A stretch of 58,652 nucleotides of DNA from a virus (taxonomy: Duplodnaviria; Caudoviricetes), in IMG/VR virus record IMGVR_UViG_3300032291_002473, positions 1 through 58,652 of that record. The stretch is one strand, 5' to 3'. Of the stretch, positions 1-58,652 are shown piece by piece (the first letter of the stretch is position 1; each line of letters opens with the position of its first letter). The notes under the pieces are model-generated. The model saw only the letters and a program-made list of their open reading frames with translations. It was not told where the DNA came from and ran no database searches. A program made the position numbers and the translations under genes.

Positions 1-1269
1 AATGCTTTACAGCAAATAGCTATTAATGATTTAGATACAAGAGTTACTACATTAGAAAATGCACCTGCTCCGATTATTCCTACATTAGAAGTAACATTAA
101 CTCAAACATTACCATCAATTCCATCATTAAGTGGTACACAACCTGTTGAAACTGTTGTTCAGTCATACATTAATCAGATATGGTTTCCTTATGTTGCAGT
201 AACTGGTGATTCAGGTTTATTATCTACATCAATTTCTAATCAAACAGTTTCAGCAACTGATTTATCTAAAGTAAACCCTGCTGCTCAAATGTCTGCACAA
301 TATGCTGATTTATGGACTACTCCAACTGCAACTATTGCTGGAACATTAAATAATGTATGGGCTTGTATTAAAGATTTAAGAGATGCCCCTTTACAATCTC
401 CATTTTATTTATTTGGTACTACAACAGATGCCGGTAATAATAAAACAACTGCAATAGAAAGAAGTAATTCTATTCATACAATAGGTGCTGATTCTTATTT
501 TAATTCTGTAAGAGTTGGTCTTGGTGGTAATAATATTATAAGCAATACTGCAATTGGTAGCGGAGTATTACCCACTAATACAACTGGAAATTTTAATGTT
601 GGTGTTGGTTATTTAACTTTAAATTCAAATACATCAGGTGTTTATAATACAGCAATTGGAGCACGATCATTGATTGCTAATACGACAGGTAATAATAATA
701 CTGCAATAGGTCAAAATACTCTTCAAAAAAATCAAGGAGGTAATTATAATACTGCTGTTGGTTTAAATACATTATTTGTAAATATAAATGGTAATAATAA
801 TACTGCAATAGGTTACCAAGCATTAAGTTCAACTACTGAAACTGATAATACAGCTGTTGGTTACAATTGTTTATATAAAAATACTACAGGTACTTATAAT
901 TCAGCAATTGGTAAAACAGCTTTATCAGAAAATATTACAGGTACTTATAATGTTGCACTTGGTTATGATGCAGGTTCATATGGCCCATTATCATTAGCAA
1001 ATTCAAATTCTATAAATTGTGTATATATTGGTGCTAGTACAGAATCTTTAACGTCTTCAGATACAAATCAAATTGTTATTGGTTTTGCAGCAAAAGGTAA
1101 AGGATCTAATACAATACAACTTGGTAATACAAGTATAGTAAGAACTTATTTACAAGGTGATTTAACAGTTAGTAATGCTACTGCAGTTACTACGGCTTCA
1201 GTATCACAAACTAAACATTTTCCAATAGTAATAAATGGTGTTACATATAAATTGCTTCTTGCTGATTAA
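1..1269 (+). CDS. Tail fibre/spike-like protein with YadA-head-like 14-residue repeats (5' truncated)
   Basis: Frame 1 is open from base 1 through the track ATG at 289 to TAA at 1269. About ten repeats of the type G-x-x-NTA(I/V)G-x-x-(A/S/T)L lie at ~541-970. Located in the structural block. Confidence 0.7.
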   Translation, partial: NALQQIAINDLDTRVTTLENAPAPIIPTLEVTLTQTLPSIPSLSGTQPVETVVQSYINQIWFPYVAVTGDSGLLSTSISNQTVSATDLSKVNPAAQMSAQYADLWTTPTATIAGTLNNVWACIKDLRDAPLQSPFYLFGTTTDAGNNKTTAIERSNSIHTIGADSYFNSVRVGLGGNNIISNTAIGSGVLPTNTTGNFNVGVGYLTLNSNTSGVYNTAIGARSLIANTTGNNNTAIGQNTLQKNQGGNYNTAVGLNTLFVNINGNNNTAIGYQALSSTTETDNTAVGYNCLYKNTTGTYNSAIGKTALSENITGTYNVALGYDAGSYGPLSLANSNSINCVYIGASTESLTSSDTNQIVIGFAAKGKGSNTIQLGNTSIVRTYLQGDLTVSNATAVTTASVSQTKHFPIVINGVTYKLLLAD

Positions 1270-1289
1270 TAATTAAAATAAAAAATATT

Positions 1290-2381
1290 ATGAATACATG
1301 TATAAAATGTGGTTGTCAAGAAGCTTTTCCTTCTTTACCACCATGCCCAACTCCAGTGGCTTGCCCTAATCCTCAACCATGTTCAGAAGTATTTGATGCT
1401 CAGTGTATCGTATTTACATTGCCTGATATTTTATGCGGTGAAATTATTGTAGTAGCAGAAGATTCTTCAGTAGCTGAAGCATTAGACGGTATTGTAACAT
1501 ATTTTTGTGAACAAATTAGTATTATTAATCAAGAGATTATTAATATAAATATAGCACTTGGTGATACTGTTCAATCTGTTACAGGTTTAAATACTGATAA
1601 TACTGATCCTCAAAATCCTATTATTAGAATTTCAGTAGATGGTACAACTATCACTGGTCTTGGTACACCAGCTAGTCCACTTATTGCTACTGGTGGAGGT
1701 GGCGGAGGTATTGGAGGGTCAGGTACTACTAACTATCTTGCTCGTTGGACACCTGATGGTACTACATTAGGTAATAGTGTAATTAGAGATGATGGTAGTA
1801 CAATTGGAATAGGTACTGCACCGTCAGCTGGACAACAGATTAGATCATTAACAACTACTCAAGCAACAGCTTATTCAATTACTCAAGGTTATTCAAATGT
1901 AGCAGGAACAGCTAAAGGTATTGAAATGACTCTTAGTGGTAATACTCTAGTAAGTATTGGAGCTCAATTCGGAGTTAGGGGTGGTGTAAATAATATTGCT
2001 TCACTTAATAGTGCTGGTGATAATATTTTTAATTTTTTAAGTTATGTTCCTGCAAATTCAAATATTGGAACTGTTGTACAAGCTCAAGATTCATCTTCAC
2101 CTTATAGTTATGGATTAGTTTCAATAGTAAGCTTACCAAGTTTAGGTTCAGGTAATCATGTTGGTGCAAGACTTATAGTAGATAATGGAGTAACAAATTA
2201 TGGATTACAAATAGAAGATGGTACAGAAGGTGTTGAAAAAGTATTAACATGTGTAACGGCAGATGGTAAAGCAAATTGGAATAAAGTTACTTCAGCATAT
2301 ACAACTGGAGCTTCAGGTTCTTTTACAGTAGGTGCTCAAACAATTACAGTAACCAATGGATTAATAACTAGTATAGTTTAA
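1290..2381 (+). CDS. Putative tail fibre/structural protein with Cys/Pro-rich N-terminus
   Basis: N-terminus CIKCGC...CPTPVAC...PC...C, a Gly linker, a GSGTTNYLARW motif typical of Bacteroidota phage fibres, and a C-terminal TVTNGLITSI strand. Confidence 0.6.
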   Translation: MNTCIKCGCQEAFPSLPPCPTPVACPNPQPCSEVFDAQCIVFTLPDILCGEIIVVAEDSSVAEALDGIVTYFCEQISIINQEIININIALGDTVQSVTGLNTDNTDPQNPIIRISVDGTTITGLGTPASPLIATGGGGGGIGGSGTTNYLARWTPDGTTLGNSVIRDDGSTIGIGTAPSAGQQIRSLTTTQATAYSITQGYSNVAGTAKGIEMTLSGNTLVSIGAQFGVRGGVNNIASLNSAGDNIFNFLSYVPANSNIGTVVQAQDSSSPYSYGLVSIVSLPSLGSGNHVGARLIVDNGVTNYGLQIEDGTEGVEKVLTCVTADGKANWNKVTSAYTTGASGSFTVGAQTITVTNGLITSIV

Positions 2382-2421
2382 AAATATGTCGCAGTTTGTT
2401 GGTTTCTGTGGCTAACAACAA

Positions 2422-2458
2422 GACCCCGGTATGTGCTCATTACCGGGGTTATTTTTTA
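2422..2458 (+). terminator. Rho-independent terminator
   Basis: ACCCCGGTA/TACCGGGGT stem followed by TATTTTTT, downstream of the fibre genes. Confidence 0.85.
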
Positions 2459-2476
2459 TATATCAGTTATAAGTAC

Positions 2477-2484
2477 TATATTTG
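2477..2484 (+). promoter_or_regulatory. Bacteroidota-type -7 promoter element (TAnnTTTG)
   Basis: TATATTTG lies just after the terminator and ~57 nt upstream of the ATG at 2541. The motif is short and the DNA AT-rich, so a chance match is possible. Confidence 0.4.
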
Positions 2485-2540
2485 TTTTGACTTCTAAGCT
2501 TTTATAAGTCTGAAAAATTTAGTATATTAATATATAGGAT

Positions 2541-3128
2541 ATGGAAAGTAGAATATTTAAAGGACCAGATGTAAAAGGTAAAAGATTTAGACCTGAAGTT
2601 CATCATATTATGAATCCAAAATTTTTTAATGCATTTAGAGAAAAGCATAAAAGATTTAATGATATCAGTAATGAAAATTTGAGAAAAATATGTAATACTT
2701 TTCATACTGCTTTTTGGGAAACTGTTATTGATGTAAGAGACGGTGTAGAGTTACCAGAAAACATAGGTCATATTTTCATTGGTACATGTCAAACAAGTAA
2801 AAAGAAAAATATTGACTTTGCCAAATCAAGCAAATATGGTGTAATTGTTACTAACAATAACTGGGATACTGATGGTAAATTAGCAAAGATATTTTATACT
2901 ACTTTACAAAATAAGTATAGGTTCACTAATAGAGAGTGTTGGGCATTTAATGCATGCAGAACTTTTAAAAGAAGTGTAGCAAAAACGTATTCAACAAATT
3001 GGCCAATTTATGTTCAAGTTGATCCAATGAAAAAAATACGTAAGATGTTTGAATCAACTGTTATGAAAAGTTATGCTAAACAAAGAGATGATTTAAAATT
3101 AAAAACATATAATGAATTTGACATATGA
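2541..3128 (+). CDS. HU/IHF-like DNA-binding protein of the crAss-like tail module
   Basis: Basic protein. The helix plus DGVELPENIGHIFI resembles the HU/IHF V-x-L-x-x-F-G-x-F strand. Its position before the ring/stabilisation genes matches crAss-like synteny. Confidence 0.55.
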   Translation: MESRIFKGPDVKGKRFRPEVHHIMNPKFFNAFREKHKRFNDISNENLRKICNTFHTAFWETVIDVRDGVELPENIGHIFIGTCQTSKKKNIDFAKSSKYGVIVTNNNWDTDGKLAKIFYTTLQNKYRFTNRECWAFNACRTFKRSVAKTYSTNWPIYVQVDPMKKIRKMFESTVMKSYAKQRDDLKLKTYNEFDI

Positions 3129-3796
3129 CAACTATAGGTGAAGCAATATCAAGAGTAAGAAATGCTCTTAAAGCAGTTAAGGAGGATCCATTCTTAACTG
3201 ATAGAACAATATATTTTGCAATATCAAAATATGGTAAAGCACTATTAAAAAGAGAGGATAATCAAAACCGGTTAATGAAAATCAGTTCTATCTTTTCTAC
3301 ATTGACATATGTTGAGTTAATTGACATAGATAAAGTTGAAGCAGGTTGTGTAGGTATTACTTCAGGTTGTACTATTAAAAGAACTAAAGAGAGATTACCT
3401 AAATTCTTTGATGGACTTAATGGACCATTAATACGTACTGTATCTTCTTTAGATGGTTCAGTTGAATTATTTAGAACTGATCCAGGTACTTATTCTTCTA
3501 TGACTAAAGTTACAAGTTTTAAATATAATACTAGAAAATATTTCTGGTATCTTAATGGTTATTTATACATGCCAAATGTACAATGGGAAGCAATTAAAGT
3601 TGAAGGTGTATTTGAAGATAATATATCAGGATTTACCTGTGATACTACAGATGAATGCAAGTTTAGAAATGATGATCAATTACCTTTTCCAGATTATTTA
3701 TTTGGTGAAATTGAACAATATGTATTAAAAGAATTAACAATGACAATCAATGTACCTACTAATGGTCCAGATGATAGTCAAAATGCATTAAGATAA
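3125..3796 (+). CDS. Putative tail ring/adaptor protein
   Basis: ATGA overlap with the upstream gene. N-terminal helix, beta-rich core (YFWYLNGYLY) and C-terminal helix resemble podophage adaptor/ring proteins. Synteny supports the call. Confidence 0.5.
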   Translation: MTTIGEAISRVRNALKAVKEDPFLTDRTIYFAISKYGKALLKREDNQNRLMKISSIFSTLTYVELIDIDKVEAGCVGITSGCTIKRTKERLPKFFDGLNGPLIRTVSSLDGSVELFRTDPGTYSSMTKVTSFKYNTRKYFWYLNGYLYMPNVQWEAIKVEGVFEDNISGFTCDTTDECKFRNDDQLPFPDYLFGEIEQYVLKELTMTINVPTNGPDDSQNALR

Positions 3797-3797
3797 G

Positions 3798-4814
3798 ATG
3801 GACTTTAACTTTACTCTCAAACTAAGAACATTTGACCAGTTACTGGAGGATGTTACAATTGATTTAAACACGTTTGCTCTTGAAAATATGATAGAGCCTC
3901 AGCAACTTATTAAGGTTGCTAGAAGAGTCACATATGACTTAGGACTTAGAATCAATATGACTAAAGAAATTATTTTAGAAGTAGAACATCATAAAGTTAA
4001 ATTACCTGATGATTTCTACACTATGAACTTTGGTTCTATATGTGGTACTTTTGAAGAACATGTAGGCTATCAACATGGTGGCACTACTATTATGGAAGTA
4101 CCTTATACTGAAGTACCAAGTACTGTTGATCAATGTGCTCCTCCTACAGTTAACTGTTCTACATGTAATGCTAATCCGTGTAATCATACTGCAGCTTGCC
4201 AAGGACATACTCCTGATTGCTCACCGGTAGTAGTTCCAGGTTATGATCCAAATAATCCATTTGGTAATACTTGTATTAAACCTAGAGTATTTTCTAACTG
4301 TAAAGGTGAACAATTTGAATTAATTCAAATATTACCTACAGGAGTAACAAGAGTTTATACAGCAATAATTCCATTAAGATTTAAAGCATCACAAAACATA
4401 GAATGTGATTGTCCAAATCTTTATTTAAATGTACCAAACACGGCTTGGCTTAAAGACGGATTCTTACATACTACATTTGAATGCGGTAAAGTATATCTTA
4501 ACTATCAAGGAGCTCTTGAAGATGAATCAGGTAACTTATTAGTTCCAGATCATGATGAGATTAATGAATACTATGAGTATGCAATGAAGCAAAGAATATT
4601 TGAGAATTTGTATCTTAACGGTGAAGATGTTGCACAAAAATTATCTCTTATTGAACAAAGACTTAAAGCAGCAAGAAATTATGCTTTATCAATTGTTAAT
4701 ACTCCAAACTTTGCAGAGATGAAAGGTTTATGGATGGCAAACAGAAGAGCACAGTATTCTAAATACTATGACATGTTTAAAAGTTTTAACTACAACAGTA
4801 TGAGAATATTATAA
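3798..4814 (+). CDS. Putative tail tubular/ring protein with Cys-rich insertion
   Basis: VKLPDDF, G-x-VYLNY and LLVPD...YYEY motifs of crAss-like tail tubular proteins. Directly upstream of the large stabilisation gene. Confidence 0.55.
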   Translation: MDFNFTLKLRTFDQLLEDVTIDLNTFALENMIEPQQLIKVARRVTYDLGLRINMTKEIILEVEHHKVKLPDDFYTMNFGSICGTFEEHVGYQHGGTTIMEVPYTEVPSTVDQCAPPTVNCSTCNANPCNHTAACQGHTPDCSPVVVPGYDPNNPFGNTCIKPRVFSNCKGEQFELIQILPTGVTRVYTAIIPLRFKASQNIECDCPNLYLNVPNTAWLKDGFLHTTFECGKVYLNYQGALEDESGNLLVPDHDEINEYYEYAMKQRIFENLYLNGEDVAQKLSLIEQRLKAARNYALSIVNTPNFAEMKGLWMANRRAQYSKYYDMFKSFNYNSMRIL

Positions 4815-4826
4815 TACTTTTATATT

Positions 4827-7800
4827 ATGGCAAAGAAAAATATACAAGATACTAGTCAAAATAAAACAAACACTTTTATAAAAGGTTTAAATAAAGATTC
4901 AGATCCTACATTTATTACTGATGGTATGTGGACACATGCGCGTAATGCTGTGAATAATACTAAAGAAGGTGGGTTAGGTACTTTATCAAATGAAACATCA
5001 AATATATATTGTGTAGAAGCAGGTGCAACATTACCAGGTAAAAAGTATATTATTGGTACCGTTCACTTATACTCTGATAAATATATTTTATTTACTGTAG
5101 CGTATCCAACTAATGGCGTTGGTTCACCTACAGGACATGAAATTGGATTATTTGAAGAAGACACTTGTAAATACAGACCTATTGTACAAGATGCATGTTT
5201 AAATTTTGACAAAAGATATTTAATAACAGGTGCTTCAAGAGAAAAAGAAGATTGCTCTTGGGCAGTATATTTTGCTGATGGAAATAATCCAGACAGATAT
5301 TTAAATATTGGTGATGATGCACTATGGCCAGCATCAGATTATATATGGATTGGTAATAACACATATAGTAATGGTACAGCAGCTACATTACAATGGCCAG
5401 GTGTGGCATGGAATCAGAACTGTCAAACAATTAATGATTGTATAATATGTACTGACTTAACTACATTAAATTGTGAAGATATAAGACTTGCACGTTTAAT
5501 GCAAACACCTACACTTCAAATTAAATCTGGAGTTGGTGGAGGTGTATTAAGAAATGGATCTTACTTTGCAGTAATTGCATATACAATTAAAGGCCAAAAA
5601 GTTACAGATTACTTTTCACCAAGTAATACACAACCCTTATGGAATGTTGATGACGTTTCAAGTTGTATTGATATATTTATTACAGCTGACTCAGTTCATT
5701 TTGATGAGTTTGAATTAGTAGTAGTACAAATTATTAATCAAGGTGCAGTAGCAAAAAGAATTGGTCTATACTCAACTAAAACATCAGTTGTTCACTTAGA
5801 TCAAATTAAAGATGATTTAATAACTATTCCAATTGAGCAAATACCTTTAAGAGGACCTGTGTATGAAACATCAGATCAGATTACTGAGGTAAATAATTAT
5901 TTATTAAGAATAGCTCCAAGATCTAAATTTGATTTTAATTATCAGCCTTTAGCTAATCAGATACAAGCACAATGGGTATCGGTAGAGTATCCTGCTGATT
6001 ACTATGTACAAGGTGGAAGTAATACAAGTTACTTAAGAGATGAAGTATATGCATTCTTCATTAGATGGATATATAGTACCGGAGATAAGTCTGCTTCATA
6101 TCATATACCAGGTAGAGCACCAATAGATTTTAATGTTCCAGGTGGAGGTACATTACCTGAAATATCACCCTTAAGTGATCAAAATGCAATTAATACAGAT
6201 GATAGAGTGTTTGAAGTATATAACACAGCTACAGCAAATGCTGCATCTGGAACTTTACCAGATGGTGGTATAATTAAAGCTCAAGGTACTATGGGTTATT
6301 GGGAATCTACAGAAAAGTATCCAGATAACAAAGATGAAGTATGGAATACATCATCTCATTGTTGGACAGGTACAACAGATCCTCAATTTGATTTATGCGG
6401 TAAGCCTATTAGACATCACAAGTTTCCGGATAATATAACTAATGGTTCTAATTTAACTAATCACTATGCACAAGGTGGACAATCTATTAGATTAATGGGT
6501 GTTGTATTTAATAATATCATTTTACCTAAAGATAATGATGGACTTGATATTCCTGGTATAGTAGGCTATGAAATACTAAGAGGTTCTAGAGAAGGTAACA
6601 GATCTATAATTGCTAAAGGTATGTTAAACAACTTACGTGGTTATGATATTAAAGGTAATAATACGGCTGGTAGAAAAGGATTATATCCTAACTATCCGTT
6701 TAATACTATTACACCTTACTCAAGTTCAATAGGTGGACATGTTGCAGGTAACAATGATCCTTATATCAGATTAAAAAATGATAGACTTCAAGATATACCA
6801 TCTAATATGGTAACTTTTCATTCTCCTGATACTAACTTTAGAAATCCATTTTTATCTGTTACTGAGTTAAAACTATATGGTTCAGTATCAGGTACATCTG
6901 TACAATACTTTCAAGAACCAGATCAACATCCTAACTTTAAATTACTAGCTGATGCTGTAGTTATTGTTGCAATACTAGCAGGTGTAATTGAAACTGCAAT
7001 TCAAAATGGTGGTAAGTGGTCTATAACAGAATCTACAAATGGTCCAGCAACAGGTGGTGGAGATATTAGTGCAGCTGCAGCACGTACAGCAGGAAGTATT
7101 TTTCAACCATTAAAGTCTGCATATGATGTTGCTATAAATCAATACTTTACATTAGGTGGTTATTTAGTTGATTCTCTTAATCCACTTGGTAATTTTATAT
7201 ATGATGGGTTTAATACACCTTTTCAAGCAGCAGCAGGAACAGCAGCTATTGCAGGAGCAATAGGTATTAATGGAAAAACATATTCAAAAGAAATACCAAA
7301 ATATAAATATGCTGGTCCAATTGGACTTTTAAATTATTTACAGCAATCTATATTTTATTTTGCTGAAGGTGCTAATACTGCAATAAGATTATTCTATACA
7401 TTTATACCGTATAGACAATATGCATTACAAGCTATTGCAGAAGGTTTTTATAATAATTTTAATCCACCTAATTTATCTCAGGTACAAAGATTTAACATTG
7501 AAGATAGTTTTTATTTAAAAAATAATATTCAAAATGTTAAATCATTTAGTGGTATAAACTATGTAATCAATAATCTTAAAAGACAAACTACTGTTACATT
7601 AAGAACTTCTAGTAAAAATAGTACTATAGGTGGGCCTGCTTTTATTACAGGTCCTACAGCTGATAAATCTTTAGTTACTCTTGGTACTGCAGTAAAAGCA
7701 GGTCTCCCTGTTAATACTACAGATAAAAAATCAAATCAGTTTAATGTACCTATTGCAAGTCAATATGGTGGTATAAAAGTAAGATTAAGAAACCAGTATG

Positions 7801-10031
7801 GTCAACTTGATTCTATTAAGCAAGTACCAATTACTCCATCAGAACAAAAGTTAAATTATAATGGTGAAAATATACCTGTTCTTACACGTTCATTTTGGTG
7901 TAATATAAATACACCTATGGGTAATAGACCTGTTCTAGTACCATTAAATGTAATTAATCAGACTCCAGTATTCTTTGGAGGTGATACTTATGTTAATAGA
8001 TACACTGAAAAGAATAACATGTTCTTTTTCTATGATTGGTTATACGGCCAACCAGATGGATATGAGTATAACTATATTTTAAGAAGCATGATTGCTGAAC
8101 CAAGATTCTGGGCAAACAGTCAAACATATGATGTAGCAGATTTAACACCTACTTCTTTAACTGATATAATTACTCCACCTCCTGGATTTGGTTTATTACC
8201 AAGATCATATTATCAACTTGATTGGGAAAAATATAATTACCAGGATGATACTGAAGGTAATTATCCAGGATTATTTGGTGTTAAAGAATCTTACTTTTAT
8301 TTAGCTAATTCATCAGTAAGAGATTTCTTTGTTGAGTCAGATGTATTAGTAGATTTTAGACAACCTGGTACTGCGGTATATGAACAACATTATGATCACA
8401 ATACATATACTGATTTACCAGCAATGTTTAATATGAATCCTGAAACTATCACTAAAGGAAACTATTATGCATATGATTATTCATTAAGTATATCAAAAGT
8501 ATTTACTCAATACTTTTCACAAGGTAATTTACAGTCTAGATATTATAATCCTACTGTATCTCAGTTATGTTATACTTACTATCCTGATAGAGTTATATAT
8601 TCATTACCTCAACAAAATGAATCATCTAAAGATTCATGGTTTATATACTTAGTAAATAATTATAAAGAATTTAAAAACAGAATTACTAGTATAAAAGCAT
8701 ATGCTAAAACAGGTATGTTTATTACATTCCAAAATGCTAGTCCTTTAGTGTATCAAGGTGTTGATACTCTTGAGACAGACTTAGGTACTAAACTTACTAT
8801 AGGTGATGGTGGTTTATTTTCTAATCCTCCACAGAATGTGACAATCTCTGATGTTGAGTATGAATATGGTTCATCACAGAATAAATTTGGAGTAATTGCT
8901 ACTCCTGCAGGAATGTATTATATATCTCAAAATCAAGGAAGAGTATTTGCATTTGAAGGGGGTCTTAAAGAAATATCTCAACAAGGTATGAAATGGTGGT
9001 TTAGTTTATTCTTACCATATAAACTTATTGAAGATTTTCCTAATTATCCACATACAGATAACCCTGTTGCTGGTATTGGAACTCAAGCTGTGTATGATAA
9101 CTACAATGGTGTAATATATTTTTGTAAAAAAGATTACCAATTAAGAAAAGACTTACCTGCAAATACAATAGTAGAATATATTGAATCAAGAGATTATTTT
9201 CTAGTAAATGGTAGAAGTAAAGTTGAATTAGGGGATCCACTTATATTTGAAAATGCATCATGGACAAATAGTTATGACCCAAAAAGTAATTTTTGGATTT
9301 CACACCATGACTGGCATCCAGACTTTGTAATACCAGCAAGACAATTTTTTATGTCAACTAAAGGAGGTAAAGTATGGAAACATAATATATCATGTAGCAG
9401 TTACTGTAACTTCTATGGAATTCAATATCCATTTGAGGTTGAGATACCATTAATAACGGGACAAACAATTACTACTCTTAAATCTATGGAGTATTTACTT
9501 GAATGTTATAAGAATAGCACATTTAACTGTGTTGATCAATTCCATGTTCTTGATTTTAATTTTGATAAAGCTGTAGTATATAACTCAGAACAAGTATCAG
9601 GATACTTGAATCTTAACATATTTCCTAAGAATAATATTACACTAGCAAATACATATCCTAAAATAAACCCAACATCTATTGATATCTTATTTGCTAAAGA
9701 GGAAAACAAATATAGATTTAATCAGTTTTGGGATATAACTAAAAATAGAGGAGAGTTCCCAATAGGTTCTAATTATCCTCCTACTGGACCACTAGTTCCA
9801 GGTACTACAGTTCTTGCTGGTAATTATACTCAAGAAGTAATATGGAATACGCAGTCTAATGGTTATATTAAAACATTAAACTCAACAAATTTAGATTATA
9901 ACAAGACTCAACTTCAAAGAAAAAAATTCAGACACTATTTAAATTTCTTATATTTGAGCAAGGCAGATTCTAAAGATGTAAACATGATAGTTAAAATTAG
10001 TAATAGTAAAAATCAAATATCACTTAGATAA
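4827..10031 (+). CDS. Tail stabilisation / muzzle (nozzle)-like protein
   Basis: 1734 aa, beta-rich. N-terminal NTFIKGLNKD...ARNAV motif is typical of P22 gp10-like/crAss tail stabilisation proteins. It is the last tail gene before the cargo genes. Confidence 0.7.
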   Translation: MAKKNIQDTSQNKTNTFIKGLNKDSDPTFITDGMWTHARNAVNNTKEGGLGTLSNETSNIYCVEAGATLPGKKYIIGTVHLYSDKYILFTVAYPTNGVGSPTGHEIGLFEEDTCKYRPIVQDACLNFDKRYLITGASREKEDCSWAVYFADGNNPDRYLNIGDDALWPASDYIWIGNNTYSNGTAATLQWPGVAWNQNCQTINDCIICTDLTTLNCEDIRLARLMQTPTLQIKSGVGGGVLRNGSYFAVIAYTIKGQKVTDYFSPSNTQPLWNVDDVSSCIDIFITADSVHFDEFELVVVQIINQGAVAKRIGLYSTKTSVVHLDQIKDDLITIPIEQIPLRGPVYETSDQITEVNNYLLRIAPRSKFDFNYQPLANQIQAQWVSVEYPADYYVQGGSNTSYLRDEVYAFFIRWIYSTGDKSASYHIPGRAPIDFNVPGGGTLPEISPLSDQNAINTDDRVFEVYNTATANAASGTLPDGGIIKAQGTMGYWESTEKYPDNKDEVWNTSSHCWTGTTDPQFDLCGKPIRHHKFPDNITNGSNLTNHYAQGGQSIRLMGVVFNNIILPKDNDGLDIPGIVGYEILRGSREGNRSIIAKGMLNNLRGYDIKGNNTAGRKGLYPNYPFNTITPYSSSIGGHVAGNNDPYIRLKNDRLQDIPSNMVTFHSPDTNFRNPFLSVTELKLYGSVSGTSVQYFQEPDQHPNFKLLADAVVIVAILAGVIETAIQNGGKWSITESTNGPATGGGDISAAAARTAGSIFQPLKSAYDVAINQYFTLGGYLVDSLNPLGNFIYDGFNTPFQAAAGTAAIAGAIGINGKTYSKEIPKYKYAGPIGLLNYLQQSIFYFAEGANTAIRLFYTFIPYRQYALQAIAEGFYNNFNPPNLSQVQRFNIEDSFYLKNNIQNVKSFSGINYVINNLKRQTTVTLRTSSKNSTIGGPAFITGPTADKSLVTLGTAVKAGLPVNTTDKKSNQFNVPIASQYGGIKVRLRNQYGQLDSIKQVPITPSEQKLNYNGENIPVLTRSFWCNINTPMGNRPVLVPLNVINQTPVFFGGDTYVNRYTEKNNMFFFYDWLYGQPDGYEYNYILRSMIAEPRFWANSQTYDVADLTPTSLTDIITPPPGFGLLPRSYYQLDWEKYNYQDDTEGNYPGLFGVKESYFYLANSSVRDFFVESDVLVDFRQPGTAVYEQHYDHNTYTDLPAMFNMNPETITKGNYYAYDYSLSISKVFTQYFSQGNLQSRYYNPTVSQLCYTYYPDRVIYSLPQQNESSKDSWFIYLVNNYKEFKNRITSIKAYAKTGMFITFQNASPLVYQGVDTLETDLGTKLTIGDGGLFSNPPQNVTISDVEYEYGSSQNKFGVIATPAGMYYISQNQGRVFAFEGGLKEISQQGMKWWFSLFLPYKLIEDFPNYPHTDNPVAGIGTQAVYDNYNGVIYFCKKDYQLRKDLPANTIVEYIESRDYFLVNGRSKVELGDPLIFENASWTNSYDPKSNFWISHHDWHPDFVIPARQFFMSTKGGKVWKHNISCSSYCNFYGIQYPFEVEIPLITGQTITTLKSMEYLLECYKNSTFNCVDQFHVLDFNFDKAVVYNSEQVSGYLNLNIFPKNNITLANTYPKINPTSIDILFAKEENKYRFNQFWDITKNRGEFPIGSNYPPTGPLVPGTTVLAGNYTQEVIWNTQSNGYIKTLNSTNLDYNKTQLQRKKFRHYLNFLYLSKADSKDVNMIVKISNSKNQISLR

Positions 10032-12502
10032 TGGGATTTAATAAGAAAGTATTATCTAAAGCTGTATCAGAATTAGGTAAAGCAAAAGCACCAGCAAAGC
10101 CAAGAGACATAACTGTTGATCCAAAGGGTTACTGGAATCCTGCTAATCAAGGAAAACCAGTAAGAATACCTGGTAATGGAGATCCAAAAGGAGTTCCTAT
10201 TACAATGGGTTCAGATCCTAAAACAGGACAATCTGTACCTTTTCCTGTATGGGCTCAACCTAATGTTGGTCCTGGTGTTGCAATGCAAAAAGGTCAAGAT
10301 TATTATTTTCCAGGAGCATCTTATGTTGATGAAACACCAATAGCTAAGAAAGGTGGTACTCTTAAAAGTAAGAAGTACTCTAAGAGTATGTCTGCTACTA
10401 ATAAACTATTTACTAAGAATAAATTATTCCAAAATAAAAAGAGTAAGATATTTGATCCTAATGCTAAGTTTAAGTCAGGTGGTTCTAAATTGGGTCCTAT
10501 TAATCTTGATCCAAATCCATTAAGTCACTATGAATTAAACTATGGTTTTAATCTACCTACTAAACAGGATGGTGGAGATATTGATGGTGAAGAACTAGAA
10601 CTTACTGATGAAGAAATACAAGCATATAGAGATGGTGGTTATGTAGTAGAAGAAGTAGCTGAATATGAAGAAGGAGGTTATGTACAACATGAACTTGCTA
10701 AAGCTCAAGGTGGTAAAACAGTTTACTCAGGAGTTGATTATGGTTTAAAAGGTCCATCAAGTCCTAAGCCAAAAGTTAAAAAAACAGATACTTCACCTTC
10801 AGTAGCTAATGCTAAAAAATTAGAGCAGTTTTATAAATTACAAGAACAGAAAAAACAACAAGCTACTGCTAAACAAAAGGAACTTGAGTTAATGAAACGT
10901 ATGCCTAAAACTCAAGTAAGTGATAATACACGTACAGTAACTCCTAAGCAAGCAGTAAGTGATATAAATAATGCTGCAATAATTAATTCACCACAATATA
11001 AAGCAGAACAAAAAGCTAAAAAAGATGCTCAAGCTGCATTTGAAAGAGAGCAGTGGAAAAAATATAATAAAGCATCTACAATGGAAAAAATTGTAGATAG
11101 AACTCAGGCTGCTTTATCACAACCATTACTAATGGCTACTAATGCAATATCAGGTGATCAGGCTTATATACCAGGTATGCATGAAGGATTAATGAATACA
11201 GAAAGTCCTGACTATGATAAATGGTTGGCAGCAACTAAACAAACAAGAGGTTTAAGTGTTAATGATGCATTTAATGTTATTAATCCTGGAAACTGGGCAG
11301 CACATGCATCTGAAGAAGTTAATAAAGGCAACCTTGCATCTGGTGCTACAGAAATGGGGTTAGGGTTGCTTGGATTAAAAGGTCTTAAAACAGCAAGTGG
11401 TCTTGTTAATGGAAGTGCAAAAATACTTAATAAAGCAGAAGGTAAATTATCTAAATTTATACCTGAAAAAGTTCCTGTTAAACCTTCTGCACCAAGTGTA
11501 CCTAGCGTAGGAGCAGGTAATTTAAATGCAGGATTTTCTCCTGAACTTATTCAAAATGCTATAGGACCTAAGAATAAAGTATTGGCAAATATTGTTGATA
11601 AATCATATGTGCCGGTTTTGAATAAAGGAATGAATAGAATTAGTCCACTAAACTGGGTTCCTGGTTATGGTTCTAAACTTGAAGGAGCTATTAAACCATT
11701 AGGTAATGTAATAGGTAACTCAATTGAAAATGGTAAACTGATAGAATCTAAATCTTTATTTAATAAAGCAAAAGGTTTAGTTAAAAAAGGTACAGATGCT
11801 GACTTAACAACAAAAATTGGTAAAACAAATGCATCAGATATATACTCAGCTAAAATAGATCCTTCAGTAAGTGGTTCTAAATTAGGTCTTGGCTCTGCAA
11901 ATCCACAAGGGTTTGTTGGTAGAAATTTTAGAAAAAGTAATGCATCATACCCTATTCAAAATACATGGGGTACTAACATGAATCAAGTACCTTTGACAGA
12001 TGCCGGTGTATCATTAAACAGAAGATTACCTTTTTCAAATAGGTATGTACCTATTGATAAAGAAAAACTAATGAACAATAAGTTTCAGTGGTCAACTACT
12101 GGAGCAGGTGCACAAAAAATGGCAGAAAAATTTGGTGCAAGTACTTTAGGAACAGGTTTAGGTGTAGGTGCATATATGGGTGCTACATACGATCCAATGG
12201 ATTATGTAGATGATAAAGAAGCTGCTGAACAAATACGTTTAGAAAATGGTGATCCAAATGACTATTTTGATTTACCATCAAGAACTGATGTAATGCTAGA
12301 AGGTGCAAAAAGCGTAATGGGATCACCAACTGAATATTTAAATGAAGGATTTGATCCATATTTTTTAAGAACAGCATCAAGTGCTTTACAAAATGAATAT
12401 AAACAAGGTGGTGTTATAGAAGAGGTTTGGGAAGATGAATTAGATGATCATACTATAGAATTATTAAGAAAAGCAGGATACACAGTTAAAGAACTTGATT
12501 AA
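10031..12502 (+). CDS. Putative virion cargo/ejection protein (GG-motif rich)
   Basis: 823 aa, low complexity, no Cys seen, multiple [FYMA]-x-x-G-G motifs and Gly-rich hydrophobic segments. TAATG coupling to the muzzle gene. Confidence 0.5.
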   Translation: MGFNKKVLSKAVSELGKAKAPAKPRDITVDPKGYWNPANQGKPVRIPGNGDPKGVPITMGSDPKTGQSVPFPVWAQPNVGPGVAMQKGQDYYFPGASYVDETPIAKKGGTLKSKKYSKSMSATNKLFTKNKLFQNKKSKIFDPNAKFKSGGSKLGPINLDPNPLSHYELNYGFNLPTKQDGGDIDGEELELTDEEIQAYRDGGYVVEEVAEYEEGGYVQHELAKAQGGKTVYSGVDYGLKGPSSPKPKVKKTDTSPSVANAKKLEQFYKLQEQKKQQATAKQKELELMKRMPKTQVSDNTRTVTPKQAVSDINNAAIINSPQYKAEQKAKKDAQAAFEREQWKKYNKASTMEKIVDRTQAALSQPLLMATNAISGDQAYIPGMHEGLMNTESPDYDKWLAATKQTRGLSVNDAFNVINPGNWAAHASEEVNKGNLASGATEMGLGLLGLKGLKTASGLVNGSAKILNKAEGKLSKFIPEKVPVKPSAPSVPSVGAGNLNAGFSPELIQNAIGPKNKVLANIVDKSYVPVLNKGMNRISPLNWVPGYGSKLEGAIKPLGNVIGNSIENGKLIESKSLFNKAKGLVKKGTDADLTTKIGKTNASDIYSAKIDPSVSGSKLGLGSANPQGFVGRNFRKSNASYPIQNTWGTNMNQVPLTDAGVSLNRRLPFSNRYVPIDKEKLMNNKFQWSTTGAGAQKMAEKFGASTLGTGLGVGAYMGATYDPMDYVDDKEAAEQIRLENGDPNDYFDLPSRTDVMLEGAKSVMGSPTEYLNEGFDPYFLRTASSALQNEYKQGGVIEEVWEDELDDHTIELLRKAGYTVKELD

Positions 12503-12552
12503 ACTTTTAATGTTTATTGAGTAAACTAAAATTTATTATATTTAATATATAT
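12500..12552 (+). promoter_or_regulatory. Candidate phage promoter (shared intergenic motif)
   Basis: TAAACTTTT...GTTT...AGTAAACT...AAAATTT-nn-TATATTTA is shared with 17260-17311 and partly with 2495-2536. Confidence 0.5.
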
Positions 12553-12562
12553 TACACATTAT

Positions 12563-14701
12563 ATGAAAAAGAGAGTAAGAGTATATAAAGCTGGTGGTGA
12601 GTCTAACCAACCTACTCAAGAACAAATAGTAAATTATATATCACAAAGAATGTCAGCTGATGATTTTGACGGTGATACAGATACATTAAAAGAAGAATTG
12701 ACTCAAGCAGGTATTGCTGAAGATAATGCTGATGAGTATATAACTTACGTTAGTGATAATTTAGGATTAGAAGATAATAGTCAATCTGAAGAAGAAGCTC
12801 AATTTGCAGCAGAAGAACAAGCAAGAGCACAAGAAGAAGAACAAGCTTTACTTGAAGAACAAGAAGCAGCTGAAGAAGAAGCAAGACAACAACAACTTGC
12901 AGCTATGTACAATACTGATATAGATATGTCAACTACTGAAGATACTCCAGAAGATGAAGCTAACTATATGAAACAAGGTGGTTCTAAACTTAGTAAAAGA
13001 AGTTTTATTAAAGAGTATACTAAGTTTGCTAAAATGGCTAGAGGTGGTGATACACCTAATCCAGGTCCAGATGATGTACTTAATGGTAGAGAAGAGCATG
13101 TTGATGGATTCTTAGATGCTCTTAAGAATACTGCTAACGATGCTGTACTAAGACAAGAAGCAGAAGCTCAATATGGTAGATACCAAAATGGAGGTGCACA
13201 AAAAGATAATGAAAATCTAATGCATCACTTAGGTGCATATGCAACTGGTTTACATGATATATTTTCACAAAATCAAAATATTCAAAATGATGCTCCACAT
13301 GGACAATTTGGTGGTTTTACAGATACTGACTCTGGTTTATATAAGTTTATAGGTGGTGGAGATAATGAATCTGCTGATGAAATGTATCAAGACTCAGATA
13401 TAGATTTTAATCAAGAAGAGTTTGCAAAAGGTGGTTTTAAAATGCCTAAAAGATCTGGTAGACAATATGTACAGGCAGTTAATTCTCCTTACTATACAGC
13501 TACAGGTGAAAGAGCTGTTGCTCCTGATCTTGCAGGTAGACAAGTAACAAGTGTTGATGTAACTAAAAGAGGTTTATTAGGTAATACTAAAGCATATAGA
13601 GTAAATTATGGTAACCAAACTCCATCAAACATATTACCACAAATTAAAATGCCTACTGAAGATGAAGCAAAAGCACTTGATGCTAAATACGCTGCTCAAG
13701 ACAAAAAAGGTAATAGACAACCTGTTGCAGATTGGATGATGAGATCTGGGATACCAGGTATTAAACAAATGGGAGCACGTATGACTAGGTCAGGAATGGT
13801 ACCTGAAATACCTCAAGGTGCACAACCTACAACTCCTGTTGCAACACAAGCAGGTAATACTCCTTATTATCCTCCAATGGATGCACGTGCTCAAAGAAGA
13901 GAAAGAAGAGATGATGCACAACTTAATAGATTTTTAGGTGATAATAAAACAGATGTATTTAATGATCCAAAAGAAGTTGCAAGAATACAAAGTAAGATAC
14001 CTGGTTATAAACCATTTGGTGATACAGATAAAGCAAAAGAAATAGCTAACCAAGCTTCTTCTTTAATTAATAAACAAAAAGAATATGGTGGAGATGTTTC
14101 TATTCCTGAAGTATATAGAGCACAAATAGGTACTGAAGTAGGTTTTGATCCTAATGCTAATAACATGAGTATTAGTAATCTTCAAGGTTATTTTGATAAA
14201 GCCCCTACAAAAGATGTAACTGGTAATCAAATTCAAGCTACAGTACCTGAAAGTATGCAGCCAGATAATATTACTATGGATCCTAATCAACTAAATAACA
14301 AATTTTCTACTGAAGCACTAGATAATTACTCACAAGATTTTCAAGTTAAAAAAGATAGAAGCAATCTAAGTGCTAATCTTACAGCAGCTTCATATTTAGT
14401 AAAAGGTATTGCAGATCAAGCAAATCAAATTAATGCTAAAAAACAAGAGAATGAGATGATAAATAATTTAAAGTCAGCTGAATCTAATTTTGGTATTAGT
14501 AATGAAGATAAGAGAGGTGATTATGATCAAGCTGGTAATTTTAGACCTGATGATACTGGATTTAAAGATGTTTCAAGATATGGTGGTGGTATTTATGCTA
14601 TGGGTGGGAACACTATGGATGAAGATAAAAACATTAGATATATGACTCAAGAAGAAATAGATGACTTCAGGGCTAATGGAGGAGAATTAGAATATTTATA
14701 A
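12563..14701 (+). CDS. Putative virion cargo protein (GG-motif rich, acidic)
   Basis: 712 aa, E/Q-rich coiled segment, about ten x-x-x-G-G motifs, no Cys seen. Confidence 0.5.
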   Translation: MKKRVRVYKAGGESNQPTQEQIVNYISQRMSADDFDGDTDTLKEELTQAGIAEDNADEYITYVSDNLGLEDNSQSEEEAQFAAEEQARAQEEEQALLEEQEAAEEEARQQQLAAMYNTDIDMSTTEDTPEDEANYMKQGGSKLSKRSFIKEYTKFAKMARGGDTPNPGPDDVLNGREEHVDGFLDALKNTANDAVLRQEAEAQYGRYQNGGAQKDNENLMHHLGAYATGLHDIFSQNQNIQNDAPHGQFGGFTDTDSGLYKFIGGGDNESADEMYQDSDIDFNQEEFAKGGFKMPKRSGRQYVQAVNSPYYTATGERAVAPDLAGRQVTSVDVTKRGLLGNTKAYRVNYGNQTPSNILPQIKMPTEDEAKALDAKYAAQDKKGNRQPVADWMMRSGIPGIKQMGARMTRSGMVPEIPQGAQPTTPVATQAGNTPYYPPMDARAQRRERRDDAQLNRFLGDNKTDVFNDPKEVARIQSKIPGYKPFGDTDKAKEIANQASSLINKQKEYGGDVSIPEVYRAQIGTEVGFDPNANNMSISNLQGYFDKAPTKDVTGNQIQATVPESMQPDNITMDPNQLNNKFSTEALDNYSQDFQVKKDRSNLSANLTAASYLVKGIADQANQINAKKQENEMINNLKSAESNFGISNEDKRGDYDQAGNFRPDDTGFKDVSRYGGGIYAMGGNTMDEDKNIRYMTQEEIDDFRANGGELEYL

Positions 14702-14712
14702 TATTGTGAATT

Positions 14713-17262
14713 ATGTACTTTAAAGTAAAAATAACTAAAAGATTACCACAAGCAAAATCGGGAGGTTTTACAGGTAACAATTTAAATAAACAAGTAATTA
14801 GTTTTGGTGGAGCTGATATGAATGCTGCATCAAGACATCTTGAGAATACTAGATATTTAAAACAAGTTCCAAGAGATGAAGCTAATCTAGAAGCTGAAGG
14901 TGGGGAAACCGCATTTGGTGATATCAATGGTGATGGATTCACTGAGCATATGATCATCAGTGGTAAAAGACATCATGAAGGCGGTGTACCTTTAAACCTA
15001 CCGGATGGTACATTTATCTTTAGTGATACTGCAGCAATGAAAATTACTGATTGTAATATTCTAAAAATGTTTGCTAAAGCATGTGGTAAAAAAGGATATA
15101 CTCCTGCTGAATTAGCAAAGCCATATGATGTTAATAAGTATAGAAAGATATTAGAAGATCCTAACTCAGATAAAGTAGATAAAAAAACTGCTGAGTTAAT
15201 GATTAAAAATATTAATCTTAAACTTGGTGCATTAGCATTAGCTCAAGAAGCTAAAAAAGGATTCCCTCAAGGTATACCAGAAGTTGCTATTCCTTATATG
15301 CAAGCAATGGGTATCAAAGAAGAAGACTTAATACCAGAAAAACCACAAGCAGAAGCTCAAGTTAATCAACAAGCTATGCAAAACCCATATGAAAATCAAG
15401 GTATGGGTCCCCAATCTCCTGAAGAAGAGATGATGGAAGTACCTCCTATGGCTCAATACGGTATGATGACAGGTGATTATAGTTATCCTGGACAACAATT
15501 ATACAGAAACGGTGGTTCACTAGATAGATATCAAAGTAAAGGTGAAGTAAAAAATAAAGTTTACAGTAAAGAGAACTTACCTAAAGATGCTATCATAAGA
15601 GAAAGAATTACTACTGATACTAGAGCCGGTGACTATGTTAAACAAGAAGATGGAACATACAAGAAAGTAACAGCAGCAACACTTGGTAAAAATCCTACAG
15701 CAGATACAAAATCTTTAGGTATATCTGTAGAAGAATTTAAAAAACAATCTCCTGAGAATGCTCAACTTATTGAAGATGCTAATGCAATTATTGCAAAAGG
15801 TATTAAAGCTGGTGGTATCACTACAGATAAAAAAGGTAATATAAAAATTACAGGTAAGTGGGATGGTAACTTTAGAGATAGAGTAAAATTATCAAGAGCT
15901 CTTAATGCTACTAATGCTAAAGGTGTATTAGGTACTGATAAATATAAAGTTGTTAGTCAAGGTGCAACAGGTCCTTATTCTAAATTAAACAATGGTAAAC
16001 TTAAAGGTTCTGGTTCATTTGTTGCAGGATTTACTCCTGACTTATATGAGCAAAGATTTATATATGAGCAAGCTAAAGGTTTAGGTATGACAGATGATGA
16101 AGCATTTGATGAAGTTGACCGTATACAAAAAGATCCTAAATTAAAAGCACAAGCTAGAAGACAATTTGCAGGTACTCTTGGAATTAAAGATGTACCAGAA
16201 GATGATAAAGCATTATTATCAGAAGATTTCTATAAAAAGAATTATGCTGATGTTACAAAAGGTATTGAAAATTCATTAGGTGAAGGTGAATATAGACCAT
16301 CAATGGGTAATGATATATTAGGTGGAATTGAGCATTTTGATGCAATAGGTGGTAAACCAGAGTTTCAATATGAAAATGAAGAAGCTGTAAGTACTGATAA
16401 AGATGAAGAAGCTAATACAACTACTCAAGAAGAAACTCCAGAAGCTCCTTATCAAAATAATCCAGAATGGTGGTTACAAGATAAAGTAAATATGGGACTT
16501 GCTGCTGGTGATTATTTTGATGTAGATAAAGCTTTACCGTGGGCAGCAAGATATGAACCACAATTAATGTCTCCTACATTTTATGACCCTACAAGAGAAC
16601 TTGCAGCTCAGTCTGAACAAGCTAATATTGCTAATCAAGCTTTAGCTCAATTTACAGGACCACAAGCATTATCTGCTAGATCAGCATCTATTCAAGGACA
16701 AGGTGCTAAACAAGCCGCAGATACATTATCAAGATATAATAATCTTAATGTTGGTGTTGCTAATCAGTTTGAAGGTAACAATGCACAGATTGCTAATGAA
16801 GCTCAAAGATTTAATCAAGCACAGAACAAACAATTGTATGATCAAAATGTAATTGCAAATCAACAGTTTAAAAATACTAAACGTGCATTAAGACATAATC
16901 TAGGTGATGCTTTTAATACAGGTACTACTAATATGATGAAGACAGATGCAATGAATCAGATGTATCCTCAGTATGCAGTAGATCCAAGAAGTGGTGGTAG
17001 AATGCATTTTACTAAAAATAAAAATATTAAACCTACTGATGAAATGAGTTTAGATGAATATGCAATGCAATTACAAAACTCTAAGTTAGATCCTGAGTCA
17101 CAACAAATATTATTAAAAGATCGTATTAAAAGATATAATAATAGTGGTACTGGTGATGCCGTTGATCCAAATATGATAGCAGCTCAGTATGGTAAAAAAG
17201 GTGGAACAACTCAAATGGCTTATGTAATGGGTTCTAATGTATTTCCTTTCATGTTCTACTAA
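14713..17262 (+). CDS. Putative virion cargo/ejection protein
   Basis: 849 aa. Conserved-looking EAEGGE...GKRHHEGGV...FIFSD domain and a Q/N/A-rich C-terminal helical region typical of ejection proteins. Confidence 0.5.
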   Translation: MYFKVKITKRLPQAKSGGFTGNNLNKQVISFGGADMNAASRHLENTRYLKQVPRDEANLEAEGGETAFGDINGDGFTEHMIISGKRHHEGGVPLNLPDGTFIFSDTAAMKITDCNILKMFAKACGKKGYTPAELAKPYDVNKYRKILEDPNSDKVDKKTAELMIKNINLKLGALALAQEAKKGFPQGIPEVAIPYMQAMGIKEEDLIPEKPQAEAQVNQQAMQNPYENQGMGPQSPEEEMMEVPPMAQYGMMTGDYSYPGQQLYRNGGSLDRYQSKGEVKNKVYSKENLPKDAIIRERITTDTRAGDYVKQEDGTYKKVTAATLGKNPTADTKSLGISVEEFKKQSPENAQLIEDANAIIAKGIKAGGITTDKKGNIKITGKWDGNFRDRVKLSRALNATNAKGVLGTDKYKVVSQGATGPYSKLNNGKLKGSGSFVAGFTPDLYEQRFIYEQAKGLGMTDDEAFDEVDRIQKDPKLKAQARRQFAGTLGIKDVPEDDKALLSEDFYKKNYADVTKGIENSLGEGEYRPSMGNDILGGIEHFDAIGGKPEFQYENEEAVSTDKDEEANTTTQEETPEAPYQNNPEWWLQDKVNMGLAAGDYFDVDKALPWAARYEPQLMSPTFYDPTRELAAQSEQANIANQALAQFTGPQALSARSASIQGQGAKQAADTLSRYNNLNVGVANQFEGNNAQIANEAQRFNQAQNKQLYDQNVIANQQFKNTKRALRHNLGDAFNTGTTNMMKTDAMNQMYPQYAVDPRSGGRMHFTKNKNIKPTDEMSLDEYAMQLQNSKLDPESQQILLKDRIKRYNNSGTGDAVDPNMIAAQYGKKGGTTQMAYVMGSNVFPFMFY

Positions 17263-17311
17263 ACTTTTTAGGTTTAGTAAACTTATAAAATTTTAATATA
17301 TTTACAGTATA
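17260..17311 (+). promoter_or_regulatory. Candidate phage promoter (shared intergenic motif)
   Basis: TAAACTTTTTAGGTTTAGTAAACTTATAAAATTTTAATATATTTA aligns with the 12500 intergenic region. Confidence 0.5.
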
Positions 17312-17327
17312 GACAAACATTAACATT

Positions 17328-20264
17328 ATGGCAACGTATATTCAAGGAAGTCAAGATTATATACCTCAGTTTCAACCATTTCAACCTGATTTAAACTTTT
17401 ATGCAAACGCATTGCAGACTAAGCAAAATCAGTATGATACAAACTATAAAGCATTAAACAATGTATATGGTCAGTATTTTTATGCAGCTTTAACACACGG
17501 TGATAACCTTAAGAAAAAAGATGAATTAATTAAAGCAATTGATTTTAATCTTAAGCGTGTCTCTGGTTTAGACTTATCTCTTGAACAAAATGTTGATCAG
17601 GCACAACAGGTGTTTAAACCATTCTATGAAGATAAACACCTTATGAAAGATATGGCCTGGACTAAAAATATAAATAGTCAAAAAGCATATGGAGCAGGTT
17701 TAAAAAATAATAGAGATGAAAAGCAAAGATCTCAATACTGGGAAGCTGGTTTAAGAGCACTTGATTATAAAACTGAAGAATTTAAAAATGCTTCTCTTGA
17801 GGAGACAATGTCAATTGGAAATGCAAACTATACTCCTTATGTTAATGTAATGGAGAAAGCTCAAAAGATTGCTAAAGAACAAAACTTTAAACTTGACAGT
17901 TATGCACCTTCTGCTGATGGTAGATGGATGGTAAAAACTACAAATGGTGAAAACATACTTGAACCATTAAATAAATTACTTGAAGCACAATTAGGTTCAG
18001 ATCCTGCTGTAATTGATGTATACAAAACTCAAGCTTATGTAAATAGAAAAGATTATGCTTACTCTAATGCTGCTCAGTTTGGTGGAGACCAGAATGCTGC
18101 TGAAATGAGTTACTTATCTGAAAGCTATAAAATGCTTAAAGCTGAATCAGAAACTAATTATAAAAAATTAAAAAACTCTTCTGATACATATAATAATCAA
18201 ATCAGTAATGTACAAAAAGAAATCACTGATGGTAATGCACAACCAGGAGCAGAAACATATTTAGAAAGACTACAAAAAGCTAAAAATGTAAATGACACTG
18301 TATTATCAAGCACTGAAGCAAATCATAATGAATTAAAAGATAAAGTAAGTACTGCATCAACTACTAGTGGTTTTGAGAATCCATATGGAGACATTGAATC
18401 TTTAAGATACAAAGTTGATAATGCAATGGCTTCAAAGTTAATGCAAAAAGATCTTGGTGAAGCTGCAAATGTATATGCAATGTCACATAGAGAAGTAGAT
18501 ATTGAAGCAAACATTTATGCTGTTAAAGAGCAAGAACATAAATACAGAATGCAAGAAGTTGCTTCTGCTAATGCAAGTAGAGAAAGAACTGCACAAATAA
18601 GAAATGCAGGCGAAGAAAAAAATATGTTTAATGCACAAAGACTTGCTTCTGGTGGATATCATATTGATGATAGAAAAGTATTAGAGAATGGTCAAGCTAA
18701 TCCAGCATATAATACAGTTGTTCCAAATGATGATGGTGTTATGATAAATAACAGAGATCATAGAAGTGGTACATCAACTCCAGAGATTAACATGAAAGTT
18801 AAGGCTGCGGATAATATGAAACGTATAACTACTGAATATGCTGAACCAGTGTTTAAAAATATGACACAAACACTTGAACAATTAAAAACTCAAGGTTTAA
18901 TATCTAATGAAGATATAACATCAATACTTGGATATGATAGATTTAAAAATATTAGTCTTACTAAATTTAAAGATAAATTAAGTAAAAATTCAGCAGGTTT
19001 CTTAAACACTGAAATAGGTGGTAAAAACCTAGATGCTATATATAATAAATTTAATACATGGATAAAAAACCATAATGGTAATGGTGCTGTAGTTGATGCT
19101 TATGAAAAATCTGGATTAGAAAAACTTGGTACTAAATATACTGGCTACAGTAAAAATCTTGCTAACTATGAGAAATGGAAAAAAGAAACAGCAACTGTTG
19201 TTGAACAAGAATTTACAAGATCAGAAGATTATGATGTTAAAAGATATGGTAAATACTTATACGCTGAAGATGGTAGATTAAGAACTCAAAAAGAATTTGA
19301 TGCATTAAGTAAAGTTACTGGAGAAGAAGTCAGAAGAGTGATAAATCCAATAAGTGGTTATTCAAGTACAGAAGCACCTGTACAAAAAAATAAAGAATTA
19401 TATGATAAACTTATTCAAGCAGCAAGTAAGGTATACAATACATCTTCAAAAATGGTAAAAGCTGCTCCAGGAATATTAGGAACTGGAGCAGGACTTACAT
19501 CTAAAGAAAACTTTATATCAGTATATCATAATGCTTTTGACCATCCAGGTAATGCATTTATGAGAGAAACAATTAATGATTTAAACAACCTTGACTTAAC
19601 AGATGATTCTCAAGTAAAAATTTCATATGATGGTACTACTATAACAGCAGGTGCAAAAAATAAACCTGGAAGAGAAGCCGCACAATTAGTAAGAGATTAC
19701 ATTGCAGAATATCAAAATACTAAAGGAGAAACTAAACCTTTTGAATTAGGTGCTGTAAACATTGCAGAAAACAATTCTAAAAAAGGAGCTATGATTATTA
19801 GACCTGATGCAGAGTGGTTAAAGAAACAAGTATATACACTTGATGCAAATGGTAAAAGAAAAGCAGGTAGAATAAGTGAATCTGAATATAATGCAATTAT
19901 AAGAAATGGTATATCAGTTATTGCAGATTCAAAAAGTTTTAATAATGGTTTATATAAATCTTCATATCTTGATCCAGTTCAAGCTGTAGTAGCATATGAT
20001 GGTAAGTATGAATATGTAGATCCATTAGATGAAGAAGGATACAATAAATTTACTATAGTGCCTGATAAACTTGGTACAACAGATTATATTGCTAAAACAC
20101 AATATAAAGTATGGGATCCAGATTCTAAAAAATGGATGTATCAAGGAACCTATGATGCAACAATATCAAAAGAAGAAGGATTAGCAAATACTGCAGAAAC
20201 AGCAACAGACTTTTTTAAAGCATTAAGAACTCATAATAAAACACAGTACAATGTTGACAGATGA
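17328..20264 (+). CDS. Putative virion cargo/ejection protein
   Basis: 978 aa, helical N-terminus (PFQPDLNFY...LQTKQNQYD), no Cys seen. Lies directly before the giant cargo genes. Confidence 0.5.
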   Translation: MATYIQGSQDYIPQFQPFQPDLNFYANALQTKQNQYDTNYKALNNVYGQYFYAALTHGDNLKKKDELIKAIDFNLKRVSGLDLSLEQNVDQAQQVFKPFYEDKHLMKDMAWTKNINSQKAYGAGLKNNRDEKQRSQYWEAGLRALDYKTEEFKNASLEETMSIGNANYTPYVNVMEKAQKIAKEQNFKLDSYAPSADGRWMVKTTNGENILEPLNKLLEAQLGSDPAVIDVYKTQAYVNRKDYAYSNAAQFGGDQNAAEMSYLSESYKMLKAESETNYKKLKNSSDTYNNQISNVQKEITDGNAQPGAETYLERLQKAKNVNDTVLSSTEANHNELKDKVSTASTTSGFENPYGDIESLRYKVDNAMASKLMQKDLGEAANVYAMSHREVDIEANIYAVKEQEHKYRMQEVASANASRERTAQIRNAGEEKNMFNAQRLASGGYHIDDRKVLENGQANPAYNTVVPNDDGVMINNRDHRSGTSTPEINMKVKAADNMKRITTEYAEPVFKNMTQTLEQLKTQGLISNEDITSILGYDRFKNISLTKFKDKLSKNSAGFLNTEIGGKNLDAIYNKFNTWIKNHNGNGAVVDAYEKSGLEKLGTKYTGYSKNLANYEKWKKETATVVEQEFTRSEDYDVKRYGKYLYAEDGRLRTQKEFDALSKVTGEEVRRVINPISGYSSTEAPVQKNKELYDKLIQAASKVYNTSSKMVKAAPGILGTGAGLTSKENFISVYHNAFDHPGNAFMRETINDLNNLDLTDDSQVKISYDGTTITAGAKNKPGREAAQLVRDYIAEYQNTKGETKPFELGAVNIAENNSKKGAMIIRPDAEWLKKQVYTLDANGKRKAGRISESEYNAIIRNGISVIADSKSFNNGLYKSSYLDPVQAVVAYDGKYEYVDPLDEEGYNKFTIVPDKLGTTDYIAKTQYKVWDPDSKKWMYQGTYDATISKEEGLANTAETATDFFKALRTHNKTQYNVDR

Positions 20265-23200
20265 TAACAAAGAATTTAACTCACTAGATCCACTAGGACC
20301 TCAGTTTGGAAAAGCTAATCAGCAAGAAATTAGTAGTGAAGCCTTAAAGCCTTTTGAAGGAGCTCCAGTTAAACCAGTTAAAAATTACTTTCCTGTTATT
20401 CCTCAGTCAGGAGCTCTCACAAGAGGTGACTATGCAGTTAAAGATATTATAACTGGACAAGCTCCAAATCAACCACCATCAAGATCTAAACAAAAAGTAT
20501 CTGCAGCTGATTTTGGTAGAGCAGCTCAACAGCATTTTGATATGCAGTTAAGAACTAACCAGAATAAAAATAATATTTCTAAAGTAGCAGCCTATAATGC
20601 AGGACCCTCCGGGAACTCATTCTATAAAAGATATGCTGCATATGGTCAAGAAAAATTTGATAAGATTGGTTTTAGTCCTACAAGAGATAATGAGGCATTG
20701 TATAATAGTCATACTACTGCATGGAATGATTTTAGTAGAATGATGACTAATTCATTTGTACCATTATTTAGTAGAGGTTTTGTATCAGGTCCTAAGAGTT
20801 TGATTAATGCACTTGGTGGAGATTTTAGTGGAGACACAGAAGATGCAAAAATATATGAAGAAGCAGCAGCAATAGGGCAATCATCTAAAGGTGGTTTTGC
20901 TGGTTTCTTTAATAATACTGCAATGAACTTTGCATATACAGCAGGTATAATTACCGAAGCTGTTGCAGAAGAAATTGGTATGATGGCTATTACTGCCGCA
21001 ACAGGTGGTGCAGCTTTACCAGCGTTATTTGCAACTACAGCAAACGCAGGTAAAAATATTTTAAGAGGTATAAAAGGACTTGATAAAGTTGGTGATGGTT
21101 TCAATGCTGTTAATAAAACTCTTAAAAGTTTAAATAACATTGATGAAACTAGAAAGTTATTTAATACTATAAAAGCTGGAGCAAATTCAAAAGTGGTTAA
21201 ATTTTTAAACCCATTTGAAAACATGACTGAAGCATTTGGTACTATTGCTAAAAATGAAAACAATCTAGAAGGTTTAGCAAGAACAGCATCTGCTATAAAT
21301 AAAACAGCAGGAGGATTATTTAGAGATGTAAGAAATGCTAACATGGCATTGTCTGAAGCAAGACTTGAAGCGGGTATGACAGAAAATGCTGTATATGATA
21401 AAATTTATACAGAGTACTATAAAAAGAATGGTGTACCACCAGATAATGATACTCAATTCTTAATGCTACAAAAATCTAAGGAAGCAGGTATGAGTACTCT
21501 TATTTTGAATACTGCATTAATCTTTGGGTCAAATAAAATTGTACTACCAAACATACTTGGACCAAAAGGTGGACCAGCAGGTTTCTTAAGAAGTAAAGTT
21601 GATGATGTAATGAATCTTAAAGATGGTAAAGTAGTCTTTGAGCAATTTGGTAAAAAAGCAAAAGAAGGTGTTAAGCAAGTAGGTAAAGGTGAATTTAAAT
21701 ATGTTGAAGATAGTTTAAAAAATACTGCAAAACAAATATTGAAACAACCAGGTAAAACATTATTAAAAAGTTCTGCAGGTTATTTTAAAGGTAACTTAAT
21801 GGAAGGTGTACAAGAAAACTTACAAGAAGTTATTGCTGGTGCAAATGAAAAGTATTACTCAGATGCATTAAGTAATAGAGTGCTTGGAACACATATTAAT
21901 GAAAGAGGAAAATCTTCAATAATGATGGATGAATTTGGTAAACAATTTACATCACAAGGATTTGAGACTTTTGCTTCAGGTTTCTTTATGGGTATGTTTG
22001 CTAAACCATTTAATGCTGCATTGCCTACGTTGTTTAATGGATACAATAGAGTATTTAATAAAGATGAATACTTAAAATATAAAGAGATAAGAAAATCATA
22101 TGGTGAGGGTTTAACAAATAGATTAAACACTATGTATTCTGACCCTAAAGATTTCTTTAACTCAAAGTTTTTCAACTATGGTGTTCAGAATGAATTAGCA
22201 ACTACAATTGAAACTGCAGACAGCAAACTTAAAAAAGATGCTATGGATGAGGCTTTTGGTAATCAAGTAATGACAGCTTTAGAAACAAACACTGTTAACT
22301 TTTTTACTGAGCACTTAAGTTCAATGAAGGACATGACACCTGATGAATTTGAAGAAGCATTTAGATTTGAAAAAGGTACTGGTGCAAAATATCAAGGAAG
22401 AATTGATGGTATCATTGAGACAGCTAAAAATATGGAAAAAAGCTATAAGTATGCTAATGATAGATTTCCAAATCCAATTAACTTAAGTCCATTAAAAAAG
22501 GGTACTGAAGAATATAATGAGGCAACAATTTTTTCTAATGCCTGGGAACATGGTAAAAAGAATTACGTGCTATTGAACCAAAGTTTTAATAATACCATGA
22601 CAAGAATGAGTGAAATCATGGGCACTATTAAAGATAACCCATCTTTAAAAAATATGGCTCAGGCAGATATTGATTTAATATTTGAACCAAATAAGATTGG
22701 TAATGAAGTAGCAATGCTTAAAACTGAAATTGAAGGTTTAAACTTATCACAAGATCCAGCATCTAAACAACAGGCAGTTGAGAAACAAAATAAACTTGAT
22801 GCATTAAGTAATTTTCTAGATGTACATACAAAACATAATGTATATAACAATAGATCTGACTATGCAGAAAACTTATTTGAAGCATACAAAAAGAAAACTG
22901 GTGAGACTGAGTTATCAGATGATACTAAACAATATATACTTGATACAGCATTTGGTGAAAAGAATGATGAAAATACTTTAAAAGCAAACTCTGAACTTGA
23001 AGATGCATATAAAAAATATTTAAAGGCAGTTAATGGTGTAGATAATAGTTATGTATTTGATACAGATATTGATGAAAGTTTTAATAAATTACTAGATCAT
23101 TATAAACTTGATGCTGAATCTAAAAAACTTGTTACATATATTAATCTATTACATAATCCAAAATCATTTGTTGAACACGTAGAAAAAACAAAACAATGGA

Positions 23201-26193
23201 TGACTAATATGTATAATAACAGAAAAGAGTATTATACAGATATGGTTAATAAACAATTAGCCGGTGTAGAGAATAATGCATTACTAAATCAATTAGCTGA
23301 TTTAAATATCTTTGTAGATCTAGATGCATTACAGGATTACATGGATAATGATATTATTCCTAAAGAGTTTTTTGATGAGTCTTCTAAACAAGTAATACCA
23401 AAAGGTACTAAAAAGTATAATGAGATATTTAACATACTTGCATTAAACAAAAGATTAAAAACTGAAGATGTAGAAAAACCTACATTAGATGGTACACTGC
23501 AAGAAAAAGTGGACTCATTAGAAGCACAAGAAAATGCAGAACTTGAGGAACTTGAAAAAATAGAGACTATTAAAAAAATCAAACATGAAGTTGCAAAAGA
23601 TAAACCATTTACAATTAATGATGTTTTAGATGGTCTTGAAGAAGGTCAGTATGTTGATGCAAAATATGAAGGTAGTGAAGACATACTTACTATGTTCATG
23701 GCATGGGATGATTTAAGACTAAATGATTCTAAAGGTGATAAAGTTGATATAGCTCTTATTAAAGATAAGTTCTCTGAATATAAAATATATACTAAAAAAT
23801 TACAAGCAAATCCTGAACAAGTAGCAGCTATTAAAGAAAAATATGATGCTCTTAGAGATGAGGCTGCTAATAAACATGCTGATAAAAAAGCTAAAACAAA
23901 AGCTGATGTATATTCTAATTATACACCAGTAGATCAATTACCTAAAGACTTATATAAAGAGTTACAAGATACATTCTCACAAACTGAAACAGCTATAAAA
24001 GCTGATGAAGATGAAACAAGTGATGAAGAGTTAATGGACTTGTTTAAAGTATTTGTAAAAACTAATCCATTAGCTGAAGAAGTAATCAATGAATATAATG
24101 ATAAAAGTAAAGATGCAGTTGAGAAAGAAAAACTAGGTGAGATAGATGATTTTGATTTTATATTAAACAATAAAAAATTAAATACAGCTGCTTATTCAAT
24201 TGATGATATTAAAATATTTAGAGCACAATTTGAAGAATTAAGAGATGAAGCTGATAGTACAATTACAAAAACAGCTTATCAAGATGTTATTACTAAATTC
24301 AATAAGTTAATATCTACAAGAGATATACAAAACTTTACACCAGAGGTACAAGAAATAATTAAAACATTAAAGAATGAGTTATTTGCTAAACAAAGTGGTA
24401 TAAATAAACTTGGTGAAGAAGGTTATGCAGTTAAAGGACAAATATTAGCAAGAGTAAGTAATTTTATTGAAAAGTATAAAACTGAAAAATATAGATATAC
24501 AGGTGCAGATATAGTTAAAGCTGCTTATGATATGACAATAGGTAATGTAGGATTTAATGAAAAGGGTGTAAAGTACCTTATTAATAAGTTAAAAGCTGAA
24601 TTACACATTGATTCAGTTGAAAAAAACTATGGTTATACAGATGAAACTGAGGCATTACTTAAAAAACACTTAAAGAATTTATTAGTACAAGATTTAAATA
24701 AAGTATTATTTAAAAATAAAGAAGAGTTATTAGAAGATATTCAAGCATTTATAAGTGAAAATACATATGAAGCATCAAGAGATGGTGGTACTTATGTAGA
24801 TGATGAGTTAAGAAAATTCTTTACAAAAGGTGAAGCTCCAGTTTTTGATGAGAAAAAAATTACTAGAGAAGCATATGATAATTTATTTGGGCCAACAAGT
24901 TTCTTAAAACCTATCAAGCAAAGAATTGATGCTGGTGAATTATATACAGTTGCAACTAATCTTAAAGTATATGATGTAGATTCTAACGTAGCAGGTGAGA
25001 TGGATTTATTACTTATTGATAAGGAAGGTAAACTACACATCATAGATTTTAAAACAGGTAATGAAACTAAATGGGATGGATTTGTAACACAGACTAAATT
25101 CAGTAAAAATAAACTTGAAGCATATACGCTTCAACAATATACTTATGCAAGGTTGTTAAAAAAGATGACAGGTCTTGATGCTGATATTAATATATTCCCA
25201 ATAGAGACTACATTAGATCAAAACAGTAAAAAAGTATTAACTGCTGGTGCACCTACTAATACAAAACTTAATGGTCCAGGTAAGTGGTACTTCTCACTTG
25301 ATCCTAATTTTACAGATGCTAAAGCTAAGATTGATAAAGCAATACCTATTGAAGCACCAGTGATTAAAGTAGCAACATCTATTAATCCAGTGTATAAGAA
25401 ACAACTTGTAAACTTAGGTTATCCAATTGGTATTATCAATGACTTAACTAAAGAACAAGCAGCTGAACTTACTAGAGATAATGTACCATACAAGGAGTAT
25501 ATTAAACAAACTAGTGGAGCTAAAATGTCATTTGGTAAAGCGGCAACTACAACTGAGGTTGATACTGAAAATAAATCAGTTGTTGAACCAGTACTAGATA
25601 CTAAAGATATAGATAAAAGAAGAAATAAGGCATACGGTAGCATACAGTTTAATTACTCAACTGATGAAGGTTACTATGGTATATATACTGATGCACAAGG
25701 TAAAGAAGAACTTATTGAAAGTGGAAATGAAAAAGCAATTAAAGCAATACTTAAAGAAAAGTATGATGCTGAAGTAGCTGCATTACAACTTCAAACAGGA
25801 CCAGTTACTAAAGCATCTGAGCTTAATCTACAAAAAGAGGATACAGTAGTTGTTAAAGAAGTAATACCTGAATTTGCAGAAAAAGGTGATACATTAACTG
25901 TTTTGAAATCTGATGAAAATTCAGTATCTTTTACAAATAAGGGTAAAGAAAAAACATTAACTTTACAAGAGTTAAATAAACACACAACAACAATGGATAT
26001 TCTTAAAACAGAGCAAGCAGAATCAACACCAGAAATACTTGATGCTATTGATAAACAGACTATTAATGAGACAGTTGATGCCTTTAATACCTTTATGAAT
26101 GACAAAGATGCAATTGATGCTGCAATAAAAGAAGCAGATGCAAAATCAATGTCTGAAATAGAAGATGACTTACTTAATAATCTTGACTGTTAA
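20251..26193 (+). CDS. Large virion cargo protein with hydrophobic segments and a PD-(D/E)XK nuclease domain
   Basis: 1980 aa. Hydrophobic stretches (IGMMAITAATGGAALPALF; FASGFFMGMFA). GTYVD...AGEMDLL...IIDFKTG...YTLQQYTY nuclease motifs at ~24780-25150. Confidence 0.7.
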   Translation: MLTDDNKEFNSLDPLGPQFGKANQQEISSEALKPFEGAPVKPVKNYFPVIPQSGALTRGDYAVKDIITGQAPNQPPSRSKQKVSAADFGRAAQQHFDMQLRTNQNKNNISKVAAYNAGPSGNSFYKRYAAYGQEKFDKIGFSPTRDNEALYNSHTTAWNDFSRMMTNSFVPLFSRGFVSGPKSLINALGGDFSGDTEDAKIYEEAAAIGQSSKGGFAGFFNNTAMNFAYTAGIITEAVAEEIGMMAITAATGGAALPALFATTANAGKNILRGIKGLDKVGDGFNAVNKTLKSLNNIDETRKLFNTIKAGANSKVVKFLNPFENMTEAFGTIAKNENNLEGLARTASAINKTAGGLFRDVRNANMALSEARLEAGMTENAVYDKIYTEYYKKNGVPPDNDTQFLMLQKSKEAGMSTLILNTALIFGSNKIVLPNILGPKGGPAGFLRSKVDDVMNLKDGKVVFEQFGKKAKEGVKQVGKGEFKYVEDSLKNTAKQILKQPGKTLLKSSAGYFKGNLMEGVQENLQEVIAGANEKYYSDALSNRVLGTHINERGKSSIMMDEFGKQFTSQGFETFASGFFMGMFAKPFNAALPTLFNGYNRVFNKDEYLKYKEIRKSYGEGLTNRLNTMYSDPKDFFNSKFFNYGVQNELATTIETADSKLKKDAMDEAFGNQVMTALETNTVNFFTEHLSSMKDMTPDEFEEAFRFEKGTGAKYQGRIDGIIETAKNMEKSYKYANDRFPNPINLSPLKKGTEEYNEATIFSNAWEHGKKNYVLLNQSFNNTMTRMSEIMGTIKDNPSLKNMAQADIDLIFEPNKIGNEVAMLKTEIEGLNLSQDPASKQQAVEKQNKLDALSNFLDVHTKHNVYNNRSDYAENLFEAYKKKTGETELSDDTKQYILDTAFGEKNDENTLKANSELEDAYKKYLKAVNGVDNSYVFDTDIDESFNKLLDHYKLDAESKKLVTYINLLHNPKSFVEHVEKTKQWMTNMYNNRKEYYTDMVNKQLAGVENNALLNQLADLNIFVDLDALQDYMDNDIIPKEFFDESSKQVIPKGTKKYNEIFNILALNKRLKTEDVEKPTLDGTLQEKVDSLEAQENAELEELEKIETIKKIKHEVAKDKPFTINDVLDGLEEGQYVDAKYEGSEDILTMFMAWDDLRLNDSKGDKVDIALIKDKFSEYKIYTKKLQANPEQVAAIKEKYDALRDEAANKHADKKAKTKADVYSNYTPVDQLPKDLYKELQDTFSQTETAIKADEDETSDEELMDLFKVFVKTNPLAEEVINEYNDKSKDAVEKEKLGEIDDFDFILNNKKLNTAAYSIDDIKIFRAQFEELRDEADSTITKTAYQDVITKFNKLISTRDIQNFTPEVQEIIKTLKNELFAKQSGINKLGEEGYAVKGQILARVSNFIEKYKTEKYRYTGADIVKAAYDMTIGNVGFNEKGVKYLINKLKAELHIDSVEKNYGYTDETEALLKKHLKNLLVQDLNKVLFKNKEELLEDIQAFISENTYEASRDGGTYVDDELRKFFTKGEAPVFDEKKITREAYDNLFGPTSFLKPIKQRIDAGELYTVATNLKVYDVDSNVAGEMDLLLIDKEGKLHIIDFKTGNETKWDGFVTQTKFSKNKLEAYTLQQYTYARLLKKMTGLDADINIFPIETTLDQNSKKVLTAGAPTNTKLNGPGKWYFSLDPNFTDAKAKIDKAIPIEAPVIKVATSINPVYKKQLVNLGYPIGIINDLTKEQAAELTRDNVPYKEYIKQTSGAKMSFGKAATTTEVDTENKSVVEPVLDTKDIDKRRNKAYGSIQFNYSTDEGYYGIYTDAQGKEELIESGNEKAIKAILKEKYDAEVAALQLQTGPVTKASELNLQKEDTVVVKEVIPEFAEKGDTLTVLKSDENSVSFTNKGKEKTLTLQELNKHTTTMDILKTEQAESTPEILDAIDKQTINETVDAFNTFMNDKDAIDAAIKEADAKSMSEIEDDLLNNLDC

Positions 26194-26210
26194 TAATAAA
26201 TAATAATACT

Positions 26211-29200
26211 ATGAACATTACTTGTGCACTATCTAGTGGCCAAATAAAAGGCTTATTCCAATACGTTTATAAAACAATGACTGAATCATTAGCTGGAGAC
26301 GCTGTCTTCAATGCTGATGAAGTTATGAAAAAGCTATTTGATAAAATAGAGAAAACAAAAGATGCAGATACAGCTGCTAAGTTTTTACAGATAGTGCCTC
26401 AAATGATTGGTACAGCATCTTATCAAACAGGTTTACTAGATCTTGAATTTGATCCAAAGTCAAACCCAAGAAAGCTTGCACAAAAGTTTATGAATTCTGA
26501 AACAGGTTTATTAGATGTATTACAATATTTTAAACCTAAAGATGTTATCAAGGAATTAAAAAATGAGGTAAGTATTAAAAACAATAGTGTTAATAGTCCT
26601 GAGTATTCAGATACTGAGACATTTCCCGCATCTCCAAGATTTAAACCATCAAGTGCCTTTACAACAACAATGCAACAGTTTATTTCTAAGAAACCAACTG
26701 GACAGTTAATGGTTGAAGAAATAGATCCTAACAGAGTAAGAATATATAATACACTTGAAAAACTTAAAGTTGTTTTTAATAGAAAAGATAATAGTGTGCT
26801 TGGTACAACATATCAAGGTAGAGTATTAAAACTTAAAGGTGTAAGATTAGATAGTGTTGCAGCTAGTTTAGATAAAACTACAGCTGATTTATTATTTAAA
26901 GGAAATACATTTGGAAAAAAAGGTGGTGAAAACTATCTTAAAGATGCTATTATATTAATGGTAACTGATGAATACGGTACTCCAATAAACTTTAATGAAG
27001 AAGGTGATATTGCATCTAAAGAAGAAGGTGGTAAACCTGTGTATCAATTTTTAAGAAATGTTACAGTAGATAAGGAAACAGGTGACTATACTATAAAAGA
27101 TATTTATGGTAAAGAAGAAAGAATACAGTCAGTAGAAGACATGCTTGGTAATTATGCATTTAGAGCATATAAAATAACATCACTTGATGAATTTAAAGAA
27201 TACTTAAAAGAACAAGGTGAGAACTATGATGATTTGTATAATCTCTTTAAAGAAAGACAACAAAAAGAATTTAAAGCTCTTTTAGACATACACAAAGAAA
27301 TACTAAAAGAAAAGGCAAAGCTGTTTGATATAATGGATATCAGTACTGGTGTACCTGATTATTTTACAGGTGGAGATATGCCATTAAATGATTTCTTGAA
27401 GTTAACAGATAACTTAAATGCTGATTACAGCTTTGAAACATTAACAGCTGGAAGAGATGGAATAGGTTCTGGGCAAACTGTAATTGTTATCAATGGTCAT
27501 GAAGTACCTGTTGATAGAAAAAATATGTCTGCAGATTTAATTGAGAAAATTGCAGAAGTATTAACTAATCCAAATATTCCTGATAATAGAAAATATATAT
27601 ATTATGATTATTTTTCTCATAATAATATAAATAAAAAAGATAAAAAATTATTTGTTGTTTATGACCCAGTTGATGGTTTAAAAGTTAGTTATAAAGAAGA
27701 TGCTAAAAATCCTGAAAAAAGTATATTAGATTTAACTAATAAAGAAATAGCAAAAAAAATCATCATAGACTCATTAAGTTTTGAAAGAGGGACGGTTAGT
27801 AAACCTTATTCTGCTAACATGAAGATCAATTCACAATTGCTAGAATCTGCTATACCCTTTTTTGATTATGATATTACAACAGGTAAATTTTTTGAAAGCA
27901 ATTATAGAGACTTTTTATTTAAAATTAACCCAACAATTAAATTTGTTGCTGGTGAAGATCCAGGTATATACAATTCTTACTTTGCATTCAGAGTTAATGA
28001 TAAACTAAGTAAAGAGTTAAAGAAAGCTGAAGAAAAAGTTCAAGAGAAAAAGTATACTACAGATTCTCAGATAAGACAAAATAAAGATGCTTTAGTACTT
28101 AAACTTGCAGAGAATCAAAATATATCTGGTACTGTAACAGATGGTTTAACTGCATCAACTTTTATAATTCAAGTTGATGGTATTACAGTTGAAGGTAGGT
28201 TTGAAGAGGGTTTGTCAATTACATCAGTACCAAAAAATAAAATTGTAACTTTTTCTGTAGGTGATAAAATAGAAGATGGTAAATTAATAACAGATGTTAT
28301 TTCTATTCTTGCAGGTAATAAAAAAATTGGTCAAGTAAGTGAAACTGATTATGCTAAAGAAGAGCCGAGAACTTATCAAGATGCTAAAATAGCTGATGAA
28401 AAAGTAATTAATCCGGTTGGCGTACCACAACCTTCAGATAAAAAAAGTAAGGCAAGTGGAATAAGTAAACTATGGGATAGAACAAGTAAATTACCAAGTG
28501 ATATTACTAGAGAAGAAGTAGATGCTGCTCAAGAGTGGTGGGAGAATTCTCCTTTATCTAAGTTTATTGAGCTTGAACACATGGCTAATATTGTTAACTC
28601 TGATGTTTATGCAAGATTTATTATTGCAGGTAAAAGATTAGAAGATACTAAAATACAATTAGATACTGCTACTGGTGGTTCTGCTGTAGATTTATACCAT
28701 GAAGCTTGGCATGCATTCTCTCAATTGTACTTGACTAAAGAACAAAAGACTAAGTTATATGATGAGACAAGAAAAAGATTAAATAATAATGATCTTACTA
28801 CACTTGAGGTTGAGGAAATAATAGCTGAAGATTTTAGAACTTATGCTAAAAATCCTAAACCAACAGGAGATGCACCAGTAAGAAATACTATATTCAGAAG
28901 AATATGGAACTTTATTAAAAAGCTATTTGGACAAAGAACTACTAAAGATGAGTTATTTGAAAAATTATTCTTTGCAGGTAAGAATCCTAAGCTTTTAAAC
29001 AAGTATACTCCACTTGTTGATAATGCAATGTTTGATATGTTGAATAGAGATAGAGGTATCTTAAATGTTGAGACAAAAGAACTTGCATTAAATTTTCAAG
29101 ACTCAATGGTTGTAGCAAGTCAAATTGATTCTGCTTTATCAGAATTAATTGATGAGATATATACAGATAGAGTACAGAGAGAAAAAGAAGGTGATGTTGA

Positions 29201-32200
29201 TAAAAACAATGTACCTATTAAAGCTACTAGAAATGGTACTATATCTTTATTAACAAATGATAAGCATAAAGCTGTTGCTTATGAAACTATATATGGAAGA
29301 TTTGAAGATAATCTTGCATATTTCCAAGATCAACTTGATACTGCAGATGAAGATGACTATAATAAAGTTACCCTTCTTACAGATAAAGTAAGAATTTTAA
29401 AAGCTGCATTAGAAAACTGGGGTGACTCAAACAGTGGAGTAGTTAAATTTCATATTGATAATAGTACATTTGATTTAATCAAGCAAAAATATATTGAGAT
29501 AGAAGCTGAGGATGAATTATCTGAAGATGATGATAATAGTGCACCAGAAAAAGCAGAGGAGTCAGAAAAATTTGCTGATAAAAAAGTAGGTGATAAATCA
29601 TTATTGCAATTAGCTGAGAAAGAAACTCTTTATATTATTAAAAGTTTATTTAAAGTAGTTGATGGTAAACAAGTAACAGGTAAACTTGGTTTTCCTGAGC
29701 TTGCTGATTTTAGTAAAACATGGAATATTATTACTAAAGTTATTGGTGGTGAAAAAGATCCGGTTAAAATGTATGAAAAACTTAATGAGGGTATGCAAAG
29801 TTTTCCTGAGTTAAGACAATTGATTGAGAATAAAATACCAGATCCAAGAGAAGTACATAACATTGAGGAATTCAATATTAAAGCTGCATTTTGGCAAGAC
29901 TTTAAAAAGACTAAACTTAAATACCTTCAATTAACAGTAGATGATCAAGATGGTAAGGGATATTCATCTGAGGTTACTGAAGCATCAATTGAGTTTACAA
30001 ATATTATTAACAAGTTTAATAGTGAATTTAAAGCATCTCCAAAAACTACATATATAAATAAAACTGCTGATAATAAATCTATACTTAATCTAGATAGAGT
30101 TGTTGCTGATTTTGATGGTAAAACATTTGACAGTAAAAAATCAATTGAGTTTGCAAGATCAATAGGTATAAACTTACAAGATCTTTCTGCATTAAAGAAA
30201 CAACTTGATAGTCATAAAAACTATTATAGTATGAATCATTTATTTGATGTAGTAAAAGCTATTCATAAAATAAGTAAAGACCCGAATGCAAGTTCAGAGC
30301 ATAAAAAGTTTATTCAAAAGTTTTTATCAAATCCAGTAGGTGCTTTATATGGTCAAATACCAGAAGGTATACATAAAAAAACTACTAGTGAGAAAAATAT
30401 AATTCAAAGATTAGCAAAACTACAAAGTGCTTATGGTACTAACTATTCTAGTTTTAGTGTATTAAATCCAGAGAAGAATCTTGTTAATGAGTTTATTGAA
30501 GATAATACTGTAAGTATGATTGTTGATGCTCTTAATAATGTTACAGAAGGTAAAGATTTATGGACAGGCGATGCTTATCAATATATGAGTTATCTTAATC
30601 CAGAAATAAATGGATTTACATTACAGTCTCAGATACTAAAAAACATATTTAAATTTGAAGGTAACACATTAGGTAAAAGAATCAGTGATAACAAACTTGA
30701 TTTAGTAATGGTTGCGGGTACCCAAATTGTAGATGAAAAAGGTGCTAACACAACTTCCCTTGATGTACAAAGTAAATACATACAAGAATTAAATACAATG
30801 CTTAAAGGTGGTATTATAGAATTCATGAGACATGCTTCTAAGTCTTCTTCATTTGGTATGAGATTATCAAATAATATTGCTGGTGGTATGGACAAGACAG
30901 AAAAAACTAACTTGTATGTAGACATTGATATGTTTGGTCCAAATGGTATTGCAGACAGATATGCTGTTGATGAAATATTTACAGGATACATACAGGCTGA
31001 GTTAATCAGAATACAAAAATTCAAAGGCAATAAAGAATTATTTAAGCAGTATAATGGTTATAACAGAAATGTTGGGACTAAAGAAAATCCTATTTATGCA
31101 GGTGAACAATTTACTGCATTTGATAATATATTAAAAGACTTCACTACTACAATAAATGGTGAAGAAAAAACTATGGATCTTAAACAATATCTAATTGATA
31201 ATGTAAAAGATGGTGACCTTAAAAACTATTTAAAGTCTAATCCAGAGATTAAAAAAGTTATTACTGAACAAGTAACAGAATACTTTAATAGTCAAACAGA
31301 TAAAAACTATGATAAGTTTTCTGAAGCTCCATTCTATGATCCAGCATTGATGAATAAGCTTAACGTGTTTACAACACTTGAAGAGGAAGAGAAACATAAG
31401 TTGCTTGTTAAAGCTTACACAATGAATGCCTGGATACACAACTTTGAAACAGCAAGTTTAGTATATGGTGATATAGCACAATACAATCATGCTAAACAAG
31501 AGTTGCATAAAAGAAATACAGGTTCTACTTCAGGAGGTAGAGGATTCATGGATGATGTATACACTCAAAACTTTTTACAAAGTGATCTTATTAAGAAAAC
31601 TTCTTATGGTCATAAGTTAGCTAATAAAGTAGGATATGGTAAGGGTTATAATAGTTTTAACTATACTAACACTTATAATACTGCAATACTTCAAGATGTA
31701 AGTAGAGATTCTGTATATGTTAAACATATTGAAAAAGCTTTAAGAGATGATTATACTAAAAGAGGTGTATCAAAAGCAGAAATAGAAAAAAGAATTGCTA
31801 AAGAAATTGATACGTATAAAAAAATGGAAGAAGGTGATGGTCAAGGTTTTATTACTATTGATGCATACCGTAATTTAAGATTAGCTGAAAGCAATTGGTC
31901 AGCTGAACAAGAAAACTTATTCCAAGATATTATTAATGATAAGCCAATTAAAGCAGAAGACATAGTAAGATTCTTTCCTGTATATAAATTACAACACTTT
32001 GGTCATTTAGCTAATACACAATTACCAGTTAATGCAATGCATAAGTTTGCATTGATGCCATTAATTCCATCAGTGATTAAAGGATCTGACTTAGAATCTT
32101 TACATCATCAAATGATGAAATCTAATATACAGTATGCTACATTCCAAACTGGTTCTAAAGTAGGAAGCATCACATCTGAATTAGATGAAAATGGAAAAGC

Positions 32201-35200
32201 TGTAGCAGATCAAATATATGATGATAAAGGTGTTGAAAAAATATTAAAATCTGATATTAAGTTTACGCCTAATACTATATACCTTGCTAACTTAAAGAAT
32301 GTTACAGCAGTACCAACTAAGTATAAAGGTAAAACTGTATTCTCAACTCAGTTAAGAAAACTTATACTTGAAGGTTTATACCAAGATGGAGAACTAGTAA
32401 ATAAAGATTATGCACCATATGTTAAAGCATATGAAACTGCTATTAAGGATTACACTAATTTACTTAAAACAGAATTACTTGAAGAGATTGGGTATGAAAA
32501 AGTAGATGGTAAATATGTAAGTGGAGACCTTACTAAATTCATGGATGTAGTTCAAAGAGAGCTAGAGAGAAAGGATTTACCAGAACACTTAATTAAGTAT
32601 ATTCAAGTAGGTAAGGATAATAAGATCACAAAAGATTTGTCTTTACACTTATTAGCTGATGATATTGAAAAAATATTAGTATCACTTGTTGAAAAAAGAA
32701 TTGTAAAACAAAAAGTAAAAGGTGAAGCATTAGTACAAGTAGCAAGTTCTATGTCTAATGGATTATGGGATTCAGGTTTTAAATTTGATAAAGCAGAAAC
32801 TAAAGACATTGAAAAATACTTAGGTAGTAATAACTTGCCTTTTTACTATCCTGGTGAAGATGGTAAAACAACTGCAATGAAAGTTGCTATTGCATTACAA
32901 GGTGATTTTAAAAATCTCTTAAAGCTTAACCATAATGATAAACAACCTATTGGTACAAGAGAGAGATTAAATGAGATGATCAAGAATGATGAGTGGTTGA
33001 GTAAAGGTAATAACCGTAAAGCAATCACTATGACAGCTGTAAGGATTCCAGTACAAGGATTAAACTCTATGGAGTTTATGGAAGTGTATGAGTTCTTAGA
33101 TCCATCTGCAGGTAATATCATTATTCCTCCATCAGAAATTGTTGCTAAGTCAGGTGCCGATTTTGACGTTGATAAGCTTACTACATTCATGCCTAATATA
33201 GATGCAATGGGTCACTATATAGAAACAAGCATGGATGCTAAAAAATTAGAGAGTCAAATAAATGCTGCTAAGAAAGAAGGTGATAAAAGTGAAATGAAAA
33301 GATTAATTAAAATGCAAAAAGCTGCATTAGAAAATAGATTAATTGATTCAATTAGAGGTATCCTTGAGTTACCAGATAACTATTCTACATTAGTGAGACC
33401 AAATGACACTTACTTATTAAAAGATATAGCTGTTGATCTTGTTAATTCATCTCCTGAATATAAAGAGTTTAAAAAGATTAGTCCAACAAATGTATTTGAA
33501 GTAGGTTATAACTTACACAAACATGAGGCTAATATGATTGGTAAAGATGTATTAGGTATTATTGCTCTTGAGAATGCATTACATCCATTATTTACATCAT
33601 TAGGTGCTGCTCTTCCAAAAACATATAAGCATCAAACATGGGATGATGAGAATAACAGATATGTTGAAGTACCAGAGATAGACTATGAAATGAGATTATT
33701 ACTTAATCATAATAAAACAGATGATGGTAAAATATCTTTAGCAAAGATTAACAGTGTAGACAACCAAGATAAGATTGCCGATTTAATATCTCACTTGATG
33801 AATGGATCTGTGGATGTTGAGAAAGATGCATGGATATTCTTTATTCAAGCTAATACAGAAATAGTACCTGTATTGCTTTCATTATTAAAAGCAGGTGTAC
33901 CTAAAAAAGAAGCTATCTACTTTGTGTCTCAACCTTTAGTAAAAGAGTATGCAAGACAACAAAGATTGATAAGTAGTGCATTTGCTAATGTAACTGAAAA
34001 CGGTGTACTAGCAAATGAAAATGAAAAATATAAAGCATTGCAAAATACATTAGCTAAAACATCATTAAATGAAGCTTTTGTAGAAACTACTTATCCAAGC
34101 TTATTAAAAGATGCAAATAAGTTAAAAATGTTAGATGCTGTTAAAGCTACTAAAGAAAATGTAAAAGTTAAATTTAAGGATAATAGTTTTAAAGTTTTTG
34201 CACCAAAAGAATTACTAAAAGCAATTGATAATAAAACTATTAATAAGGATAACATATCTGATATATTTTATGAAAAACCAAAATATAAATTAGATGAAGA
34301 GGGTAACCCTGTATATAATGATTATGGTCAAAAAGTTCAAATACGTTTATATAAAAAGGTTAGCCCATCTCATTTACTTTCAAATGATAACTGGTATTAT
34401 GTTACACAATTATTAACTAAAGATGTTAATAAATTTAGTGAAGCTGAATTAAAAGCAAATATTGATAATGAGGATTTTAACAGTGACTCTGCAATAAAAG
34501 CTTTCTTGCATTTTATTGAATTTGAGAAAGAGATAAAAGGCTTATCTAATTTAAAAAGACAAGCTAATCCTGATACTAAGACTTCAAAAACAATACAAGA
34601 AGTAACACAAAAAACTTTATCACTTGAAGAAGCTGCAGATTCATCTAAGATAGAACCTGAATTAGCAAGAAAGCTTCAAGAGGAATCTATATTAGGTACA
34701 TTCTTTGATAAAATGATTATTACAGATGCTGTATCACCTTTGTTTAATCTAACAAATAATAAAATTGTATCTGATCACATGGTCAAAACTATTACAAGAA
34801 ATGGTGGTAAGATAACTACTAAATTTGGTGAAGGTAAAGATGGTGTTGAAGCATACATAACTGCATACAAAAATGCAATAGTAAATTACATCTATCAGAA
34901 TAAATTAAATAATATTATTTCAACTGAGGAATCTTTCCCAGGAATACCAGAATCATTTACAGATATAGACTCAAAAGAGTATATTGAAAAATTTATGGTA
35001 ATGTTGAGTGAGCATTCTCACTTAAAAGAATTGTATCCTATACTTGAACAAATTACTGATATACCAGTAAGAACTAAGAAAAAAACTGCTTTTGGTACAG
35101 AACCTGCGTATACAACAACATTAACATTAAATAATAAATCTGCTGTTAAAGGTGCATTAGCTGAAGCTTATCACCAAAACTTGCTTGATCTTGCTGATGA

Positions 35201-37253
35201 TAATGTTATTAAAGTAAAAGACCCAGAGCAAAACAAAGAGATATCAGATATGTTTAAAATGCTACCTCTTATGTCTATTTTACAAAATGGAGTAGGTAGT
35301 ACTAAATATGGTTTAAGTTATGTTTTACCTGATACTACATTCTTTGAAATAATAGAACCTGCATCAAGAGAATTCTTAGCTTTAGATACTGAGATAAAAG
35401 ATAAAACATTAGATATAATAGATAATTTATTATTTGAAAATGGTGTTGGTGAAAATAATTATATTCTATCAAGAGCTTCACGTAAAGCTTCTGAGTTAAC
35501 AGATATAGATGTTGATGTAGAAGTTGAAGATGAAGAATATGTACCTAAAGGTGTAGTATCTGCAGGTGTTCAAGGTATGACTTTTGGTGCTAAACCTACT
35601 CAACCTTCTACTAGTGTTGATAGTAATGATATATATTCTCAATTAGAAAATAAAAATGTAGTTATTTCTAACATTAAAACTAAAGATGGTAAATATGATA
35701 GGGATGCTAATATAAAAGAAGCAAAAGCTAACAATAGAGTTTATACTATGGAAGTGGTTAGTGATGTAAATAGCTTTAGTAATCCTTGGGCTCATTTTAT
35801 TAGAACAGGTACTATAAAAACTAATACTACTAAAGAAGCAGTTATAAATTATATTGATTGGTTAACTACTGATAAATTTAAAGATGTTAAACCAAAAAGA
35901 AAAGCATTTATTCTAGATGTTTTAAAATCAGGTAAATTAAAAGGAAGACAACTGCAATATTATGCAGAACTTGGAGAACCGTCTCATGCTATAGCTTTAG
36001 ATTATTTAATTAATAAATATGATTGGGGGACACCATCTACTCAATCATCTACTAATGTTGAAGCTAAACAAGAAAGAATAAAAAAAGTAATTCCAAATAC
36101 TATAGTTGATAAATTAGAGGGTTATACATTTAATTTACAAGAACTAAATAATGTTAAAAAGATATTTGAAAATACAAATCCATTTAATACAGATCCATTA
36201 GATTCAGAAACTATAAAAGATGGAAGAGTTTTTGAAGATCCAGGTCTTAGAGAGTATGGAATGAGTGATCAACAATATAGTTGGGCAAAAAATAATGAAC
36301 CTATATTGAGTAAACTTAATGAACTATTATACACTGATGAGTACTCAGCAGTAAATTTTGAGGACTTAGTCTCTATGTTAATTGATGATAATACAAAGTT
36401 AGTAGATACTGCACAGACTAGTTTATTTGATGATGAATCTATTCAACAACAAGCTCCACTAAGTGAAGTTAAAGAAGATGTAGAAGATACACAATCTAAT
36501 AATACAATAACTTATAAACCTATAGGTAAAGAAACTCAAACATATACTGTTGAAAATGGTAGTATCTTTAATAAAAATGGTGATGAAGTATTTAAAGAAG
36601 CTAGTGTAGATAGAAATAAAATCCTTGCTAACCTTGCAGTAAAACAAGGTAGAGCAGTTGTAGTAGAATACAGAACATATACAAATAAAGAAGGTGTTGA
36701 AGTACCTGCTAAATACGTTGTTAATAATAAAGATGTAATTATATCTGGTATAACAGGTAAAGTGATGCAGCGGGATGAAAGTAACCGTGATAGAAAAGCT
36801 ATTATTGCATTGGCAAAAATTGCATTTGCTGAAGTTGGTCCTGAAGAACCACAGATAAATTCAGACATGGAAGCATTTAATGCTGAAGTATCTAAAAATC
36901 AAGGTAAATTACCTAAAGAGTTTACAGTTGGTCAAAGAACTTGGGTATTAAATAATATGAAGCTTTATGATTTAGTAGATAAAGCTTCAGGTAAAATGTT
37001 TCTTAAAAATATGAATATGTTTACTGGTAACATATCACAAGAAATCACATTAGAAAAACCGGTTAATAGAAAACAATTATATAACTTTGCTAAACAATTA
37101 GCAAGTGGTGTAAAAGAATATAAATTAGATCAGTTACTTGCAGTTAAAGGAATAAGTGTTGATGATATAATTAATGATATTAGTAATAATAAAATCACAA
37201 CTCAGAGTCAATTAAATGATAAAATTAATGAAATACTTAAAGCAATATGTTAA
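26211..37253 (+). CDS. Virion-packaged single-chain DNA-dependent RNA polymerase (crAss-like two-barrel RNAP) with zincin and accessory domains
   Basis: 3680 aa. DGQG (31836-31847), RIP (~33042) and catalytic-type GADFDVDKL (DFDVD 33159-33173), like the DFDID motif of crAss-like RNAPs. HEAWH at 28698-28712. Confidence 0.88.
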   Translation: MNITCALSSGQIKGLFQYVYKTMTESLAGDAVFNADEVMKKLFDKIEKTKDADTAAKFLQIVPQMIGTASYQTGLLDLEFDPKSNPRKLAQKFMNSETGLLDVLQYFKPKDVIKELKNEVSIKNNSVNSPEYSDTETFPASPRFKPSSAFTTTMQQFISKKPTGQLMVEEIDPNRVRIYNTLEKLKVVFNRKDNSVLGTTYQGRVLKLKGVRLDSVAASLDKTTADLLFKGNTFGKKGGENYLKDAIILMVTDEYGTPINFNEEGDIASKEEGGKPVYQFLRNVTVDKETGDYTIKDIYGKEERIQSVEDMLGNYAFRAYKITSLDEFKEYLKEQGENYDDLYNLFKERQQKEFKALLDIHKEILKEKAKLFDIMDISTGVPDYFTGGDMPLNDFLKLTDNLNADYSFETLTAGRDGIGSGQTVIVINGHEVPVDRKNMSADLIEKIAEVLTNPNIPDNRKYIYYDYFSHNNINKKDKKLFVVYDPVDGLKVSYKEDAKNPEKSILDLTNKEIAKKIIIDSLSFERGTVSKPYSANMKINSQLLESAIPFFDYDITTGKFFESNYRDFLFKINPTIKFVAGEDPGIYNSYFAFRVNDKLSKELKKAEEKVQEKKYTTDSQIRQNKDALVLKLAENQNISGTVTDGLTASTFIIQVDGITVEGRFEEGLSITSVPKNKIVTFSVGDKIEDGKLITDVISILAGNKKIGQVSETDYAKEEPRTYQDAKIADEKVINPVGVPQPSDKKSKASGISKLWDRTSKLPSDITREEVDAAQEWWENSPLSKFIELEHMANIVNSDVYARFIIAGKRLEDTKIQLDTATGGSAVDLYHEAWHAFSQLYLTKEQKTKLYDETRKRLNNNDLTTLEVEEIIAEDFRTYAKNPKPTGDAPVRNTIFRRIWNFIKKLFGQRTTKDELFEKLFFAGKNPKLLNKYTPLVDNAMFDMLNRDRGILNVETKELALNFQDSMVVASQIDSALSELIDEIYTDRVQREKEGDVDKNNVPIKATRNGTISLLTNDKHKAVAYETIYGRFEDNLAYFQDQLDTADEDDYNKVTLLTDKVRILKAALENWGDSNSGVVKFHIDNSTFDLIKQKYIEIEAEDELSEDDDNSAPEKAEESEKFADKKVGDKSLLQLAEKETLYIIKSLFKVVDGKQVTGKLGFPELADFSKTWNIITKVIGGEKDPVKMYEKLNEGMQSFPELRQLIENKIPDPREVHNIEEFNIKAAFWQDFKKTKLKYLQLTVDDQDGKGYSSEVTEASIEFTNIINKFNSEFKASPKTTYINKTADNKSILNLDRVVADFDGKTFDSKKSIEFARSIGINLQDLSALKKQLDSHKNYYSMNHLFDVVKAIHKISKDPNASSEHKKFIQKFLSNPVGALYGQIPEGIHKKTTSEKNIIQRLAKLQSAYGTNYSSFSVLNPEKNLVNEFIEDNTVSMIVDALNNVTEGKDLWTGDAYQYMSYLNPEINGFTLQSQILKNIFKFEGNTLGKRISDNKLDLVMVAGTQIVDEKGANTTSLDVQSKYIQELNTMLKGGIIEFMRHASKSSSFGMRLSNNIAGGMDKTEKTNLYVDIDMFGPNGIADRYAVDEIFTGYIQAELIRIQKFKGNKELFKQYNGYNRNVGTKENPIYAGEQFTAFDNILKDFTTTINGEEKTMDLKQYLIDNVKDGDLKNYLKSNPEIKKVITEQVTEYFNSQTDKNYDKFSEAPFYDPALMNKLNVFTTLEEEEKHKLLVKAYTMNAWIHNFETASLVYGDIAQYNHAKQELHKRNTGSTSGGRGFMDDVYTQNFLQSDLIKKTSYGHKLANKVGYGKGYNSFNYTNTYNTAILQDVSRDSVYVKHIEKALRDDYTKRGVSKAEIEKRIAKEIDTYKKMEEGDGQGFITIDAYRNLRLAESNWSAEQENLFQDIINDKPIKAEDIVRFFPVYKLQHFGHLANTQLPVNAMHKFALMPLIPSVIKGSDLESLHHQMMKSNIQYATFQTGSKVGSITSELDENGKAVADQIYDDKGVEKILKSDIKFTPNTIYLANLKNVTAVPTKYKGKTVFSTQLRKLILEGLYQDGELVNKDYAPYVKAYETAIKDYTNLLKTELLEEIGYEKVDGKYVSGDLTKFMDVVQRELERKDLPEHLIKYIQVGKDNKITKDLSLHLLADDIEKILVSLVEKRIVKQKVKGEALVQVASSMSNGLWDSGFKFDKAETKDIEKYLGSNNLPFYYPGEDGKTTAMKVAIALQGDFKNLLKLNHNDKQPIGTRERLNEMIKNDEWLSKGNNRKAITMTAVRIPVQGLNSMEFMEVYEFLDPSAGNIIIPPSEIVAKSGADFDVDKLTTFMPNIDAMGHYIETSMDAKKLESQINAAKKEGDKSEMKRLIKMQKAALENRLIDSIRGILELPDNYSTLVRPNDTYLLKDIAVDLVNSSPEYKEFKKISPTNVFEVGYNLHKHEANMIGKDVLGIIALENALHPLFTSLGAALPKTYKHQTWDDENNRYVEVPEIDYEMRLLLNHNKTDDGKISLAKINSVDNQDKIADLISHLMNGSVDVEKDAWIFFIQANTEIVPVLLSLLKAGVPKKEAIYFVSQPLVKEYARQQRLISSAFANVTENGVLANENEKYKALQNTLAKTSLNEAFVETTYPSLLKDANKLKMLDAVKATKENVKVKFKDNSFKVFAPKELLKAIDNKTINKDNISDIFYEKPKYKLDEEGNPVYNDYGQKVQIRLYKKVSPSHLLSNDNWYYVTQLLTKDVNKFSEAELKANIDNEDFNSDSAIKAFLHFIEFEKEIKGLSNLKRQANPDTKTSKTIQEVTQKTLSLEEAADSSKIEPELARKLQEESILGTFFDKMIITDAVSPLFNLTNNKIVSDHMVKTITRNGGKITTKFGEGKDGVEAYITAYKNAIVNYIYQNKLNNIISTEESFPGIPESFTDIDSKEYIEKFMVMLSEHSHLKELYPILEQITDIPVRTKKKTAFGTEPAYTTTLTLNNKSAVKGALAEAYHQNLLDLADDNVIKVKDPEQNKEISDMFKMLPLMSILQNGVGSTKYGLSYVLPDTTFFEIIEPASREFLALDTEIKDKTLDIIDNLLFENGVGENNYILSRASRKASELTDIDVDVEVEDEEYVPKGVVSAGVQGMTFGAKPTQPSTSVDSNDIYSQLENKNVVISNIKTKDGKYDRDANIKEAKANNRVYTMEVVSDVNSFSNPWAHFIRTGTIKTNTTKEAVINYIDWLTTDKFKDVKPKRKAFILDVLKSGKLKGRQLQYYAELGEPSHAIALDYLINKYDWGTPSTQSSTNVEAKQERIKKVIPNTIVDKLEGYTFNLQELNNVKKIFENTNPFNTDPLDSETIKDGRVFEDPGLREYGMSDQQYSWAKNNEPILSKLNELLYTDEYSAVNFEDLVSMLIDDNTKLVDTAQTSLFDDESIQQQAPLSEVKEDVEDTQSNNTITYKPIGKETQTYTVENGSIFNKNGDEVFKEASVDRNKILANLAVKQGRAVVVEYRTYTNKEGVEVPAKYVVNNKDVIISGITGKVMQRDESNRDRKAIIALAKIAFAEVGPEEPQINSDMEAFNAEVSKNQGKLPKEFTVGQRTWVLNNMKLYDLVDKASGKMFLKNMNMFTGNISQEITLEKPVNRKQLYNFAKQLASGVKEYKLDQLLAVKGISVDDIINDISNNKITTQSQLNDKINEILKAIC
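35596..36061 (+). repeat. Imperfect 25-nt direct repeat pair flanking an in-frame domain cassette
   Basis: CTACTCAACCTTCTACTAGTGTTGA (35596-35620) vs CTACTCAATCATCTACTAATGTTGA (36037-36061): 22/25 identical, 441 nt apart, encoding TQPSTSV and TQSSTNV. Confidence 0.75.
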
Positions 37254-40200
37254 CGTGCCCAATTAAAACTAGTCAAGAGTATCAGGATATTCTTAAAGAA
37301 GCTAACGGTAATAAAGAAAGAGCCCTTGAACTATGGACAGAACGCGGGTATAATTATGATGCAGATTTAAATGAGTATAAAGAAACTGAACCTGCAACAG
37401 GTGTGGATCCAGAAGATACTAGGGATGATAAATTGTCATCTCTAGTAGATAGAATGCGTCTATATGTAAGTAAAGAGATAAAAATGTTTGAGGGTAGAAA
37501 AGTTAAAGATCAGGAGGTTTTTAAAAAGAAAAAGGAAAAACTACTTGAGACTCTAAAAGCATTAGATGGTGTTGACTCAATTAATATGTTTGTTAAAGAT
37601 GCCTATGAACAAGCTCAACATGCTAAAAAAAGATTTGATTTAATCTTGAGTAATATTGGTACTGAAGATGGTAAAGATATATTAAATGAATTAGCATCAA
37701 TTAATGAGTTTGCTAATGGATACTCTATATTAGATGAGATAAGTAAACAAGATGTATATGATTTTTTCTCAGCTGGAAAAGATGAAAGAGATTCTGACAC
37801 AAATATGACTGCACAGGACATGCTTTCAGATGCTGTTACAATAAGAGATAATATTAAAAAGAAATATGTACAAGTTGGTATACCATTAATGGCGGATTGG
37901 TTATTACAGTACCAAGCAGAAGGCATTGAAGAAAAAGTGTTGCCACATCTTGAAACATTAAAACAAAGACTAGATGAAGTTAAGGCTTCTAATACTTTAT
38001 CTGAAAAGAAAAAAGAAAAAGAGATTAGTAAACTAGAAGATGCAATCAATACATGGCAAAATTTTTCATTAGATAAAAAATCTCTTGTAGAATTATTAAC
38101 TAAAGCAAGTCAAGATGAAGGTGTGATAGATTTTTTAATTAGTCCATTGATATCATCCAATGATCAGTCACTTGGATTATTTGCAAGAGCTGTTAAAACA
38201 GAATTAGAAATTGCTAGGCTTACAGATGTTGACGTTAAAAGATTAGCAAGTGAGGAGTTTGAAAAATATAAAGACACTCAATCTGCTAGTCAAAATAATC
38301 CAGCAAAATTTAATGAAGGTTTATATGAGTTTTTAGATTTTACTAAAGAAAATAGTGATGGTACTGTTGAAGTAACAAAGAGAGCAGCCTTTGTACAGAA
38401 ACATGATATAAACTACTTTAAAAGTGAGTTAAGCAAAATGAAAAAATCACTTGCTGGTTTATCAGATACTGAACAAAAAAGAATTAAAAATCAATGGTAT
38501 AAGGATAATACTAATGCAAAAAGTCAAGAAGAGATTGATAAGATTATTGCATCTAAATTAAAATTAAAGAATGCAAAACTATTGACTCAAGATGAATATG
38601 ATGGTTGGTATGACAGTGTCCATTCAGTTGGTAAAGATGGTAAAGTATATTATAAAGGTGAGTTAAGTGAACCATCAATAAAGTATATAAATAAAAACTG
38701 GACTAGCTTATATGACTCAACGGGTAAACCAAAAAATCCAAAAGGTGAGTATCATAAGTATTTAGTTGATATGTATCTTGAAGCACAAGAAAGATTACCA
38801 GATGTACAGAAGAAAGGATATATATTACCATCAATACTTAAGACTGATCTTGAAAGATTTCAGCAAAATGGTGGAAAAGATTTAGCAAAATATAAGTTTA
38901 AAGAAGCAACATCTATTACAACTGATGATGTGGATTATGCATTAGGTGATTTATCTGAACAAGGCACTAAGTTTTTACCTGTAGATTATACACGTAATAT
39001 GGATGCTAAGGATGTAAGTTTAGATTTAGTAAGATCTGTATTAATATTTAACTCAATGTCTAATAAATATGAAGCATTGAATAAGATAGGTAATGAGATT
39101 AATATGTTTAAAACTATTATTGGTGAAAGAGAAGTAACAGCAACCAATTCAAAAGGTAAACCAATCTTTGATGCTTTTGCTAAAAAAATTGGTTTTACTG
39201 AGTTTTTAAGACAGAATGGTGAAAGTTATTCTAAAAGACATGTTGATGCATTTATAGATATGGTTGTATATCAAGAGATGCAAAGAGCTGAAGAAATACT
39301 TGGATTTTCAGGAGGTAAATTAACTAACACTATGATGGGTTTTTCTGCTATTACTTCTATTGCAGCAGATGTATTAAAAGGTGTAGCAAATAATTTACAA
39401 GGTAATATTCAATTAATTATTGAGGCAAACTCAGGTGAATTTTTTTCTGTTAAAAATCTTCATACTGGTAAAAAAGAATTTGCTAAAATTGTACCGGATT
39501 TATTCAGTGACTTTGGAAAATCTTCACCTAAATCATGGGTAGGACAATTAATTGAGGAATTTGATCCAATGCAAGGTGAGTATAAAGATCAGTATGGTAG
39601 AAATGTATCTCAGTCAGCAGTAATTAAATTAATGAGAACTGATACATTATTCTTTAATCAACATTGGGGTGAGTATGAAATACAAGTATCTTCAATGTTT
39701 GCATTAATGGCAGCTACAAAAACAATAGATAAAGCTACTGGAGAAGAAATAACTGTACTTGAAGCATATAAAAAATATGGTTCAAAAGATATTTATACAA
39801 AAACTAATTTTACATCTAAACAAAGATTTGACTTACAGAATAAATTACATGCATTAAGTAAAAGATTACATGGTGTATATAATGATTTTGATAAAGGTAC
39901 TGTGCAAAGATTTTCATTAGGTAGACTTGCATTAATGTATAAAAAACATTTAGTACCAGGATACAAAAGAAGGTTTAAAAAAGCATCAATGGATCAAGAG
40001 TTAGGTAGTCCTGTTGAGGGTTTTTATAGAACCTTTAATTCTACTATGATAAGAGATATAAAACAGATGAAGTTTAATGTAACTAAAAACTGGGCAACCT
40101 ATTCTGATTTTGAAAAAGCACAAATTACAAGAACATTAACTGAATTAACACTTATTATTGCTTTAGGTGGATTAGCAGGAATGTTAGCTTATGCATTTAG

Positions 40201-40546
40201 TGGAGATGATGATGATGATGAAGCTGTAAGAAAAAGTTATGCATATAACTTTGCAATGTATGAGTTAATCAGAATGCGTAGTGAAACTGCAAGTTATATT
40301 TGGATTGGAGATACAATGCGTATTATAAAGTCACCATTAGTAATTACAAGTACACTTGAAAGAACATTACGTCTTGCTAATCAATTATTACCAACTAATA
40401 TTACTGAAACATACAAAAGAGATACTGGTGTTTGGGAAAAAGGAGATAATAAAGCTTGGGCATATTTCTTAAAACTTATGGGTTTTTCAGGAAATAATAT
40501 TGATCCAGGTGAAGCAGTTAAAGGATTTGAAAGTTTAATAAGATAA
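37247..40546 (+). CDS. Large virion cargo/ejection protein with a C-terminal hydrophobic helix
   Basis: 1099 aa, helical, with a hydrophobic LTLIIALGGLAGMLAYAF segment. Overlaps the RNAP stop and is the last gene of the block. Confidence 0.6.
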   Translation: MLTCPIKTSQEYQDILKEANGNKERALELWTERGYNYDADLNEYKETEPATGVDPEDTRDDKLSSLVDRMRLYVSKEIKMFEGRKVKDQEVFKKKKEKLLETLKALDGVDSINMFVKDAYEQAQHAKKRFDLILSNIGTEDGKDILNELASINEFANGYSILDEISKQDVYDFFSAGKDERDSDTNMTAQDMLSDAVTIRDNIKKKYVQVGIPLMADWLLQYQAEGIEEKVLPHLETLKQRLDEVKASNTLSEKKKEKEISKLEDAINTWQNFSLDKKSLVELLTKASQDEGVIDFLISPLISSNDQSLGLFARAVKTELEIARLTDVDVKRLASEEFEKYKDTQSASQNNPAKFNEGLYEFLDFTKENSDGTVEVTKRAAFVQKHDINYFKSELSKMKKSLAGLSDTEQKRIKNQWYKDNTNAKSQEEIDKIIASKLKLKNAKLLTQDEYDGWYDSVHSVGKDGKVYYKGELSEPSIKYINKNWTSLYDSTGKPKNPKGEYHKYLVDMYLEAQERLPDVQKKGYILPSILKTDLERFQQNGGKDLAKYKFKEATSITTDDVDYALGDLSEQGTKFLPVDYTRNMDAKDVSLDLVRSVLIFNSMSNKYEALNKIGNEINMFKTIIGEREVTATNSKGKPIFDAFAKKIGFTEFLRQNGESYSKRHVDAFIDMVVYQEMQRAEEILGFSGGKLTNTMMGFSAITSIAADVLKGVANNLQGNIQLIIEANSGEFFSVKNLHTGKKEFAKIVPDLFSDFGKSSPKSWVGQLIEEFDPMQGEYKDQYGRNVSQSAVIKLMRTDTLFFNQHWGEYEIQVSSMFALMAATKTIDKATGEEITVLEAYKKYGSKDIYTKTNFTSKQRFDLQNKLHALSKRLHGVYNDFDKGTVQRFSLGRLALMYKKHLVPGYKRRFKKASMDQELGSPVEGFYRTFNSTMIRDIKQMKFNVTKNWATYSDFEKAQITRTLTELTLIIALGGLAGMLAYAFSGDDDDDEAVRKSYAYNFAMYELIRMRSETASYIWIGDTMRIIKSPLVITSTLERTLRLANQLLPTNITETYKRDTGVWEKGDNKAWAYFLKLMGFSGNNIDPGEAVKGFESLIR

Positions 40547-40575
40547 AACACTTTTGTTAAACTTAAGACAAGTAG

Positions 40576-40613
40576 AAAAAAAAAGGGAGAACCGTTATGG
40601 CTCTCCCTTTTTT
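40576..40613. terminator. Bidirectional Rho-independent terminator at the convergence of the two gene blocks
   Basis: A9-GGGAG...CTCCC-T6 with A and T tracts on both sides. Confidence 0.85.
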
Positions 40614-40767
40614 ATTTTAAATCTTTAATATTTATATCAGTTAAATCTGATAAGTTTACTTTAAATAAACCTATAAGTTTATTTTTATCTCTAGATACAA
40701 GTACATACTCACCACATCCCGATTTATACTTAATATAAACTGTCTTATTATTATATTTTGCTTTCAT
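40612..40767 (-). CDS. Small hypothetical protein (51 aa; not in ORF track)
   Basis: Manually translated as MKAKYNNKTVYIKYKSGCGEYVLVSRDKNKLIGLFKVNLSDLTDINIKDLK*. ATGA overlap with the upstream gene; ends at the terminator. Confidence 0.55.
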   Translation of the reverse strand: MKAKYNNKTVYIKYKSGCGEYVLVSRDKNKLIGLFKVNLSDLTDINIKDLK

Positions 40768-40979
40768 TCTATTGATACATTATAATCTGAAATATATTCA
40801 TGTAATTTGTCTCTAAATTCTTGTGCTGTATTAGCTTCAACATCATCTTGGCTATACTTAGCAATAGATCTTAAATGCTGATCCATATCCCATACTATAA
40901 GCTTAAACTTATAACCATCAACTGCACTTTTGAAATCTTCTGCCTCTTCAGGTAAATTAAATTTTAATATTGCTTCCAT
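40764..40979 (-). CDS. Hypothetical phage protein
   Basis: 71 aa, MEAILKFNLPEE N-terminus, translationally coupled to both neighbours. Confidence 0.65.
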   Translation of the reverse strand: MEAILKFNLPEEAEDFKSAVDGYKFKLIVWDMDQHLRSIAKYSQDDVEANTAQEFRDKLHEYISDYNVSIE

Positions 40980-41377
40980 TACTTGATGAATTGTTTAAGG
41001 TTAGGTTTAAAATAACCAGGTCCCTTAAGGATTTTACCATCTTCGCGCAAAAGCGGTCTACCATCAGGTCCTAATTTACTCATATTAGAACTGTGGATCT
41101 CAGCAAACACATCTTCTATGATATGCTGCATACCATGTTTCAATATGGTACCGCACAAAATATAAAGCTGATCACCTAATGCATCAGCAATACCTTCCAG
41201 TCTTTGTTCTGCACTCATAACACCTTCTAAAGCTGCTTGAATATATTCATCATTCTCTTCAGCCATAAGTCTGTGTCTTAACACAACTTCATCATGACTA
41301 ATTAATACTGGTTCTGTACCATTTATTTGTTGAAATCCCTCATGGAAATCCTTCACTTTATTTAACTGTACTTTCAT
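40979..41377 (-). CDS. MazG-like all-alpha nucleoside triphosphate pyrophosphohydrolase
   Basis: EENDEY, DALGDQLY and SNMSKL...REDGKILKG motifs. Confidence 0.85.
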   Translation of the reverse strand: MKVQLNKVKDFHEGFQQINGTEPVLISHDEVVLRHRLMAEENDEYIQAALEGVMSAEQRLEGIADALGDQLYILCGTILKHGMQHIIEDVFAEIHSSNMSKLGPDGRPLLREDGKILKGPGYFKPNLKQFIK

Positions 41378-41397
41378 AATTTATTTTTTGTAAAGAT

Positions 41398-41429
41398 AAA
41401 AAAAAGTGGATACATTTCTGTACCCACTT
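41398..41429 (-). terminator. Probable terminator after the DUF932-like gene
   Basis: AAGTGGATAC/GTACCCACTT stem with a T tract on the minus strand. A TATCTTTAC (-7-like) element follows at 41390-41398. Confidence 0.6.
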
Positions 41430-41473
41430 GATTGATATATTTGTTTAACTATACTCCCTTGGAGCAAGTGTCT

Positions 41474-42892
41474 TTATAGGAAGAATTCACCTCCTAGTGT
41501 ATCTTTTTTATCATCATTATCAAAATCTAAATCAAAGTCATCCCAATCATCAACTACCTTAGTTTCAGTAGGTTTAACTTCTTCTACTTCAACTTCTACT
41601 TCATCTTCAATAACTGGTGATAAGTATTCAGGATCATTATCTACACCGTATAACTGTGAAGCTAATTCATCTTCTGTAAGTGTAACAACAGCTTTAGCTT
41701 CATCTGCAGCTTTAAGTCCTTCAAAAATAATCTGATCAGTAGTTGGTAAAACTAATTCTTCTTCTACTACCAGTTTATATCCTTCAATTGTAAACTCTTC
41801 TTCAGGTTCACCTTCTATTGCAGCTACTCTAGCATTATATTCTTCATCAGACTCAATGTGAATCTTGATATCATCAACTACTGCTGTTGCTTCATAAATA
41901 GTAGTAACTTCATCAACTACAGGTGCTTCAAAAGTATTACCTACTGGATCCTCATATAATAAACCATTGCCAACTGCATATCTTGGATCCTCATACCATA
42001 CAACATCTCTTTCAGCTTCTTCTCTTTCTTCAATAGCTTGAACTAAGTCAGCTTCTACTTCAGCTTTCTCAATCTCAGTAAGAATGTTTAACTGATTCTC
42101 AGGCTCACCATAATTTAACGCTAATGGATCAACAATATCTAAGTCAATGTCTTCTGTTGTATCATCAGTAAAGTTAACTAAATCAAACTCCATTGCAATA
42201 AACCAGTGTAGTTTTCTTTGATCATCCATCCAATCTTTTGGATGTGATTTTTTCAATGCATAAGTAACATGATTATAAAATGCCCATAAAGAATTGAAGT
42301 CACAGTTATAATCATAACTTGGTTTTTCCATCTGATTTTTTACAACTGATATTTGCTCATTAGTAAGAATCTCATATTCAGCATATAAGATACCTAATAA
42401 CTCAGCTTGTTTTCTTTCAGTCAATGTAATCTTTTTCATTGTGTCTTTATCAGCAACAATCTGAGTAAAGTACTCATCTGCATTACTAATCTGATCAATG
42501 ATAGTTTTAATAGTATCAGCATCTGCGGTTCCAGAATGTCTTCTGCTGTATGAACCCATATCTCCAGCTACCACTCCATTCATGCATATGAATACATATC
42601 CACCAATACCACACTTGAATCTCATAGTTTTGTTGTAACTGTTTGACCATGCAAACATCATCCCAACTTCTGGATCTTTTGTGTAGTTTAAATAATAAAT
42701 ACCTTGAGCAATAGAGCCGTCTGAATTAGCTCTATATTTCTCATCAGCAACAGTAAAACCATGTAGAGCTAATTGCTCTAATGCATTACTAATTACAAAC
42801 TCATGTGATATAACTGTGTATGTATCAGCATGGTTTGGTAAAGGAATAGTTCCTAAATATTCTCTTGTACAATTTTGTGTTCTTACGGCCAT
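41474..42892 (-). CDS. DUF932-like protein with long acidic C-terminal tail
   Basis: N-terminal TYTVISH...NSYN...G-x-x-VF-x-C-x-NG...H...SLWAFYN pattern of DUF932/DUF945-like proteins. The C-terminal ~230 aa are very D/E-rich. Confidence 0.6.
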   Translation of the reverse strand: MAVRTQNCTREYLGTIPLPNHADTYTVISHEFVISNALEQLALHGFTVADEKYRANSDGSIAQGIYYLNYTKDPEVGMMFAWSNSYNKTMRFKCGIGGYVFICMNGVVAGDMGSYSRRHSGTADADTIKTIIDQISNADEYFTQIVADKDTMKKITLTERKQAELLGILYAEYEILTNEQISVVKNQMEKPSYDYNCDFNSLWAFYNHVTYALKKSHPKDWMDDQRKLHWFIAMEFDLVNFTDDTTEDIDLDIVDPLALNYGEPENQLNILTEIEKAEVEADLVQAIEEREEAERDVVWYEDPRYAVGNGLLYEDPVGNTFEAPVVDEVTTIYEATAVVDDIKIHIESDEEYNARVAAIEGEPEEEFTIEGYKLVVEEELVLPTTDQIIFEGLKAADEAKAVVTLTEDELASQLYGVDNDPEYLSPVIEDEVEVEVEEVKPTETKVVDDWDDFDLDFDNDDKKDTLGGEFFL

Positions 42893-42893
42893 C

Positions 42894-44882
42894 TTAAAAT
42901 AATTTTAACTGATTAATAATTGGTTCTAACTGTCTAATCTCTTTATTTATCTTCTCTAGATAAAACTTGGGATTGACTAAGTACTCTTCAAAGGGTTTCT
43001 CTACATAGTTGATGAAAACAGTTTGCATCCACTTACCACTTTCAACTTGTATTTGTCTACCATCTGAGTTATTCTTTTTAATAATCTTACTACCTCTTTC
43101 AGATATATAATACCTAATAGTATGTTGAAGATTAGTTACTGTGTGCTCATTATTCTCTACTTTCTCTTCTTGAAATGACCAGTCACCTTTTATCTTAACT
43201 CCTCCACAATAATCAAAGATATTATTTTGGGTTTTCAGATAATCTTCTGGTACCGTACCATGTACAAAATAGTTATATATAGTTCTAGGAATAATTAAAA
43301 AGCTTTTGTTTTTATGCAAGGCCAGATTGTTAAACTCAAAAGCTCCTTTACATTTAGTTGCAGCATAATAGAATTTATCATTCTCTTCTTTAAAAAGATA
43401 GTGTGAATTCTCTTGCTTAATTTCATTATATCTATCTTCATCAACAAGTTTGTAATCATGCACGGCTATATAATTATTTACATCCCGGATGATCATTTTA
43501 CTATATGTATCATGTTCTAGTTCAAGTTGAGTAATTTTTTCCCATCTAGCGCATATCTCCAAATATTTTTCCTGATACTCTCTTGGTATGATAGTTTCTA
43601 AACCATCAGTATTCTGCATTAATGGTACCGCATTTGGAATCTCCTCAACTATCATTTCATATAGCATACAAAGACTCAACTGGCCATTAATAGTTACGAG
43701 CATAGTTAGTTGAGGGTCATATAAAAAACTATTAGCATCATTACTTAATCCATAAGTACTGTTCAGTATAATCTTATATACATAATTTCTTACATCTTTC
43801 TTGCTTATCTTTTTTCTCTCATCAAAAAACCATTCATACAATTCACAGAATTCTACTTTAGGTAAATGTGCAGGAGCCCAACCATTTCTAATTATTAAAT
43901 TTGGATAATATGACACCACATCACTTGTCATAATAATAACATCTTTATCAGATTTATAGATACCACTATTTCTAGCACCATGAATACCACCTAAACCAAA
44001 ATCAGTCTTTACACCTTTATAGTTTATAGAATATTTGAATCCTCCTTTTGTATGTTCTGGATACACAACTATATCATTAAATACTGATAATAGTTTCTGA
44101 AAAGTTGCAGTCTCAAACTTTACATAATCAAGAATGATATCCTTTACCTGGATACTATCTCTTTTAGTTCTTAACTGTCTTAACTCATATTTTTTAATCC
44201 CAGTACTCTCACTCAAGAAATGTAAAAATAACTCTTTACTAATTCTTGGTTCTGATGCACTGAATAAAGGAATATTATACTCCTCTGTTAATGTCTTTCT
44301 TAATGCAATTTGATTTTTACTAAGCTGCATTATTCTCTTAGTTGATACAACATCATTAATACAATAACCAATTATCATATCAATTTGCTCAAATGTGGTT
44401 ACCTTAGTAGTATGGTGTAAAGGCATGTCTTGAATACTTTCCCAATCCATACTATACTGAATCCACTTTAAACTTGATCTCTTAGCAGGATTATCCCAAT
44501 GATTTAACTTGAATACATCTACTTGCTTAATGCTCATAGTTTTCTCATAAAAATCTAGAAACTCACCGGAACCTTGTTTATAAATTACATACTGCGCTTT
44601 ACTATAAATCCATTCAGCAATTTCACATCCACTCATAAAGGATAAGCTACCTGCATTTTGAATTATATACTCAGTTATTTGACCATCAAATCCTAATCCA
44701 TTATAAGATACATGCCACTCACCATACAGTACATTTCTTTTAAGGAATTCAATATAGTCATCCCAATCATTTTGTAAATCATGTATTACAAAGGTTCTTG
44801 TATCATCTGACTTAACATCCTGAAACACAGCAATAAAGCAATTGCTCATTGTTTCATAGTCCATTACCCAATTTTGTTTCAT
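42894..44882 (-). CDS. Family B DNA polymerase with 3'-5' exonuclease
   Basis: ExoI DYE, ExoII YNGLGFD, ExoIII YCINDV; polymerase motif A DVVSYYPN, motif B KIILNSTYG, motif C NTDG. Confidence 0.93.
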   Translation of the reverse strand: MKQNWVMDYETMSNCFIAVFQDVKSDDTRTFVIHDLQNDWDDYIEFLKRNVLYGEWHVSYNGLGFDGQITEYIIQNAGSLSFMSGCEIAEWIYSKAQYVIYKQGSGEFLDFYEKTMSIKQVDVFKLNHWDNPAKRSSLKWIQYSMDWESIQDMPLHHTTKVTTFEQIDMIIGYCINDVVSTKRIMQLSKNQIALRKTLTEEYNIPLFSASEPRISKELFLHFLSESTGIKKYELRQLRTKRDSIQVKDIILDYVKFETATFQKLLSVFNDIVVYPEHTKGGFKYSINYKGVKTDFGLGGIHGARNSGIYKSDKDVIIMTSDVVSYYPNLIIRNGWAPAHLPKVEFCELYEWFFDERKKISKKDVRNYVYKIILNSTYGLSNDANSFLYDPQLTMLVTINGQLSLCMLYEMIVEEIPNAVPLMQNTDGLETIIPREYQEKYLEICARWEKITQLELEHDTYSKMIIRDVNNYIAVHDYKLVDEDRYNEIKQENSHYLFKEENDKFYYAATKCKGAFEFNNLALHKNKSFLIIPRTIYNYFVHGTVPEDYLKTQNNIFDYCGGVKIKGDWSFQEEKVENNEHTVTNLQHTIRYYISERGSKIIKKNNSDGRQIQVESGKWMQTVFINYVEKPFEEYLVNPKFYLEKINKEIRQLEPIINQLKLF

Positions 44883-44916
44883 AATCCTTATTCAGTTAAG
44901 CTGTTTCCCCATATAT

Positions 44917-44949
44917 AAAAGCACAGAGGGAAGTTGATTTCCCCCTGTG
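44917..44949 (-). terminator. Probable terminator/attenuator upstream of the polymerase gene
   Basis: Minus strand CACAGGGGGAA-ATCAAC-TTCCCTCTGTG followed by CTTTT. Confidence 0.65.
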
Positions 44950-44965
44950 AAATTTGTGTAAATAA

Positions 44966-45352
44966 TTATTTTACTGCTGGAGCAGGTATTTCTAATATTG
45001 ACTCAATATCAAACTCTTCAGCATTAGACGCTAAATAATATACTAATTCCTTAATATCTGATTTATTATCTAAATAATATTCTTGGAATGTTTCACTTGA
45101 TACTCTTTCTTCTTTAACATTTCTACCATTAGGTCTCAATGCTACAGTAGCTGTTGGATCACCATTCTCATCTAATTTTGGTAACATGTGCAAAGTAGTC
45201 TTAGTTGTTTTACCAATGATAACAAACAACTGTGATGTTACATCATAAATACACTCTACATACGGGCAATCATTAGATACTGGTATTAATCTAAATGTTT
45301 TGTGACCATTCCATTCAGAATTAATAGCCAACATTGTTCTTTTTCCTGACAT
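44966..45352 (-). CDS. Hypothetical protein
   Basis: 128-aa ORF in operon context; no motif recognised. Confidence 0.65.
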   Translation of the reverse strand: MSGKRTMLAINSEWNGHKTFRLIPVSNDCPYVECIYDVTSQLFVIIGKTTKTTLHMLPKLDENGDPTATVALRPNGRNVKEERVSSETFQEYYLDNKSDIKELVYYLASNAEEFDIESILEIPAPAVK

Positions 45353-45376
45353 ACTATTTTATTTTTAGTTTACAAA

Positions 45377-45943
45377 TTACTCACTTATTTTTGGATTCTG
45401 CAACTCTTGTACAGTAACCATTAATATTTCTTTTTCCATGTCTGGTTTAGTACATAGTTCCCCTACATTTTTAAGCAATTCTTCATTTACTCCTAGCAAC
45501 TCAGAGTAAATGTTGAAATACTTTTCAGGAAACAAAAAACTATCCATATACATGTGATTACTCCCATTCTTATCAAAATGGTCCCTTATTTTGCGCTTTA
45601 CTGTTGGATTCATCTTACTATATCTACCGTTGATTAAATGCATCCAATCTGATTCCATATCAGAAAAATCAAATGTATATAATACTTCAGTATCATTTAG
45701 TTTAATGTAATCACTTAGCCGATTATGTTTCAGTAATACATTTTTTTCAAAGTTGATGTAATCTTGATCTTTTCTCTCATGATATACAGCAACTAGTTTC
45801 ATATCCTCGGGTGCTACATAATCATTCCAGCCAAAATATGTTTGAACTGGAGTGACACTTACACCCTTTTTAATACCTAAGAGCGGATAGACAAATATCT
45901 TAGATTTTTGAAAATAATTCTTATAAAGCGCATCAATACTCAT
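45377..45943 (-). CDS. Hypothetical protein
   Basis: 188-aa ORF tightly downstream of the exonuclease. Confidence 0.65.
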   Translation of the reverse strand: MSIDALYKNYFQKSKIFVYPLLGIKKGVSVTPVQTYFGWNDYVAPEDMKLVAVYHERKDQDYINFEKNVLLKHNRLSDYIKLNDTEVLYTFDFSDMESDWMHLINGRYSKMNPTVKRKIRDHFDKNGSNHMYMDSFLFPEKYFNIYSELLGVNEELLKNVGELCTKPDMEKEILMVTVQELQNPKISE

Positions 45944-45946
45944 AAC

Positions 45947-46957
45947 TTACAATTTAATTTTACCTGTTGCTAATTCATATGGTAATGTAAAGTCTTTATT
46001 GCTATAATGATAGTCTACTACATTCAATATCTCTTTAAAGTCTTCTTCCCATACTTTTAATGTCTCATCTGATACCTGAAATGGGTAAATTAAATTAGCT
46101 CTATCAATCACTACAAAAGTAATTACAACTTTCCATTCAGACGCATCAGGTAAACCTTTAAGATATTTACCTAAACTCAATTGTTTATACATTACTGCTT
46201 GTATCCAATATTTGTAGTATTGCACTGAGTCTGGAAAGTCTTGAATAGCTTTACCTGTTGTCTTTAAATCATTAATGAATAAAGTCTTAGTATTGTGATC
46301 CATAACCACATTATCTAAGATACCTTTAAAACCAAACTTGTATTTACTTGATCTTAACTGTACTCCTTCTTCATTATATATTTTTACATTTTCATCTTTA
46401 TCATTATCAAGTTGCATTAGACTTCTTACAGTCTCATGATTTCTCAATAACTCTACAGATTCTTTTGCGGTGTCTAGTGTAGTTTGATCTACAATAGTCT
46501 TACCTTGTTTTACTTTTAAAAATTCAAAGTATTGTGTGTTCTGTTCAGTCACCATTTTTGCAATCCTACCTTCATCAGTTTTCAATGACTGGTGTAAATT
46601 AATACCAGCAAGTACACTAATTATTGAATCAGGAAAATCAGCCAATGTTAAATCAGTATCAGGTTGTGATTGAAAAACCTTAAAGACTTCATCCACAAGT
46701 AATCTATTATTATCTTTTGGTAGATTACTTGGTATTACAATAAATTCATCATTGAACTTATCTGGTTCAAGTAGTAAACAATGTATTACTTTCCCTGCCA
46801 CTAAATGAGCATCAACCATATCTTCTTTTTGATTTAAGATATAGTGTTTATAAAAAGCTGCTGGTGAATACAACAGCTTATTTATACTTGAGTAACTAAA
46901 ATAAAAGTCACTTTTATAAAATTGATCTAATTCTTCATTATAAGAAATACCCATCAT
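45947..46957 (-). CDS. PD-(D/E)XK exonuclease (RecE/DUF3799-like)
   Basis: SYSSI, GKVIHCLLLEP, KGILD, INDLKTTG and YWIQAVMY motifs. Confidence 0.8.
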   Translation of the reverse strand: MMGISYNEELDQFYKSDFYFSYSSINKLLYSPAAFYKHYILNQKEDMVDAHLVAGKVIHCLLLEPDKFNDEFIVIPSNLPKDNNRLLVDEVFKVFQSQPDTDLTLADFPDSIISVLAGINLHQSLKTDEGRIAKMVTEQNTQYFEFLKVKQGKTIVDQTTLDTAKESVELLRNHETVRSLMQLDNDKDENVKIYNEEGVQLRSSKYKFGFKGILDNVVMDHNTKTLFINDLKTTGKAIQDFPDSVQYYKYWIQAVMYKQLSLGKYLKGLPDASEWKVVITFVVIDRANLIYPFQVSDETLKVWEEDFKEILNVVDYHYSNKDFTLPYELATGKIKL

Positions 46958-48230
46958 TATTTGTTTTAGGTTCTATTATTACATTGTCAAAGTCTATTAA
47001 CTCTTTTGTAGGTGTGTTAACTACTTCTTCAACTGTCTCTACCACTTCTTCAACAGTTTCTTCTACAGTTGCAAGTACAGCCTCTTCTTCAAGAGATACT
47101 GGTTGTACAACTTGTTCTTCAATCTCAGGAGTTTGTGGTACAAAATCATCAAATACTTTATACTCATAATTTAAATTCAAAACAGCTAGCATCTCTTCTG
47201 ACATACTGATTGTTTTAACTCTAAAGTGTTTAGTATCACCATTATCTGCGATTTTTGCTCCTAATTTTTTTAGTACTAAATCAACATTTTCTTTAGTCAA
47301 CTGACCATGGTCTCTCAATTTTTCCATGATGTCATCAACACTTAAGTAAAAATACCAACCGCTGATATCCATCATTGCAAGTAAAGACTTAAAATTCACA
47401 TGACTTTTAGTTCTTGACTCTTGTAAACGGGTACTATACTCATGAAATAACAAACACAAATACAAAAGACTACCTTCAAAGTTTGAGTTAGCCATGATCT
47501 CCATTGCCATTGTATGATTATCTCTATCTGAGCTATCAAACATTTCACATAAGCTTTCATACATGTTTTCTTCAATAGCTAATGCATCATCACCATTTAA
47601 ATACTTAAGAAGATCAGATTCATTATAAACAGGACATGTTGCATTTAGAATCTCAGTATATGATGTAAAATGCGTATCACTAATGTAATACATTCTTTGA
47701 GATGAAAAAGATGTACCATTATTTATACGAAATGGTATATTTGAATGTTCAAGTATACCTCTTGTATGATAAGATATTGCAATATAGTCATTTGTATAAA
47801 ACTCTAATGCATCTTTTACTTTTTCAACATAATAAGCATCAATAACACCATTATTTACAGCTTCTTCTATAAAAGTTTTAAAACCTTCAGTTGTAACTTT
47901 ATAATTCCATACATCTTCAGTATATTTTGAGAATGCATTATTAGATACAAAAATTGCAGTTGCATCCTCTATCTTTGTTGTTGCTTTAATCTTATAATCT
48001 TTTGTAAGATTTTTAAGTTTTACTCTAGGTATAGTTACAGCTTTACCAAAGAATAATTTATCTTTTTGAACAGGTTCATAACCTTCAGTTATATTTGTAA
48101 ATAAATCTTTTGTAGGTGTAAACGTACCTATTTTAGATTCAAAACTTACAGTAAGTCCTAAATCTTTTATATCACCTGTATTATAAAAAGTACTATCTAT
48201 GGTTAACTCTGCTATTAAAATTTTTTCCAT
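46938..48230 (-). CDS. Hypothetical protein associated with the MoxR/vWA module
   Basis: 430 aa with an acidic tail. Internal segment is similar to the 50667-51071 protein. Confidence 0.65.
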   Translation of the reverse strand: MEKILIAELTIDSTFYNTGDIKDLGLTVSFESKIGTFTPTKDLFTNITEGYEPVQKDKLFFGKAVTIPRVKLKNLTKDYKIKATTKIEDATAIFVSNNAFSKYTEDVWNYKVTTEGFKTFIEEAVNNGVIDAYYVEKVKDALEFYTNDYIAISYHTRGILEHSNIPFRINNGTSFSSQRMYYISDTHFTSYTEILNATCPVYNESDLLKYLNGDDALAIEENMYESLCEMFDSSDRDNHTMAMEIMANSNFEGSLLYLCLLFHEYSTRLQESRTKSHVNFKSLLAMMDISGWYFYLSVDDIMEKLRDHGQLTKENVDLVLKKLGAKIADNGDTKHFRVKTISMSEEMLAVLNLNYEYKVFDDFVPQTPEIEEQVVQPVSLEEEAVLATVEETVEEVVETVEEVVNTPTKELIDFDNVIIEPKTNNDGYFL

Positions 48231-48240
48231 ATTTTAAGTT

Positions 48241-48267
48241 AAAAAAAGCGGCTTTTTACACCGCTTT
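48241..48267 (-). terminator. Probable terminator after the AAA+ ATPase
   Basis: AAAGCGG/CCGCTTT stem with a T7 tract on the minus strand. Confidence 0.6.
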
Positions 48268-48278
48268 ATATTTATATT

Positions 48279-49454
48279 TTATTTAACTGCCATCTTAACT
48301 ACCAATGGATTTTGCATCAATCTAGCAAACTTAGGTTTATTACCTGCTAAAATTTCTTTTACCATGTAATACTTAAGATCATTAGTGAATGCATCACAAT
48401 CTGTAGTCAATTTAACCAAACGGTTAATCATTGTATCACTTACTGCATGCTCAGATGCATGCTTCAATGAATAATTAATGATTCTTGTAGTGATAATACT
48501 ACTGATGTCAGCTCTATAATCATCTCCCGTACCTACCGCACCATTTAATGCTCCTATAACATATGCCTCATTAGTATTAGTTAATACATCTTTAGGAGAA
48601 ATAATTTTATCCATCTTGTTATTAATGAACATAGTAAACATACTAGAGAACTCAGCTCCAACAGAACCCTCACCAATCATTTGGATTAATGGTAACTCTT
48701 CTTCAAACTTTTCAATAGAACTGATAGCATTAAAGAAAGTAGTAATAGCTCTTGGATTAATATTTTGAGTTACAAGTTCAGGATTCATTAAAATAAAATT
48801 TATTCCACGTCCATCAATACCAAATCCTTCAGCCCATTTAGCCCAAGTATTAACATCAAATTTCATTTCAACTGTAATATATCTTGTTGTTTGAGCAATA
48901 TCTTGTGCAGTAACAGAGTAATCTCCATTATCAGGATTTTGACTTAATAAAATAGTCCAACCTTTAGGTAATTTCCATGAAACATATGTTTGTCTATCAA
49001 TTAATTCCATGCAGGCCTGAATAAAGCGTAAATCAGCTCTATTCCAGTCATCTAATAATAAAATACCACCTTTAGTTTTACCTTCAATCCATTCTGGTGC
49101 CGCATAGTTCATTCTATTTCTACCAGTTGGCTTATATCTATTTTTGATATATGTATCCATAATAGTTTCAGGAACCCATTTGTTCACACCATCTTCTCTT
49201 ACCATTTCAAACTCTTTGAATGGAAAACCAACTAAATCACCTAATTCTTCAATCTGTGATAAATTTAATTTAACCACATCTAAGTTTAATTCTTCACCAA
49301 CTTGCATGATTGAAGATGTTTTACCTAAACCTGCTTCACCAACAACAGCTAATGCTGTAGGCATCTTGCCTGTTTGTTGAAGAATTTCATTATTTTTAAC
49401 AATATGTTTAATAAAGTTTTTTAACTCATCTGCATTTAATTGAATCTGACTCAT
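48279..49454 (-). CDS. MoxR-type AAA+ ATPase
   Basis: Walker A GEAGLGKT, LSQ...DLVGFP, Walker B ILLLDDWNR, sensor N-P. Adjacent to a vWA partner. Confidence 0.85.
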   Translation of the reverse strand: MSQIQLNADELKNFIKHIVKNNEILQQTGKMPTALAVVGEAGLGKTSSIMQVGEELNLDVVKLNLSQIEELGDLVGFPFKEFEMVREDGVNKWVPETIMDTYIKNRYKPTGRNRMNYAAPEWIEGKTKGGILLLDDWNRADLRFIQACMELIDRQTYVSWKLPKGWTILLSQNPDNGDYSVTAQDIAQTTRYITVEMKFDVNTWAKWAEGFGIDGRGINFILMNPELVTQNINPRAITTFFNAISSIEKFEEELPLIQMIGEGSVGAEFSSMFTMFINNKMDKIISPKDVLTNTNEAYVIGALNGAVGTGDDYRADISSIITTRIINYSLKHASEHAVSDTMINRLVKLTTDCDAFTNDLKYYMVKEILAGNKPKFARLMQNPLVVKMAVK

Positions 49455-49474
49455 CTTTTTTAATTTTTTTTAAT

Positions 49475-50674
49475 TTATAACTCAAGTTTTATCACCTTTC
49501 CCGGAAGGCTGTTATTCATGTGGGATTGTTCAGACAGCACCCATAAAACAGGAGCTTTTGGCTTAACATCAGTATAACATTCACCATCAGTGAAATATAC
49601 CAAGCTAGTAAACTTTTTTATATTCTCATTATAATACTCAAGGACGGGAGAAAACTCAGTCCCACCTCTACCATATATAGTAATTTCATTTTTGCCTTTA
49701 TACGGCTCTATACTTTTAATAGCCGTATCACACTGAACTATAGTAATGTCAACACCTTGTTTATAAATATGGTGAATCTCATTCATAAATTCATGTAACT
49801 CCTTGTCACATACCGATTGAGAGGTATCTATTGCCAACAACATGTGTTGTTTCATTTTAATCTTTAGACCAGGATTTTCAGAATATCTTCTATTCTCTTT
49901 TCTCCTTATCTTTTTAGTATACACTTTAGATGATACACCAGTAAATCTTCTGATATAACCTTTCCAATCAAACTTAGGTGGAGTGATTGCTTCCATTTCA
50001 AGTAGTCCCTCAATTTCTCCAGGAACACTACCTCTTTTCTTTTCAGTCATCTCCTTAGCATCATTGAGAATCTTATTCAATTGCTTCTCAATTAGCTTCT
50101 GTTCAGCTTCAGTCATGTCTTCAAAGTCAGACCAAGTTGGGTGATCACTACCCATGTCGTCACCAGAGTCCATCTGATCACATACTTTGTCAAAGTTTTC
50201 ATCACCACTTGTACCGTTTTCACCACCTTTGTCTTTCTTTTCTTTAGCTTGTTGTAGTTTCTCATAGTAATATCTACAACCTGCTTTTCTATCTAAATTC
50301 AAATCAGGATAATCATCAATATTAACACCACCTTCAGGTAGAAGATGTGGTAAAATATATTGATTGATTTCGCAATCCATTGCCCAATTAGCCAATTTCT
50401 TATCACTGAATTTAAAATACATTGTAAGATGACCAAATGCGATGTGAAGAAGTTCGTGCTTGATGAGGCCAAGTCTATGATCTTCAGAGAGTTGACTCCA
50501 AAAGTCTTCATTAATAGTAAGCTGATAATTGATATTATGCTTACTAACACCAGCAGTTGGAACTCTTTTATTATCCCATACCTTATTTAACATTATCAAG
50601 AAGAACCCATAATATGGTTCTGATAACATTAAATTTTTACTGGTTTTTGCTAAACTATCTTCTCTATTAATCAT
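49475..50674 (-). CDS. HExxH metallopeptidase-like + vWA domain protein (DUF2201-like)
   Basis: PTAGV, HELLH, NWAMDCEIN; MIDAS DTSQS, GRGGT, FTDG. Confidence 0.85.
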   Translation of the reverse strand: MINREDSLAKTSKNLMLSEPYYGFFLIMLNKVWDNKRVPTAGVSKHNINYQLTINEDFWSQLSEDHRLGLIKHELLHIAFGHLTMYFKFSDKKLANWAMDCEINQYILPHLLPEGGVNIDDYPDLNLDRKAGCRYYYEKLQQAKEKKDKGGENGTSGDENFDKVCDQMDSGDDMGSDHPTWSDFEDMTEAEQKLIEKQLNKILNDAKEMTEKKRGSVPGEIEGLLEMEAITPPKFDWKGYIRRFTGVSSKVYTKKIRRKENRRYSENPGLKIKMKQHMLLAIDTSQSVCDKELHEFMNEIHHIYKQGVDITIVQCDTAIKSIEPYKGKNEITIYGRGGTEFSPVLEYYNENIKKFTSLVYFTDGECYTDVKPKAPVLWVLSEQSHMNNSLPGKVIKLEL

Positions 50675-51071
50675 TCTTTAATGTTATTGAATAGTTTAAT
50701 TTATCTACGGGATAACCCCAACTTTTCATGCTTTTCTTTAGTGTTTCAACATGTAATTGTAAAAACATATCTACTACATCAGATTCAGCAGTTAAATTAA
50801 TTAATGTTGTCAAAACATTATTAACTGTAGGTTTATATTCACTATAAACACCCATACCTCTTATAACATCAATAACATTGGGTATATTTTCTTCCCAATA
50901 ATTATTATCTTTATTGCTTTCTGCGTATAATAAAACTAACCATGCTTTAGATTTTTCAATATCACAGTTATTTACTATCTCATTTGCAACTAACCAATTA
51001 TCTTTATCAGTTGATGCATACATATCCATTACACTCTTTACATTCTCTCTATTCAGTACTACTTTTTCCAT
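50667..51071 (-). CDS. Hypothetical protein (partial paralogue of 46938-48230)
   Basis: 134 aa; 14/36 ungapped identity to an internal segment of the 430-aa protein. Confidence 0.65.
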   Translation of the reverse strand: MEKVVLNRENVKSVMDMYASTDKDNWLVANEIVNNCDIEKSKAWLVLLYAESNKDNNYWEENIPNVIDVIRGMGVYSEYKPTVNNVLTTLINLTAESDVVDMFLQLHVETLKKSMKSWGYPVDKLNYSITLKND

Positions 51072-51314
51072 TAGTCTCCTATTTTAAACCTGCTTTGTTA
51101 TAAAAATATTTAGCTACATCAGGTATGTGTTTCTTGTAATAAGGTTGGTTATCTTTGCACCAGTCTTTTACTTCTTGTTTAGTTTTAAATGCACTTTGCC
51201 ATGAACCATTATTCATTATCATTTCAAATGTTGGTTCTAGTTCATCAATAAATGCTTGAACTGTCCAGCCTTCCCATACATGTTTGTTATTTTCCATCAG
51301 TCTTCTATTTTTAA
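51064..51314. repeat. Imperfect direct repeat (24/25 nt) flanking the 72-aa gene
   Basis: TTTTCCATTAGTCTCCTATTTTAA (51064-51087) vs TTTTCCATCAGTCTTCTATTTTTAA (51290-51314): 2 mismatches and 1 gap. Confidence 0.7.
51079..51297 (-). CDS. Small hypothetical protein (72 aa, MENNKHVWEG...)
   Basis: ATG at 51297 overlaps the upstream TGA (TGATG coupling), so it is preferred over the track start at 51330. Flanked by direct repeats. Confidence 0.6.
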   Translation of the reverse strand: MENNKHVWEGWTVQAFIDELEPTFEMIMNNGSWQSAFKTKQEVKDWCKDNQPYYKKHIPDVAKYFYNKAGLK

Positions 51315-51644
51315 TGTTTTTATTGCCCATAGTTCTAGTTTTCCAGATTCAATCATCTTAACCCATTCTTTTGCTGTAGGAATATAATTATTGCAATCTT
51401 CTTTTACATGTTGTTCAGCAACATATCTTGTATATACAGTTTTACCATCAGAATTTATAAATGATGTTCCAAATACTTTTTCACATTCAAATATACCTTC
51501 ACTATGGTGACGGAACATTCTATGCATGCTATGACCTATCCAAGCCTTAGTTTCATCAAGCCACTCATGAATAGCCTGATAATCAGATACTTGACCTCTC
51601 CATTTTTTAACAGATGACTTGCAATGCTCTAAAGGATGACTCAT
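51297..51644 (-). CDS. DUF6915-like His-rich protein
   Basis: HP-x-x-H-x-x-SS...DY-x-x-IH-x-W-x-D-x-x-K...HR-x-x-x-HH-x-x-G...EQHV-x-ED pattern. Confidence 0.65.
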   Translation of the reverse strand: MSHPLEHCKSSVKKWRGQVSDYQAIHEWLDETKAWIGHSMHRMFRHHSEGIFECEKVFGTSFINSDGKTVYTRYVAEQHVKEDCNNYIPTAKEWVKMIESGKLELWAIKTLKIED

Positions 51645-52036
51645 TATTTCTTATTTTTTTCAAACAAGTTACCAGTATGATTAAACTCTTCATAATCAGT
51701 AACTCTTATACTATTTTGAATTTCATAGGTACCTTCTTCAACATCAATATTTACATATCCAAAGCCACCATCATTGTTCCACCAGTCTTCAATGTCATTT
51801 AATAACATTTCATTACAGTAATCTTCAAGCAATGAATATAACTCTGAATTATAATCATTTAAATCATTTCCACCTTCCCAACTTTGTAATTGGTCAAAGT
51901 CAACATCTGGATCAGTTGTAATTCTTATAGACTCAATAGCTCCATCATCTCCACTACCCTCATAGTTTACACATACTTTCTTAATACCTGCATTTACTAA
52001 ACCAATCATAATTGATTCTAATTTATTTTCAGCCAT
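51644..52036 (-). CDS. DUF6878-like acidic protein
   Basis: V-x-Y-x-GSGD-x-G and W-x-NN-x-GG-x-G motifs; adjacent to the DUF6915-like gene. Confidence 0.6.
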   Translation of the reverse strand: MAENKLESIMIGLVNAGIKKVCVNYEGSGDDGAIESIRITTDPDVDFDQLQSWEGGNDLNDYNSELYSLLEDYCNEMLLNDIEDWWNNDGGFGYVNIDVEEGTYEIQNSIRVTDYEEFNHTGNLFEKNKK

Positions 52037-52060
52037 AACTTTTTATTATTTAAACTTATG

Positions 52061-52480
52061 TTATTTAAAACGGAAGAACCTTCCTAATATGTTACCATTA
52101 AGATATTCTTCTTTTTCAAGGACACCATTTACAAATTGTGCTTTTACTTCTTGATATGTAAGCTCCATAGCTGAATAACATATCATAAGCATTTCTCTTT
52201 TAATCAGTACACCTGCTTTGTGTGCTTGCTTAAGTACTTCATTACTACTATAATATCTTTGATATATAGTCTTTCTTACCCTTTTGTATGTTTTCAGTCT
52301 TTTATCAGTTGGCATATTTTTTTTACTCAGTTTTGTTTTTACATCTGCATAAAAATTCTTTTTACCAATATAGCTCACAGATTTGCCGTCAATTATTGCA
52401 GTCATCTCATAGATGAAACCTACTGCATTTTCAGGAATCATATCTTCAGTAAACTCTTTATTTTGATATATCCAACTCAT
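52061..52480 (-). CDS. GIY-YIG family endonuclease (Seg-like, free-standing)
   Basis: GFIYEM...SYIGKK, YYSS, a conserved E, and C-terminal YLNGNI. Confidence 0.75.
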   Translation of the reverse strand: MSWIYQNKEFTEDMIPENAVGFIYEMTAIIDGKSVSYIGKKNFYADVKTKLSKKNMPTDKRLKTYKRVRKTIYQRYYSSNEVLKQAHKAGVLIKREMLMICYSAMELTYQEVKAQFVNGVLEKEEYLNGNILGRFFRFK

Positions 52481-52489
52481 ATTCTAAAT

Positions 52490-52723
52490 TTATACGTCAC
52501 CTAATGGTTTAATTACTACTATAGCTTCATCATGCTCTGTACGTATAAGATCAGCAAGAAGTTCTTTATCTTCAGGAGTTGCATATTCCTCCATTAATGC
52601 AGTCAATTTTGAAATTGCACTTGCAATATGAAGAATAGTTACTTTCTTCATTGTAATCTCTTGAGCAAACTCATTTGAGTTGTCTTTATCATACTTAAAA
52701 TCTATTGTTATTTTACCTTTCAT
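52490..52723 (-). CDS. Hypothetical protein
   Basis: 77-aa ORF overlapping the primase stop. Confidence 0.6.
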   Translation of the reverse strand: MKGKITIDFKYDKDNSNEFAQEITMKKVTILHIASAISKLTALMEEYATPEDKELLADLIRTEHDEAIVVIKPLGDV

Positions 52724-53699
52724 GTATTGCTTTTTTTAATAGTGGAAATAATTCTTCTTTTACTTTTTGTAACCCGTGCTTTTTAATTGAATCTGAGACA
52801 TCTTTCTCCATGTTTAGAACTATATAAGCTAAATCATATCTTTCTTGATACTTTTTCATGGAGTTAATACCTGCTTCATCATTATCAAACATTACACAAA
52901 TGCTTTTATACTTACTCTTTAACTTTTCAATACTAGTTTCTTTTATGATTGTGTTCTCACTATCTGGTGCTATACATTCCACATTATTAAATCCCAGTTT
53001 ATTGAAAGCCATTACATCTTTAAGTGAGGATGTAATTACTAAATAATCTTTAGTCAAGGTCAATTGTTCAGAACCCTGAATATAGTTAGCTATCTTTAAA
53101 AACTTTTTATTCATGTTTTTAGGTTGATAAACCTTATATAATGTACCATCATTTTTAAAGTAGCCATATAAGTTTAACCCTGTAATTGTAATTTCAGATA
53201 TGCTACCATCAGGCTCAGTTTTTGTCATCTTGTAATACTCCAATGGAGATACATTGTATGCTTCTAACATCTTTGAACCAATATGATATTGACCCCAATA
53301 GTTTTGATCAAAATTAGACCAATGTCTTATAGTATAATCAGTTACTTTATAATTATCATAACTTTTAATTTCAGGAGCCTTATATGCTCTATTTCCATTT
53401 AAAAATAACTTGTAATCAACAATGAGTTTAGATATAGCTTCCCCTCTACTTAAATTAAACATACGTTCAATAAGAGATATTGGATCACCCTGTAAACCAG
53501 ATGAAAAATCTTTATACTTATATTTCATACTGTTTGCATCAACATAAATATACATTGACGGTGTCTTCTCAGTTTTAAATACAGATTTAATTTTTATCTG
53601 TTGACCATCAAGTTTTTCTGTAAGATTTAAGTAATGCTCAAATATCCATATCACTGGCACATCACTTATTGAAAGAACATTGTTTTTAGTTGATATCAT
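52713..53699 (-). CDS. dnaG: DnaG-like primase (TOPRIM)
   Basis: EKTPS...YKDFSSG-x-x-GD N-terminal region and TOPRIM FDND-x-AG, in replication context. Confidence 0.75.
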   Translation of the reverse strand: MISTKNNVLSISDVPVIWIFEHYLNLTEKLDGQQIKIKSVFKTEKTPSMYIYVDANSMKYKYKDFSSGLQGDPISLIERMFNLSRGEAISKLIVDYKLFLNGNRAYKAPEIKSYDNYKVTDYTIRHWSNFDQNYWGQYHIGSKMLEAYNVSPLEYYKMTKTEPDGSISEITITGLNLYGYFKNDGTLYKVYQPKNMNKKFLKIANYIQGSEQLTLTKDYLVITSSLKDVMAFNKLGFNNVECIAPDSENTIIKETSIEKLKSKYKSICVMFDNDEAGINSMKKYQERYDLAYIVLNMEKDVSDSIKKHGLQKVKEELFPLLKKAIHER

Positions 53700-53715
53700 A
53701 ATTTTTAACTTTAAT

Positions 53716-53746
53716 AAAAAAGGGAGCCTTTTTCTGACTCCCTTTT
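53716..53746 (-). terminator. Terminator after the putative SSB gene
   Basis: AAAAGGGAG/CTCCCTTTT stem with flanking A/T tracts. Confidence 0.75.
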
Positions 53747-53755
53747 AAACTATTG

Positions 53756-54442
53756 TTAGTCTAAATCAAAGTCAGAAGCTACCTTGTTTGGTACTGATAA
53801 GTCATCTTCACCTGATCCGAATGCATCTACTTTTTTAGCTTCAAGCTTTTTCAAGTGTAATGTTTCAGAATATAATAAGTGTTTACCTGAACCAAGTTTA
53901 GCAAAGGCAAAACCATCTTTAGAAGATTTTGGCAAATATAAGTCATAATTTGTATAACCTGTTTTACCTTCATACTCTTTACCTGCAACACAGAAGTCCA
54001 TATATTTATCTTTAAATGGAGCTGTCTCATTGAATGCAAGGATGAAGTCTTCAATAGTATCATGCTTGTTATCTTGATCATCAAACCATGCTAACATATC
54101 TAAAGTAGTACAGATAGATTTCAAGAATACTAAGATAGAGTTATCTCTATAAATTTGTACTCCTGATTTAGTAGTACCATCAGCAAATGCATACTGACCA
54201 GCTTTTACTCTACCAATTTGACCTTTGTAATGTCCTAACTCAGGCATATCTTTATTCAACATGAAACCTTCAAACCCTTCAATTGGTTCAGTTTCTACGT
54301 TTAAGATAATCTGTAATGCACCAGGAATAAACTTGAAATCTTCAGCCATTAAGCTATTGATTTTTAATTTATGATTACCTGGAGTAATTGTTTTTGCTAA
54401 TCCATTACCACCTGCTGCTACGTCTTTAGTTCCTATTGCCAT
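53756..54442 (-). CDS. Putative single-stranded DNA-binding protein
   Basis: Lies between the AAA_24 ATPase and the primase. PG-x-H N-terminal strand, acidic C-terminus (DFDLD), followed by its own terminator. Inferred from context. Confidence 0.45.
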   Translation of the reverse strand: MAIGTKDVAAGGNGLAKTITPGNHKLKINSLMAEDFKFIPGALQIILNVETEPIEGFEGFMLNKDMPELGHYKGQIGRVKAGQYAFADGTTKSGVQIYRDNSILVFLKSICTTLDMLAWFDDQDNKHDTIEDFILAFNETAPFKDKYMDFCVAGKEYEGKTGYTNYDLYLPKSSKDGFAFAKLGSGKHLLYSETLHLKKLEAKKVDAFGSGEDDLSVPNKVASDFDLD

Positions 54443-54468
54443 GTTTTCTTATTTTTTTATATTATTAA

Positions 54469-55194
54469 TTATTTATATACTTCATCCCAGTGAGTAGTAA
54501 CCCCACCATTTTCATTTACTTCACTGATTACAATTTCTGCATTTCTTAAATGATCAGGTCTTGCTCCACAAGTAGTCTCCTCATTAGTCTTGAAACTCAA
54601 GATAACCTTGTTACTTTTTCTGAACATATAACCAATTGCATCTGCATTTGCACAGATTAAAGATTTAATTTTACCCGTTAAATCAATATTAGCGGCCATT
54701 ACCATCTCACCTTTATCATCAACTTGTTTGTCTTTGATATGTCCAGATAAGATAATATGATCAGCTAACTTATCTATATAATTCAAAACATCAAAGAATG
54801 CTTCTCTTACATATAAATAACCAGCACCATTAGGTAAAGTAATTACGTTGTCTCCATCATAATTTTTACCCATTGAAGTAGCTTTGTACTTCTTAACTGC
54901 TAACGGCATAACCATTTCTTCCAATGCAGTAACTGTATCAATAGTGATAAACTTATAAGGTTTACCAGCTTCTTCTACAGCTTTACCAACAGCTAATAAC
55001 TCTTTAAGACTGTTAGCTTTTACTTTTAATGCATCCACATAATCAGTACCATTTTCCAAATCAATTATCAAATTGTCTTCTAAACCAGCAAAAGCAGTTG
55101 TCTTACCTGTTTTAGGTTTAGAGTAAATCAATAATCTCTTTGGGTTTGTTCTTGTTGCGCTCACTTTTTTAGTGGGCAATACCAATCCATCCAT
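54469..55194 (-). CDS. AAA_24/Sak4-like P-loop ATPase
   Basis: YSKPKTGKTT Walker A, IIDLENG, TIDTVT Walker B, ILSGH, ADAIGY. Confidence 0.8.
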   Translation of the reverse strand: MDGLVLPTKKVSATRTNPKRLLIYSKPKTGKTTAFAGLEDNLIIDLENGTDYVDALKVKANSLKELLAVGKAVEEAGKPYKFITIDTVTALEEMVMPLAVKKYKATSMGKNYDGDNVITLPNGAGYLYVREAFFDVLNYIDKLADHIILSGHIKDKQVDDKGEMVMAANIDLTGKIKSLICANADAIGYMFRKSNKVILSFKTNEETTCGARPDHLRNAEIVISEVNENGGVTTHWDEVYK

Positions 55195-55197
55195 TTT

Positions 55198-55758
55198 TTA
55201 CTTTATTAAATCATTTAACCATTTTCTGTTACTCACTGGTTTTTTCAATAATATGGCAGCTAGATCTCTTACAGTTAAACTGCTTAGAGGAGCATCTAAA
55301 TCTGAATCCATTATATCATCAAAATCAGGAAATAACCCATTTACTTCAGTCTTTGTAGTTTCAGTCTTATTAGGTTCAGCCTTTACTTTTATCAGTTCTG
55401 ATACAGGAATCAAATACCTCACATGACCTTGGCCATTTGGTTCAGTAGTTTCATATTCCTCATCATAAAATGGGTTATATTTCCATTTATACAAAGTTCT
55501 TGTAGGATCTTCTGGGTCAAGAGCAATACTAGTAAATTCAGTATATATATCTTGTTCTCTACTTAATTCACTCTTAAAGAATCCCATGTGTAAATCATCT
55601 TTACCATAAGGTCTATAAGCACATTTAGGTATAAATAATGGATTAGAAATATCTAATGCATCAAAAACCTTTTGGTGATACTTCACCAACTCTTCAGTCT
55701 TTTCTTTTCTGTTAAATCCACTGGATTGGTTACCAGAGTCTTTTGTTGTTAATCCCAT
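55198..55758 (-). CDS. Hypothetical protein
   Basis: 186-aa ORF within the replication operon. Confidence 0.65.
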   Translation of the reverse strand: MGLTTKDSGNQSSGFNRKEKTEELVKYHQKVFDALDISNPLFIPKCAYRPYGKDDLHMGFFKSELSREQDIYTEFTSIALDPEDPTRTLYKWKYNPFYDEEYETTEPNGQGHVRYLIPVSELIKVKAEPNKTETTKTEVNGLFPDFDDIMDSDLDAPLSSLTVRDLAAILLKKPVSNRKWLNDLIK

Positions 55759-55765
55759 ATATTAA

Positions 55766-55981
55766 TTATTTGGTTCCTATTCTCTTTTCTTGTTGCGGAG
55801 GAGTATTCATTTCTGCAATGCTCATCTTCTCAAATTCAGCTTTAAAAAAGCTTAATCTAGTATCACCATTTCTACATTTTAAGAAATGCAACACCATCAC
55901 TCTATCATTCTCAATTATAAATCTATCAGGGCCATAGAATCTGATCTTTTGTTTTGCTGGTCTATTAATACCTATTACTGT
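55766..55981 (-). CDS. dnaB: DnaB-like replicative helicase, exon 2 (71 aa)
   Basis: TVIGINRP...LHFLKCRNG completes DnaB motifs H3/H4 (K-x-R-x-G) when joined to exon 1. Confidence 0.88.
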   Translation of the reverse strand, partial: TVIGINRPAKQKIRFYGPDRFIIENDRVMVLHFLKCRNGDTRLSFFKAEFEKMSIAEMNTPPQQEKRIGTK

Positions 55982-56253
55982 CAATTTTGTTATCACAAGA
56001 ACTCTTTATTTCCTGTTTCACTAGTTTCATTTAGTTATTGCTAGTGTTCAGACTATCTCATCATATAAGTAGACAACCTTTGGTAGGTTCTTATATGTTC
56101 CGCACTCGTGGTACTTCATCTTCTCCAACACCATTTGGTAAGAAGGTATGTACTAGTCGTTGATCCTTCAATGTATTTCTACAAAGCTTGGATTAGGGTT
56201 GTCCTCTTCAGGGTTTTCCCAGATTCACGGAATTTAAAGCGGACTCAGTAAGT

Positions 56254-57051
56254 TTATTTAAAATGTATTTTATACAACATTGATTCACACATGTGAGGTA
56301 ACACTAAATCATTAAAAGTAACTACACTATCTGCTTTTATGTAGATTATAAAATTACTACCTGCTTTAGTTATGGTAGTATTAATATTAAACTGTAAAAG
56401 TCTTTGACAAAGTGTAATAATTTCCTCTATAGAAAAACAATTTGTTGCTAAGTTGTAGCCAGATTTTGCTTTAGAACCATCATCCATAAACCATATTGCA
56501 AGAATAAGTGGTGTTAATTCAAAAGTATCAAAAGGAATTTCTTTCTTGCTTTTGTACCAACTATCTCTATATTTATTAAATACTATATTTTGTATAGTTT
56601 CAATATTATACTGAATATAATTAGGCTTTTTAAATCTTATGTCAAATCTAGAGGCTTTTCTAAAATAACATTTAATATGTTCTTTTATTAAGTTGTACTT
56701 ATACTCAACATACTTTTTTTGTTTTTTACCGTGTTTAATTACTAAAGATGAATTCTTATTTCTTGCTTTTGATTTTCCAACTTCTCTTTTATAAGGTGAT
56801 ATATAACCATCTCCTAATAAGGAACCTACAATAATTTCATGTAATTTTCCACTAATTGCAGATACATCTTTACTTTTAGGAGCATACTTTCTTTCAAGAA
56901 GCATACTTACTTGTTTTTTAAGACCTGCATGCCTTATAGCTCTATTTATTGTTGCTGTGGAGCAATCATACTTAGCAGCAAGTTGTTTAATGTTAAGCAT
57001 TTGAAAAAATTCATCTTTTTTTAACTCATGTGATATCTCTATTGTTGTCAT
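56254..57051 (-). CDS. Intron-encoded LAGLIDADG homing endonuclease with N-terminal HTH
   Basis: Two LAGLIDADG-type helices (IIVGSLLGDG, LAIWFMDDG) and an N-terminal IKQLAAKYDCSTATINR HTH-like segment. Confidence 0.9.
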   Translation of the reverse strand: MTTIEISHELKKDEFFQMLNIKQLAAKYDCSTATINRAIRHAGLKKQVSMLLERKYAPKSKDVSAISGKLHEIIVGSLLGDGYISPYKREVGKSKARNKNSSLVIKHGKKQKKYVEYKYNLIKEHIKCYFRKASRFDIRFKKPNYIQYNIETIQNIVFNKYRDSWYKSKKEIPFDTFELTPLILAIWFMDDGSKAKSGYNLATNCFSIEEIITLCQRLLQFNINTTITKAGSNFIIYIKADSVVTFNDLVLPHMCESMLYKIHFK

Positions 57052-57065
57052 ATTATTAGTTTTTA

Positions 57066-57073
57066 CAAATATA
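57066..57073 (-). promoter_or_regulatory. Bacteroidota-type -7 element upstream of the intron HEG
   Basis: TATATTTG on the minus strand, 14 nt before the HEG ATG, inside the intron. Confidence 0.5.
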
Positions 57074-57119
57074 GTAATTTTTACTAATTGACACTTTATT
57101 ACAAACTTTTTTCTTTTTA

Positions 57120-57908
57120 ATCCGCATGTTGTAATAATGCATCAGCACCAAATATGTCTGACTCTAATACATAATTACCATACTTACCATCTTCTGATCT
57201 TTCAGGGTTATCAATATTTCTATTTAACTGACTTAATATTATAAATGCAATAGGGTATATTCTTTTCAATGAAGTCAATGCCTCACCAAAATTGTTTAAT
57301 GTTTCATTCTTATCCTTTTCAGTCTGAGCTTTTTTAACAAGTAAAGAGTGATCCACAGATATCAATGTTTTCTTATAGTGTCTTACACCATTTTCATCAA
57401 CAGTAGAATAATAAGCCATGTATTCATGAATAGTTCTGATAAATTCATCTACAGTACATGGTTTTTCTACAACATCAATTGGATACTTTACTTTTTGTTT
57501 AGCATAGTCATAACACTTTTGTAAATCTTCAGGACTCAATTGTCCATCAGCACTACATAAATACTTATATGACTTACCAATTATACTTGAGTACTCTCTA
57601 ATTGCAGAAGATCTAGCTAACATTTCAAACTGAAACTGTAATACTCTAAAGTCTTCAGCTGGATTTAAAAGAAATGACTCTCTTACTATTTGTTCTACTA
57701 TAAGTGTCTTACCACTTGCAGGTCGGCCCGAAATTATAGTTACAGTATTCCATTCAATACCATCAGTCATTGCATCATTAAATTTAGGCCATGGAGTTCT
57801 AAGACTTTTAATCTCACCTGCCATTCTACCTTTTAAATAATGCAAGGATTCTTGAAAACCTTCTTTCTGACTATTCCACTTTAATGGTGTTTCTGCTTTT
57901 CTCAACAT
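57120..57908 (-). CDS. dnaB: DnaB-like replicative helicase, exon 1 (263 aa)
   Basis: Walker A GRPASGKT, FQFEM, SVDH Walker B, LSQLNR and SDIFGADALLQHAD. Spliced product is 334 aa. Confidence 0.9.
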
Positions 57909-57921
57909 TTTTATGCAACTA

Positions 57922-58098
57922 TTAAATAACTTTTAACTTGACCCTGTTAAAACTAGCATGCATAACACTAATAATTATCTCAACTACTATAAAATTAATT
58001 ACACTAATCTCAACAATAAAAGCATTAGTTACCGCATAGCCAAACAGAGTTCCCACTACCGCACAGAGCAATAGTGATACTCTTGACAATTTACGCAT
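57922..58098 (-). CDS. Small predicted two-helix membrane protein (58 aa; not in ORF track)
   Basis: Manually translated as MRKLSRVSLLLCAVVGTLFGYAVTNAFIVEISVINFIVVEIIISVMHASFNRVKLKVI*. TAATG-coupled to the upstream gene. Confidence 0.55.
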   Translation of the reverse strand: MRKLSRVSLLLCAVVGTLFGYAVTNAFIVEISVINFIVVEIIISVMHASFNRVKLKVI

Positions 58099-58652
58099 TA
58101 TACAACTCTTTCTTTAAAATGTGTTTGTGTTGGGTCTTCTCCACCGTTTAACAACATATCACAATAATTAGCTAACTCGGAGTCATATGTTTTATCTGAT
58201 CCTTGCTTTCTAATAAAATATTGTGATGTTCTCATATACTTAAATCCATTTACTTCATATTCATCAACATACTTTCTTGTAGCATCAAGTATGGTTTCCC
58301 ATGAGTAACTGTGTGATTCAAAGAACCACTTGAAATTATTCTCAAGATTCTTCTTATCTGACCTAGCATATTTACCACTTGGGAGTTTAAATTTAGGAAA
58401 AATATCTAAATAAGTTTCAATATTTTCCATAAAGTTTTCACCCATTACACTGGTACTTGTTTTCTTTTTACTTGTCTTAAAGTATCCGTCTAAATCTTGC
58501 AAGAGAATTATTGACTTACCTTCAAGTGTTAAATCAGCTCCCAACCAACTACTTGATTGTAAGCGTTTTACCTCTAATGCATCATTGACAAAATCATTTG
58601 TTTTGATTTTATGTTTGATACAATAAAGTATATACAACTGATTTGGACTCAG
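58098..58652 (-). CDS. Hypothetical replication-associated protein (5' truncated)
   Basis: The frame is open to the window edge. Upstream of the helicase. ILDATRKYV...YMRTSQYFI resembles C-termini of phage replication initiator-like proteins (weak). Confidence 0.5.
   Translation of the reverse strand: MSPNQLYILYCIKHKIKTNDFVNDALEVKRLQSSSWLGADLTLEGKSIILLQDLDGYFKTSKKKTSTSVMGENFMENIETYLDIFPKFKLPSGKYARSDKKNLENNFKWFFESHSYSWETILDATRKYVDEYEVNGFKYMRTSQYFIRKQGSDKTYDSELANYCDMLLNGGEDPTQTHFKERVV

Follow-up and report, generated by a model that had tools for sequence, protein, structure and literature searches.

Crassvirales are the most abundant phages of the human gut, and the locus described here is compared first with what has been published on their giant internal proteins. 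In crAss001, gp47, gp49 and gp50 are present in the virion according to the accessible text of PMC10172136, and the available parts of a preprint that treats phi14:2 (bioRxiv 10.1101/2020.03.07.982082) give the phi14:2 counterparts as virion components and describe the three cargo proteins as fused in some phages. The crAss001 virion also contains inter-protein disulfides, which the same portions of PMC10172136 place in the tail and the portal vertex. A second described system is that of the N4-like phages: the relevant sections of PMC11445570 give 0.00075% Cys for Schitoviridae vRNAP homologues against 0.865% in the proteomes, and cite the idea that the low cysteine content of N4-like ejection proteins avoids disulfide formation in the periplasm. 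Term searches within PMC10172136, the preprint 10.1101/2020.03.07.982082 and the Yutin 2021 genome survey returned no mention of the cysteines of crassvirus cargo proteins, and full-text literature searches combined with term searches within papers returned no description of a terminal-cysteine chain.

The DNA analysed here, which we call the window, is the whole 58,652-nt stretch of virus record IMGVR_UViG_3300032291_002473. On homology, its three giant genes, A, B and C (Table), are the Crassvirales virion RNA-polymerase block known from crAss001 and phi14:2, with homologous proteins, the DFDxD motif and a matching location behind the ring and muzzle genes. By blastp, protein A matches crAss001 gp47 (3.5e-9), B matches phi14:2 g066 (6e-24) and gp50 (9e-14), and C matches gp49 (6e-57) and g065 (4e-41). 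Residues 67-987 of A also align with residues 19-898 of a fused 4902-aa protein of locus L061 (E 6e-41), and A has a weak PD-(D/E)XK match below the Pfam cut-off. Alignments A1 and A2 show no variation in DFDxD, and 79/80 listed loci contain it. A DUF4326-like insert that an earlier note on this DNA had read into B found no support, Pfam giving no DUF4326 at E<=0.01 or at E<=10. Pfam matches to CrAss_Ring_2, CrAss_Ring_1 and crAss_MUZ span 3125-10028, the Ring genes lying directly upstream of the muzzle gene, whose location thus gives a gene order of tail rings, muzzle, cargo and then the RNA-polymerase block. Pfam and PHROGs gave no family for the four ORFs between the muzzle gene and A. Because they follow the muzzle gene, they are likely to be cargo of the kind of crAss001 gp45 and gp46; they lack terminal cysteines and are not part of the chain discussed below. 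By analogy with the described phages, A, B and C would themselves reside in the virion and be ejected into the host.

Table. Coordinates of the features of the window (position 1 is its first letter).
Feature	Position	Strand	Remarks
Muzzle protein, 1734 aa, 18 Cys	4827..10031	+	Pfam crAss_MUZ 3.9e-31
Four ORFs upstream of A (823, 712, 849, 978 aa)	10031..20264	+	Cys 0, 0, 2, 0
Protein A, 1980 aa	20251..26193	+	First link of the proposed chain; counterpart of crAss001 gp47 / phi14:2 g067; sole Cys is the last residue
TGT codon, Cys1980, C-terminal residue of A	26188..26190	+	Translation
Protein B, 3680 aa, virion RNA polymerase	26211..37253	+	Counterpart of crAss001 gp50 / phi14:2 g066; Cys solely at residue 5 and the last residue
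TGT codon, Cys5 of B	26223..26225	+	Translation
DFDxD catalytic motif of RNA polymerase, B residues 2317-2321	33159..33173	+	Invariant columns D582, F583, D584, D586 of alignment A1
Last 170 aa of B, a C-terminal module with an invariant final Cys	36741..37250	+	Alignment A3, C170 invariant
TGT codon, Cys3680, C-terminal residue of B	37248..37250	+	Overlaps ATG of the protein C gene
Protein C, 1099 aa	37247..40546	+	Last link of the proposed chain; counterpart of crAss001 gp49 / phi14:2 g065; sole Cys is residue 4
TGC codon, Cys4 of C	37256..37258	+	Translation

Together the three proteins contain four cysteines in 6759 residues, all at termini that face a junction between two of them. The earlier note had counted and placed these four residues correctly, and translation agrees with its further statement that the outer termini of the block are free of cysteine, A starting with MLTDDNKEFNSL... 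and C ending in ...EAVKGFESLIR. Chance does not explain this placement: four cysteines put down at random would lie one within five residues of each of the four junction-facing termini with p = 7e-12. Nor is composition an explanation for the depletion of cysteine, since spurious antisense ORFs within the A, B and C genes contain 2.5-4.8% Cys.

The comparative test set by the earlier note was whether the terminal cysteines are conserved in orthologues across Crassvirales, and they are. Our sample comprised 240 IMG/VR loci, collected in three surveys, and eight named phages; survey 1 retained 80 IMG/VR loci out of 433 relatives, with polymerase core identity down to 23%. ORFs were called by a simple rule (first ATG, longest non-overlapping ORFs) and no gene finder, with ten starts reassigned by homology. 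The 240 loci yielded 412 junctions, 295 of them distinct: 202 have both cysteines, 68 neither, 4 the upstream one only and 21 the downstream one only. Upstream and downstream cysteines thus co-occur with an odds ratio of 164 (p 1e-42, three surveys). We attribute 24 of the 25 one-sided junctions to gene order, inserted genes or cysteine-rich neighbours; locus L157 is irregular, with a 583-aa piece that lacks a C-terminal cysteine, yet is followed by a piece with an N-terminal one.

Within survey 1, all 74 complete C-termini of RNA-polymerase proteins have a cysteine in the last 10 residues, and the script placed one at residue 3-6 of the next cargo ORF in 72 of these 74 cases; the pair that the script missed, L063 and L069, are truncated ORFs with a cysteine at residue 3 and residue 4. 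Of 64 A|B junctions evaluated, 48 have both cysteines, 15 neither (long fused forms) and 1 only that of B. The positions are narrow throughout: the N-terminal cysteine is residue 3, 4, 5 or 6 in 192/192 proteins, and the C-terminal one lies 0-3 residues from the end in 176/196, with an overall range of 0-9 and once 18. C4 of protein C is invariant in alignment A4. The named phages follow the same layout. In phi14:2, g067 (1797 aa) has Cys 1797 only, g066 (2180 aa) Cys 3 and 2179 only, and g065 (1421 aa) Cys 3 only; in crAss001, gp47 has Cys 2339 of 2341, gp50 Cys 5, 1334 and 2404 of 2412, and gp49 Cys 5; cr128_1, cr85_1 and DAC15 are arranged as these two are. Elsewhere in the chain proteins cysteine has been nearly eliminated, with 27 internal cysteines in 474,381 residues (0.0057%), whereas the remaining ORFs of these loci contain 0.856%, a depletion of about 150-fold. 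Gut clades with fused B+C are less strict and have 0-22 internal cysteines (mostly 3-22), and internal cysteines are also found in crAss001 gp50 and DAC15 gp076.

Several arrangements speak to the level at which this pattern is kept. In crAss001-type genomes the gp47 gene lies on the opposite strand, downstream of the gene for the third protein, and its product keeps the C-terminal cysteine, so the order belongs to the proteins and not to gene adjacency. The earlier note's idea of a chain in gene order is too narrow in tying that order to the genes. The cysteine pair is likewise retained across spacers of 43-265 nt and across inserted GIY-YIG homing-endonuclease genes, and judged from these arrangements the pairing is not a DNA-level effect. 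One could still suppose that terminal cysteine codons arise incidentally, from nucleotide signals where genes meet (overlap of stop and start codons, coupling), from mis-called ORF ends, or by chance. The B|C genes of the window do overlap by 7 nt, ATATGTTAA containing both the start ATG and the TGT-TAA end, and gaps of -7 to +20 nt are seen at many junctions. The A|B genes, on the other hand, are separated by a 17-nt spacer, so gene overlap is not the cause of the terminal cysteines; TGT and TGC both occur, the positions vary, and the pattern is conserved down to the lowest core identity sampled, as well as in non-adjacent genes. Given also the chance value for the window, we consider a by-product hardly credible.

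Breaks in the reading frame that are not protein ends behave differently. Eight ORF breaks inside conserved RNA-polymerase motifs lack the cysteine pair, and we read these as probable intron breaks: all eight have an intervening ORF of 181-255 aa, the three of these ORFs that were scanned are HNH or LAGLIDADG endonucleases (3/3), and the one locus scanned with Rfam, L185, contains Intron_gpI (45 bits, E 6e-10). The one split without cysteines, in L080, is a frameshift inside a fused gene, as the rule predicted.

The earlier note expected terminal cysteines at the new junctions of split genes, and this is the pattern that we observe: pairs appear at extra splits, and both members are gone in fusions. 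The A+B fusions of cr1_1 (4551 aa) and cr118_1 (4946 aa) have no N-terminal cysteine, the B+C fusion of cr8_1 (4422 aa) has no C-terminal one, the 4902-aa A+B ORF of L061 has a single cysteine, third from its end, and a fully fused ORF of 5642 aa (L140) has none at all; B and C are fused in most of survey 2. At the other extreme stand ten small proteins (169-655 aa), each with a single cysteine at either end and none inside; in L006, L022 and L030, separate small two-cysteine proteins end in a homologue of the C-terminal module found in the window's B. Boundaries also move. Sorted by how far DFDxD lies from the N-terminus, the proteins form classes at about 1040-1470, 1615-1770 and 2140-2825 residues, in all of which an N-terminal cysteine is present; where the distance is at least 2989 residues the protein is fused and that cysteine is absent. 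Residues 823-909 of the window's B match residues 1891-1983 of A in L080 at 43% identity, and B is longer here (3680 aa) because its gene boundaries sit elsewhere. The number of cysteines follows the number of junctions, at two for each: the fully fused form has 0, and forms with extra pieces have at least 6. Few independent evolutionary events underlie these counts, 6-9 at A|B and about 2 at B|C. Six independent contrasts on supported branches (nine on all branches) differ in the upstream cysteine, and the downstream cysteine moved the same way in 5.9 of these on average and the opposite way in 0 (sign test p 0.031).

Paired gain and loss of this kind suggests that the proteins may be tied head to tail by removable sulphur bridges. 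The cysteines could instead close each two-cysteine protein on itself, joining the N-terminus of B to its C-terminus and the small pieces likewise, with A and C paired to each other or left free. B and the ten small pieces do have one cysteine at each end, and in small domains the two ends often lie near each other. Closure would nevertheless require a swap of partners at each fusion, the C-terminal cysteine of B being left with the N-terminal one of C when A and B fuse, and A with B when B and C fuse, and the one-cysteine proteins A and C do not fit such a role; we regard intramolecular closure as very improbable. On the gene structures sampled, junction-wise pairing is the sole scheme in which partners would always be gained and lost together.

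The best reading, and one that we think fairly probable, is that head-to-tail disulfides rebuild a split polyprotein. In evolution the RNA-polymerase block behaves like one polyprotein that is divided, at shifting positions, among more or fewer genes, each end made by a cut carrying a single cysteine and all remaining cysteines being purged. The two cysteines of a junction would form an inter-protein disulfide in the virion, giving a nearly linear covalent chain, A-S-S-B-S-S-C, in which A, with a C-terminal cysteine only, would act as starter, C, with an N-terminal one only, as terminator, and B and the small two-cysteine pieces as extenders. The pieces could in this way be co-packaged in fixed proportion and leave successively through the portal and tail channel, as a fused polyprotein would. 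The overhangs beyond the cysteines are tiny, so a joint would be barely wider than a single chain and successive exit through the channel would be possible; the reducing host cytoplasm would finally separate the pieces. The sequences show where the cysteines lie, that they are conserved across the order, gained and lost in pairs and independent of gene adjacency, and that internal cysteines are depleted; that a disulfide forms, at what stage it does so, that the pieces are ejected in order and that reduction releases them is inferred. It is conceivable, and we propose it tentatively as something short of probable, that a fragmented polyprotein is re-joined after translation, that the covalent thread lets several cargo proteins on the megadalton scale find and traverse the portal channel in succession, and that reduction in the cytoplasm both frees and activates the vRNAP. 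Against a disulfide we count that virions assemble in a reducing cytoplasm and that gut crassviruses live in an anoxic habitat; against the chain, that correct pairing of four chemically equal thiols would need docking between adjacent domains. Searches of this record, which is about 50% complete, for genes of thioredoxin or Erv1 type gave none, and the Erv1 control matched no control genome.

Two further explanations accept the cysteines as functional and give them other partners. Adjacent proteins might be coupled through a metal ion (Zn, Cu(I) or Fe) shared by the junction cysteines and freed by a change in metal or redox state. Paired gain and loss is compatible with any direct contact between the two cysteines, acidic residues often precede the C-terminal one (..LDC, ..LEC, ..SDC), and C-P follows many N-terminal ones. 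A junction offers just two thiolates, however, and alignments A3 and A4 show one cysteine per end with no conserved His or second Cys nearby, unlike the four ligands of a Zn-hook-type site; two cysteines per junction, over a range of 0 to at least 6, misfit a single four-ligand site, and a two-ligand link would be weak for a chain facing packaging pressure. A two-ligand bridge is compatible with the sequences, and a metal bridge seems to us distinctly unlikely. Alternatively, the cysteines might form no chain, and some third component might react with or recognise them: a protein of the capsid or portal, for example, an enzyme that modifies them, or a redox sensor by which the polymerase is activated after entry. 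Co-occurrence by itself does not prove that the two cysteines touch, crystals of the phi14:2 polymerase captured a self-inhibited state according to the available part of preprint 10.1101/2020.03.07.982082, and structural proteins of crAss001 do use disulfides (PMC10172136, text as accessible). A third component fails to explain why exactly one cysteine is gained per end made by a split, why cysteine is always absent from the outer ends of the block, or why the fully fused L140 is cysteine-free. The neighbouring cargo proteins are cysteine-free as well (two residues in one window ORF apart), and the cysteine-rich tail proteins lie outside the capsid cargo zone in the account given by those portions of PMC10172136. 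We think this explanation unlikely.

A head-to-tail disulfide chain would bear on how internal proteins of this great size are loaded into the virion, put in order, ejected and activated, matters raised in the accessible parts of PMC10172136 and preprint 10.1101/2020.03.07.982082. If true, it would be a new form of viral delivery, in which a multi-protein machine travels as one removable covalent thread, and it could account for the free drift and frequent splitting and fusion of gene boundaries in the transcription block. Even without a mechanism the cysteine rule is of use in annotation, where it distinguishes genuine protein termini from introns, frameshifts and wrongly called starts; here it flagged the L080 frameshift and ten mis-called starts, and separated the intron breaks from true gene ends.

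Among known systems, two were rejected for this locus. Bacterial lipoproteins have a signal peptide of about 15-25 residues followed by a lipobox, which the position of the N-terminal cysteines rules out (residue 3-6 in 192/192). Split inteins are likewise encoded as separate halves, with a cysteine at the start of the downstream half, but crassvirus junctions have no intein fragments, with overhangs of 0-9 (once 18) and 2-5 residues, and Pfam found no intein family in A, B or C. The structural disulfides of crAss001 (tail ring and hub proteins, the gp57 dimer) come from the same virus group and were seen in purified virions, as set out in the available text of PMC10172136; they staple folded proteins side by side, whereas the cargo pattern is head-to-tail, belongs to structurally unresolved internal proteins and tracks gene boundaries.

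Two-chain toxins are alike in principle: the chains of one precursor are held by a single disulfide, pass a narrow channel across a membrane and are reduced in the cytosol. The crassvirus pieces are likewise one polypeptide in relatives, as the fused orthologues attest; there is no homology, and membership is not claimed. The toxins arise by a proteolytic nick in one gene product and use cysteines in a loop, while the crassvirus block has separate genes, cysteines at the extreme termini and up to four or more pieces in series. The N4-like ejection proteins (gp50/gp71 vRNAP, gp51/gp72 and gp52/gp73) are giant, ejected and nearly cysteine-free, as is the crassvirus chain between its ends. A wholly cysteine-free Schitoviridae type is ruled out for the crassviruses by the paired cysteines at most distinct junctions and their invariance in alignments A3 and A4. 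The N4-type proteins lack terminal cysteines and their polymerase is one polypeptide, whereas the crassvirus block is split, with one cysteine at each end made by a split; the chain, if real, would form a natural counterpart to the solution of the N4-like phages, which do wholly without cysteine.

The confinement of cysteine to the junction-facing ends of the virion RNA-polymerase block is real, lies far beyond chance, and is general to the order Crassvirales. An earlier note on this DNA had proposed that terminal cysteines tie the three cargo proteins A, B (the RNA polymerase, RNAP) and C head to tail by disulfides, and its observation of four terminal Cys holds up, every Cys having been located by translation of the three proteins. 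The outer ends of the block are free of Cys; a 17-nt spacer separates A from B, and B and C overlap by 7 nt. The probability that random placement puts a Cys within 5 residues of every one of the four ends facing a junction is 7e-12. Composition is not the reason for the depletion of Cys, since spurious antisense ORFs in the same DNA contain 2.5-4.8%. The DUF4326-like insert that the note had also proposed found no support, with Pfam blank at E<=0.01 and at E<=10.

Features of the window and of surveyed loci (window genes from ORF listing and translation; positions are those of each sequence)
Sequence	Feature	Position	Strand	Description
Window	849-aa cargo-like protein	14713-17262		just two Cys, 114 and 124
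Window	A	20251-26193	+	1980 aa; sole Cys is the last residue, TGT 26188-26190
Window	Weak PD-(D/E)XK nuclease match	24946-25167		A residues 1566-1639
Window	B	26211-37253	+	3680 aa; Cys 5 (TGT 26223-26225) and last residue (TGT 37248-37250)
Window	C	37247-40546	+	1099 aa; sole Cys is residue 4 (TGC 37256-37258)
L053	GIY-YIG endonuclease gene	11711-13050		free-standing, between chain genes
L054	GIY-YIG endonuclease gene	10024-10641		free-standing, between chain genes
L080	A-B split	8130-8520		A (2044 aa) and B (2207 aa) 242 nt apart; no junction Cys
L157	Irregular stretch of the chain	14200-21875		includes a 162-aa ferritin-like ORF and a 628-aa ORF with a YkuD domain
L185	RNAP interruption	4022-4939		HNH endonuclease ORF
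L185	Rfam Intron_gpI	4643-4882		45 bits, E 6e-10, just under gathering score

By blastp, B corresponds to the catalytic virion RNA polymerases phi14:2 g066 and crAss001 gp50, and DFDxD, invariant in the alignment, falls at its residues 2317-2321. C matches the crAss001 'RNA-polymerase subunit' gp49 (6e-57) and phi14:2 g065 (4e-41), and A shows a weak match to gp47 and a strong one (6e-41) to the first 900 residues of A+B fusions. This IMG/VR viral contig of 58.6 kb, estimated to be half complete, encodes tail ring 2, ring 1 and the muzzle protein upstream of the block, and four family-less ORFs with 0, 0, 2 and 0 Cys lie between the muzzle gene and A. The same gene order is found in crAss001, where gp44 (muzzle) is followed by cargo gp45 and gp46 and then by gp47, and gp47, gp49 and gp50 are among the proteins that the consulted part of the crAss001 atlas detects in virions and places in the capsid cargo zone (PMC10172136). 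Six of the window's cargo proteins lack a PHROGs family, phmmer gave no match to PDB sequences for A, B or C, and megablast of window 26000-38000 no match in the phage collection. The two Cys of the upstream 849-aa protein lie ten residues apart, and a lone close pair also occurs in crAss001 gp45 (390, 398) and phi14:2 g069 (369, 378); blastp at 1e-3 detected no homology among the three. The PD-(D/E)XK match in A (E 3.2e-4, 21.2 bits, cut-off 22) covers the stretch that can be aligned to crAss001 gp47 and, for cr1_1, to the protein encoded downstream of the polymerase, so domains seem to have moved between the three proteins.

We surveyed 240 IMG/VR loci, taking the longest non-overlapping ORFs from the first ATG. 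Survey 1, queried with the polymerase-core alignment, took the best 80 of 433 relatives (23-91% identity); survey 2, ranked on the cr8_1 core, the best 80 of 551, mainly gut clades; and survey 3, queried with the conserved part of C, the best 80 of 166, mainly crAss001-like phages, seven of which had too few large ORFs and were excluded from tabulation. The zeta group, with highly fragmented RNAP genes (Yutin 2021), is absent from these samples. Six of the 80 RNAP ORFs in survey 1 run off the locus at the 3' end; the rest carry Cys within the last 10 residues in every case (74/74), and the script scored a Cys at residue 3-6 of the following cargo ORF in 72 of 74, the density filter having missed the cut-off ORFs of L063 and L069 (Cys 3 and Cys 4). 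On the A/B side, 48 of 64 evaluable junctions have both Cys, 15 have neither, and one has only that of B (L054, where the gene upstream of B is non-cargo). The 15 Cys-less cases are long forms of 3.7-4.9 thousand residues that follow a Cys-free protein of another kind. In total, the 474,381 residues of survey 1 chain proteins include 248 terminal and 27 internal Cys (0.0057% internal), against 0.856% Cys in the other ORFs of these loci.

In survey 2, the Cys of A is its second-last residue and fused B+C begins M-x-C. Ten loci (L110, L111, L112, L116, L120, L123, L125, L127, L132, L142) have a first ATG 14-32 codons upstream of the conserved M-S-C start of close relatives, so automatic start calls would mask the N-terminal Cys. 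The B+C proteins of L109 and L147 (~4500-4700 aa) have no internal Cys. In the gut clades L089-L139, most fused B+C proteins are less strictly depleted of Cys (0-22 internal per ~4100-4850 residues, mostly 3-22); A is still nearly Cys-free there, and the A/B pair is retained. Survey 3 found both Cys at all 73 evaluable B/C junctions and an N-terminal Cys in 47 of 47 B proteins of >=2000 aa. Long block ORFs emerge in three loci (L158, L161, L162) only when TAG is translated, in keeping with reports of TAG recoding in some crAss-like phages; L158 also has an extra, Cys-less break (3265 + 1187 aa) where relatives have one 4483-aa ORF.

Across all loci, 412 junctions were examined; some contigs were present in two scans, and we therefore counted distinct junction peptides. 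Among the 295 distinct junctions, 202 have both Cys, 68 neither, 4 the upstream Cys only and 21 the downstream Cys only (odds ratio 164, p 1e-42). Part of the 25 one-sided junctions is assigned to the gene order of the crAss001 type, in which A is encoded on the opposite strand; A has its C-terminal Cys in the 4 such loci checked. Others are assigned to a non-cargo gene upstream of B (L054, L151), to inserted genes that interrupt the junction, or to neighbours outside the cargo set that are rich in Cys (L064, L071, L075). One piece of L157 is the sole one-sided junction left without an assigned cause: it has 583 aa, Cys 3 and 521, and no C-terminal Cys, and the next piece starts M-S-C. The chain of L157 also contains a ferritin-like ORF and a 628-aa ORF with a YkuD L,D-transpeptidase domain (Cys 39, 42, 363, 368).

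Raw junction counts overstate the evidence because the loci are related. On a FastTree tree of 156 polymerase cores, the upstream C-terminal Cys underwent at least 9 changes of state and the downstream N-terminal Cys underwent 10, with only about two at the B/C junction. Independent pairs that contrast in the upstream Cys number six on supported branches and 9 on all branches; the downstream Cys changed the same way in 5.9 of these on average and the opposite way in none (sign test, p 0.031). The extra-split cases are further events outside this tree. The prediction that terminal Cys would be conserved in orthologues, with new pairs at splits, was borne out.

Cysteines of the chain proteins in named relatives
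Phage	A	B	C
phi14:2	g067, 1797 aa; Cys 1797 only	g066, 2180 aa; Cys 3 and 2179 only	g065, 1421 aa; Cys 3 only
crAss001	gp47; Cys 2339 of 2341	gp50; Cys 5, 1334, 2404 of 2412	gp49; Cys 5
DAC15	gp078, 2222 aa; Cys 2220	gp076, 2265 aa; Cys 5, three internal, 2265	gp077, 1369 aa; Cys 4 and 619
cr1_1	A+B fused, 4551 aa; no N-terminal Cys; Cys 4548		Cys 5
cr118_1	A+B fused, 4946 aa; no N-terminal Cys; Cys 4943		Cys 3
cr8_1	Cys 2337 of 2338	B+C fused, 4422 aa; Cys 5; no C-terminal Cys	

Wherever proteins are fused, in named phages and in the surveys, both junction Cys are gone, and the fully fused block of L140, a single 5642-aa ORF, has zero Cys codons. Closure of each protein on itself through its own terminal Cys is a rival reading, and one that would require partner swapping at every fusion. 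Where the block is split further, the ten small products (169-655 aa) each have a single Cys towards either end and an interior free of it; homology links the C-terminal 135-170 residues of window B to the ends of such separate proteins in L006, L022 and L030. The N-terminal Cys is always present when ~1040-1470, 1615-1770 or 2140-2825 residues precede DFDxD, and is missing from the fused forms, where this distance is >=2989. Window B residues 823-909 resemble L080 A residues 1891-1983 (43% identity).

The pattern could also be a by-product at the DNA level, a reading that cases of non-adjacent genes contradict. In the crAss001 type, a layout shared by cr128_1 and cr85_1, gp47 lies on the opposite strand downstream of gp49, and the Cys pattern is therefore independent of gene adjacency. 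GIY-YIG endonuclease genes stand between chain genes in L053 and L054 with the pair kept on either side; L053 has an additional 217-aa ORF of no assigned family there. Eight loci (L171, L175, L185, L199, L224, L233, L238, L244), in which interruptions of ~0.9-1.3 kb, each with a 181-255-aa ORF, break the RNAP ORF inside conserved core motifs, provide a negative control, as no Cys pair occurs at these breaks. The three intervening ORFs scanned encode an HNH endonuclease (L185) and LAGLIDADG endonucleases (L199, L171), and in the one of these loci scanned with Rfam for introns, L185, the interruption contains an Intron_gpI match. The one Cys-less split, in L080, looks like a fused A+B gene that has undergone one frameshift, either programmed or an artefact of assembly, since translation shows the reading frame of B open all the way back to where that of A stops, the two frames overlapping; Rfam gave no match in the gap. 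This is what the Cys-pair rule predicts. Sensitive local alignment of the L077 split junction with fused L078 revealed nothing clearly similar around the junction, which hints that it may sit in a variable linker.

The geometry of the ends is narrow. The N-terminal Cys is residue 3 in 99 proteins, 4 in 53, 5 in 34 and 6 in 6, with none at residue 2 and none past 6. The C-terminal Cys closes the protein in 34 cases; it is followed by one residue in 88, by two in 38, by three in 16 and by more in 20. A conserved domain starts directly after the N-terminal Cys, and most of 24 homologues of the window B N-terminal region align from residue 1-3. Many C proteins (e.g. L023, L025, L033, L077, L078, L081) continue C-P-N-x-x-[SL]-P-E-W-K-x-L from this Cys, as do both B and C in L077; a second recurrent start is M-A-C-x-I-I-R-N. 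With overhangs of only a few residues, a Cys-Cys joint would be near-linear. Complex prediction for the C-terminal 170 aa of B with the N-terminal 350 aa of C, each from a six-row alignment and with no control folded, gave no answer (0.13 against a mark of 0.32) and thus weighs on neither side of the question of binding. We rejected lipoprotein, prenylation-like and split-intein readings on the short distances of Cys to the ends (2-5 residues at the N-terminus; 0-9, once 18, at the C-terminus) and the lack of a flanking domain, and a single four-Cys metal site common to the three proteins because the number of Cys tracks the number of junctions.

Paired gain and loss, Cys-less outer ends and the Cys-less fully fused protein argue that the two Cys of a junction are in contact. 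A metal bridge linking the pair, or a third partner common to all terminal Cys, is less probable, since each sits less well with a tally of two per junction and with outer ends that lack Cys. With a single thiol available on either side, a disulfide would be the simplest bond. We infer that a disulfide chain is the best-supported explanation, and a reasonably likely one. The two Cys of each junction would bond to join the pieces head to tail, and the near-total purge of other Cys would guard against mispairing in the crowded capsid. Such a thread would keep the pieces joined at a constant ratio and in sequence, and pass each following piece to the channel, until reduction in the cytoplasm splits them apart. 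The consulted part of the crAss001 atlas reports inter-protein disulfides in crassvirus virions and the passage of partly unfolded cargo proteins through constrictions of <50 A (PMC10172136). Thioredoxin and Erv1/Alr profiles had no match in this ~50%-complete record; Erv1 matched none of the control genomes either, so these blanks carry no weight. The phi14:2 polymerase is described as self-inhibited, its activation unexplained in the part of the preprint consulted (bioRxiv 10.1101/2020.03.07.982082), and linking reductive separation to this activation is speculation.

Searches of the openly available full text of papers gave no description of terminal Cys in these proteins. Cysteine or disulfides are not mentioned for them in the consulted main-text portions of the crAss001 atlas (PMC10172136), the phi14:2 polymerase preprint or Yutin 2021, nor in those of the DEV paper (PMC11445570). 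Virion proteins coupled by disulfides are already known, as are disulfide-coupled chains passing through a narrow conduit; the topology and evolutionary rule of the crassvirus pairs are not described in the literature searched. The purge of Cys from the crassvirus chain matches the Cys-free ejected proteins of N4-like phages: the consulted part of the DEV paper describes Schitoviridae ejection proteins as Cys-free and cites a proposal that this averts disulfide formation in the periplasm (PMC11445570).

Follow-up and report, generated by a model that had tools for sequence, protein, structure and literature searches.

A predicted mobile group I intron with a LAGLIDADG endonuclease gene in its P1 loop in the DnaB-like helicase gene of a putative freshwater crAss-like phage

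RESULTS

The window analyzed here, that is, the whole stretch of DNA, comprises all 58,652 bp of a virus contig in IMG/VR; it is the entire record and is rated about 50% complete. The sequencing runs that contain parts of the contig are freshwater or lake metagenomes. Three successive very large ORFs (1,980, 3,680, and 1,099 aa) occupy positions 20251 to 40546 of the plus strand and can be compared with the transcription block of crAss-like phages. The nearest named relatives of the helicase described below are 30 to 35% identical to it and all come from crAss-like genomes named "uncultured phage cr..". Because of the giant ORFs and these nearest helicases, the data point to a distant crAss-like phage of freshwater as the host of the intron.

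The helicase gene lies on the minus strand, as do all features of the intron, and it is present in two pieces. Exon 1 (57120 to 57908), identified from the ORF list and by Pfam DnaB_C, has 263 codons and ends in LLQHAD, its last codons CAT GCG GAT running up to 57120. Exon 2 (55766 to 55981) has 71 codons plus a stop codon (55768 to 55766); it begins at 55981 with ACA GTA ATA and encodes TVIGINRP. The 1,138 nt in between (55982 to 57119), present as a single copy in the 58,652-bp contig, start with an in-frame UAA stop codon (57119 to 57117) and end with a G (55982), and they have exactly the letters and coordinates of the group I intron described in the original prediction. Exon 1 scores 56.5 bits with the Pfam DnaB_C profile (PF03796; cut-off, 27). 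A search with exon 1 returned 2,104 relatives, the best full-length ones being 334 to 336 aa long, and one of them (P0002) is 90% identical over exon 1. Removal of 57119 to 55982 yields LLQHAD-TVIGINRP, and uninterrupted homologues of 335 aa read LLQHADTVIGINRP at the junction. Both helicase pieces are colinear with six uninterrupted homologues (334 to 336 aa), with the D as the end of one piece, the T as the start of the other, and neither gap nor overlap between them. The predicted GAU/ACA junction therefore agrees with these six proteins and also with the intronless DNA contigs described below.

When aligned with known helicases, the insertion point falls at QDAD/IVLF of Helicobacter pylori DnaB and at QLSD/TIIAL of T7 gp4, and the DnaB-like motifs continue over the junction. 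This position is the end of helicase motif H4, and the LSQLNR sequence about 40 residues upstream is H3. The insertion had been assigned to motif H3, and this alignment moves it to the end of H4. An intein can be discarded as the inserted element, as the first intron codon is a TAA stop and no Hint family is found among the Pfam matches. Two relatives leave the helicase frame near the same place. In P0087 (70% identical) this happens right after LQHAD, at the same codon, and 24 unrelated residues follow; a search for its locus returned only uninterrupted or more distant helicases. P0108 departs seven codons earlier, after ...DIFGA, presumably where the classical DnaB intein is inserted. Taking the Ssp DnaB extein junction to be RESG/SIEQD, that intein site would lie about seven residues upstream of the intron site.

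The ribozyme core (55982 to 56238) was delimited with an Rfam match, RNAalifold, and pair counts on 11 cores. In a search of 1.7 kb, the Rfam group I model RF00028 matched 56286 to 56031 over its full length (1 to 253) with 43.8 bits and an E value of 2e-9. The gathering score, 50 bits, is not reached by this match. Searches of the whole contig at an E value of at most 0.01, and of 42 kb, lost the core match. Related cores score higher with the same model, with 102.3 and 85.2 bits for two of the three introns in L127 and 59.3 bits for L128, all above 50; L025 reaches 40.8 bits. The 271 nt that extend from the guide to the terminal G contain no ORF, and this length agrees with the compact core of about 270 nt that had been proposed.

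The core belongs to a family. By blastn, a 135-nt part of it matches, at 83.8% identity, DNA without annotation in the Bacteroides phages PhiCrAssBcn14, 15, 16, and 18, which are cultured Kehishuvirus phages (PhiCrAssBcn14, OQ221549.1, is our locus L001). Pattern scans and a profile search gave 17 matches in the collected loci, representing 11 distinct cores. A 16-nt core pattern occurs in 118 IMG/VR stretches and, beyond the known loci, only L025 matches the full core profile; the remaining stretches were dismissed as chance matches, with L086 as a partial profile match of 21 bits. PhiCrAssBcn14 is annotated with two "replicative DNA helicase" coding sequences and a hypothetical protein, so gene callers do split such a helicase, as had been anticipated. 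A free-standing GIY-YIG nuclease gene (L001, 472 to 1110) is located just upstream of this split helicase. The helicases of our contig and PhiCrAssBcn14 show no BLASTP similarity (E value of 0.7 for exon 1 and no match for exon 2), and in each of them the break comes after an Asp that is followed by a V-I-G strand. It is plausible, judging from this placement, that the two insertion sites are strictly homologous. The presence of the same ribozyme family in dissimilar helicases, and in gut and lake phages, indicates that the family has probably spread horizontally. L127, which is from the same contig as L006, has three introns of this family (about 889 to 1793, 6684 to 6981, and about 7231 to 8297). 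The first interrupts a Sak4-like ATPase gene and has a frameshifted LAGLIDADG gene in L1; the second (L127b, 298 nt and without an ORF) and the third, which has a GIY-YIG+NUMOD1 gene 5' of the core, interrupt an AAA ATPase gene. GIY-YIG (+NUMOD1) genes are found at the same 5' position in L003, L128, L123, and the third intron of L127, and L025 and L127b have no endonuclease gene.

The predicted structure consists of P3 (56232-56226/56104-56098), P4 (56220-56218/56198-56196), P5 (56213-56210/56205-56202), P6 (56192-56190/56166-56164), P6a (56186-56180/56175-56169) with a GAAA loop, P7 (56158-56154/56055-56051), which forms a pseudoknot with P3, P8 (56097-56062), P9 (56046-56019), and P9.1 (56016-55995). 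P2 is absent, and only UUUAAA separates the guide from P3. An extra hairpin, P7.1 (56153-56111; 43 nt), is made up of three stacked segments. The IA subgroup is defined by extra helices between P7 and the 3' strand of P3 (P7.1/P7.2 or P7.1/P7.1a), and because of the extra hairpin at this position we class the intron, on its predicted fold, as IA type. RNAalifold of six cores gave 65 pairs, of which 32 have compensatory changes. When a hand-written structure (12 helices, with P7 as a pseudoknot) was counted on the 11 distinct cores, pairing was present in 98.4% of 690 cells, and 40 of 63 pairs had changes on both sides. None of 500 shuffles reached the observed pairing, and sliding the partners by 1 to 3 columns reduced it to 31 to 45%, with 6 to 9 such pairs. 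P7 (GACUA/UAGUC) is 100% paired and invariant across the 11 cores, so its support is conservation only, and P7.1 has 13 pairs, 4 of them compensatory. A single-sequence fold of the core was not better than that of shuffled sequences (z score of -1.23). Together, the RF00028 match, the covarying core on 11 sequences, the P1 and P10 pairings described below, and the terminal G uphold the identification of the element as a group I intron.

The internal guide sequence CUUACUGAGUCCGC (56239 to 56252) begins 2 nt after the stop codon of the endonuclease gene. Its GUCCGC (56244 to 56239) can pair with the exon end GCGGAU (57125 to 57120) through five Watson-Crick pairs and a U.G pair at the splice site, forming P1, and UUACUG (56251 to 56246) can form a P10 of 6 bp with CAGUAA of exon 2 (55980 to 55975). 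Intron position +876 is the G opposite the splice-site U. When each G of the intron was tried as this partner, three candidates had at least five P1 pairs (+14, +876, and +1067), and only +876 is mostly Watson-Crick (6 bp, one G.U) with an adjacent P10 of 6 bp; +1067 has 5 bp and is inside the core. The guide changes together with the exon in related introns. The exon end and guide are GCGGAU and GUCCGC in our intron, CGUGAU and GUCACG in L001, AGAGAU and GUCUCU in L002 (identical to L004 and L125), GAUGAU and GUUAUC in L006 (the first intron of L127), and GGGGAU and GUCCCC in the ORF-less L127b of 298 nt. Such an exon-covarying P1 is found at the same structural place, 250 to 262 nt from the intron 3' end, in five of eight intron contexts. 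Four of these five have an endonuclease gene between the splice site and the guide, and L127b has a short L1 of about 46 nt. Because the distal guide covaries with the exon at the same place, the endonuclease gene is assigned to L1 in the predicted structure, which sustains the proposal that the guide directly follows the endonuclease stop and that the whole ORF is looped out.

In L003, L025, and L123, which are in an AAA-ATPase gene, neither a scan nor manual trials gave a canonical P1 at the corresponding position, and by eye L128 looks similar. These AAA-ATPase introns (L003/L124/L126, L128, L122/L123, and L025) have GUA... strings at the guide place that pair poorly with the exon ends ...GAGAU and ...GUGAU, and their cores covary normally. 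As three of the eight contexts are without a canonical P1, the distal-P1 rule is not established for the family as a whole. In vivo, the formation of a P1 across a distance of about 870 nt may require assistance.

The endonuclease gene (56254 to 57051) encodes a 265-aa, I-SceI-like protein with a double LAGLIDADG motif. It matches Pfam LAGLIDADG_2 (PF03161) over profile positions 2 to 168 of 168 with 120.9 bits (cut-off, 25; E value of 7e-35), and residues 75 to 262 align with I-SceI (PDB 1r7m; E value of 1.5e-9), LLGDGY and FMDDGS being aligned with the I-SceI motifs. These matches are in line with the predicted LAGLIDADG class. The ORF also matches PHROG 11023. The endonucleases of our contig and L001 are homologous (28% identity; E value of 5e-19). 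An N-terminal extension of about 60 aa (56870 to 57051) has weak helix-turn-helix Pfam matches, and the L001 enzyme has an N-terminal helix-turn-helix extension as well (L001, 2121 to 2420; HTH_7, 5.6e-6). Such N-terminal modules are unusual for LAGLIDADG enzymes and could contribute to DNA binding or autoregulation. At a distance of 14 to 30 nt before the endonuclease start codon, six introns have the motif CTAT(A/C)TTT(G/A), independent of the endonuclease family: our contig (57069 to 57076; TATATTTG on the minus strand), L001, L002, L003, L123, and L128. This motif resembles the Bacteroidota -7 promoter box, TAnnTTTG. We did not retain TAnnTTTG as a general promoter motif of the contig, as 2 of its 83 sites are upstream of genes, with 1.3 expected. 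No hairpin sequestering the endonuclease start codon was found (z score of 0.01 for the leader fold).

The intron is sporadic in its distribution, as expected for a mobile intron, because near relatives are intronless. All 80 of the 80 nearest IMG/VR helicase loci are uninterrupted, and an RNA-library contig that is about 99% identical to our contig (3 differences in 265 nt) is intronless too. In the lake DNA run X2, one contig covers 55300 to 55975 and 57120 to 58000, with six letters in between that are a synonymous version of 55976 to 55981, and a second joins 57120 to 55978 with exactly the three missing exon letters in between. The X2 alleles read ...GCGGAT followed by ACTGTGATAGG-like sequence. 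Intronless alleles, which lack precisely 55982 to 57119, therefore exist as DNA. Contigs joining 57120 to exon 2 are also present in the freshwater metatranscriptome runs X17 and X20, with ACC GTG or ACT in place of ACA. In view of the codon differences and the same kind of joined form in X2 DNA, they are best read as intronless relatives and speak neither for nor against splicing, and no weight is given to the missing coverage of the intron in these runs. Other X2 contigs match only short pieces of the core (56099 to 56205) and then continue into unrelated sequence, which suggests that further introns of the same ribozyme family may be present in other genes or phages of that lake habitat.

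DISCUSSION

Our results make it very probable that the DnaB-like helicase gene of a freshwater crAss-like phage carries a mobile IA group I intron with an endonuclease gene in L1 and a P1 that spans about 870 nt. Starting from the observed boundaries, colinearity, presence and absence of the element, covarying core and P1, and intact ORF, we infer splicing, an endonuclease activity with its target, and a conflict between translation and splicing. In the pre-mRNA, the last six exon bases, GCGGAU, would reach across about 870 nt to pair with GUCCGC, which lies immediately 5' of the core, so that the whole endonuclease gene would be looped out in L1. The intron would then be removed by a guanosine-initiated two-step transesterification, with UUACUG beside the guide holding exon 2 through P10, and the spliced mRNA would encode a helicase of 334 aa. 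The most likely role of the endonuclease is to cleave helicase alleles without the intron in co-infecting relatives, upon which the intron would be copied in by homing. Ribosomes arriving from exon 1 are expected to end translation at the UAA with which the intron opens. Group I introns of bacteria and phages generally have such an in-frame stop at their start (PMC2504315). The endonuclease stop is 2 nt before the guide in our contig, in L001 the guide is formed by the last two codons of the ORF, and in L002, L004, L005, and L125 the ORF even runs through P3, P4, and P5. Because of this arrangement, translation of the endonuclease and folding of P1 and the core should be mutually exclusive on the same RNA molecule.

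Other readings of the locus were considered. P1 could be formed locally by GUUUGUA at intron positions +14 to +20, which is 13 nt from the splice site and can form seven consecutive pairs with the exon end ...UGCGGAU; the endonuclease gene would then be located between P1 and P3, in a P2-like place, and not in L1. However, four of these seven pairs are G.U and the adjacent P10 would be only 1 bp. The string has no conserved equivalent in L001, L002, and L006, where proximal candidates have 5 to 6 bp with three G.U pairs and occur at other positions, whereas the distal guide covaries with the exon in five contexts and comes with a P10 of 6 bp. A local P1 is therefore very unlikely. It is almost as improbable that the intron has decayed and no longer splices, the helicase being a pseudogene or made as two separate polypeptides. 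Splicing is a prediction, the RF00028 score is below the gathering score, and relatives do have broken endonuclease ORFs (a frameshifted LAGLIDADG gene in L006 and a GIY-YIG gene with an in-frame stop in L003). In our contig, however, all helices are intact, its sequence being one of those that contribute to the 98.4% of paired cells, and the intron has P1, P10, the splice-site U, and the terminal G. Judged by its Pfam profile, the endonuclease ORF is full length. Translation of exon 2 could not start at the junction itself, where there is no start codon, and the closest in-frame GTG is inside the intron. A genome survey (PMC7886860) counts the helicase among the conserved replication genes of crAss-like phages. 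We consequently keep to a functional intron with a distal P1.

The original prediction went further and proposed that endonuclease translation may be coupled to splicing, so that it would time or gate helicase production. The stop codon at 2 nt from the guide, the guide within the last two codons of the L001 ORF, and the ORFs extending through P3 to P5 in L002, L004, L005, and L125, where ribosomes would block folding, are in favor of such a link. On the other hand, this geometry favors antagonism over positive coupling, the start codon is not sequestered in a leader structure, and CTAT(A/C)TTT(G/A) could mark a separate promoter, even if TAnnTTTG is not enriched upstream of genes. We consider gating unlikely. 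Simple antagonism between endonuclease translation and ribozyme folding remains our preferred reading.

A broader reading is that the introns make up an undescribed, Crassvirales-wide IA family that hops among unrelated replication genes of gut and freshwater phages. The host genes would be those for the DnaB-like helicase, the Sak4-like ATPase, and the AAA ATPase, and L1 would act as a docking bay for interchangeable endonuclease cassettes, namely, I-SceI-like LAGLIDADG with a helix-turn-helix module, GIY-YIG with NUMOD1, or none in two members. Because the guide abuts or lies inside the last codons of the cassette, translation and splicing would be obligatorily exclusive. If true, each intron would have a built-in switch between its own spreading by homing and expression of the host gene. 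As a whole, this reading is possible but we regard it as rather doubtful.

For annotation, our results imply that the helicases of this phage and of PhiCrAssBcn14 to 16 and 18 are probably whole and not broken, despite the fragments that are called. The placement in L1, with the guide touching the endonuclease stop, may offer a simple system for studying competition between translation and ribozyme folding. The conclusion that this is a real, precisely bounded, and probably mobile group I intron is well supported by the sequence comparisons, and it is a fairly ordinary member of an already known class of elements.

The T4 introns in td, nrdB, and nrdD are comparable. They are IA-type introns in genes of DNA metabolism; each carries an endonuclease gene in one of its peripheral loops and has an in-frame stop early on, and translation of their endonucleases conflicts with splicing. 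The T4 enzymes are of the GIY-YIG or HNH type and their ORFs are located in P6a or P9.1/P9.2, whereas here the ORF is in L1, it encodes a LAGLIDADG protein, and P2 is absent. An endonuclease gene within P1 has precedents: in the nuclear rDNA intron of Physarum, I-PpoI is encoded in the P1 loop. As described in the text on the mitochondrial IA1 intron cox3-i2 of Hypomyces aurantius, a LAGLIDADG coding sequence is looped out of P1 there as well (PMC4964425); the settings of these two introns, nuclear and organellar, are without coupled transcription and translation, and cox3-i2 encodes a LAGLIDADG_1 enzyme, in contrast to the I-SceI-like LAGLIDADG_2 protein found here. The recA group I intron of B. 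cereus AH1134 has a putative endonuclease gene within P1 (Tourasse and Kolsto 2008, PMC2504315). Like our intron, it is in a replication or repair gene and has a stop at or near the intron start; unlike ours, it has a different host gene, its endonuclease family is stated to be unknown, and it does not come from a Bacteroidota phage.

Crass-like phages are known to have group I introns that encode endonucleases (PMC7886860; review, PMC10136315). [quoted passage not shown] 2021, PMC7886860). These introns are from the same phage order and are the same kind of element as ours, but the DnaB helicase is not named in that text and ribozyme structures are not given; here, the family is found in a freshwater relative and in the cultured Kehishuvirus phages PhiCrAssBcn14 to 16 and 18. 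No description of an intron in DnaB or a helicase was found in the main texts of the Crassvirales literature, and the supplements may list more sites. To crAss-like phages, where, going by the survey's main text, endonuclease domains alone flagged the introns, our analysis adds a precisely mapped, predicted intron with a structure backed by covariation. Finally, motif H4 of DnaB also contains two intein insertion sites, a and c (Novikova et al. 2016, PMC4760082). The inteins represent another homing element on the same short helicase motif, with protein splicing there and predicted RNA splicing here. As motif H4 is also an intein hot spot, two kinds of homing elements seem to have converged on one short motif.
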